Positions 1 through 40,220 of a DNA stretch of 40,220 bases are shown piece after piece (the first letter of the stretch is position 1; the number at the start of each line of letters is the position of its first letter). A model generated the notes under the pieces. It worked only from the letters and a program-made list of their open reading frames with translations. It was not told where the DNA came from and made no database searches. The DNA is from a virus (taxonomy: Duplodnaviria > Caudoviricetes). The stretch covers positions 1 to 40,220 of the IMG/VR virus record IMGVR_UViG_3300030330_005698. One strand, 5' to 3'. The translations under genes were made by a program, and so were the position numbers.

Positions 1-3000
1 TCAGCACTTAGAAAAACAATACCTCTATTTATAATAAATGACCCGGCACAATCAGATTATAGATTATTTGTTGACATGGCTGGACAACATTATGATATCT
101 TATTAAACTATATAAAAGGCTTAGGAAAATTACATGATAGAGATGAAGGACTAACAACAGGTCTATCAAAAGATACTATTAGTGAATTACTAAAATCTTA
201 TGGGTGGAATTCAGAACTTGGATTTAATACTGAGGAACTTTGGAAATATGTTTTAGGCACAGACAATAGTGGTAGTTATCAAGCAACAGAACCTGATGGA
301 ACATCAGTTATATTTAATCAAAGTGAATCATTGCCTAGAGATGAAATAGGTAAAGAAATCCTAAATAGAATTCTGAACAATTTACCATACATCTATAAAA
401 CAAAGGGAACAGAGAGAAGTATAAGGGCTCTAGCAAACTGTTATGGAATCCCAGATACTATTTTGGATATAAATGAGTTTGGAGGGCCTAGCCGTGATAA
501 AACAGCAAATATTAAACATAAGCGTAGAAAGTTTACATTTGCATTGCAGTTTGATGGTGATGATTCTCAAATTAGTGTACCTTGGCATTCTGTAAAAGGA
601 GGTGATGATTTTGAAGGTTGGCCAATGCACCAAGAAGTTAGAATTAAGTGTTCAGGTTCTGGTACAAAAAGAAATCAATCTATTCTTGCAACATCATTAA
701 GTAGTGCACAAAATAAAGATGAACACTTTACAAATCTAAATGTATTTGGTACATCAAGTGTAGGGTGGAATCTTTGGATGGAACATACTGCATCATATAG
801 TGGAAGTAGTGATTGGGGCCGTTTACATTTTTACATTACAGGTAGTGAAGTAGAAACATCTGGGTCTGCAAGAGCATCAGCATCCATTACATTTACAGCT
901 ACAGCAGCTGCACAAGGTCCAATGATTGAATTAACATCATTCTTAAAAAATACTGGTCCATTTGATAGCCCGTCAAGTATATTAAAACAGAGAAGACAAT
1001 ATCGTGCAATGACAGAGTCTGTTTCAAATGGTGCAACCATTTCTGGTGTTATAAGAGCTTTCTCTGCATCATCAGACCCAGCTGTTATGGCAAGTAACCT
1101 AGCAGAAGCAATTACAAATGTAAATGGTCACCGGTCCAGGATGTCAGTATCACAATCAGGTAATACACTATTTATATTCCAAGCAAATGAAGGTCAAGCA
1201 GGTAACCTACCAGTTTCAGGTGCAGATGGTTTTAATAATCATATTGTTGGAACTTTACCAACAGTAATGGTTGGAGGAAGAGATGCGCCAGGTAGAATGT
1301 TAAGTGCATCAACAGATTACTTACCATTGTATAATGGTGACTTTTGGAACATTAGTCTTTCAACAAATAAACAAATTAAACCTGAAACAACAGCCTCAAA
1401 TAATCTTGCTGCTTTAGGACAAAGTGCAAGTGTACAGGATGTAGTATTTCAAATAACTGCAAAGTTAGCAGCCGACCATGCTGATGGGAAAATTACACAT
1501 AGTGGTAGTGCAGAGCTTAGATTAGATAATACAATTGATAGTATTTCTGGAAGGTCATCTGGAAGTTATCTTCGTTCTTGGACACTACAAGCTCCATATA
1601 AATCTGGAAATGAAAGTGCTGTATTTATTGGAGGTGTAAATGATAGCGAATGGATAACTCATGGAATTACACATAAGTTTTCTGGGTCTATGCAAGAGTA
1701 TAGTCAATACACTGAAGAGTTAGAAGATGACATTTTAGATATTCATACATTATCACCACAAGCAATTGTTGGAAACCACTTTACTTCTTCATTTGATAAA
1801 TTGATTAGACGATACCCTATGGGTACAGACTTAAATGACTTAAATCATAATACATTTGTTGTAATATCATCTAGTCATCCACAACAAGCATTTTCTGAAT
1901 ACACAGACCAAAAAACATTTCCTGCACATGGTACCGCATCAGGGTTTAATGACATAGGTTCTGGAAAAGTACATTATGAAAACTTTGATGAATTATATTA
2001 TACAACAATGCCAGACATTATTGGTGAAAGACCAGTATCTCATAAAATAAGAATTGAGGATAACACACTTACTTCACAATCACTTCAACCAATATTTACT
2101 GGTGTTAGTGTAGAAACCAGTTCTTTTGATACTCATCCATTGGACTCTAATAGATTAAGTGTAGGTTTAAGTCCATCACAAAATATAAATCTTGACATTG
2201 CATACCAATTTGGTAATCTTTCTTTAGATGATTTTGTTGGTGACCCACGTGATGAATACAAAACAGAATATACAACACTATCAACAGTTCAAGATGCATA
2301 TTTCAAAAAATTTAGCGGAGCATATAATGTAGCTGCATTTAGTAGACTTTTAAGATTCTTTGATAAATCTCTTTGGCAACAAATTGAAAGTCTAGTTCCT
2401 GCAAGAGCAAATGCATTTATAGGTTTAATAATTGAACCTACAATATTAGAAAGACCAAAGATTAAAAGAACAAGACCTTCATTTGAAAGTTTATATTACA
2501 CGGCATCAGTATCTGTTAGTTGTATACATACTGCAACTGTACCAACACCAACATCAAAATCAAACAGTGGTAGTTTAAGTGTAGCTGCTTATGGTACATT
2601 GGATGATGATATTGAATTACTTGTTAGTGATGGTGGTCATAGATACAAAGAACAAGGTTCAATATATAGATATGGCGTCAACACTGGTAGTGGAGCATAT
2701 GAAACAACCCAGTCTGTTGAATTGTATGGTGTATTAACTTCCGTAACAAGTTCAAGAGTTTCTGAAACTTGGCAAGACTTGGAAAAGTTTTTCTTTCACC
2801 CATCAAGTTCTGGACAAGACAGACACATGGAGGCAGCATACAGTGCAGCTGCTGATAATTTCTATTCTTCGTCAAGAAAGTTTGCAGAGGTACAAGATTA
2901 TAGGCCAAGACAAATTAAAAATTTATATTATGACGGTGTACAAATATTTAGTGAATTAACTACGCATTCAACTGGTTCTGGAACAGGTTCAGTATATCTT

Positions 3001-3471
3001 ACTTTTCCAAGTGCAGTTGACTCAGGTTCAACATATGCTGATTCAACGGATACACCAGATGGACAGCCAGTGATAGAGGTATTTACAGTCAATCCTAATA
3101 CAGTTGTTGTTGGTGGTACACCTAGCCAAGTATCACAAGTACCAACAGCTGTGAATTCACTTAATCTTGCAAACTTAACAATGGCTCCACCAGAAATAAC
3201 ATTGGCTACAGGAAAAGGTGGTGTTGCTGGTGTAAATGCAGCTGTTAAGGGTGCAACATCAGCTGTGGCAAACGTGGTATCAAATGTTGTAGTTAGTCCA
3301 CCTTCGCCACCAAGTCCATATATTCCAACAGCTCCGGCAATATCAACTAAGACGTCATATACTGCAACAGCAAAAACATCAACAGCTACAACTGCAAAAT
3401 CAAATACAGTTGCAACAAAAGGAAATGTATCATTTGCTAAAGGTGGTGGAAAAGGATATGCAAAGAGCTAA
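1..3471 (+). CDS. Baseplate wedge-like virion structural protein (5'-truncated; frame is open from base 1, before the ATG at 76)
   Basis: Frame 1 reads SALRKTIPLFIINDPAQSDYRLFVDMAGQHYD with no stop. It contains NNLPYIYKTKGTERSIRAL, resembling the YxxKGT motif of T4 gp7/P2 gpI-like wedge proteins, and later IESLVPARA. The protein is Ser/Thr/Gly-rich. Confidence 0.6.
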   Translation, partial: SALRKTIPLFIINDPAQSDYRLFVDMAGQHYDILLNYIKGLGKLHDRDEGLTTGLSKDTISELLKSYGWNSELGFNTEELWKYVLGTDNSGSYQATEPDGTSVIFNQSESLPRDEIGKEILNRILNNLPYIYKTKGTERSIRALANCYGIPDTILDINEFGGPSRDKTANIKHKRRKFTFALQFDGDDSQISVPWHSVKGGDDFEGWPMHQEVRIKCSGSGTKRNQSILATSLSSAQNKDEHFTNLNVFGTSSVGWNLWMEHTASYSGSSDWGRLHFYITGSEVETSGSARASASITFTATAAAQGPMIELTSFLKNTGPFDSPSSILKQRRQYRAMTESVSNGATISGVIRAFSASSDPAVMASNLAEAITNVNGHRSRMSVSQSGNTLFIFQANEGQAGNLPVSGADGFNNHIVGTLPTVMVGGRDAPGRMLSASTDYLPLYNGDFWNISLSTNKQIKPETTASNNLAALGQSASVQDVVFQITAKLAADHADGKITHSGSAELRLDNTIDSISGRSSGSYLRSWTLQAPYKSGNESAVFIGGVNDSEWITHGITHKFSGSMQEYSQYTEELEDDILDIHTLSPQAIVGNHFTSSFDKLIRRYPMGTDLNDLNHNTFVVISSSHPQQAFSEYTDQKTFPAHGTASGFNDIGSGKVHYENFDELYYTTMPDIIGERPVSHKIRIEDNTLTSQSLQPIFTGVSVETSSFDTHPLDSNRLSVGLSPSQNINLDIAYQFGNLSLDDFVGDPRDEYKTEYTTLSTVQDAYFKKFSGAYNVAAFSRLLRFFDKSLWQQIESLVPARANAFIGLIIEPTILERPKIKRTRPSFESLYYTASVSVSCIHTATVPTPTSKSNSGSLSVAAYGTLDDDIELLVSDGGHRYKEQGSIYRYGVNTGSGAYETTQSVELYGVLTSVTSSRVSETWQDLEKFFFHPSSSGQDRHMEAAYSAAADNFYSSSRKFAEVQDYRPRQIKNLYYDGVQIFSELTTHSTGSGTGSVYLTFPSAVDSGSTYADSTDTPDGQPVIEVFTVNPNTVVVGGTPSQVSQVPTAVNSLNLANLTMAPPEITLATGKGGVAGVNAAVKGATSAVANVVSNVVVSPPSPPSPYIPTAPAISTKTSYTATAKTSTATTAKSNTVATKGNVSFAKGGGKGYAKS

Positions 3472-3515
3472 ATGAATATATATACAATAAAAAGAGATAA
3501 ATTTAATTGACAATT

Positions 3516-3524
3516 ATATTTATA
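3516..3524 (+). promoter_or_regulatory. Putative late promoter motif ATATTTATA
   Basis: The same 9-mer recurs in intergenic gaps before operon-leading genes; here it is 28 nt upstream of the ATG at 3553. Confidence 0.55.
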
Positions 3525-3552
3525 CTATATAGAAATACATTAGGGGATACAC

Positions 3553-4266
3553 ATGGGATATTTAGATAATACATCAGTAACAGTAGATGCTATTCTTACC
3601 AAGAGAGGAAGAGAACTTCTAGCTCAAGGTGATGGTAGTTTTAACATAACAAAATTTGCATTAGCAGATGATGAAATAGATTATAGGCTTTATGACTTTT
3701 CTCATACAAATGGTTCAAACTTTTATGGTGAAGCAATAGAAAGATTGCCTTTATTAGAAGCATTTCCAGATGATGATGCTGCAATGAGATATAGACTTGT
3801 TACTTTAACAAAAAATACAACTCAAATTCCAATTGTTGGTGCGGGTGGTGCAACAGCATATACTGTTAATTCAGGACAAGGAACACTTACAGTTATAAAT
3901 CCAACAACAACAAATGGTGTTGACCCTACATATACTGCAACTGTAAGTGATACAAATGTATTAACAATTGAGGCACTAGGAACTATAGTTTCACAGCCTG
4001 CAACTAACCAAGCAGGAAATAATGCAATGGCATTTGCTAAAGGTTCGTCAAAAGGTGCAGCAACACTTTACTCAACATCAACAACAACGGCACCAGTTAC
4101 AAATACTGTTGTTACTGGAACTGGTGTTAGTGTACAAGGAACTCAGTTTAGAATAACACCTGTATATAATGCAGTTGAAGATAAGGTTGCTTCTGTTACT
4201 ATTACAGGAAATGCAACAGGCGGACAAGTAGTTGTTACATTTACAGTACTTAAAGCAACAATATAA
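3553..4266 (+). CDS. Virion structural protein (baseplate/tail-collar-like N-terminal motif)
   Basis: The N-terminus AILTKRGRELLAQG...ITKFALADDEIDY resembles the start of tail-collar-fibre (DUF3751/P2 gpH-like) domains. The C-terminus is Thr-rich and beta-like. Confidence 0.55.
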   Translation: MGYLDNTSVTVDAILTKRGRELLAQGDGSFNITKFALADDEIDYRLYDFSHTNGSNFYGEAIERLPLLEAFPDDDAAMRYRLVTLTKNTTQIPIVGAGGATAYTVNSGQGTLTVINPTTTNGVDPTYTATVSDTNVLTIEALGTIVSQPATNQAGNNAMAFAKGSSKGAATLYSTSTTTAPVTNTVVTGTGVSVQGTQFRITPVYNAVEDKVASVTITGNATGGQVVVTFTVLKATI

Positions 4267-4281
4267 TAAGGAGAGAACAGA

Positions 4282-5346
4282 ATGTCATTTAAGTTTTTTG
4301 ACCCAGTAAGTGATATAGTAACAGACATAGCTTCTGCAACTGTAACAACGGGGTTATTTGGTCCTGGTGATAGTGCAAGTTTAGGATTTATGACTCAGAG
4401 TTTAACACAAGGAGATTCATCAGCATCTTATTTAGCAGTGTATCAAAAAGACCCAGCATTAGATGATTCAGCTGTACAATTTTCAATTGCATTTGGACAT
4501 AGAGCCGGTAGTGGTTCAGTAAGACAGTCAGGTGCAACTAAAGGTTTTTCACCAACAAGAGCAATATTTCAACAATATGTTAGTTTACTAGAGGATGCAC
4601 CAACATCAACATCAGACACGGATATTTATGGTGGCTCATTTACTTGGGGAACTTCAAATGCTGGTGGAAACGGTGATACTGAATTTACATCTTCATTTTT
4701 TATTGCATTTAATCGTGCAAGATATAAACAAAATTTGGAAGCAAAAAGTTTTGAACTTACATTGAGTGGATCATCATACGGAGTTGGTGGATTGAGATTA
4801 ATGGCTGATACATCTGTAAAGTATACAGCAAATGGTTTAATAAGATTTCCAATTAGAAGTGGTTCAGAGGATAGTCCTGTTGCAACAACTCGTGCATATG
4901 GGTGGATATATCCAGAAGTTGGTGTAGTTGTATTAGATGCAGGTTCAGTTCAAGCATCAGCTTCAATAGCAACTCCACATACAGATAATACAGATGATGG
5001 TGTACCATTAAAGGTATTGAAGGCAATTCAATCTGGTTCAGGCCAAATGACAAATGCACCACATGACATGCAAATGAGAGCTGAAGAGTCTGTAAAGAGT
5101 ACATACTATTTTGTACGTGCAAATAATGGTGAATTTAATTATAGTCAAAATCCATCATTTTCTACAGGTTCTGGAGGTGGAGGTTCATTAAGATATCCTG
5201 AATTCATATCTAATCCATCAACATATATTACCACAATTGGAATGTATAATGATAACAATGAACTTATTGCAATTGCAAAATTAAGTAAACCACTTGAGAA
5301 AAGTTTTAACAGAGAAGCTCTTGTTCGTGTAAAACTTGACTATTAA
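4282..5346 (+). CDS. Virion structural protein (baseplate/tail-associated)
   Basis: AGGAG RBS at 4269. The C-terminal YITTIGMYNDNNELIAIAKLSKPLEK resembles the tail-collar 'EIGLY..G.LIA' motif. It is a paralog of the next gene. Confidence 0.55.
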   Translation: MSFKFFDPVSDIVTDIASATVTTGLFGPGDSASLGFMTQSLTQGDSSASYLAVYQKDPALDDSAVQFSIAFGHRAGSGSVRQSGATKGFSPTRAIFQQYVSLLEDAPTSTSDTDIYGGSFTWGTSNAGGNGDTEFTSSFFIAFNRARYKQNLEAKSFELTLSGSSYGVGGLRLMADTSVKYTANGLIRFPIRSGSEDSPVATTRAYGWIYPEVGVVVLDAGSVQASASIATPHTDNTDDGVPLKVLKAIQSGSGQMTNAPHDMQMRAEESVKSTYYFVRANNGEFNYSQNPSFSTGSGGGGSLRYPEFISNPSTYITTIGMYNDNNELIAIAKLSKPLEKSFNREALVRVKLDY

Positions 5347-5366
5347 TACTTTAAGGAGGAAATTAG

Positions 5367-6758
5367 ATGTCAGTATTTAAGGACATACCCTCCGAAGATG
5401 TAAGTATAACAACTTATATTTCTCACAAGAACTGGGAAATAAGTAGTTCAGCTGCAAGTTCATCCTTTGGAGTGTTAACATTTTTAGCGAGAAGTGGTTC
5501 TTTTGGAAAGCCAGAAAGCTATACTGCACTAGGTTCTTCCCATACCTATTTTAATAAATTGGTTTGGGATTCTATTAATCATCAACTATACAATCCTCAT
5601 AGGTTAACCCAAGAATCATTAGGTCAAGGACAAGCTTCTTCATCTGCACAAGGAGGTTCAGATTTTTTATCTAGCTTTTTACCAGATACTGTTACACCTC
5701 TTCAAGATTCCGCATCAATTTTATCTATTCCACAACAACTATATGGTAATGAAATAAAGGAAGGAAGTTTATCAATAGAATCAGGTTCAACAACTCTTAC
5801 AGATAGTCATGGTAAAATATTAAGTGCATCAGTTGAAGTTGGTGATATATTTTATAAAAAAGGAATTGTTGTAATTACCCACCCGTCAAAATCTATTCAA
5901 GATTCATTAAACACTTACAACTTAAGGTTTAAGGCAACACTGCCAATTACACAACGTGAATATACATGTAGAATTATGGACTACGAATATAACCACACGT
6001 TTAACCCGTCTGTTAGGGAAATAGATAATTTTGTTAGGACAAGAAATTTAGGTGCCATACCTAGTGGTAAAAAAATTGATTTAGATTTAAGTACACCAAT
6101 ATTTGGTACAACTATTCACGGTGTGAGTAAATCTATAAATGATATTGCAGAAGCCAATTCAACTTGTGACCTTTCGTTACAAAGTACATCTGGAAGTACA
6201 AGTATAAAGATAGAACAAACAGCTGCAAATGGTGGAGGCTTTTTAGAGATACCTTTTAATACAACATATAACCAAGCAGCAATTGCACCTAATACACAAG
6301 AAACAATATATTCTTTAGAATTTGATTATGTACATGGAAGTGGAAGCTTAGACGTATTTGCAAATACAACACAAGATGAACTTACACCAACAAATGGCGG
6401 TCTGCTATTATCATTAACAGGTAGTGACAATGGAAATAAAGTATCAACAGTATTTACATCTTCACAAAACTTTGATGCATCATTAAGATTAATTCCAAAA
6501 GGTATTCAACCCGGCCACCAAGATAAAACATTTTCATTTATTAAGAACTTAAAGTTACAAGAACTTGTACCATCATCTAATCAAATACGGTCTGATAAGC
6601 TAAAAGGGTTTACATCTAGTTCTGACTTTACACCATACATTACAGCAGTAGGATTGTACAACCCGGCAAATGAATTACTAGCTGTAGGTAAGTTAGCTAT
6701 TCCAACAAAAAAGTCTATGGACTATGATATATCAATAGTTGTAAGATTTGATTTATAA
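5367..6758 (+). CDS. Virion structural protein, paralog of 4282..5346
   Basis: AAGGAGG RBS at 5353. It shares EYNHTFNPS (vs EFNYSQNPS) and the C-terminal YITAVGLYNPANELLAVGKL with the preceding gene. Confidence 0.55.
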   Translation: MSVFKDIPSEDVSITTYISHKNWEISSSAASSSFGVLTFLARSGSFGKPESYTALGSSHTYFNKLVWDSINHQLYNPHRLTQESLGQGQASSSAQGGSDFLSSFLPDTVTPLQDSASILSIPQQLYGNEIKEGSLSIESGSTTLTDSHGKILSASVEVGDIFYKKGIVVITHPSKSIQDSLNTYNLRFKATLPITQREYTCRIMDYEYNHTFNPSVREIDNFVRTRNLGAIPSGKKIDLDLSTPIFGTTIHGVSKSINDIAEANSTCDLSLQSTSGSTSIKIEQTAANGGGFLEIPFNTTYNQAAIAPNTQETIYSLEFDYVHGSGSLDVFANTTQDELTPTNGGLLLSLTGSDNGNKVSTVFTSSQNFDASLRLIPKGIQPGHQDKTFSFIKNLKLQELVPSSNQIRSDKLKGFTSSSDFTPYITAVGLYNPANELLAVGKLAIPTKKSMDYDISIVVRFDL

Positions 6759-6774
6759 TAATAGGAAATAAGTT

Positions 6775-7179
6775 ATGGCATGGAGAAATAAATCCAAAAT
6801 TAGAAGAAATGCAATAAAGCATGGATACAGAAGTGGTTTTGAACATAAGGTTGCAGACCAGTTAACAGAATCAAAAACAAAGTTTGAATATGAAACAACT
6901 GTTATAGATTATATTAAACCACAGACTCACCACAAATATACAATAGATTTTACATTGCCTAATGGTATACTTGTAGAAACAAAAGGTAGGTGGATTTTAG
7001 AAGATAGAAAAAAGCACTTATTAATAAAAAAACAACACCCAGAACTGGACATTAGAATTGTTTTTCAAAGTGCACGTGGAAAAATTAGAAAAGGTAGTAA
7101 AACAACATATGCTGATTTTTGTGACAAACATGGAATAGTTTGGGCTGAAAAGGAAATTCCAAATTCTTGGCTTAAATAA
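6775..7179 (+). CDS. T7 endonuclease I-like Holliday junction resolvase
   Basis: Hallmark T7 gp3 family motifs: GYRSGFE, YTIDFTLPNGILVETKG (PD-(D/E)xK core), DRKKHLLIKKQHPELDIRIVF and KGSKTTYADFCDKHG. Confidence 0.92.
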   Translation: MAWRNKSKIRRNAIKHGYRSGFEHKVADQLTESKTKFEYETTVIDYIKPQTHHKYTIDFTLPNGILVETKGRWILEDRKKHLLIKKQHPELDIRIVFQSARGKIRKGSKTTYADFCDKHGIVWAEKEIPNSWLK

Positions 7180-7213
7180 TTTTATTTGTCAAATATTTTA
7201 GTTATATTACTAT

Positions 7214-8140
7214 ATGTCAAATTCAGAACTCAAAAGTTTATTAAACTCTGCATTAGGATATGGGAGAAATCTTAAAAATAGCGAAGTATCTCATCAATGC
7301 CCATTTTGTAATCATCATAAAAAGAAGTTACAGATAAATTTGGTTACACAGTTATGGCAATGTTGGGTATGCGGTGAAAAAGGTAGAAAAATAGTTTCAT
7401 TATTTAGAAAGCTAAAACTATCATCTTCTTATTTTCAAAAGCTTTCAAATATATTAGGAGAAAGGTTTGAAGGGAATGGTTTTAGTAAAGAAAAATCTAA
7501 TGATGTAAAATTACCAATAAATTTTACTACATTTTTAGAAGGAAATAAACGTGACCCTGATTTTAGACATGCATTAAAGTATTTACAAAAAACTAGAGGT
7601 TTAACATTAAATGATATTGTAAAATATAATATTGGTTACTGTAGTTCAGGTCCTTATGGTGGAATGATAATAATACCAAGCTATGATATAAATGGAAACC
7701 TTAACTTTTTTACAGGTAGAACATATTACCCAGATGTAACATTTAAGCATAAAAATCCATCAGTATCAAAAGACATTATTGGCTTTGAGTTATACATTAA
7801 CTGGAAATTACCTATCACAATTGTTGAAGGTGCATTTGATGCTATAGCAATAAAGAGAAATGCAATACCTCTTTTTGGAAAAATAATATCTCAAAAACTA
7901 AAGTTGAAAATATTTAGTGAAGGTGTTAAAGAAATAAATATTGCTTTAGATAATGATGCAAAAAAAGACGCATTAAAAATATCAGAATATTTTATTAATA
8001 ATGGAATAACTGTTAACTTTATTGACTTAAAAAACAGTGACCCTAGTGAAATAGGCTTTTCTAAAATGACAAGCATTATTGATAATTCATCACCACTAGA
8101 TTTTAGAAAAATTATGGAGTATAAACTATATGACAGTTAA
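7214..8140 (+). CDS. DNA primase (zinc-binding domain + TOPRIM)
   Basis: Zinc motif CPFCNHH...CWVC, then YLQKTRG, IIIPSYD..G...FFTGR, and TOPRIM motifs IVEGAFDA, ALDNDA and DPSE. Confidence 0.88.
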   Translation: MSNSELKSLLNSALGYGRNLKNSEVSHQCPFCNHHKKKLQINLVTQLWQCWVCGEKGRKIVSLFRKLKLSSSYFQKLSNILGERFEGNGFSKEKSNDVKLPINFTTFLEGNKRDPDFRHALKYLQKTRGLTLNDIVKYNIGYCSSGPYGGMIIIPSYDINGNLNFFTGRTYYPDVTFKHKNPSVSKDIIGFELYINWKLPITIVEGAFDAIAIKRNAIPLFGKIISQKLKLKIFSEGVKEINIALDNDAKKDALKISEYFINNGITVNFIDLKNSDPSEIGFSKMTSIIDNSSPLDFRKIMEYKLYDS

Positions 8141-11100
8141 AAACATTAAACTTCCATTTGAAAAAATAAATCATATTGTACACATTGCAGATGTACACAT
8201 TAGGAACTATAAAAGACACCGTGAATATAGACAAGTATTTAGAAAGCTATATAAACAAATAAGAACAACTCCAAAGGAAACACTAATATATGTTGGTGGA
8301 GATATAGTACATACAAAAACAGACATAAGTCCAGAACTTGTACAAATGGTTAGTGACTTTTTTAATACACTTGCAAACATAAGACCAACAATTGTAATTA
8401 CTGGAAACCATGATGCAAATCTAAATAATAAATCAAGAATGGATTCTTTAAGTCCAATTGTAAAAAACTTAGACAATCCAAATTTACATTACTTAAAAGA
8501 TTCAGGTGTTTATGTTTTAGGTGATTGTGCATTTACAGTAATGTCTGTATTTGATGACCCGTCTGAATATCTTAAATCATCAGCTAGTCCAAATGAAAAA
8601 ACTAAAATTGCATTATATCATGGAACAGTTCATAATTCAGAAACTGATATTGGTTATGTTGTAGATAACCCAGATGTAGAACTTAAAAAGTTTTCAGGAT
8701 ATGATTATGTAATGTTAGGTGATATACATAAACAACAATATCTAAATAAATCAAAAACAGTTGCATACTCAGGGTCTTTAATACAACAAAACTTTGGTGA
8801 ATCATTCAAAAGACATGGAATTATACTATGGAATCTGTTAACAAAAAAATCAGAATTTATAGAAATAGATAATGATTATGGATATTACACAGTTGAAGTT
8901 AAAGATGGAAAGCCACTTAATCTATCAGACATTCCACCAAAACCTAGACTAAGAGTAAGAACGGAAAACACAACAGTTGCCGATGTTAAAAAAATAGTAA
9001 TAGACTTAAAAAAGAAATATAAAGTACAAGATGTAATTGTATTAAGGTCAGATAAAATATCAGATAAAAAAAGTCCATATTCAAATGGATTAGAACTAAC
9101 AAAAAATGTTAGAAGTGCAGAGTGTCAAAATGACTTACTCAAAGAATACTTGGACAAAAGATTTGATATTGACGATGAAATGTTAAAAAGAATACAAACA
9201 ATAAATCGTGAATTAAATAAATACCTTCAGGAAATAGACATTAGCAGAAATATTAGTTGGAAACCAAAACTTTTTGAATTTTCAAATATGTTTAGTTATG
9301 GTGAAGGTAATATTGTTAACTTTGAAACTATGAAAGGTTCAATAGGTGCATTTGCTGCAAATCATTCTGGTAAGTCTGCATTGTTAGATGCTGTTTCATT
9401 TTGTATTTTTGATAGGTGCAGTCGTTCACGTCACGGAATGGATGTAATGAACAATAAAAAGAAAACATTTTATTGTAAACTTAATTTTGAAATTGAAGGA
9501 ATAAATTATTTCATAGAAAGACGAGGTAAAAGATTTAAGAACGGCGGTGTAAGGGTTGATACTGACTTTTGGATGATTGATGAGGCAAATGAAAAAATAA
9601 GTCTAAATGGAGAACAAAGACGTGATACTAATAAAAATATTCAAGGATACTTAGGAACATATGAAGACTTTACATTAACAGCATTATCTGTTCAAAACAA
9701 TAATACTGGATTTATTGAAAAGACACAAACCGAAAAGAAAGACTTACTTGCACAATTTCTAGATATAACTGTATTTGAAGAATTATATCAATTGGCAAAT
9801 GAAGAAATTAGAGATGTGCATGCACTACTTAAGGACTTTAAGAATACTGATTTTGAAACCGAACTTGTAGATTGTGAAAGTCAATATGAAAATGTAAATT
9901 CATTATACAGTGAAAAAACAAAACATCTTGATATATTAAAAAAACAACTTAAAAAATTAAATGATAAGGTTGCACAAAAAAACAAAAAACTAATTACAAT
10001 TTCTACACCACCACTTTCTCTTGAGAGTTTGAATTCAAAACTTATATCACTAACAACAGAAATATCAGAAAATGAAAATAAGTTAGAAAAGTATGATAAA
10101 TATACAGAAGAAAATAAAACGGACTTTATAAATATAACAAGAGAACTTGAGAAAATATCTGAGCAATCCATTTTGGAAAACAAAAATACATATGATTTAG
10201 ATTTACAGAAAAAGGATAAGCTAAATATAGATTTAGATAAGTTAAAAATTATCATAACAAATAAATTAGATAAACTTAAGGCAATTGGACAATTTGACCC
10301 TAACTGTGATTTTTGTAAAAACACACCTTTTGTTAGAAGTGCATTTGAAATTGAAAAGACATTATTGGTTGATAAACAAAATGCAGTACAAATTAAAAAT
10401 CAAATTTTATCATTAGATAATATATTGAAAAATTCAACAGCAACTGCTGATTATGATAATATGGTTAATCTCAAAGACCGTGTAAATACAATTAAGCAAT
10501 ATCAAAATGAAATTAAACTTAAGCGTGCACAAAGAGAAATAAAAATATCAAATGTTACAAATAGTATAAATGAATGTAAAACACAAATTCAAATATACCA
10601 TGACAATAAAAAGTCAATAAAGTATAATGATAAACTTCAATTGGAAATAGGAAACTTGGAACATGAAATAACAAGTAAAGAGTTGGAAATATCATCTCAT
10701 AACAATGACTTAAGAACAACATATAGTGAACTAATGGTTTTGCAAAATAGAATTCAGTCTATAAAAAATTCAATAGCAAAAGCCGATGAATTAGAAAAAC
10801 GTTCAAATGCATATGAATATTATCTTAATGCAATAAGTAGAGATGGTATACCTTATGAATTAATTTCAAATATTATTCCTCACATAGAGGACGAAGTAAA
10901 TCTTATTCTTTCTCAAATAGTTGATTTTAGAATTGTATTTCATATTGATGGTAAAAACATAAATACTCATATTGCATATGATAATGATAATTCATGGCCA
11001 CTAGAATTAACAAGTGGAATGGAAAAATTTATTAGTTCATTAGCAATACGTGTAGCACTAATAAATATATCAAATCTACCAAGACCTAACTTTTTAGCAA

Positions 11101-11282
11101 TTGATGAAGGCTTTGGAAACCTAGACACAACAAGTCTAAATTCAATATTTATGTTGTTTGGATATCTTAAAACAGAGTTTGACTTTTTATTTATAATTAG
11201 CCATATAGATGTTATGAAAGATATCATGGACGATTTAGTAGAGATTAGTGTAGAAAGAGGTTATAGTAAGGTTAATTACTAG
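8130..11282 (+). CDS. Fused Mre11/SbcD nuclease - Rad50/SbcC ATPase (T4 gp47-gp46-like recombination nuclease)
   Basis: Metallophosphoesterase motifs HIADVH, GGDIVH, GNHD and LGDIH come first. They are followed by Walker A AANHSGKS, a Q-loop, a coiled coil with CDFC zinc hook, signature LTSGME, Walker B LAIDEGFG and H-loop ISH. Confidence 0.92.
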   Translation: MTVKNIKLPFEKINHIVHIADVHIRNYKRHREYRQVFRKLYKQIRTTPKETLIYVGGDIVHTKTDISPELVQMVSDFFNTLANIRPTIVITGNHDANLNNKSRMDSLSPIVKNLDNPNLHYLKDSGVYVLGDCAFTVMSVFDDPSEYLKSSASPNEKTKIALYHGTVHNSETDIGYVVDNPDVELKKFSGYDYVMLGDIHKQQYLNKSKTVAYSGSLIQQNFGESFKRHGIILWNLLTKKSEFIEIDNDYGYYTVEVKDGKPLNLSDIPPKPRLRVRTENTTVADVKKIVIDLKKKYKVQDVIVLRSDKISDKKSPYSNGLELTKNVRSAECQNDLLKEYLDKRFDIDDEMLKRIQTINRELNKYLQEIDISRNISWKPKLFEFSNMFSYGEGNIVNFETMKGSIGAFAANHSGKSALLDAVSFCIFDRCSRSRHGMDVMNNKKKTFYCKLNFEIEGINYFIERRGKRFKNGGVRVDTDFWMIDEANEKISLNGEQRRDTNKNIQGYLGTYEDFTLTALSVQNNNTGFIEKTQTEKKDLLAQFLDITVFEELYQLANEEIRDVHALLKDFKNTDFETELVDCESQYENVNSLYSEKTKHLDILKKQLKKLNDKVAQKNKKLITISTPPLSLESLNSKLISLTTEISENENKLEKYDKYTEENKTDFINITRELEKISEQSILENKNTYDLDLQKKDKLNIDLDKLKIIITNKLDKLKAIGQFDPNCDFCKNTPFVRSAFEIEKTLLVDKQNAVQIKNQILSLDNILKNSTATADYDNMVNLKDRVNTIKQYQNEIKLKRAQREIKISNVTNSINECKTQIQIYHDNKKSIKYNDKLQLEIGNLEHEITSKELEISSHNNDLRTTYSELMVLQNRIQSIKNSIAKADELEKRSNAYEYYLNAISRDGIPYELISNIIPHIEDEVNLILSQIVDFRIVFHIDGKNINTHIAYDNDNSWPLELTSGMEKFISSLAIRVALINISNLPRPNFLAIDEGFGNLDTTSLNSIFMLFGYLKTEFDFLFIISHIDVMKDIMDDLVEISVERGYSKVNY

Positions 11283-11290
11283 ATTACTTT

Positions 11291-11299
11291 ATATTTATA
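11291..11299 (+). promoter_or_regulatory. Putative late promoter motif ATATTTATA
   Basis: Intergenic, between the replication islet and the tail gene, upstream of AGGAG at 11322. Confidence 0.55.
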
Positions 11300-11335
11300 A
11301 TAGAGTAAATAAAGTAATAATAGGAGTTATTCACT

Positions 11336-14300
11336 ATGTCAAATTCTGCTGTTGTAAGGCGGCTTGACCTTAAACCTACGTATATAACAGACACGTCTGA
11401 TAGTTCAGGTGATTTTTTTAGAGTTACGCAAATACCTAATATATTTAAGTTAGGTACTAACACTATAAAAATAAATCCAGACCCAGAGCGTTTACAGCCA
11501 GGCACTACAGTTGAATTGGAAGTTTTAGACCGTAGGTTATTGGCATTACCAACTCAAATTTTACCAGGTGTTGATGGGTCCGGTAGAAAAACTGTCGAGA
11601 TAGAAGTAGTTGGCTCAACTCCACCTGAAGAAATAACAATAACAATCATTGGTGATTTAAGAAGGTCACTATTACCTCCAGGGTTCAACCCGTCTAGAAG
11701 CGTAAAGTGGTCAAGAACAATAATTGCTGACCCTCTTGAAGTAACTATAGATGGTAGTGTTTCTGGTTCATTGTTATCAGGGTCCATGTTTATAGGTAAT
11801 GGTGTATCAAATGGTTTACAACTTAAAGGTGATGAAGAAGGTGCATTTTTAAGGTCACAAGGTTATTTTGGATTTGAAAATGCAACATCAGGTGTAGGTA
11901 ATGGTTTTTTACTTTATAGTGGTTCAATATTACCTAATAGTGGTGATGAATATGGTGGTGTTGGTTTGGAAATGGTTATTGACCAAAATAATTTTTTCAA
12001 ATATAGAACATCAGATAACTCAATAGATATTAGAACACAAAAATTCTTTTTTGGTAGTTCTTCACAATTTATATCAGGTTCAGATGGACAAATAGAAATT
12101 AGTTCATCAAACTTTCACCTAAATAAAGATGGTGAAGTTGTTTTACAAGGAACAATTACTGCACAGGCTGGTGGTGACATTGGTGGATGGCATGTTGGTA
12201 CAAGTGTACTATCATCGAGTAATAATACCGTTAGGTTAGACCCTGATGGTCCATATTTTATATCTTCTTCAGGATTTCAAGTTGATGGTGCAGGTGCTAT
12301 AACTGCAAGTGCTGGTTTAATAGGTGGCTGGGAGGTACCAACAGGTTCAGCACTAGATGGTTTCTTTTCTAGGGATAGTAATGGTGGAGTTGTATTAGAC
12401 TCTGCTCAAAAAATTCTTAGGATATTAACTGGTAGTGCAACTACTGATACCATTATAGAGTTAGGTCAAATTTCAACAAATAAATATGGAATAATTGGTA
12501 AAAAGTTTGGAACAAATAGTACTACATTCAAATTAGGTGAAGATGGAAATGAAATTGCCGGTATAACTTTTGATGACGGAAAATTAAATGTTGGTAGCAT
12601 ATACCACATTTCAGCATCAACAAAATTAGATGACCCAATTGGATTTATAAGTTCATCACAGTTCAAAGTATCACCATCTGGTAAAATAACAGGTAGTGAA
12701 GTACTTCTTGGTAATAAGGCTGGTGGAAACTTTTTACAATTTGCTGGAAGTACATTAACAGTACAAGGAACAATTACCGCTGATAATATTCGTACACCGG
12801 CATCAATAGGAGGTTCACCATCAACGGAAGCAAATGCTTCAGCATCTATAAAGTCAGATGGTTTTGCACGATTTGTTTCTGCAAGTATTGGTGGTTGGAG
12901 TGTAGATGAAGGTACACTAACAGATATTAGTGGAGCAGTTAAACTTGATTCACAAGGACCATATTTTATATCATCGTCAGGATTTCAAATAGACGAAACT
13001 GGTGCCATAACTGCAAGTGCAGGTAACATTGGTGGCTTTGTAATAGATAGTGATTCTATAACATCAACTGGAATTGCAATTAGGTCAGGAGATGCAATTG
13101 AACTTGGAAGTGCAACTGCAATTGGTACTGGGCAAGGAGTATTTTTAGGAAATGATGGTACATTTAGAGCAGGTAACCCAGCTGGCCAACAAATAAAATT
13201 TGACGGTACAAACATAGTTCTTAGTTCATCAGCATTTTATCTTGGAGGAGGTAGTCAATTTATATCTGGGTCTAGTGGAAATATTGAAATATCATCAAGT
13301 AACTTTCATTTATTAGGAGGTAACATAACAGCAAGTAATGTTTCATTAACAGGTACTATAACAGCAACAGATGGAAAGATTGGAGACTGGAATATAAATG
13401 GCTCATCTCTTTTGTCCTCTGGCTTTAGCAATGTAGCAACTGGAGCCGGTATTAGAATAGAAGGTGATTCAAATCCTAGAATATATGTTCAATCAGGTAG
13501 TACAGCCGAACAAGTTTCAATGTTCTTTACATCGGATAATAGTTGGGGTATAATAGGTAAAAGTAATAATAACAATGTATTCCAATTAGGTTCTACAAAT
13601 CAAATTGCTGGATTTACATTTACTACTACAAAGATAATAACATCAGGTGTTGAACTAGCAAATGCAGACTCCAATGCTTTATTTATATCATCAAGTGCAT
13701 TTAAGGTTTCACACACTGGTAATGTAACTGCAAGTAATGTTGATTTATCTGGAAAAATAACTGCAACTGAAGGTGAAATTGGTGGATTGACAATTGGTAA
13801 TAAATCATTATCTGTTCCAAACATATTTCAAATTTCATCATCCAATAACGATGAAGATGCAGTTGGATTTATAAGTTCATCACAATTCAAAGTATCACCT
13901 GTAGGCTCTGTAACTGGAAGTTCAATACTTATTGGTAATAAAGCCGGTGGAAACTTTTTACAGTTTCAAGGTAGCACTCTAACAGTTCAAGGTAGTATCA
14001 CAGCAGATAATATTAGAACTCCAGCACAAATAGGTGGTGTATCATCAACAGATACCAATGCATCATCATCTATAAAGGCAGATGGTTTTGCACGATTTGT
14101 TTCAGGTACATTTGGTGGAATAGACTTTGTTAAAGGAAAGCTTTTTGTAGTGCGTGGTGAGGATTCTAATGTATACCACATATCATCATCACTAAATGTA
14201 GAAGACCCAGTTGGATTTATAAGTTCATCAAAATTTCAAGTAAGTGCTGGGGGAAATGTAACAGGTAGTAATGTATTGTTTGATGGTGGAAAAATTGCAG

Positions 14301-16618
14301 GCTGGAATATAGATAGTGGAAAATTATCTAATACTGGAGTACGTTTAAGTGCAAGTTATGGTGTAAAGGCATTTGGAACAACGGGCGAAAATTCAGACTT
14401 TGTAGAATTGTTTTACATTGATGATAGTAATTATGGTATAAGAGCTGCAAGTGCAAGTAATTCAACATTTAAGTTAGGAAAGATTAATCAGATAGCAGGT
14501 TGGACATTTGATAATGAAAAGTTAACCGGTGGTTCAATGATAATTAGACAAGATGGAACTATTGAATCAGACGGGTTTGTAAGTGACCAGGCAGGTTCAG
14601 GTTTTAGGTTAACAGCAGCGGAAGGTGGATTCTTAGAAGTAGAAAATGCAAAAATAAGAGGTACATTATCAACAGCTGTTTTTGAAAAAGAAACCGTTAA
14701 TGCAGTAGGTGGCCAACTATATGTTGCAAATGCTACAACTTTAACTGCATCAGCCGACCACCCTGGTGGACGTCATGCTCCAACGGACACTACAATGTCA
14801 GTTTCAAATGTTTCAGGATTTGCTATAGGTGAAATATTAAGTATTAAAAAAGTATCACCAACTGGATTTACTACTGAATATGTTAAAATATTATCTGCCT
14901 CACGTGATGATGCTGGAAGTGCAACAAACTTTGGTGGACTAATAACAGTTGAAAGAGGATATAGTGGTTCAACAACAGGTGTCACTAGTTCATTAGGAGA
15001 TACTGCAGGACCAGCACAAGCATATACTGGTTCACAAGTGGTTGTATCAACTGGTAAGTCAGGTTCAGGATATATTAGATTAAATGCAAACCCAGCTGAC
15101 ACAACAACTCCGTTTATAGATATTGTTGAACGAACAGGTAGTGATGTATACGCTGTAGACTTAAAAGCAAGGTTAGGTGACTTATCAGGAATATCTGATA
15201 CTATTGGTGGCACTGAAGTTTCAGGGTTTGGTTTGTACACTGATAATGCTTTCTTAAAAGGTGGTATTGCTGCTACGTTTGGTGAAATTGGAGGTTTTGG
15301 TATAAGTGCAACAACTATATCATCGTCAAATAATAATTTAATACTTAAAGATAATGGACAAATAACTGCAAGTAACATTGATTTGTCTGGAAAGATAAGT
15401 TCATCGGTTGGTTCAATTGGTGGATTTGACATACAGGCCGGTCAACTTAGGGCTGGGGCTGGAACAATAAAAATGTCAGCGGCTGATAAACAATTCGTTC
15501 TTGGTTCAGGTAATGACATTATGGTTTTAGATGCAAATGTTGGTATTCATTTAGGTAGTTCATCATTTAACGAAGCACCTTTTAATGTAAATATGGATGG
15601 GGAACTTAAATCAACTACAGGTAACATTGGTGGATTTACAATAGGCTCAACCTCACTATCATCTGGTACTAGTGTAAAAATAGGAAACACAAGTGATGCA
15701 TCAAATCTATTTTTAAGTTCAAGTAACTTCAAAGTAAGTCATGCTGGAAATATAACTGCAAGTAATGTTTCACTAACAGGTAATATTACGGCAACATCTG
15801 GACAAATTGGTGGATACACAATAGGAAATAACACCATATCTGCAGGACCTACAGCAACACAAGGTATTGTAATATCAGCATCATCAGCACCAAAAATTAT
15901 AGTTGGTGATATGACAAACACTGGAAATAGAGTTGCAATGTTTATGACTGACGTAAACAACTTTGGTTTTTTAGCTATAGATGATAATGATGATTTATTG
16001 TTTAGATTAGGAAAGGCTGGAGGAATTGCAAACAATACAATTGCAGGTTGGACTGTTTCAGCAAACGCAATTCAAAAAAGTACAAATGTAGTATTAGATT
16101 CTAGTAACAAAAAAATATCTATAAGTGATAGTACATTTGGAAACACAGGTATTCAATTGGATCACAATTCAGGAACTCCTAGATTCTTCGCTGGTAAAAG
16201 CAATGGTGCATTTTTTAAGTTTACTGGAACCGACTTAGCAATATCATCTTCAGGCCTAACTGTTGATACTGATGGGTTTGTAACAGCAACTAATTTTTCA
16301 GAAAGAATCGTAGAGGTGACAGCTGCTAATTCATCATCATACTTTGAAAATATGACCGTTAGTGGCCTTGGAAGGGTAAGGCTAATTTTAGATGGTTCAG
16401 GTGGTGGAGACATTACTATGAACTTAAGATTAAAGGTTGTACCATATAATACAGCAGTGTCTGAGCATCGTCCTATTGGTGATGTAAAACTACCACTGCA
16501 AGCAGCTGACCAGTCTGCTGGTTCTGTAAATTTGTTTATAGATGTAAATGGTGTACAATTTGATGATGGTGAAATAGCAGGGTCTGGCTTTAGAGACATC
16601 GATAGGCTTGGCGGTTAA
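11336..16618 (+). CDS. Large tail/fibre-like structural protein (1760 aa) with internal repeats
   Basis: Repeated GxITAxxGxIGG[WF]xI units typical of phage tail spike and fibre shafts, with several duplicated blocks. Ser/Gly-rich. Confidence 0.7.
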   Translation: MSNSAVVRRLDLKPTYITDTSDSSGDFFRVTQIPNIFKLGTNTIKINPDPERLQPGTTVELEVLDRRLLALPTQILPGVDGSGRKTVEIEVVGSTPPEEITITIIGDLRRSLLPPGFNPSRSVKWSRTIIADPLEVTIDGSVSGSLLSGSMFIGNGVSNGLQLKGDEEGAFLRSQGYFGFENATSGVGNGFLLYSGSILPNSGDEYGGVGLEMVIDQNNFFKYRTSDNSIDIRTQKFFFGSSSQFISGSDGQIEISSSNFHLNKDGEVVLQGTITAQAGGDIGGWHVGTSVLSSSNNTVRLDPDGPYFISSSGFQVDGAGAITASAGLIGGWEVPTGSALDGFFSRDSNGGVVLDSAQKILRILTGSATTDTIIELGQISTNKYGIIGKKFGTNSTTFKLGEDGNEIAGITFDDGKLNVGSIYHISASTKLDDPIGFISSSQFKVSPSGKITGSEVLLGNKAGGNFLQFAGSTLTVQGTITADNIRTPASIGGSPSTEANASASIKSDGFARFVSASIGGWSVDEGTLTDISGAVKLDSQGPYFISSSGFQIDETGAITASAGNIGGFVIDSDSITSTGIAIRSGDAIELGSATAIGTGQGVFLGNDGTFRAGNPAGQQIKFDGTNIVLSSSAFYLGGGSQFISGSSGNIEISSSNFHLLGGNITASNVSLTGTITATDGKIGDWNINGSSLLSSGFSNVATGAGIRIEGDSNPRIYVQSGSTAEQVSMFFTSDNSWGIIGKSNNNNVFQLGSTNQIAGFTFTTTKIITSGVELANADSNALFISSSAFKVSHTGNVTASNVDLSGKITATEGEIGGLTIGNKSLSVPNIFQISSSNNDEDAVGFISSSQFKVSPVGSVTGSSILIGNKAGGNFLQFQGSTLTVQGSITADNIRTPAQIGGVSSTDTNASSSIKADGFARFVSGTFGGIDFVKGKLFVVRGEDSNVYHISSSLNVEDPVGFISSSKFQVSAGGNVTGSNVLFDGGKIAGWNIDSGKLSNTGVRLSASYGVKAFGTTGENSDFVELFYIDDSNYGIRAASASNSTFKLGKINQIAGWTFDNEKLTGGSMIIRQDGTIESDGFVSDQAGSGFRLTAAEGGFLEVENAKIRGTLSTAVFEKETVNAVGGQLYVANATTLTASADHPGGRHAPTDTTMSVSNVSGFAIGEILSIKKVSPTGFTTEYVKILSASRDDAGSATNFGGLITVERGYSGSTTGVTSSLGDTAGPAQAYTGSQVVVSTGKSGSGYIRLNANPADTTTPFIDIVERTGSDVYAVDLKARLGDLSGISDTIGGTEVSGFGLYTDNAFLKGGIAATFGEIGGFGISATTISSSNNNLILKDNGQITASNIDLSGKISSSVGSIGGFDIQAGQLRAGAGTIKMSAADKQFVLGSGNDIMVLDANVGIHLGSSSFNEAPFNVNMDGELKSTTGNIGGFTIGSTSLSSGTSVKIGNTSDASNLFLSSSNFKVSHAGNITASNVSLTGNITATSGQIGGYTIGNNTISAGPTATQGIVISASSAPKIIVGDMTNTGNRVAMFMTDVNNFGFLAIDDNDDLLFRLGKAGGIANNTIAGWTVSANAIQKSTNVVLDSSNKKISISDSTFGNTGIQLDHNSGTPRFFAGKSNGAFFKFTGTDLAISSSGLTVDTDGFVTATNFSERIVEVTAANSSSYFENMTVSGLGRVRLILDGSGGGDITMNLRLKVVPYNTAVSEHRPIGDVKLPLQAADQSAGSVNLFIDVNGVQFDDGEIAGSGFRDIDRLGG
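12641..14103 (+). repeat. Intragenic direct repeat pair (~240 nt; 12641-12879 and 13865-14103, offset 1224 nt)
   Basis: Both copies encode GFISSSQFKVSP...GNKAGGNFLQF.GSTLTVQG.ITADNIRTPA.IGG..ST..NAS.SIK.DGFARFVS. Both start ggatttataagttcatcaca and end gatggttttgcacgatttgtttc. Confidence 0.9.
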
Positions 16619-16637
16619 ACAACATAAGGAATAAATT

Positions 16638-17855
16638 ATGGGAAACACAGTTAATTTAACAGAAGGTGAAGTATATAGATTTGGAAAAATAGATAACCAG
16701 GCCTTTATACTTGACAGTTCAGATGGTGCTGGTGGTGCTTTTATTACTAGACCATCTGCTGCTGGGTCAATAGTGGATATGACTGAAGCAGGTAATAATG
16801 GAACTTTAGAAATAAGAAATAGTGCTGGTAATCAAAATGTTCCACAATTACTAATTCACAATAACAGTACTAGTGCATTGGCAGATTCATATATAGAGTT
16901 TCAAAGTCAAAATCAAGGAGCAGCTGATGTTCATTGGAGTATAGGCATAGATACTAATGATACAACTGCTTTCAAAATTAGGAATACTACTTCAGTAGGA
17001 GGTAATGCAAGCGTTGAGTTAAAGACAGATGGTAGTGTTGAGCTGTGCGAGAACCGGGTAGTATTTGGAGGTGGAAACTCACATGGTAGTTCAGCAACCA
17101 TATCAGGAAATAGTGGTGATATAATATTTGAGGTTTCTGGTGATAGTGATAGTATGTTCATCCAAAATATAAATTCAGGTGACTACTTTTTTGGAAACTC
17201 ACAGCAAGACAATGGAATTGCATTTTTTGATGGTACTGGTGGAATGAGGTTTTATTACAACGGTGAAGCAAGAATGCATATAGATAACACAGGTGGAGTA
17301 GAAATATATAGGGATTCCGTTGGAGGAAGGGCATTAAGACTTGAAGGAGATGGTGGTAATTTTTCATATATTCTAGATATAGCATCACTCAATTCTGCAA
17401 GTTCAGTTAAGGTTGTTGCAATTGCACAAGGTTCTGGTGAATCTGAAACTTTAATACTTGAATCAAATGGCGACATACAACATGCTGGAAGTATAAGCGC
17501 AATATCAGATGAGCGTATGAAAAAAAATATTGTAAGTCTAGATAGTGGTTCATTAGATAAAGTGCTTAAACTTAATCCTATTAATTTTAACTGGAAAGAT
17601 GAATATGATCTTGATAGCACTATTAAAAAGACAGGCTTTTCTGCACAAGCAGTTGAAAAGATATTTCCAGAAATGGTTAAAATAGTTGATGACGTAAATT
17701 GTGAACCTAGAAAAAATGGAGGTAAGGGTATGAACACAGGCTTTTCAGATAGAAGACTGCTAAATGAAAAAGATATGATACCTCACTTAGTAAAATGCAT
17801 TCAAGTACTAACTGAAAGGGTAACTGAACTGGAAAATAAACTAGGAGGCAATTAG
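16638..17855 (+). CDS. Tail fibre/spike protein with C-terminal peptidase S74 intramolecular chaperone
   Basis: ISDERMKKNI autocleavage motif, then LNPINFNWK, GFSAQAVEKIFPEMV and a C-terminal coiled coil LVKCIQVLTERVTELE. Confidence 0.85.
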   Translation: MGNTVNLTEGEVYRFGKIDNQAFILDSSDGAGGAFITRPSAAGSIVDMTEAGNNGTLEIRNSAGNQNVPQLLIHNNSTSALADSYIEFQSQNQGAADVHWSIGIDTNDTTAFKIRNTTSVGGNASVELKTDGSVELCENRVVFGGGNSHGSSATISGNSGDIIFEVSGDSDSMFIQNINSGDYFFGNSQQDNGIAFFDGTGGMRFYYNGEARMHIDNTGGVEIYRDSVGGRALRLEGDGGNFSYILDIASLNSASSVKVVAIAQGSGESETLILESNGDIQHAGSISAISDERMKKNIVSLDSGSLDKVLKLNPINFNWKDEYDLDSTIKKTGFSAQAVEKIFPEMVKIVDDVNCEPRKNGGKGMNTGFSDRRLLNEKDMIPHLVKCIQVLTERVTELENKLGGN

Positions 17856-17890
17856 AACAACTAGAATCATCTTAAATAGTATTTAATTTG

Positions 17891-17899
17891 ATATTTATA
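17891..17899 (+). promoter_or_regulatory. Putative late promoter motif ATATTTATA
   Basis: Intergenic, 17 nt before the ATG at 17917. Confidence 0.5.
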
Positions 17900-17916
17900 T
17901 TATAGGTACAACATAG

Positions 17917-18282
17917 ATGGCAAATAAGACAAAAATAAAATGGAAAGATGCTGTCATCAAATGGGATGATGCAAAAAGTGAACAAGATGCATACAATGAT
18001 GAGTTCGGCCAATTTGAGTTTACCTGGAATGATGTAGTTTTAATTGAGGAGATTATTGATGCTGTTGCTGGTGAAGGAACTGGTGGTAGTGTACAATCAT
18101 ACGTAGAAAAAGCCGAAGACGAAAAAAAGAAACGTCTTGTTAGATTGGTCATGAGAAGACGAGGTATTAAAATGTATGATGAACAAAAAGAAGTAAAAAA
18201 CATAACTGCACATGTAAAAGATATTGAAATGATTGTAGAAGAAGTAAAAAAATCAATCCAATTGGAGAATATAAATGTATAA
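17917..18282 (+). CDS. Hypothetical protein
   Basis: 121-aa ORF with Trp-spaced N-terminal repeats (IKWKDA-VIKWDDA...FTWNDV). It overlaps the start of the next gene. Confidence 0.7.
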   Translation: MANKTKIKWKDAVIKWDDAKSEQDAYNDEFGQFEFTWNDVVLIEEIIDAVAGEGTGGSVQSYVEKAEDEKKKRLVRLVMRRRGIKMYDEQKEVKNITAHVKDIEMIVEEVKKSIQLENINV

Positions 18283-18997
18283 GCTATATACTGACAAAAC
18301 TGAAGTTTTTGAATGTGATATTCAATTAACAGGCGCTAGTCTAAAAAATTCACAAGCAAGACTAATCATTGAAACATCAGATGTAAATTTACTTTTCAAA
18401 GGTGAAATATTGAAAGGCGGAAAATGTAGAGTTCCTGTTAAAAAGTTAAAAGGAATTCTAGGTGAATCATCTGAAGGAAAAATAAAGCTAGAGGTTATAG
18501 CAGATGATACATATTTCAATCCATGGGAAAGTGAGTTTAAGGTTGAAAGTAGTAAACAAATTAGAGTTGAAGTAAAATCACAATCATCAAACATAGTAAA
18601 AGACGAATCCCCAAAAATGAAAGTAAGTGTTTTAGGCGAAAATAATTCAACAAGCAATACACCTGGAACACGAGGATATTCTGCATACCTTAAAAAAGGT
18701 GATGTTAAAAAACAAAGAAAAAGTCTAAAAAAATCAATTGAAAAAACAACAGGTTACAAACCAGCTAATGAAGAAATTTTTATTGAAGATGATATTACAC
18801 TATCAGAAAGAAAGCATATAGTAAATATAATGAAGTTACTAATTCGTGAAGATATAAATATCAAAAATCTTTCAATAAAAAAGAATAAGCTAAATAAAAT
18901 AGTTGCAGTATACACAAAGAGATTTCCAATAAACGAATCTGTAAAACCTAAAGTAATGGAAGGTGTTATAAAAGTACTGTCAAAACTAAAAAAATAG
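18275..18997 (+). CDS. Hypothetical protein (beta-rich N-terminal domain, basic C-terminus)
   Basis: 240-aa ORF in the operon, translationally coupled to the upstream gene. Confidence 0.7.
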   Translation: MYKLYTDKTEVFECDIQLTGASLKNSQARLIIETSDVNLLFKGEILKGGKCRVPVKKLKGILGESSEGKIKLEVIADDTYFNPWESEFKVESSKQIRVEVKSQSSNIVKDESPKMKVSVLGENNSTSNTPGTRGYSAYLKKGDVKKQRKSLKKSIEKTTGYKPANEEIFIEDDITLSERKHIVNIMKLLIREDINIKNLSIKKNKLNKIVAVYTKRFPINESVKPKVMEGVIKVLSKLKK

Positions 18998-19009
18998 GGA
19001 ATGTAGGTA

Positions 19010-22000
19010 ATGCCCACAAATCTATCAGGCAGTAACATATCAGATACTTTTCAACAGGTCCTCCATACAACAGGTGATGGAAATATATATGATGGTACAG
19101 GTTCTATCTTTATACCTCTATCAGCAAGTCATGAAATAACAACAGAACTTTCCTCATCACATGCAGAAGTAGCAGATAGTCTAACACCTGGTATTGATAT
19201 TAATGTTCGCCATGTTACAGCATCTGGGGAGATAAGCTCCAGCGGCCTAGGAAGATTTGCAGGAACTTCAATAGAAGGCAGTTATGATTTTAGAGAGGAT
19301 GGTAGTAATATTGAAGGAATTTCTTTTACCAATAGTAAAATACAACTTTCCCAACCAACTCAAATAACATCAACACTTATAACTAATGGTTCTATAACAT
19401 CATCTGGTGATATAAGTGCAAGTGACGGAATATATGCAAAAAATTATTATATAAAAAATGGAGAAGTTATTTCAGCGGCTGCAGGTACAACATTTTTTGG
19501 AAGATTAGGTCAAAAGACAACAATTACTGGTTCAAGAATTTTACTACAGACTAATGTAACAGCCTCAGGCAATATAAGTGCAAGTGGAACCTTTATAGGT
19601 AATGAATTTAATTTTGGACGTGCTAATGATTTTATTCGAGAACTTAATGGTGGAATAGCTATTAAATCTGAAGAAGGCAGAATTTCACTAACAGGTAATG
19701 TAACGGCCTCAGGCAATATAAGTGCAAGTGGTACTATAATAGGAGGTGCATTACAAATTAATGGAACAGATACTTCAGAAGATGCAAACCATCATCTAAT
19801 GTTTCAAAAATCAGGAAATAGTTTAACCAATATAACAAATGGACTTGCATTTAACCCAAGTACAGATACATTAACATTAGCAGGTGGTGTGATGCTGCTA
19901 GCAGGTGAAACGGGTAAAATAACTACACAAGGAAGAATATCTACAACCTCACACATAACAGCATCAGGCAATATTAGTGCAAGTGGTACTGCACATGCTT
20001 TTGGTGGAACAATTACTGTTTCTAACGTATCTGCTACAACTGGCGTAACTGCAGGACAAACTTTAACTCAGAAATTTGGGTCTAATGAATTTGTATTGAT
20101 TGAGGATGGCCACATAACAGCATCTGGTGATATAAGTGCAAGTGGAACTGTAATTGCTAATAAAATAGAATCAGATAGTTTATTTAGCCATGTAGGAGAT
20201 GCAAATACTGGAATAGAATTAAGTTCTGATACTGTTAAAATTGAAGCTAACAATAATGTTGTAGCTAAATTTTCTACAGCTGGTATTGAATTAAATGATA
20301 CAATATTAACCGGCATAACAGCTTCAGCTGGTATAACATCAAGTGGTAGATTTGATGCAACATCAGTACATGTAGATTCCAACTATAGAATAAAGGATAG
20401 TGGAAATACATCAAGACACTTCATAGCAGGTCCACAGGCAGGTACAGTTTCTAATAATTCAGTTGCAATAGGTAATTCAAATTTTACAGATGGAATAGTA
20501 TTTGTTAGTAATGTAACGTCATCTGGCGATATAAGTGCAAGTGGTGAAATATATGCAAGCAAAATACATTTACCTGCTGGCGGTGATATTATATGGGCTG
20601 GTGATACAAATACAAGAATAGAAACATCAGGAAATCCTGAAGATTTAGATATATTAGTAGATAGAAATCTAAGATTACAACCAGATAATGGTATTACGAT
20701 ACATGAAGGAAGTACTCAATATGCAAAATTTGATGGAGGCCAAAGATCTTTTGAAATAGAAGGTGATATAACAGCATCAGGTCAAATAAGTTCAAGTGAT
20801 AAAATAACAGCTGCTCAATTTGACGCAAGAACATCAGGAACAGGATATAAATTATCAGGTGCAAAAGCATTATATACGCATGACAGTTCAACAGTAGTAG
20901 GAAGAACTGGAAGATTGACAGTAACTGGTTCTAGCATAAGATTTGGATTGCCAAGTTCAAACATCACAGTGTCTGCATCAGGTGATATAAGTTCAAGTGC
21001 CAATTTATTTATAGGTGGTGGAGAAATATATTTAGGAAGTAATTCTAGATTTGTAGAAACGTCAACTGGGAATGCTGCAATACAAGCTGCAAATGGAGGT
21101 GCATTAAGTAGTTTTCAAATAAAATCTGATGCAGTAACTGGTGCAGCTTGGCAGATTAATGGAAATGATTTCAAACTTGGAACTATAACTGGTTCAGGTC
21201 AAATTTCAATGAGTGGTACTGGAGACCACACTCTTGGTGGAAATCTAACAGTTCATGGTAGAATCAGGTCAGTTGGGTCTGATGTTACAATTGAAGATGG
21301 TAGTATTACAATAACAGGTAACATAAGTGGTAGTGCAACATCAACAGGTTCTTTTGCACATATTGTAACTGAAGGTGATACTCTTGAATTTAGAAGTGCC
21401 GGTAGTAAAATTGGTCAATTGAAGGTTGATGATAGTACAGGATTTTCATTTGATACATCAGATGGAACCGACCAGAAACCTGTAAGGCTTGGTGAATTGC
21501 AAGCTAAAACTACTCAAGTACAAGGTAATATAACAGCCTCAGGTAATATAAGTGCAAGTGAAGATGTTAGGGCATTTGAAGTATATGTTGGACCAGGTAG
21601 AATAAGATTTAACAACAATGTCACTGAGTTTGCAAATACAGGTATAAATGTAGCTGGTTCTATATCATCATCAGGCATTATAAGTGCAAGTGGAAATATA
21701 ACTGGAGATGCAATACTTAGTAGAGGTAAAAATGTTGCTTTTGTAAATAATGATACAGTTAATATTGGCTTTCAAAACGACGTTCCTATTTCATTTGGAA
21801 AAAGTGGCAACCCAGCATTTTTTCACGGTAAAATAACAGGCTCATTCATAAGTGCAAGTGGAGTAGTAGCTGCAAATCAATTATATCTTGATTCAAATGA
21901 CAATGGTATTGCATTTATAAGAAGTGGCTCAATTAACAATAATGATGGGTCAATTGGAACACTGCAAAGAGTAGGTATTAATATTCAACCAGGTTTCACA

Positions 22001-22564
22001 TCAGCCGTTTCAACAGGTTTAATGATAACGTCATCTATACATCCAGGTGAAAATCCAGATGGTAGGTCCGGTATACATACAAGAGTTTCAATAGGAACTC
22101 CTTTCACTTCAGGTTCAAGATTAAACTTTAGCGTTTCAGGTTCATCAATGATTGGTAAGCGTGATATGGATTACTTAAACCATACACAAGTAGGTATGTC
22201 TGCACAAGGTGATATTATTAGACATGTATCAAATGTACAAACAGTACCAGGAGCAATCTATACATTTTTAAGTAATGGAAATATTGCACTTGCAGACAAA
22301 GACAATGTAACTTCAACAGGTTCACTATTTATGGCTGTTGGTCCTGGTGGTTCACAAATGGATGGATTGTTAATGAGAGGTGTAATTAAAACACATACAA
22401 CATATGACCAACATTTTGGAGGTCCACTATGGTTAGGTGATAATGGCTCCGCATCAGTTGCACCACCAAGTGACTCTTCTGATATTGCAAGAATAATTGG
22501 ATATGTAATGAGTGGTTCAACAATCTACTTTAACCCAGACAATTCATTTGTTAAGAGGTCATAA
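19010..22564 (+). CDS. Fibre-like structural protein (1184 aa) with ITASGNISASG repeats
   Basis: About 13 copies of [IV]T[AS]SG[NDEQ]IS[AS]SG. The C-terminal GGPLWLGDNG...APPSDSSDIARIIGYV resembles capsid cement/decoration-type domains. Confidence 0.7.
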   Translation: MPTNLSGSNISDTFQQVLHTTGDGNIYDGTGSIFIPLSASHEITTELSSSHAEVADSLTPGIDINVRHVTASGEISSSGLGRFAGTSIEGSYDFREDGSNIEGISFTNSKIQLSQPTQITSTLITNGSITSSGDISASDGIYAKNYYIKNGEVISAAAGTTFFGRLGQKTTITGSRILLQTNVTASGNISASGTFIGNEFNFGRANDFIRELNGGIAIKSEEGRISLTGNVTASGNISASGTIIGGALQINGTDTSEDANHHLMFQKSGNSLTNITNGLAFNPSTDTLTLAGGVMLLAGETGKITTQGRISTTSHITASGNISASGTAHAFGGTITVSNVSATTGVTAGQTLTQKFGSNEFVLIEDGHITASGDISASGTVIANKIESDSLFSHVGDANTGIELSSDTVKIEANNNVVAKFSTAGIELNDTILTGITASAGITSSGRFDATSVHVDSNYRIKDSGNTSRHFIAGPQAGTVSNNSVAIGNSNFTDGIVFVSNVTSSGDISASGEIYASKIHLPAGGDIIWAGDTNTRIETSGNPEDLDILVDRNLRLQPDNGITIHEGSTQYAKFDGGQRSFEIEGDITASGQISSSDKITAAQFDARTSGTGYKLSGAKALYTHDSSTVVGRTGRLTVTGSSIRFGLPSSNITVSASGDISSSANLFIGGGEIYLGSNSRFVETSTGNAAIQAANGGALSSFQIKSDAVTGAAWQINGNDFKLGTITGSGQISMSGTGDHTLGGNLTVHGRIRSVGSDVTIEDGSITITGNISGSATSTGSFAHIVTEGDTLEFRSAGSKIGQLKVDDSTGFSFDTSDGTDQKPVRLGELQAKTTQVQGNITASGNISASEDVRAFEVYVGPGRIRFNNNVTEFANTGINVAGSISSSGIISASGNITGDAILSRGKNVAFVNNDTVNIGFQNDVPISFGKSGNPAFFHGKITGSFISASGVVAANQLYLDSNDNGIAFIRSGSINNNDGSIGTLQRVGINIQPGFTSAVSTGLMITSSIHPGENPDGRSGIHTRVSIGTPFTSGSRLNFSVSGSSMIGKRDMDYLNHTQVGMSAQGDIIRHVSNVQTVPGAIYTFLSNGNIALADKDNVTSTGSLFMAVGPGGSQMDGLLMRGVIKTHTTYDQHFGGPLWLGDNGSASVAPPSDSSDIARIIGYVMSGSTIYFNPDNSFVKRS
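19214..21862 (+). repeat. Dispersed 33-nt coding repeat (ITASGNISASG)
   Basis: For example aatgtaacagcctcaggcaatataagtgcaagtgg near 19553 and aatgtaacggcctcaggcaatataagtgcaagtgg near 19697. The core ataagtgcaagtg recurs many times. Confidence 0.85.
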
Positions 22565-22566
22565 TT

Positions 22567-23127
22567 ATGGGCTATCTTGAAACTTCACTCATATTTGAGT
22601 CTGATAAAATTTATTATTCTGATGGCACATCAACATTTGAAGTAATGATGGACTGGGAAGACTCATTGATGTCAGCATCAGCTGCATATGTTTGTGAAGG
22701 TGGAGGTGATATATTGGAAATAGGATTTGGTATGGGTATATCTGCTGGCTATATGCATTCACATTCAATATCATCTCACACTATAATTGAAAATCATCCT
22801 GACATAATTCCTAAAGCAATTGCATGGGCAAATGAGAAATCAAATGTTACTGTTGTAACTTCAAGTTGGTATGATATTAAAGATTCACTATCAACATATG
22901 ATGGCATATTTTATGATACTTATGGTGATCAAAACATGAATAACTTTAGTTCATCATTAGGTAGTTTAACAAAGGAAGGTACTCGTGTAACATGGTGGAA
23001 TAACAACAACTCTGCAACAAATTATTACAACATACCAAATGTAACATATCAGGAAATATCAGTTTCACCACAAACAAATGGTTATTTTAATCACACAACA
23101 TATTACTTGCCAAGGAGACAGTTCTAA
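22567..23127 (+). CDS. Class I SAM-dependent methyltransferase, GAMT/Rmt2-like
   Basis: VMMDWED, motif I GGDILEIGFGMGISA, HTIIENHP and YDGIFYDTY match the pattern of guanidinoacetate / Rmt2 arginine methyltransferases. Confidence 0.85.
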   Translation: MGYLETSLIFESDKIYYSDGTSTFEVMMDWEDSLMSASAAYVCEGGGDILEIGFGMGISAGYMHSHSISSHTIIENHPDIIPKAIAWANEKSNVTVVTSSWYDIKDSLSTYDGIFYDTYGDQNMNNFSSSLGSLTKEGTRVTWWNNNNSATNYYNIPNVTYQEISVSPQTNGYFNHTTYYLPRRQF

Positions 23128-23864
23128 TGGCAGTGTTAGAAGCAAGTACATTTAATCGAGTATCCGTAACACTAGCAGATGGTACAAGCTTTGGTGGCGT
23201 AAGAGGTTCAACTACAGGAACCAGTAAGGGTTCTATTACAACATCTTTTTCTCAAGCTGTAATGATAATCAAAGATGCAGGTAGAGGTGCTGGAACATTT
23301 AGGGTCAGGCGTGGATTTTTGAAATTTGATACATCAGGTATAACGGGCACCGTATCATCAGCAACACTTTCACTAACAGTAGCAGCATCTTCTCCAGACT
23401 TACCAAAAATGTCAGTTGTTAGAGGAACAGCTGATGGTTCTGACCTTGCTGATTTTGATGCTATCACTGGATTTAATAATAGTGCAACTATGGCTGGAAA
23501 CGTAACAGATTTAGTAGGTGATAGTACAACAAATGTAACTAACTTTTCTGGTGTTGCACTAAATGCTACAGTTACAATGACATTAAATTCAACGGCACGT
23601 GGACTTATGTCATCTGAAAATGCACTTATAATGGTATTAGTTTCACATGAATTTGATTACAAGAATATAGAACCATCATCAAACGGATTTTTTGAGGTAG
23701 GACTTTATGGACCTAGTGTTGGTACCACATCATTTCGACCTCATATTGATTATATAGAGGTTGCTGCTGGATATAGTCATGCTGTAAATGGTATTGCGTC
23801 TAGTAATATTGGTGAAATAAATACAATAGCAACTGCAAATGTTGATTTATTCAATGGTGTATAA
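23127..23864 (+). CDS. Putative virion protein with DNRLRE/CBM96-like beta domain
   Basis: RRGFLKFDTSGITGTVSSATLSL is typical of DNRLRE-type domains. TAATG coupling to the methyltransferase gene. Confidence 0.55.
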   Translation: MAVLEASTFNRVSVTLADGTSFGGVRGSTTGTSKGSITTSFSQAVMIIKDAGRGAGTFRVRRGFLKFDTSGITGTVSSATLSLTVAASSPDLPKMSVVRGTADGSDLADFDAITGFNNSATMAGNVTDLVGDSTTNVTNFSGVALNATVTMTLNSTARGLMSSENALIMVLVSHEFDYKNIEPSSNGFFEVGLYGPSVGTTSFRPHIDYIEVAAGYSHAVNGIASSNIGEINTIATANVDLFNGV

Positions 23865-23872
23865 TATTTATA
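23864..23872 (+). promoter_or_regulatory. Putative late promoter motif ATATTTATA
   Basis: Overlaps the preceding stop codon; 27 nt upstream of the ATG at 23900. Confidence 0.5.
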
Positions 23873-23899
23873 TTAATAAAGTAGATTAAGGAACACAAT

Positions 23900-26329
23900 A
23901 TGCAATTAGGAAACTGGCTAGCCGAGCAAATACTTTTGGAACAATCCAAAATAACAAAGGTTGTTGCAATTTATCCAGGTAGATTTCAACCAATGGGTAA
24001 ACACCACGCACAAACATATCGTTCACTAAAATCAAAGTTTGATACTGTATTTGTTGCAACTAGTGGAAAGGTTAGTCTTCCAAAGTCACCATTTTCTTTT
24101 TCAGAAAAAAAGAAGATAATAAATTCACATGGAATATCTAATGTAAAGCAAGTTAAAAATCCATACCAAGCTAAAGAAATATTGAGTAAGTATGACCCAC
24201 AAACAACAGCTGCTGTTTTTATCGTTGGTAAGAAAGATGCAAGTAGATTGGGTGGTAAATTTTTTAGGCCTTGGAAGGGTAAAGCTGAGGTCGGATATAA
24301 TGATGGCGCATATACATATATAGCACCACATGTGTCCCTAAGTGTTCCAGGCTATGGAGAAATGAGTGGTACTGCAATACGTAAGGCTCTAGGCGATACT
24401 TCTTTAGAAAAGAAAGATAAGATAAAATTATTTAAGGGAATATTTGGACATACAAAAAATTATGACTTAATTGTAAATAAGTTAGAAAAACTAAATGAAA
24501 TTGTTGAAAGTTTTATTGGTAGTTTTAATATTAATAAACTTATTAGTGAAGCATCTTTTACACCAAATAATAATTTAGATGTAGATGATGGTCCAAGATA
24601 TTTTTATGGCTATCAAAAAGCATATAGAGAATCTACAGCAGATATTGCAAAAAGCTTAGGAATGAGTGTACTAAATTATCTTGTTGGTGAAGAAGAATTT
24701 TTTCAACATGATACATTATATCCTAAAGGTCCAACTGGGGCAGTTTCATATTTTCCAACAGGCGTTCCAGGACAACAAACCGGTACAAATGTATACAAGG
24801 ACTCTGTTGGAAAGGCAGCATACAAAAAATATATTAAGCATATCACAAATGTTGCACAACAAGTTGGATTCAAATTTATAGACTTTATATCTTTACAAAA
24901 ATTTATTGATGATAGTCCAGATGAACCAAAAGTTGTAACAAAATTTGATTTAACAGAAAATGTAAATTTACCAATAGAGGTTGGTGATACTGTTATGATG
25001 GGAAAGTTCAAAAACAAAAAAGTTGTTGTTAAAGACATATCCTGGAATGACAAAGGAGATTTACTAATTAATGGAAGACCAGCATTAAAAATTAGAATAC
25101 CAAAAAAATCAAATATATTTAACGAGGGTTTAATATTGGAAGGTGGTGCTTACGGCCACATGTCACATCCATTTGATGACAAAGGTTTAACATTTGGTGA
25201 TTTCAAAAAAATAATAGAATTAGGTTTACAGGGAAACATTGATTTAGAACAATCTGCAACTGAAAAAACTGATGGTCAAAATTTATTTATATCCTGGACA
25301 AATAAATTAGTAGCTGCAAGAAATACTGGTGATATTAAAAGTGGTGGAAAAGATTCACGTGCAATTGCAAAAAAGTTTGCTGGCAGAGGAAATATTGAAA
25401 AGGCATTTAATTATGCAATGCGAGATTTGTCAAAAGCTATAGGTTCTTTAAGTGATAAACAAAAAAAGAAAATATTTGACAATGGAAACAACTGGGTAAA
25501 TATGGAAATAATGTACCCGGCTTCTGCAAACGTAATTAATTATGATGCACCATATTTACAATTTCATAATGTATTAAAATATAAAAATGGAAGTGCAATT
25601 GGAGCAGTCCATGATGGTGCAAGAATATTGGCTGGAATGGTTAAGCAAGTAAATCAAAATGTACAAAAAAGTTTTAGTGTTATTGGTCCTAAAATATTAA
25701 AGGTTAAACCTCATCAAGATTTTGGTGCAAAAAAATCATACTTTACTGGAAAGCTTAATAAGTTAATGTCAAAATATAATATGTCAAACAGTAATACGTT
25801 TGGTGAATATCATCAAGCCTGGTGGGAAGATTATGTTGAAAAGAATTTAGGTGCAGTTGACAACACAATAAAAACAGGCTTAGTTAAACGCTGGGCATTT
25901 TTTGATAAGTCATTTAGATTAAATTCAAAAACAATTCCAGATAAATCTGTTTTGGAAAAAGCAATTGAAATAGATAAACAAAAACATATAAACCAAGTAA
26001 AGAAAAATATGTTTCCATTTGAAACTTTATTTTTTGAGTTAGGTGCAGAGGTTCTAAAAAATGTTGAAGGATTTTTGGCAGCAAATCCAGAAAAGGCTGT
26101 ACAAAATATAAGAAGGCAAGTTGCTAAAGCAATAGGTGATGTTAGAAGAGGTGGTGACCTTAAAAAATTAAATAGATTGACCCAGCAACTTGAAAAGATA
26201 AAATCTATTGGTGGATTCAAAACAATCATACCAAGTGAAGGTTTAGTTTTTATTTATAAAGGAAAAACATATAAGTTGACTGGAAGCTTTGGTCCTGTAA
26301 ATCAAATCACTGGATTGATGAGCTTTTAG
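23900..26329 (+). CDS. Multidomain protein: N-terminal HxGH-superfamily (cytidylyl/adenylyl) nucleotidyltransferase-like domain + C-terminal ATP-dependent ligase-like domain
   Basis: N-terminal VAIYPGRFQPMGKHH, SPFSFSEK, VGKKD..R and MSGTAIR. C-terminal EGGAYGHMSHP, TEKTDGQNL (KxDG, motif I), EGLVF (motif IV) and YKLTG (motif V). Confidence 0.7.
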   Translation: MQLGNWLAEQILLEQSKITKVVAIYPGRFQPMGKHHAQTYRSLKSKFDTVFVATSGKVSLPKSPFSFSEKKKIINSHGISNVKQVKNPYQAKEILSKYDPQTTAAVFIVGKKDASRLGGKFFRPWKGKAEVGYNDGAYTYIAPHVSLSVPGYGEMSGTAIRKALGDTSLEKKDKIKLFKGIFGHTKNYDLIVNKLEKLNEIVESFIGSFNINKLISEASFTPNNNLDVDDGPRYFYGYQKAYRESTADIAKSLGMSVLNYLVGEEEFFQHDTLYPKGPTGAVSYFPTGVPGQQTGTNVYKDSVGKAAYKKYIKHITNVAQQVGFKFIDFISLQKFIDDSPDEPKVVTKFDLTENVNLPIEVGDTVMMGKFKNKKVVVKDISWNDKGDLLINGRPALKIRIPKKSNIFNEGLILEGGAYGHMSHPFDDKGLTFGDFKKIIELGLQGNIDLEQSATEKTDGQNLFISWTNKLVAARNTGDIKSGGKDSRAIAKKFAGRGNIEKAFNYAMRDLSKAIGSLSDKQKKKIFDNGNNWVNMEIMYPASANVINYDAPYLQFHNVLKYKNGSAIGAVHDGARILAGMVKQVNQNVQKSFSVIGPKILKVKPHQDFGAKKSYFTGKLNKLMSKYNMSNSNTFGEYHQAWWEDYVEKNLGAVDNTIKTGLVKRWAFFDKSFRLNSKTIPDKSVLEKAIEIDKQKHINQVKKNMFPFETLFFELGAEVLKNVEGFLAANPEKAVQNIRRQVAKAIGDVRRGGDLKKLNRLTQQLEKIKSIGGFKTIIPSEGLVFIYKGKTYKLTGSFGPVNQITGLMSF

Positions 26330-26340
26330 TATTTAACATT

Positions 26341-26349
26341 ATATTTATA
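26341..26349 (+). promoter_or_regulatory. Putative late promoter motif ATATTTATA
   Basis: Intergenic, 29 nt upstream of the ATG at 26379. Confidence 0.5.
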
Positions 26350-26378
26350 GATATATTATTTAGGAAGATTAGGGCAAT

Positions 26379-26957
26379 ATGAAAAAGGCTATTAGTGAAA
26401 GTAAAGTGCAAAGAATGAGAAACCTAGTAATGGGTAATCATAATGCAAAAACTAAAGTACAGTCGGGTTATACAACAGCAACGGTTCAATATTCGGAAGG
26501 CGATATTTGGACTGAAGGTGGAAAGGAGTGGACAATAAAAAATGGTATAAAGCAAACCGTTAATAAATTAAATGGTATTCGTAAATTGTTGTTTATGCCG
26601 TTATTGTGTCCAAAGTGCGATAGCAGAATGAGAGGTGAAATTGATAAAGCATCTTGGAAAATAAATAAAAAGTGCCATACATGTGTTGAAAAAGAAGAGT
26701 CAAAAATAAAAATGAAAAACCTCACAGAGGAACGGGCATATGAAAAACATGTTGTTGGTAGATTAAAAAATGATGGTGAATATTGGCTAAAGGATATAAC
26801 TAGTGAATTTGAAGATTTTATATCTGCCGATGTAAAAAGCCAGTATGTAACTGAAGCTGGAACAATTGAAGATTGGTCGGGTGGAAAAAACAAAAAGCAA
26901 TTAAAAAAAGAATTCAATAAAAAGATAGATAAGGCAAAGAAAAATATTAGGAGTTAA
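26379..26957 (+). CDS. Hypothetical protein with CxxC...CxxC zinc ribbon
   Basis: CPKC...CHTC motifs and a EGDIWTEGGKEWTIKNGIKQ segment. Confidence 0.75.
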   Translation: MKKAISESKVQRMRNLVMGNHNAKTKVQSGYTTATVQYSEGDIWTEGGKEWTIKNGIKQTVNKLNGIRKLLFMPLLCPKCDSRMRGEIDKASWKINKKCHTCVEKEESKIKMKNLTEERAYEKHVVGRLKNDGEYWLKDITSEFEDFISADVKSQYVTEAGTIEDWSGGKNKKQLKKEFNKKIDKAKKNIRS

Positions 26958-26959
26958 CA

Positions 26960-27289
26960 ATGGCAACAGTAACATTAAACAATCCAACAGACACTGGTGA
27001 TTTAGTACATCGAGGTGGTTCAATTGCAAAGTATGATAAGGTAACAAAGGTAACGGGTGCAGCTGAATTTTATGCAACTGGTTCCAATGGTGATGTTGTT
27101 GCATTTTTGGCTCCATCAAGTGGTGCATTTGCTGCAACTGATTTTTTAACACCACAATGTGGAGGAGATAATTTTCCATTAGGTTTTGCACCAGCAGCAA
27201 CAGTAATTGAAATGGCAGTATCATATGTATCAGCATCAGGAACAGCTGAAGTATACTTATTTCACAAGGAACGTAGAGGAGCTCTATAA
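26960..27289 (+). CDS. Small hypothetical protein, probably virion-associated
   Basis: AGGAG RBS at 26949; Ala/Gly/Thr-rich with beta-type composition. Confidence 0.65.
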   Translation: MATVTLNNPTDTGDLVHRGGSIAKYDKVTKVTGAAEFYATGSNGDVVAFLAPSSGAFAATDFLTPQCGGDNFPLGFAPAATVIEMAVSYVSASGTAEVYLFHKERRGAL

Positions 27290-27543
27290 TGCCTAGATTG
27301 ACAAATGAACACCTTCATAGTGGAATAAAGCTAGTTAAACAGGAGGTTGAATTTATTAAAGAAAATCAGGCAAAAATGCAGTCTGATATAACAATGATTA
27401 AAAAGGTATTGCTAAACCCAGATGATGGAACAATATCACGTGTAAACAAAAACACCCAATTTAGAAAAAGCACACAGAAAGTATTATGGTCTATATGGAT
27501 TGCACTTATAGGTATAATTGCTAAATTAGCATTTTGGAATTAA
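27289..27543 (+). CDS. Small membrane protein (coiled coil + C-terminal TM helix)
   Basis: AGGAG at 27277 and TAATG coupling. Hydrophobic C-terminal segment VLWSIWIALIGIIAKLAFW. Confidence 0.7.
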   Translation: MPRLTNEHLHSGIKLVKQEVEFIKENQAKMQSDITMIKKVLLNPDDGTISRVNKNTQFRKSTQKVLWSIWIALIGIIAKLAFWN

Positions 27544-27547
27544 AATT

Positions 27548-28834
27548 ATGAAAAAGAAATTATTAAAGAAATTAATTAAAGAACAGGTAGCTTCATTATT
27601 AACAGAAAAATTTGCTTCTAAAAAAATTACAGATATATATCGTAAAATTACTGGTGGTAGATATGCATCTGATAAAAAATTCTGGGGTGCTTCATCAAAA
27701 GCATACGGCATTGAGTGGGACAAGGTAACCGATGACATGGTATCTGGACCAACACCTAGAATGACAAGAAAAGGCCTGGAATTTATTCTTGCATCTCAAG
27801 ACATGGATGTACGTGGTACTGGCCGATATGATTATCCTCGAAGTATAAAGAAAGGCCAACTGGTTAGTGCTGCATATAACGGTAAGGCAATATATTTTGG
27901 AAAGAGTGGTGTAACAACTGGTGCTGCATCAGCTGGAACATATCCTCAATACGTAGGACTTAATGTAATGGGATTCAAAAATTCAGACCAAATTATCAAA
28001 AAACTTAAAGGCAAGGTTGAGGTATATCAAATAGATATAGATAAAGCTCGTGGTGCAGGGGATAAACAAAAATCTAGGTCAGCCGCAAGAGCCGGTGCAA
28101 CTGCACTTATGGACTTTAGAGATATTGCAAGACAAAACCGAGCAAGATATGAACAGGCACTAACTGATAGATTGGCTAAATCAAGTCCAGTTGACCAAGC
28201 TTGGAAAATGTTAGAGGCAACTCAAAAAATGGTAAATGATGCATTAAAGAGAGACCTTGATATGCTGAAGAAGGGAAAGGCTAAAGATAGCTGGAGAAGT
28301 GCAAGTAGCATAATACAGAATGCATATGAGCGAATGACAAGGTCAATAACAAATATATTGAGTAGTGAAAATGCTGCTATTAAGGGTGCAGAAAAAGATA
28401 AAGCAAATAAGTTAAAGTCAGGTGATAAATCATCATGGAGTGAAGAGAAATATTATTTGGATAGAATTGTTGAAGAAGCCAGAAAAATTCAGAAAGAATT
28501 TAAAGAAATGAAAGCAGCAATATCTAGAATCAATAAAGATAGAGAATATGTTTCAATTGTTAGAGAGTTCAAAGTTTTTGGTACATTAAAAAAAGGTGCC
28601 CCAAAGAATTCACCAATGAAAGCTGAAAGAGACCCTGCACTAGATGAATCAAAAAAACAACTTAAAGAAGAATATATTGAAATTATGAAGGACCTTAATA
28701 AAGGTTTAGCTTTAGTTAAAGATTCATGGTTAGATTGGAAAAGAGGTCCTATGACAGAACCAAGTGACATAAAACCAGCACAAAAAGAGTTGATGTCATA
28801 CATGGCTGCTTGGATGAAAAAAAATATAAAATAG
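27548..28834 (+). CDS. Basic hypothetical protein, candidate internal head protein
   Basis: N-terminus MKKKLLKKLIKEQVASLLTE with I/L-x-E motifs; Lys-rich. Confidence 0.65.
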   Translation: MKKKLLKKLIKEQVASLLTEKFASKKITDIYRKITGGRYASDKKFWGASSKAYGIEWDKVTDDMVSGPTPRMTRKGLEFILASQDMDVRGTGRYDYPRSIKKGQLVSAAYNGKAIYFGKSGVTTGAASAGTYPQYVGLNVMGFKNSDQIIKKLKGKVEVYQIDIDKARGAGDKQKSRSAARAGATALMDFRDIARQNRARYEQALTDRLAKSSPVDQAWKMLEATQKMVNDALKRDLDMLKKGKAKDSWRSASSIIQNAYERMTRSITNILSSENAAIKGAEKDKANKLKSGDKSSWSEEKYYLDRIVEEARKIQKEFKEMKAAISRINKDREYVSIVREFKVFGTLKKGAPKNSPMKAERDPALDESKKQLKEEYIEIMKDLNKGLALVKDSWLDWKRGPMTEPSDIKPAQKELMSYMAAWMKKNIK

Positions 28835-28843
28835 GATATATTT

Positions 28844-29137
28844 ATGAAAAGGTCTGCAATATCAAAAATAGTATCTGAAGAAATCGGCAAAATGAAAGAG
28901 GCTTCTATTTCTAAAAGATTCCAAAAGGCAACGGAGGAATACCAAAAAATAGAACTTAAAATGCAGACTATTGTTAAAAAGTTTATTGCCGAAAAAAATC
29001 CAAAAAAGAAAGAACAGTATAAAAATCAATTAAGAGATTTGACTATTAAGAAGAAAAAGGCTGAACAAGAATTTAAGGCTGCACTTCTTGGTGAACCAAT
29101 AACACTAAGTTCTTCAAGGTTGGATTCATTAATATAA
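28844..29137 (+). CDS. Small basic coiled-coil protein, candidate internal head protein
   Basis: MKRSAISKIVSEEIGKMKE N-terminus; helical and Lys/Glu-rich. Confidence 0.65.
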   Translation: MKRSAISKIVSEEIGKMKEASISKRFQKATEEYQKIELKMQTIVKKFIAEKNPKKKEQYKNQLRDLTIKKKKAEQEFKAALLGEPITLSSSRLDSLI

Positions 29138-29153
29138 TTAAGGAGAATATGTT

Positions 29154-29561
29154 ATGGGTTTAGGATTAGGTAAATTATTTACAGGTGGGGCTGGAGAACT
29201 GGTAGAATCAGTTGGCGGTGTACTTGATAATCTAACAACTTCAAAAGAAGAAAAACTAGAAGCAAAAAGAAAAATGAAAGAACTCATTGCTAACCATGAA
29301 GCGGCAATGGAGAAAAACATAACAGATAGGTGGAATGCAGATATGAATTCTGATTCCTGGTTATCAAAAAATGTAAGGCCAATGGTTCTTATATTTTTAA
29401 TAGTGTGTACTATGTTACTAATATTTATTGATGCAGGAACAATAGCATTTGAAGTTGAAGAAAAATGGACAGACCTACTTCAATTAGTATTAATTACAGT
29501 TATTGGTGCATACTTTGGTGGTCGTTCACTAGAAAAGACTAAATCAAAATCTAATAAGTAA
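29154..29561 (+). CDS. Holin (3TM / GTA-type holin family)
   Basis: TSKEEK, DSWLSKNVRP followed by two hydrophobic helices, then YFGGRSLEK. AGGAG RBS at 29141. Confidence 0.8.
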   Translation: MGLGLGKLFTGGAGELVESVGGVLDNLTTSKEEKLEAKRKMKELIANHEAAMEKNITDRWNADMNSDSWLSKNVRPMVLIFLIVCTMLLIFIDAGTIAFEVEEKWTDLLQLVLITVIGAYFGGRSLEKTKSKSNK

Positions 29562-29629
29562 GCCTGATTGAAAGGGTTCAAAACAAGAAAAATAATTTCA
29601 TTTTTTTTAATTTATTAACCTTTTCATAT

Positions 29630-29638
29630 ATATTTATA
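29630..29638 (+). promoter_or_regulatory. Putative late promoter motif ATATTTATA directly before terL
   Basis: Same motif, only 5 nt upstream of the ATG at 29644; no SD sequence. Confidence 0.5.
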
Positions 29639-29643
29639 TATGT

Positions 29644-31218
29644 ATGAGCAATAAAAAATCAATAAAAGATATTATTCGTGAAGAGTATAAACGGTGTTCA
29701 TCTGACCCTGTACACTTTATGCGAAAATATTGCCAAATTCAACATCCGACTCGTGGAAAGATAAATTTTAATTTATATCCATTTCAAGAAAAAACTTTAC
29801 AACAACTACAAGGTAATGATTACAATATTATATTGAAGTCAAGGCAGTTAGGTATATCTACACTATCTGCTGGTTATTCATTATGGTCAATGTTATTTAA
29901 TGAAGATTTTAATGTTTTGGTTATTGCGACAAAACAAGATGTTGCAAAAAATCTTGTAACAAAGGTTAGAATAATGCATGACTATTTACCTAGTTGGTTA
30001 AAGGGTCAGTGTACAGAGGATAATAAATTATCATTAAGATTCAAAAATGGTTCTCAGATAAAGGCAGTATCTGCTGCTGGAGATGCAGGACGTTCTGAAG
30101 CATTATCATTATTAGTAATGGATGAGGCAGCATTTATTGATAAGATTGATGAAATATGGGCATCTGCACAACAAACACTTGCAACAGGTGGAAAGGCAAT
30201 TGTATTATCTACACCAAATGGAGTTGGAAACTTTTTTCATAAAACATGGACAAAGGCCGAAGCTGGTGAAAACTTATTTAATACAATCAGACTTCACTGG
30301 AGCCTACACCCAGAACGTGATAAAGATTGGCGAGAACAGCAAGATGAATTGCTAGGACCTAAAATGGCGGCACAAGAATGTGATTGTGATTTTGTAAGTT
30401 CAGGTAATACTGTGGTTGATGGTAATCTTATTGAATGGTATAGAGAGTCACATGCTCAAGACCCTATAGAAACAAGAGGCTTTGATGGAAATTATTGGAT
30501 TTGGGAACAACCAAATTACAATAAATCATATATGGTAGTTGCCGATGTAGCTAGAGGTGATGGTACAGACTTTTCAGCATTTCATGTAATAGATATTGAT
30601 GATTGCTCTCAAGTTGCAGAATATAGAGGCCAATTAACTCCTAAAGAATTTGGAAATATGTTAGTTGGTGTTGCAACAGAATACAATGATGCATTACTTG
30701 TTATTGAAAATGCCAATGTAGGTTGGGGTTCAATCCAAAGTGCAATAGATAGAGATTATAAAAATTTATATTATACATATAAACAAGATGGTGTTGTTGA
30801 TGCAACTACTCAACTAACTAAAGGTTATGACTTGAAAGATAAAGGTCAAATGACTCCAGGATTTACAACATCAGCAAAAACAAGACCACTTTTAATATCG
30901 AAGATTGATATTTATTTTAGAGAAAAGTCATTCATTGTCAGGTCAAAAAGGCTATTAGATGAACTATTAGTTTTTATATGGAACGGTCACAAGGCCGAGG
31001 CACAGAATGGCTATAATGATGATTTGGTAATATCTTTAGGAATAGGTTTATGGGTAAGAGATACTGCACTTAAACTTAGGAATGAAGGTATTTCTCTTAA
31101 TAGAAGGGCATTGAATTCAATATCTAAAACTGGAGTTTACTCAGGTGTAAATCCAAACACGGATTGGTCAATGAAAATTAAAGGTAACGACGAAGATATT
31201 AGTTGGTTAATAAAATAG
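29644..31218 (+). CDS. terL: Terminase large subunit (T4 gp17-like)
   Basis: LYPFQ Q-motif, Walker A KSRQLGIST, Walker B LVMDEAAF, STPNG motif III, and RNase H-like nuclease motifs ADVARGDG.D and NDDLV. Confidence 0.96.
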   Translation: MSNKKSIKDIIREEYKRCSSDPVHFMRKYCQIQHPTRGKINFNLYPFQEKTLQQLQGNDYNIILKSRQLGISTLSAGYSLWSMLFNEDFNVLVIATKQDVAKNLVTKVRIMHDYLPSWLKGQCTEDNKLSLRFKNGSQIKAVSAAGDAGRSEALSLLVMDEAAFIDKIDEIWASAQQTLATGGKAIVLSTPNGVGNFFHKTWTKAEAGENLFNTIRLHWSLHPERDKDWREQQDELLGPKMAAQECDCDFVSSGNTVVDGNLIEWYRESHAQDPIETRGFDGNYWIWEQPNYNKSYMVVADVARGDGTDFSAFHVIDIDDCSQVAEYRGQLTPKEFGNMLVGVATEYNDALLVIENANVGWGSIQSAIDRDYKNLYYTYKQDGVVDATTQLTKGYDLKDKGQMTPGFTTSAKTRPLLISKIDIYFREKSFIVRSKRLLDELLVFIWNGHKAEAQNGYNDDLVISLGIGLWVRDTALKLRNEGISLNRRALNSISKTGVYSGVNPNTDWSMKIKGNDEDISWLIK

Positions 31219-31237
31219 GTTATATAGGAGAAAATAA

Positions 31238-33079
31238 ATGGCAGACAAAACTCTTTTTGGACGATTAAGAAAACTCTTTTCAACAGGCGTAATTATGCGT
31301 AGAGTTGGAACTGGGCTAAAGGTTGTCGATACACAAAGAATACAGTCATCAGGAAATCTTGAAACAAATAGACTTGTTGATAGATACAATAGATTACATT
31401 CACCATCAGCACAATACTCGGTTTATCAACCAGGACAAGGACATGTTGCATTAAGAATAGAATTATTTAATGATTATGAAGCAATGGATATGGATCCGAT
31501 TATTGCATCAGCATTGGATATATATGCAGATGAATGTTGTGTAAAAAATGAATTTGGTGATATACTAACAATTAATACAACAAATGATGCAATAAAGAAA
31601 ACACTTCATAATTTATTTTATGATGTAATGAATATAGAATTCAACCTTCATCCTTGGACTAGAAACCTTGTAAAGTATGGTGATTTTTATTTACAGTTAG
31701 ATATTACTGAAAAGTATGGTGTTACAGGCGTACACCCAATGTCTTCTTATTATGTAATACGTGAAGAAGGTCTAGACCCAAATCAACCAGAGTATGTTAG
31801 GTTTGTTGTTGACGAATCTCAAGGTGGACAAATTTATGGTTCTAATATGTCTCATAAAGAATATTTAGAAAACTATGAAGTTGCACATTTTAGATTACTA
31901 GGTGATACGAACTTTTTACCCTACGGAAGGTCTATGGTTGAACCTGCTAGAAAAGGTTGGAAACAATTAACTCTTATGGAGGACGCAATGTTAATTCACA
32001 GAATTATGCGTGCACCTGAAAGAAGAGTGTTCAAAATAGATATTGGAAATATACCTCCAAGTGAAGTTGATAATTATATGCAACAAACAATTAACAAAAT
32101 GAAAAAAGCACCATTTGTTGATGAAAAGACTGGGGACTATAACTTAAAATTCAATATACAAAATATGTTGGAAGATTATTACCTTCCAGTTAGAGGTGGC
32201 CAAAGTGGAACTGAAATAGAATCATTAAGTGGAATGGAATTTAATGGTACTGATGATGTTGAATACTTAAGAAATAAAATGATGGCTGGTTTGAAAATAC
32301 CAAAAGCATTTTTAGGATATGATGAAAATGTAGAAGGTAAAGCTACACTAGCTGCTGAAGATGTTAGATTTGCTAGAACGATTGAAAGAATACAGAAAAT
32401 CATGGTTAGTGAATTAACAAAAATTGCAATTGTACATTTGTATACTCAAGGATACCATGAGTCTGATTTGGTTAATTTTGACTTATCATTAACAAATACA
32501 TCAACCATTGCTGAAAATGAAAAAATAGAACTTTGGAATAGTAAAGTTAACTTGGCATCTTCAATGAAAGATATAAATATGATGTCAGAAGATTGGATAT
32601 ATAAAAATATATTTAATTTATCAAGTAGAGAATCAGATACTGAAAAGAAACGAGTAATAAACGACTTAAAGCAACAGTTTAGACGTGAGCAAATAAAAAT
32701 GGAAGGAAATGACCCAGCACAATCTGGTGAAGCATTAGGAACTCCACATACACTTGCAACCTTAGACCCTGAAAAGAATTTGGAACCACGTGATACTGCA
32801 ATATTTGGTAATGATGAAGAAACTAGAGGAAGACCAGAAGAAGGTCCTAAACCTGGAACAGACTCATCAGCAAGAGGTAGGGACCCATTGGGAAATAAAA
32901 CTTTAACACAAGATTATAATAATCGTGATAGGCGAACAGTGTCAACTGAAATAAAAAGGTCATTGGACGCAAAGTTTAATAAGAAAAAGGTTATTAGTGA
33001 AATGTATACTGAAGATAATGTTAGTGAACCTAGCTTATTGGATGAAAAAAACATCATTGATGATGAAAAACTACAATAG
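31238..33079 (+). CDS. Portal protein (T4 gp20-like)
   Basis: QLTLMEDAMLIHRIMRAPERRVFKIDIGNIP, MLEDYYLPVRGG..GTEIESL.G and LKIPKAFL; AGGAG at 31226. Confidence 0.96.
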   Translation: MADKTLFGRLRKLFSTGVIMRRVGTGLKVVDTQRIQSSGNLETNRLVDRYNRLHSPSAQYSVYQPGQGHVALRIELFNDYEAMDMDPIIASALDIYADECCVKNEFGDILTINTTNDAIKKTLHNLFYDVMNIEFNLHPWTRNLVKYGDFYLQLDITEKYGVTGVHPMSSYYVIREEGLDPNQPEYVRFVVDESQGGQIYGSNMSHKEYLENYEVAHFRLLGDTNFLPYGRSMVEPARKGWKQLTLMEDAMLIHRIMRAPERRVFKIDIGNIPPSEVDNYMQQTINKMKKAPFVDEKTGDYNLKFNIQNMLEDYYLPVRGGQSGTEIESLSGMEFNGTDDVEYLRNKMMAGLKIPKAFLGYDENVEGKATLAAEDVRFARTIERIQKIMVSELTKIAIVHLYTQGYHESDLVNFDLSLTNTSTIAENEKIELWNSKVNLASSMKDINMMSEDWIYKNIFNLSSRESDTEKKRVINDLKQQFRREQIKMEGNDPAQSGEALGTPHTLATLDPEKNLEPRDTAIFGNDEETRGRPEEGPKPGTDSSARGRDPLGNKTLTQDYNNRDRRTVSTEIKRSLDAKFNKKKVISEMYTEDNVSEPSLLDEKNIIDDEKLQ

Positions 33080-33094
33080 TTTGAATGTAACATT

Positions 33095-33103
33095 ATATTT
33101 ATA
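33095..33103 (+). promoter_or_regulatory. Putative late promoter motif ATATTTATA
   Basis: Intergenic after the portal gene, 29 nt upstream of the ATG at 33133. Confidence 0.5.
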
Positions 33104-33132
33104 TATGAGTATAAATTTATAAGTGGAAAAAA

Positions 33133-34008
33133 ATGATAAAGCACAGTAAATATAAAAATACTGGAATTTTATTTGAGCTTTTAGTAAGGCAAACTGCAAG
33201 CGATACTCTTAAGGGTGTAAAAAAGTCAAAGGCATTAAATTTGATAAACAAATACTTTGGTGGCTCTACATCTTTAGGGAGAGAACTTGTATTGTATCAA
33301 GGTTTAGTAAAGGAAACCTTTGATAAGGATGTAAAGGCTGAAAGGTTTATAAATGCAGTTATTGTTGAAAGAAGTAAAATAAACAATAAAACCATAAAGG
33401 GTGAAAAGTATAATTTGATTAGAGAGATAAAAAACAACTATGACTTAAAGTCATTCTTTAATCAAAGAATACCTGATTATAAAATTCAAGCAACAATATA
33501 TAAAATATTTGAACAAGAATCAGGCAAAAGAAAAATAAACCCAGTGAACTCTGTTAATAATCATTTCACTATACTTGAACATGTAACACGAGGTAAAGTA
33601 AAACATGAACCTGTAAAACCAACAGAACTTATAAGTGAATATTCAAAACAGAATGAAGAACTAAGACTTCTTTCATATAAAATATTAGTTGATAAGTTTA
33701 ATGAAAAATATGGAAAGTCATTAAATGAATCACAAAAAATGATATTGAAGAAATACATAAACAATATTTCTAATACAAAAGTTTTAGCTGAATTTGTAAA
33801 ATCTAAATTACCTATAATTGAAAATGACTTGGCAAGTATAGGTAAAAAAATTGGTGACAGGGTTGTTAAGATAAAATTAACAGAAGTTGTAAACCAGTTA
33901 AAATCATTTTCAGAATTAAAAGTAATTAAAGAAAATCACCTAGTTACTTTGTTAAGATATTATGAATTAATTCAGGAGTGTAAAAATGTCATTAATAAAA
34001 AAGTTTGA
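33133..34008 (+). CDS. Hypothetical head-module protein
   Basis: 291-aa helical ORF (KHSKYKNTGILFELLVRQ; FNEKYGKSLNESQK) lying between portal and protease. Confidence 0.75.
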   Translation: MIKHSKYKNTGILFELLVRQTASDTLKGVKKSKALNLINKYFGGSTSLGRELVLYQGLVKETFDKDVKAERFINAVIVERSKINNKTIKGEKYNLIREIKNNYDLKSFFNQRIPDYKIQATIYKIFEQESGKRKINPVNSVNNHFTILEHVTRGKVKHEPVKPTELISEYSKQNEELRLLSYKILVDKFNEKYGKSLNESQKMILKKYINNISNTKVLAEFVKSKLPIIENDLASIGKKIGDRVVKIKLTEVVNQLKSFSELKVIKENHLVTLLRYYELIQECKNVINKKV

Positions 34009-34492
34009 TAGACTAGTAGAAAAGATACTTGAAGGGGAATACGATATTTCTGAAACTGAAAAGGATGAAGAGATAGACGAGATTAGTGTGACTGCAAATG
34101 TTGCAGGTTATCAAACACCTTATGCTTTTAGTGGTAAAACAAAAAAAGACAAAAAGAAAAGGAAAAAAACAGCAACAGCAAGTACAGGTTATGAACTTGT
34201 TGGTGAAAAGAAAATTTCTCATGGAGATGTTCTTAGAGAAATTTATGGTCTTAATTATAATAAATATAAAAAAGATGAATCTCTTAATGCAAAGCAAAAA
34301 GTAAATGGTGCAATAAGAGAAGTATCAAAAAGACTTCTTCAAATTGAAAGAATAGTAAATAGGAATATTAAATTAAAAACAGAAGCAGGCGTAGATGGGA
34401 CACAGTATTGGAAATCTACTAGAAAAAACTTAGGAAAGATATCAGAAAGAATGAATAGGATTTCAGCAAGGCTAAGGAATTTATCATCATGA
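33986..34492 (+). CDS. Hypothetical head-module protein
   Basis: 168-aa ORF overlapping the upstream gene; IDEISVTANVAGYQTPYAF and a basic C-terminal coiled coil. Confidence 0.7.
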   Translation: MSLIKKFDRLVEKILEGEYDISETEKDEEIDEISVTANVAGYQTPYAFSGKTKKDKKKRKKTATASTGYELVGEKKISHGDVLREIYGLNYNKYKKDESLNAKQKVNGAIREVSKRLLQIERIVNRNIKLKTEAGVDGTQYWKSTRKNLGKISERMNRISARLRNLSS

Positions 34493-34608
34493 ATATAAAC
34501 GAAGAAATTTCACCTGCAGATATGAAGAAAATTAGAGAGCTTATCAGAAAAGAAATAGCTGAAGTATATTTTTCTTTATATCGTAAAAGAGCAGTATGGG
34601 GAGCATAA
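34489..34608 (+). CDS. 39-aa small protein MNINEEISPADMKKIRELIRKEIAEVYFSLYRKRAVWGA (missing from the ORF track)
   Basis: ATGA overlap with the upstream stop. It exactly fills the gap up to the ATG at 34610 and looks like an amphipathic helix. Confidence 0.7.
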   Translation: MNINEEISPADMKKIRELIRKEIAEVYFSLYRKRAVWGA

Positions 34609-34609
34609 C

Positions 34610-34888
34610 ATGCCAGGACTAGCAGATATGGCAATACCAGCCTCGGGAGAGACAGTTAATAATCAAACTATAAGTGGAAGATTAGAGACTTTAACTATTG
34701 CACCTACAATGGGTGACCCGGCAACAGAAACAACAACAGCAAATCCTCCTTTGGAGAATGCGCCTATAAATCCACTAATGGGTGACCCGGCAACTGAAAC
34801 TGTCACAGCTAACCCACCACTAGAAAATACAACTATAAACACGAGTTTAGGTGAACCGGATACTACGGCCTATCCGACAACATTGTAA
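34610..34888 (+). CDS. Small acidic Pro/Thr-rich protein with 23-aa tandem repeat
   Basis: GGGGAG upstream. Repeats read MGDPATETTTANPPLENAPINPL / MGDPATETVTANPPLENTTINTS / LGEPDT with a 69-nt period (34709, 34778, 34847). Confidence 0.65.
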   Translation: MPGLADMAIPASGETVNNQTISGRLETLTIAPTMGDPATETTTANPPLENAPINPLMGDPATETVTANPPLENTTINTSLGEPDTTAYPTTL

Positions 34889-34903
34889 TATAAATTTTAG
34901 GAG

Positions 34904-35680
34904 ATGATGAAAATGAATTTACAAATTTTAACTTGGAATCAATGGCTAAGATTCCCAAACAACAAAAAGCTTGCTGAAGAAAATATGCACAAAGCAAAGG
35001 CGGAATATCTTCGTGAGCAGTATATGGCTGAGCAGTATTATAACTATGTAAATATTGCACAACCTACTGGAAATAAGAAAAAGATAACTGGTTTAACAAA
35101 CCAAGTAACAACATTAACATGGGAAGGTACAGGTGCTGACCCATATTATGCAAATGGAGTAGCAGGTGGTGGTTTACACAATTACCATTTTGAATTAGAA
35201 TCTGTTACAGATGGTGAGCCATTCCAACACAATAGACAAAGATATGCATATGTATTTGTTTCTTCGTCAGTGTCAGGAAACTCTTCAGTATATGCAGACT
35301 TATTACAAAGAAAAGATGGTGCTGGTGCAGATTACTTTGATGAAGTACATACTTCTTCATATACAACAGCTGATAACCCGAATATAACAGCATCAGCTGC
35401 AACTGCCATGATTGACACTATTAATGCAACAGCTGCAACATACTTTACTGCAACGACTAGTTCACGTGGTGAAACCCTTATTGTTACAAACGTATTCAAA
35501 GGGATAGTATCTTCATCAGCTGAATCTTCAAGGTTGACGTCAACTGCATCAATTGCTGTGACAACAACTGGATTTGATACATTCACTGATAGTACAGGTC
35601 AAACAGGCGTTAACTCTCCTCAACAAACAATTGATGATAGAGGAATATCTGATAAGTATAAAAGATTTAGTAACCAGTAA
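34904..35680 (+). CDS. Hypothetical protein, probably virion-associated (true start may be 34913)
   Basis: AGGAG at 34899 is best spaced for ATG 34913. Ser/Thr/Ala-rich C-terminal domain. Confidence 0.65.
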   Translation: MMKMNLQILTWNQWLRFPNNKKLAEENMHKAKAEYLREQYMAEQYYNYVNIAQPTGNKKKITGLTNQVTTLTWEGTGADPYYANGVAGGGLHNYHFELESVTDGEPFQHNRQRYAYVFVSSSVSGNSSVYADLLQRKDGAGADYFDEVHTSSYTTADNPNITASAATAMIDTINATAATYFTATTSSRGETLIVTNVFKGIVSSSAESSRLTSTASIAVTTTGFDTFTDSTGQTGVNSPQQTIDDRGISDKYKRFSNQ

Positions 35681-35692
35681 GAAGGACTATTT

Positions 35693-36352
35693 ATGAAAAG
35701 TTTACTAGTTGATTATACGCCTTTTAATATAACACCTCAAATGATTACTGAGTCTGAGCAAAGAAATGGTGGAAAAGTAATCTTACAAGGTATTTTACAA
35801 AGGGCAGGCGCTAAAAACCAAAATGGTAGGGTTTATCCTAAAGACATTTTGGCTAGAGAAGTTGCCGAGTATAAAAAAGGACCAGTTGCAGAGAGACGAG
35901 CTCTTGGTGAATTGGACCACCCAGAATCTTCTGTTGTAAACTTATCAAATGCTAGTCACAACGTTTTAGATTGTTGGTTTCAAGACGATGACGTTGTTGG
36001 AAAGGTTGAAATATTAGATACGCCAAGTGGTAAAATACTAAAGGAACTACTTAAAGCTGGTATAAAATTAGGAATTAGTAGTAGAGGTCTAGGTTCAGTT
36101 AGAGAACTTGGCGAAGGTACAGTTGAAGTACAAGATGACTTTGAATTAATATGTTGGGATTTTGTGTCAAATCCATCTACTCACGGAGCATTTATGAAAC
36201 CAATGAATGAATCCGTAAACTTATCATCTCCTAGAAATAGATTTGATGCAATTAACAATATTATCAGAGAAATCATTTGTGAAACAACTGGAAAATGTTC
36301 AATACCTAAAAAACAATCTTGTAAATGTGGTGGTACTTGCGGCCACTGTTAA
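35693..36352 (+). CDS. Prohead core protease (T4 gp21-like)
   Basis: NQNGRVYP, ALGELDHP (catalytic His), GISSRGLGS (catalytic Ser) and DFVSNPST. Confidence 0.96.
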   Translation: MKSLLVDYTPFNITPQMITESEQRNGGKVILQGILQRAGAKNQNGRVYPKDILAREVAEYKKGPVAERRALGELDHPESSVVNLSNASHNVLDCWFQDDDVVGKVEILDTPSGKILKELLKAGIKLGISSRGLGSVRELGEGTVEVQDDFELICWDFVSNPSTHGAFMKPMNESVNLSSPRNRFDAINNIIREIICETTGKCSIPKKQSCKCGGTCGHC

Positions 36353-36364
36353 TTGGAGAATATA

Positions 36365-36904
36365 ATGAAACTTAAAAAATTATATGAAAATATTAAAGAT
36401 GAAACACTTACTGTAAAGGAAAAGAAAGAATTCATCAAAGCAATTTCAGAGTTTAATAACTTTGGAAAAAACATATATAGAACTACCGAAGTAAATGAGG
36501 CTATTCAAACAATTACAGAACTTGTTGAAAAAGCACAAAGAATTACAATAGGTGAAACTGCTGATTGGTTTGATTCCGTTTCAGTTAAACGTGATATGAA
36601 AAGTTTAGGTGAATCATTATCATTATTTAATAAAACAGCAAAAGAAATGGGAAGTATGCAACAAAGAATGGAATCATTATATGAAGATATGGGATTCAAA
36701 CTTGGAAAATATTTTAACATTGCTGAAAAGTTAGATAGAATAGATGACAAAGAAGCTGAAATGGATTTTGACGATTTACCAGATAAAGATATTGATAATG
36801 ATGGTGATACTGATAAGTCTGATGAGTACTTACACCACAAGTTAGGTAATGTCGCAAAAAGAACGGAAAACAGATTACAGAAGCTAGCCGCTATAAAAAA
36901 ATAA
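36365..36904 (+). CDS. Hypothetical head-associated protein with DxDxDG motif
   Basis: GGAG at 36355 supports the ATG at 36365. N-terminus MKLKKLYE; Ca-binding-like loop DKDIDNDGDTDKSDEYLH. Confidence 0.7.
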   Translation: MKLKKLYENIKDETLTVKEKKEFIKAISEFNNFGKNIYRTTEVNEAIQTITELVEKAQRITIGETADWFDSVSVKRDMKSLGESLSLFNKTAKEMGSMQQRMESLYEDMGFKLGKYFNIAEKLDRIDDKEAEMDFDDLPDKDIDNDGDTDKSDEYLHHKLGNVAKRTENRLQKLAAIKK

Positions 36905-36917
36905 ACTCATCGCTACT

Positions 36918-36957
36918 AAAAAAAGTCCTATAATATTTTTTATTATGGGATTTTTTT
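36918..36957 (+). terminator. Rho-independent terminator-like hairpin
   Basis: A-tract, then gtcctataata / loop / tattatgggat stem with G-U pairs, then a T-tract. Confidence 0.7.
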
Positions 36958-37001
36958 GTTATATTTAATACAAATTAATTTAATACTAAAATACAACAAA
37001 T

Positions 37002-37340
37002 ATGGGAAAATTCAAACCTAGGACCAGAAATGGTCAAGTAATTAAGAACTACATAAAAAGAACAGATTTTGTTTTACCTGGATGTGCTAATGGTGTAAAA
37101 GTACCAAATGATACATCAAGTGCATTGGAAAAATCATTAAAGATTTTGAAAAGACAACTTAAAGACACTGAAATGTTTAGTGAATTGAGGGAGAGACAAT
37201 ATTTTGAAAAACCTTCAGCTAAGCGTAGAAAGCAAAAGCAACAAGCCGTAAGAGCACAAAGGAAAAAGGAGAGAGATAGAAAGCGGTATGATAAGGAAAA
37301 TCCTTGCTGGACAGTAATAGTAAAAGGCAAAGCACAGTAA
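37002..37340 (+). CDS. rpsU: Phage-encoded 30S ribosomal protein bS21 with N- and C-terminal extensions
   Basis: VKV...ALEKSLKILKRQ....MFSELRERQYFEKPSAKRRKQKQQAVR matches the bS21 signature (ExALrrFKr...R.yyEKPs.kRk). Confidence 0.9.
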   Translation: MGKFKPRTRNGQVIKNYIKRTDFVLPGCANGVKVPNDTSSALEKSLKILKRQLKDTEMFSELRERQYFEKPSAKRRKQKQQAVRAQRKKERDRKRYDKENPCWTVIVKGKAQ

Positions 37341-37347
37341 TATAACT

Positions 37348-37380
37348 AAGGGGAGATTTATTCTCCCTTTTTTTATTTTT
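37348..37380 (+). terminator. Rho-independent terminator after bS21
   Basis: aaggggaga-tttat-tctcccttt stem-loop followed by a T-tract. Confidence 0.8.
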
Positions 37381-37415
37381 TATAGTTAAAATACACACTT
37401 TAGGTATATACAAAT

Positions 37416-37424
37416 ATATTTATC
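37416..37424 (+). promoter_or_regulatory. Putative late promoter (ATATTTATC variant) for the scaffold-capsid operon
   Basis: Variant of the recurring motif, located just after the terminator and about 110 nt before the scaffold ATG. Confidence 0.45.
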
Positions 37425-37536
37425 ATATATAATACACTATCAACCTCAAATATAGTGGTCACAATAATTTATATTAATTCTATTATAGTTTTACAATAAC
37501 TATATTTCCTGTAACAAATATTAAAGGAGAACAATT

Positions 37537-38658
37537 ATGGCAAAAAGTGATTTGCTTAAAGAAGCTATTGCGGACGCTAAAGCTGTTCGTGAAACTGCAA
37601 TCGCTAACGCTAAACTTGCTCTTGAAGAAGCTTTTACTCCAAAACTTCAATCTATGTTATCTAAAAAAATCTCAGAAGAGATGGAAGAAGATGACACTGA
37701 CGAAATGGAGGAGACTGTAGGATCTTCTGAAATCGGTAAAGGTGACAATAAAATGCCATCAGCTGACGCATCAGATACATCTGACATTGCGGACGACGTC
37801 GAAACCAAAAAAGAAATGGCCAAAGTTGGCGAAGAAATGGATGAGATGGAAAAGGACGAAATGAAAGATACGGACGAAATGAATGAAATGGAGAAGGACG
37901 AGATGAAGGACACTGATGAAATGAATGAAGCCGAAACCGATGAAATGGAAGAAGACGAAGAGACAGACGAAGTTTACGAAGCAGAAGATAAAGAAGAGGC
38001 TGATGAATTAGCTGAAATTATCAAGGAATTAGAAACTGATGAATTACACGATGATGAGGTTGACTCACCTAGTGATGAAGAAGTTCCTATGGACATGCCT
38101 GCTGATGAAATGGATTCTGAAGAAATGGCTTCTGATGAAATGGCTGACAAGGATGAAATGGCAATGAAAGATGAGATGAAGGACACTGACGAAATGGACG
38201 AGGACATCGACATTCAAGAAGTTATTCGTGCTTTGAAAGAAGACGATGAAACTGACGAAATGGATGAGATGGAGAAGGACGAAATGGAGGAAATGGTACC
38301 TGAATCTAAATTAAGAGAAGCTTATAACACTATTAGTGAAATGAGAAAAACTCTTAATGAAGTAAATCTTCTAAATGCTAAGCTATTATTTTCTAATAAA
38401 TTATTTAGAAGTAATGGTTTATCCGAAGGTCAAAAAATGAAAGTTATCGAAACATTCGATAGAGCAACTAACGTTAGAGAGGTAAAATTAATTTACACTA
38501 CATTAGCTGAGTCTTTCAAAAGCCCAGTTAAAACTAAAAAACGAGTAACCGAAGGATTTGCGTCTAAACCAACAAAAGGTACTAAGTCTTCAAAGACTGT
38601 TATCAGCGAAGGTACGACGTTATCTAATAGGTTTAAGAAATTAGCTAACATTCTATAA
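37537..38658 (+). CDS. Prohead core/scaffolding protein (T4 gp22-like position)
   Basis: Directly upstream of the major capsid gene; very acidic with DEM repeats. N-terminal LLKEAIADAKAVRETAIANAK and C-terminal LNEVNLLNAKLLF. AGGAG at 37525. Confidence 0.8.
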   Translation: MAKSDLLKEAIADAKAVRETAIANAKLALEEAFTPKLQSMLSKKISEEMEEDDTDEMEETVGSSEIGKGDNKMPSADASDTSDIADDVETKKEMAKVGEEMDEMEKDEMKDTDEMNEMEKDEMKDTDEMNEAETDEMEEDEETDEVYEAEDKEEADELAEIIKELETDELHDDEVDSPSDEEVPMDMPADEMDSEEMASDEMADKDEMAMKDEMKDTDEMDEDIDIQEVIRALKEDDETDEMDEMEKDEMEEMVPESKLREAYNTISEMRKTLNEVNLLNAKLLFSNKLFRSNGLSEGQKMKVIETFDRATNVREVKLIYTTLAESFKSPVKTKKRVTEGFASKPTKGTKSSKTVISEGTTLSNRFKKLANIL

Positions 38659-38669
38659 GGAGAAATGAA

Positions 38670-40220
38670 ATGTCAAATATAGGCAACTTATTAAATGAAG
38701 CTGGCACTCAAATGAGAAAGCAACAAGATGCTACTAAACATCTTACTAATAAATGGAACAAAACTGGACTATTAGAGGGTATCGCACACGAGTACGATAA
38801 AACTGGTATGGCTGTTTTACTTGAAAACCAAGCAAGACAACTTATCGATGAAAACTCATCTACTGGTACAACTACTTCATCTGAACAATGGTCAGGTGTA
38901 GCTCTTCCATTAGTTAGAAGAATTTTTAGTGAAATTGCTGCTAAAGATTTTGTAAGTGTTCAGCCAATGAACCTTCCTTCTGGACTAGTATTTTATTTAG
39001 ATTTCAAATACGGTTCAGCAGAAGGAATCAACGATGGTAATAGATTTACCAAAGGTTCCGATATATTCGGAAACACATCTGCATCAGGCGACCCAACTGG
39101 TGGTCTTTACGGTGCAGGAAGATATGGATATTCAATCAAAGATAAATCTGCAACAAGAGCAAGTTTAACATTTGCAACTGCATCTTGGAAAGAAGGTGAC
39201 TTTGATGCGGACTTCTTTTCTGCATCTAGTGCAACTACTGCATTAGTAGCAAAAACTGGAGACGCTCCAATTAAATTAACTAAAGTATCATTTGGTATTG
39301 GTGACTTAAGTAATGTTGACAAATTGTCAGTAAGATCATGGGTGATAACTGGTTCATCTATTGATGCTGCTGATACAGTTGGTCAATTTAACTTCTTAAC
39401 TGATTCAAATGGAAATGAAGTAGTACTTACAGATAACGTTTCAGATAGCGTTGCAGTTTCTGCATCTTTATTTGTTAAATTATCTCCTGGTGCTGGTGGA
39501 GCTTCAAGTTCATTAGGCTTAAATTATAAAGCACAACCTGCTGATAATTCAAGAGGTGACTTTGAAGACACAACTGGTGGTAACCCTGATAAGGATGCTG
39601 CTGGTGATATTCAGATTCCAGAAATTGATGTACAACTAAGAAGTGAAGCTATTGTTGCTAAGACTAGAAAGTTAAAGGCAGTTTGGTCTCCTGAGTTCGC
39701 TCAAGACTTAAATGCTTACCACTCAATTGATGCTGAAGCTGAATTAACTTCTATGTTATCTGAGTATGTTTCTATGGAAATAGACTTAGAAATTTTAGAT
39801 ATGTTAATTCAAAATGCATTAACAGTTGAGTACTGGTCAGCTACAATTGGTGAAACTATCAATGCTGAAGGTACTGCATTTGAAGCTGCATCTAATGCTG
39901 AGGCTTACCAACAAGGTACTTGGTTCCAAACTTTAGGAACTAAGATACAAAAAGTATCAAACAAAATACATCAGAAAACATTAAGAGGTGGCGCAAACTT
40001 CGTAGTATGTTCTCCTGAGGTAGCAACTATTCTAGAATCAATTCCAGGATACGCTGCTGATACTGATGGTACTGCAATGGGTAAAACAGGATTCGCAATG
40101 GGAGTACAAAAAGTAGGTGCATTGAATAACAGATTTACTGTTTACAAAAACCCATACTTCCAAAGAAATGCAATCTTAATGGGATACAGAGGTACTCAGT
40201 TCCTAGAAACAGGTGCTGTA
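38670..40220 (+). CDS. Major capsid protein (T4 gp23-like), 3'-truncated (missing from the ORF track)
   Basis: AGGAG at 38658, ATG at 38670, and the frame is open to the window end. Motifs: MAVLLENQ, LPLVRR, VQPMNLPSGLVF, AKTRKLKAVWSPEFAQDLNAYHSIDAEAELT, RGGANFVVCSPEVA. Confidence 0.97.
   Translation, partial: MSNIGNLLNEAGTQMRKQQDATKHLTNKWNKTGLLEGIAHEYDKTGMAVLLENQARQLIDENSSTGTTTSSEQWSGVALPLVRRIFSEIAAKDFVSVQPMNLPSGLVFYLDFKYGSAEGINDGNRFTKGSDIFGNTSASGDPTGGLYGAGRYGYSIKDKSATRASLTFATASWKEGDFDADFFSASSATTALVAKTGDAPIKLTKVSFGIGDLSNVDKLSVRSWVITGSSIDAADTVGQFNFLTDSNGNEVVLTDNVSDSVAVSASLFVKLSPGAGGASSSLGLNYKAQPADNSRGDFEDTTGGNPDKDAAGDIQIPEIDVQLRSEAIVAKTRKLKAVWSPEFAQDLNAYHSIDAEAELTSMLSEYVSMEIDLEILDMLIQNALTVEYWSATIGETINAEGTAFEAASNAEAYQQGTWFQTLGTKIQKVSNKIHQKTLRGGANFVVCSPEVATILESIPGYAADTDGTAMGKTGFAMGVQKVGALNNRFTVYKNPYFQRNAILMGYRGTQFLETGAV

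What the first reader, a model, noticed from the sequence alone, without database searches (positions are those of the whole stretch)
1..40220. Virion-wide [S/T]-[G/A/S]-S tripeptide signature: a candidate post-translational modification (e.g. glycosylation) sequon system
SEEN: SGS/SAS/SSS/TGS/TAS/TSS tripeptides saturate unrelated predicted exterior proteins. Examples are the wedge gene (NSGSY, CSGSG, ITGSE, ASASI, LSAST, HSGSA, FSGSM), 4282 (DSASL, GSGSV, LSGSS, RSGSE, QSGSG), 5367, 11336, 19010, 26960 (ATGSN, VSASG) and 34904 (VSSSV, ITASA). They also occur in the variable insertion region of the major capsid protein (TSASG, ATASW, FSASS, ITGSS, VSASL). By eye they are nearly absent from TerL, portal, protease, scaffold, endonuclease, primase and SbcCD. 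Codons vary, so the signal is at the protein level rather than a DNA repeat. INFERENCE: the same short motif in many different folds suggests a recognition sequon for a modifying enzyme such as an O-glycosyltransferase or kinase. Such a coat could shield or stabilise the virion. I do not know of this being described for this clade.
Basis: partly seen in the sequence, partly recalled or inferred. Interest (0 to 1): 0.85.

Follow-up and report, generated by a model that had tools for sequence, protein, structure and literature searches.

The report
Serine tag tracks phage glycosyltransferase cassette
Several predicted outer proteins of this uncultured aquatic phage and its relatives carry the ordered tripeptide Ser/Thr-Gly/Ala/Ser-Ser about three times more often than chance, and it likely marks where the relatives' conserved three-enzyme cassette of predicted sugar-transferases would attach a sugar coat; no sugar has been shown, but a cultured relative makes it directly testable.

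Summary
In detail: 157 [ST][GAS]S sites against 49 expected in 8 of 32 window proteins, and 14 against 15 in the other 24. It is protein-level and directional. 'Virion-wide' overstates it: three fibre or baseplate-region genes lack it. The window is a T4-like, probably Bacteroidota-infecting phage related to Flavobacterium phage immuto. Across relatives the sites sit in the capsid insertion region (162 of 178) and outer sheath domains (56 of 62), and are kept between orthologues through S/T and G/A/S swaps. The window holds no glycosyltransferase, but all 9 relatives at least 54% complete carry a GT4-GT4-GT2 cassette. Its GT2 is closest to peptide and flagellin glycosyltransferases (ThuS, SunS, GmaR). 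The motif follows the cassette rather than kinship in one contrast: a distant jumbo phage with the cassette has it, a closer one with only the first gene largely lacks it. Published analysis of immuto DNA reports no sugar-modified base. Best reading: a phage-encoded O-glycosylation sequon (about 0.65), chemically untested. This scan noted the same motif before on other DNA. New variant of known virion glycosylation.

The parts
1..3471 (+). Baseplate-region protein, 5' end cut; likely wedge subunit. 28 motif sites
   Evidence: 28 vs 8.2; orthologue of immuto gp109, which lies just after gp25 and gp6 wedge genes; Atlas lead to Laminin_G_3 and Baseplate_wedge clusters, score 0.86-0.93
3553..4266 (+). 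Conserved baseplate-region protein without the motif (internal control)
   Evidence: 0 sites; 0 vs 5.2 in 7 dereplicated orthologues
4282..5346 (+). Baseplate-region protein of unknown fold, 9 sites
   Evidence: family O/E 3.0; Atlas gives only unnamed viral clusters
5367..6758 (+). Baseplate-region protein, 13 sites
   Evidence: family O/E 3.8
11336..16618 (+). Large repeat-containing fibre-like protein, 50 sites spread evenly
   Evidence: fibre role is inferred from repeats and position
16638..17855 (+). Tail fibre with S74 chaperone domain; not enriched (2 vs 1.8)
19010..22564 (+). Large repeat-containing fibre-like protein, 42 sites
26960..27289 (+). Small protein, 2 sites (weak)
   Evidence: p 0.04
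34904..35680 (+). Head-cluster protein of unknown function, 6 sites
   Evidence: 6 vs 1.2
38670..40220 (+). T4 gp23-like major capsid protein, 3' end cut; 7 sites
   Evidence: PF07068 and phrog_138; fold match to T4 gp23
39000..39554 (+). MCP residues 111-295, the variable insertion region that aligns with T4's I-domain and linkers; holds 6 of the 7 MCP sites (residues 137, 170, 184, 227, 264, 279)
   Evidence: model confidence mostly 60-84 in residues 151-290 with several segments under 50, sites at strand ends or in loops
29644..33079 (+). TerL and T4-like portal, no sites (controls)

Best explanation
The ordered tripeptide [S/T]-[G/A/S]-S is enriched and conserved in several predicted outer virion proteins of this phage clade, and it is likely the recognition site at which a phage-encoded cassette of predicted glycosyltransferases (GT4, GT4, GT2) would O-glycosylate the particle. 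Shown: enrichment, direction, position in the capsid insertion region and outer sheath domains, retention between orthologues, and the cassette in relatives. Inferred: the enzymes act in the cytoplasm on folded subunits or assembled particles, because fully buried parts are not enriched; a first sugar goes on a motif hydroxyl, more likely the exchangeable S/T with the fixed third Ser as the recognition point (a guess by analogy with N-X-S/T); the other cassette enzymes and the variable sugar-pathway genes downstream build a lineage-specific glycan. The priming enzyme is most likely the GT2 or the second GT4, since the first GT4 alone goes with little motif. The purpose (stability, less aggregation or adsorption, masking from proteases or grazers) is untested. 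That the window's own phage carries the cassette is inferred from relatives.
For: Specificity: in 106 dereplicated clade orthologues [ST]-X-S is enriched for G 5.7, A 2.4, S 1.9; T[GA]S 3.84 vs S[GA]T 1.24; third position S 4.2, next T 1.4. After a hydrophobic residue plus [ST][GA], the next residue is Ser in 227 of 480 cases, against 29 of 299 in two cyanophages and 3 of 90 in T4. Place: MCP 162 vs 57 in residues 111-295, 5 vs 23 in the core, 42 sequences; sheath 56 vs 19 in the part aligned to T4 gp18 88-345, 0 vs 3.7 and 2 vs 1.3 in the inner domains, 10 sequences (exposure per PMC3004832). Portal, tube, hub, tape measure, gp25, gp6 and two others pooled 31 vs 67. Selection: aligned sites kept in 324 of 460 comparisons in 65 MCP pairs (25% expected from background) and 364 of 498 in 62 neck-protein pairs (41%), about a quarter of kept sites with changed letters. 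Cassette: all three genes in 9 of 9 contigs at least 54% complete and one at 36%, of 25 searched; second GT4 follows the first in 49 of 50 and 55 of 55 loci with room, GT2 nearby in 37 of 38 and 45 of 46 (the two sets overlap). GT2 model (pLDDT 96.5): best folds ThuS Z 19.1, rmsd 2.2, 174 aligned, and SunS Z 18.0; best sequence match GmaR, E 5e-14, full length. Both GT4s match chlorovirus B736L best. Profile: LR756508 is closer to the clade than G041 on capsid, helicase, gp6 and tube, but G041 has the full cassette and motif-rich fibres, while LR756508 has only the first GT4 and 0 of 395 ORFs enriched. Immuto DNA shows dA, dC, dT and fdPreQ1 only (10.1101/2023.04.13.536721, section 17).
Against: No chemistry. 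The window has no glycosyltransferase and is all that is held of this genome. The cassette is a core gene block, so co-occurrence inside the clade is one event; the discriminating contrast rests on three genomes (RM378, G041, LR756508). LR756508 is not clean: [ST][GA]S O/E 1.35 genome-wide and 15 vs 8.6 in its 8 orthologues of motif-rich proteins. LR756511, with no cassette gene found, shows 24 vs 13.4 over 50 kb. G041 has the cassette but no excess in capsid (1 vs 2.1), neck or sheath (5 vs 3.3). The closest cellular homologues of the GT2 (33-42% identity) lie in Bacteroidota chromosomal loci that look like cell-surface polysaccharide clusters (my reading of the neighbours), and carbohydrate-acting GT2 folds follow only 1.3-2.4 Z units behind. 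Avoidance in non-targets is not shown: non-structural blocks give 117 vs 134 and T4 is just as low. Variable outer domains are also simply the least constrained. Some presumed outer proteins lack the motif (16638, 23127).
Confidence: 0.65

Rival explanations
1. The motif is structural or physicochemical: a small-residue strand end or turn that shows two hydroxyls on one face (hydration, ice or particle non-adhesion, fibre packing), with no enzyme involved.
For: Flanks prefer hydrophobic residues at -1 and +3, as in an alternating beta strand; 6- and 13-residue spacings in the two fibre proteins; MCP sites lie at strand ends or loops; cyanophage Ser/Gly-rich proteins show a mild excess, O/E 1.2.
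Against: A physical property gives no reason for T-G-S over S-G-T (3.84 vs 1.24) or for the same tripeptide in capsid, neck, sheath and wedge folds; orthologous folds in T4, cyanophages and LR756508 do without it; thermophilic RM378 and cold-water immuto both have it.
Confidence: 0.14
2. The motif is a modification or binding site, but for something other than this cassette: a host cytoplasmic enzyme, a non-sugar modification, or a phage assembly factor.
For: All specificity, position and conservation results fit any reader. The profile test covered only 37 of 179 immuto ORFs, so an unrecognised gene could be missed.
Against: Among those 37, the GT2 is the only gene found in RM378 and G041 and not in LR756508; the second GT4 fits too once its cross-match to the first is set aside. 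The Bacteroidota sequon D-[ST]-[AILMTV] (recalled) and N-X-S/T are not enriched (0.85, 0.96). No protein kinase is annotated in immuto.
Confidence: 0.13
3. The cassette glycosylates another target (host surface, DNA at low level, or long Ser/Thr low-complexity tracts in fibres) and its match to the motif is coincidence.
For: GT2 homologues in bacterial surface-polysaccharide-like loci; long GTSGSS-type and TPT-rich tracts in some relatives; only three informative genomes.
Against: Immuto DNA modification is accounted for by fdPreQ1; host-surface conversion is typical of temperate phages per PMC12619734; this leaves the motif unexplained.
Confidence: 0.08

Closest known systems
Mycobacteriophage virion glycosylation (Che8 and others; Freeman et al. 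2023, not held; seen only as cited in PMC12619734 and PMC11256854)
   Same: Tailed phage with its own glycosyltransferase genes; glycans on virion proteins, if the reading is right.
   Different: There the glycans are reported at the C-termini of capsid and tail tube; here a short internal tripeptide recurs many times in capsid insertion domain, neck, sheath, baseplate and fibres, the tube is not enriched, and nothing is chemically shown.
Chlorovirus capsid glycosylation by virus-encoded glycosyltransferases (PMC7019647, passages)
   Same: Virus-encoded, ER-independent glycosylation at non-canonical sites; both GT4s match chlorovirus B736L best among solved structures.
   Different: Eukaryotic virus, N-linked on Asn; the match to B736L covers only part of the C-terminal domain and that review's text does not mention B736L, so its role is not established here.
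GmaR flagellin O-GlcNAc transferase and SunS/ThuS glycocin glycosyltransferases (GT2)
   Same: Best sequence (GmaR) and fold (ThuS, SunS) matches of the cassette's GT2; these act on proteins or peptides.
   Different: The phage enzyme is a bare 206-residue catalytic domain without TPR or dimerisation parts, 17% identical in the fold alignment, and far below the TIGR04195 cut-off (19 vs 350 bits).
Immutovirus / Mel-JY01 / RM378-like T4-type phages; moraphages (PMC12619734)
   Same: Window MCP hits immuto, Mel-JY01, LR756508 and RM378 best among 50,697 phage records; moraphages are reported to have four core glycosyltransferase groups of unknown target.
   Different: The paper does not describe the motif (term search); membership of the window in the moraphages was not tested.

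Membership tests
Phage-encoded virion glycosylation (mycobacteriophage type) | Covalent glycans on virion proteins | not testable with these tools
   Needs mass spectrometry of virions
Phage-encoded virion glycosylation (mycobacteriophage type) | Glycosyltransferase genes in the phage genome | tested here: inconclusive
   None in the 40 kb window, the only DNA held; cassette in 9 of 9 relatives at least 54% complete and in immuto and Mel-JY01
Phage-encoded virion glycosylation (mycobacteriophage type) | Sites at the C-termini of capsid and tail tube | tested here: not met
   Motif sites are internal; MCP core 5 vs 23; tube 1 vs 1.2 in 8 orthologues. The window MCP itself lacks its last residues.
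Bacteroidota general O-glycosylation (sequon recalled) | D-[S/T]-[A/I/L/M/T/V] enrichment | tested here: not met
   O/E 0.85 in clade outer proteins, 1.15 in window motif-rich proteins
N-linked glycosylation | N-X-S/T enrichment | tested here: not met
   O/E 0.96
SunS family peptide S-glycosyltransferase (TIGR04195) | Score above curated cut-off | tested here: not met
   15-19 bits vs 350; fold likeness only
GT2 (GT-A fold) glycosyltransferase | PF00535 match, DxD motif and GT-A fold | tested here: met
   PF00535 above cut-off for immuto gp178; invariant DADE; fold matches
DNA-glycosylating phage enzymes | Sugar-modified base in virion DNA | not testable with these tools
   Published LC-UV-MS/MS of immuto DNA reports dA, dC, dT and fdPreQ1 only; minor bases could be missed; supplements not seen
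T4-like myovirus related to Immutovirus | Gp23-type capsid, Gp20 portal, Gp21 protease, clade-level MCP identity | tested here: met
   (quick tree only)

The most novel reading that the evidence does not exclude
A large, abundant group of aquatic Bacteroidota phages runs its own sequence-directed protein O-glycosylation system: a mobile GT4-GT4-GT2 cassette reads a three-residue sequon that evolution writes onto any outward-facing virion surface, and swappable downstream genes set the glycan, giving phage 'serotypes' with thousands of glycans per particle and a new minimal cytoplasmic tag for glycoengineering.
Probability: 0.45. Interest if true: 0.85.

Novelty: new variant of a known kind. 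Interest (0 to 1): 0.66.

Why it matters
Glycosylated tailed phages are reported as rare (PMC11256854, passage). If this reading holds, a widespread aquatic lineage (roughly 1,500 to 10,000 matching stretches estimated in the viral collection) is sugar-coated through a defined sequon. That would give a target to core phage glycosyltransferases usually assigned to DNA, explain missing peptides in virion proteomes, bear on particle stability and grazing in water, and offer a short O-glycosylation tag. A cultured member with a laboratory host (immuto on Flavobacterium sp. LMO8) makes one mass-spectrometry run decisive.

Tried and rejected
DNA repeat or codon artefact: rejected. Composition artefact: rejected by whole-protein and 20-residue shuffles. 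Pure repeat expansion: rejected for gene 1, capsid, neck and sheath. Active avoidance in non-target proteins: considered and not claimed, since non-structural blocks give O/E 0.88 and T4 is equally low. Search for a motif-free subclade: MCPs with 0-2 sites (L013, L038, L049, L076, L032) mostly sit in short contigs; L076 and L032 still have motif-bearing neighbours, L049 does not (4 vs 6.8) and the 2 kb contigs say nothing. L395 (66% identical to the LR756508 capsid, 0 sites, neighbours 5 vs 7.2) is a second motif-poor relative but only 19% complete, so its cassette status is unknown. More LR756508-like genomes were not found. A different tripeptide in relatives: none found broadly; G041 adds TPT-type repeats in a few proteins. 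The MCP model was too poor (pLDDT 60, pTM 0.47) and gave no coordinates for solvent exposure. PHROGs and Pfam gave no names for the motif-rich genes other than MCP (one unnamed PHROG for 11336). The careful MCP tree did not finish; only the quick tree was read. Five bacterial genomes with GT2 homologues showed no clade capsid gene. No complex prediction was run.
Full report
What the window is. The 40,220 bases are the whole record held. All 32 genes I accepted lie on the + strand. PHROGs and Pfam name a T4-type TerL, portal, prohead protease and Gp23 capsid, a primase, endonuclease I, fused SbcCD, holin, an S74-bearing tail fibre and ribosomal protein bS21. Among 50,697 phage records the capsid's best hits are LR756508, Mel-JY01, four Flavobacterium phage immuto records and Rhodothermus phage RM378. 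A Bacteroidota host is inferred from these relatives.

The observation. The motif is in excess in 8 of 32 proteins (157 sites vs 49 expected) and at chance in the other 24 (14 vs 15). It survives whole-protein and local shuffles, five of its six forms rank in the top seven of an unbiased tripeptide scan, it uses varied codons and is absent from the other five frames. Repeats inflate genes 11336 and 19010 but not gene 1.

It is a clade trait. Because the motif was picked from this window, other genomes are the fair test. In cultured immuto the two structural blocks hold 202 sites vs 94 expected and the rest 35 vs 47. With low-complexity runs masked, ORFs individually enriched at p under 0.001 number 3 of 135 in immuto, 8 of 127 in Mel-JY01 (150 of 190 kb read), 7 of 141 in G009, 6 of 135 in G013, 4 of 79 in G012, 1 of 89 in G003, 1 of 112 in RM378 and 5 of 225 in G041, against 0 of 395 in LR756508 and 0 in 50 kb stretches of T4 (43 ORFs), S-SKS1 (29), Syn1 (25) and LR756511 (43). 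Cyanophages show a mild non-directional excess (O/E 1.4-1.5 for [ST][GA]S, T[GA]S equal to S[GA]T).

It looks like a recognition site. In 106 dereplicated orthologues of seven motif-rich families, position 1 accepts S (4.5) or T (3.8), position 2 G, A or S, position 3 only S (4.2; T 1.4). Four of the seven families were classed as outer after seeing the counts; capsid, sheath and neck (gp13 homologue) are outer by T4 homology. Between close orthologues sites are kept in 324 of 460 capsid comparisons and 364 of 498 neck comparisons, against 25% and 41% expected from nearby S, T, G and A; the commonest changes are S/T swaps at position 1 and G/A/S swaps at position 2. About 30% of sites turn over. 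The background residues may be less constrained for other reasons, so this control is generous.

It lies on outward-facing domains. In 42 capsid proteins, 162 of 178 sites fall in window residues 111-295 (57 expected), 5 in the core (23 expected) and 11 in the N-terminal part (16 expected). I set these borders after seeing the site list; the region aligns to T4 gp23 about 120-230, which I recall as the I-domain and linkers, and PMC9546572 (passages) places that domain on the outer surface without my seeing residue numbers. The sheath test used T4 gp18 borders fixed beforehand from recall and confirmed in PMC3004832 (passages): 56 of 62 sites align to the exposed domains I-II, 0 to residues 346-510, 2 to the inner C-terminal domain and 4 to the N-terminal 87; alignment in I-II is weak (17-20% identity). 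Portal, tube, hub, tape measure, gp25, gp6 and two more families pool at 31 vs 67. Per-residue exposure could not be computed.

A candidate writer. Immuto has a block of five annotated glycosyltransferases with an aminotransferase, epimerase, acetyltransferase and methyltransferase. Its first part, GT4 (gp181), GT4 (gp180) and GT2 (gp178), is conserved in order in Mel-JY01 and four IMG/VR contigs, while the downstream genes vary. Of 25 capsid-bearing contigs searched, 10 have the first GT4 and the GT2, including all 9 at least 54% complete; all 10 have the second GT4; the 15 without are 19-48% complete. In GenBank phages the first GT4 hits at 80% cover exactly the top seven capsid hits, plus two weak S-CBS4 records. 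The GT2 folds confidently and is nearest to the peptide glycosyltransferases ThuS and SunS; by sequence it is nearest to GmaR, described as a flagellar anti-repressor and O-GlcNAc transferase (PMC3150276, passages). Against a priming role, carbohydrate-acting GT2s follow closely, and its nearest bacterial homologues sit in loci that look like surface-polysaccharide clusters. Both GT4s are nearest to chlorovirus B736L. DNA is an unlikely target: LC-UV-MS/MS of immuto DNA found dA, dC, dT and fdPreQ1 (10.1101/2023.04.13.536721, section 17 and passages; figures and supplements not seen).

The one discriminating contrast. Of 37 immuto genes shared with both G009 and G013 (of 179), LR756508 scores higher than G041 for capsid (747 vs 355 bits), helicase (539 vs 229), gp6 (733 vs 275) and tube (213 vs 144), but lower for the first GT4 (315 vs 631), the second GT4 (24, a cross-match, vs 528) and the GT2 (none vs 279). 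The GT2 is the only one of the 37 found in RM378 and G041 and not in LR756508. G041, picked for its cassette before its motif content was known, has motif-rich fibre-like proteins (67 vs 20, 12 vs 4, 12 vs 3, 9 vs 1.4) though not in capsid, neck or sheath. LR756508 has the orthologous virion proteins with 15 sites vs 8.6, under 3 per 1000 residues against about 13 in the clade, and its two sheaths have 1 and 0. RM378 has a divergent cassette with two GT2-like neighbours and a weaker motif. This is three genomes, and the negative is not clean.

Mechanism and odds. Most likely (0.65) the cassette O-glycosylates exposed [S/T]-[G/A/S]-S sites on virion proteins in the cytoplasm, and downstream genes vary the glycan. 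Which hydroxyl is modified, which enzyme primes, when it happens and what it is for are inferences. Rivals: a structural hydroxyl motif (0.14), another reader or modification (0.13), a coincidental cassette (0.08).

What is known. Virion glycosylation by virus-encoded enzymes is known in mycobacteriophages (Freeman 2023, not held; seen through PMC12619734 and PMC11256854) and chloroviruses (PMC7019647, passages). PMC12619734 (abstract, section 12, part 1 of section 11) reports core glycosyltransferases in moraphages without a target. I found no paper describing this motif or glycosylated immuto-like virions in five searches of the held library (listings only), which lacks most subscription journals. 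This scan noted the motif, and a GT pair, on other DNA at least nine times; those notes are unchecked and are not evidence. I had found the GT4 pair before reading them; one note prompted the test of genomes lacking the second enzyme. Verdict: real, selected, clade-level motif; new variant of a known kind; interest 0.66.

Noticed in passing
window 37002-37340: Ribosomal protein bS21 between protease and scaffold genes, on the same strand as the structural genes; the bS21 phages of PMC9723584 carry it on the opposite strand, Mel-JY01 on the same.
   Followed up: partly
window 1-40220: GATC is strongly avoided (8 vs 108 expected), TGTG (29 vs 121) and CATG (77 vs 150) less so, suggesting restriction avoidance.
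   Followed up: no
window 8130-11282: SbcD-like and SbcC-like domains fused in one 1050-residue ORF.
   Followed up: no
window 22567-23864: A methyltransferase-like gene (my reading of the sequence; no family hit) and a weak CBM96-like gene sit right after the motif-rich fibre gene.
   Followed up: no
window 36353-36904: Small gene with an acidic D-x-D-x-D-G-D-type tract resembling a calcium-binding loop, between protease and bS21.
   Followed up: no
L163, L169, L174, L180, L183, L190 (upstream of the cassette): A motif-rich 450-770 residue gene often lies several genes upstream of the GT cassette, outside the structural blocks.
   Followed up: no
L085:2-3049; L027, L036, L054, L055, L070: Some relatives carry long GTSGSS-type low-complexity tracts in fibre genes, a possible second glycosylation substrate.
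   Followed up: no
L085:4750-8427; L098-L113: Extra GT4 domains in long proteins near the head genes of some relatives, one annotated as FkbM methyltransferase in Mel-JY01.
   Followed up: no
L092:25432-45435 (LR756508): The motif-poor jumbo phage still has its own long block of sugar-pathway-like genes after the first GT4, and two sheath paralogues.
   Followed up: partly
L086:34441-35932 (Mel-JY01): The first GT4 is annotated as two ORFs, a split or a sequencing error; the recorded cyanobacterial host looks odd for this clade.
   Followed up: no
L396, L397: Two bacterial MAG contigs carry the whole phage cassette in order, probably phage DNA binned into the genomes.
   Followed up: partly
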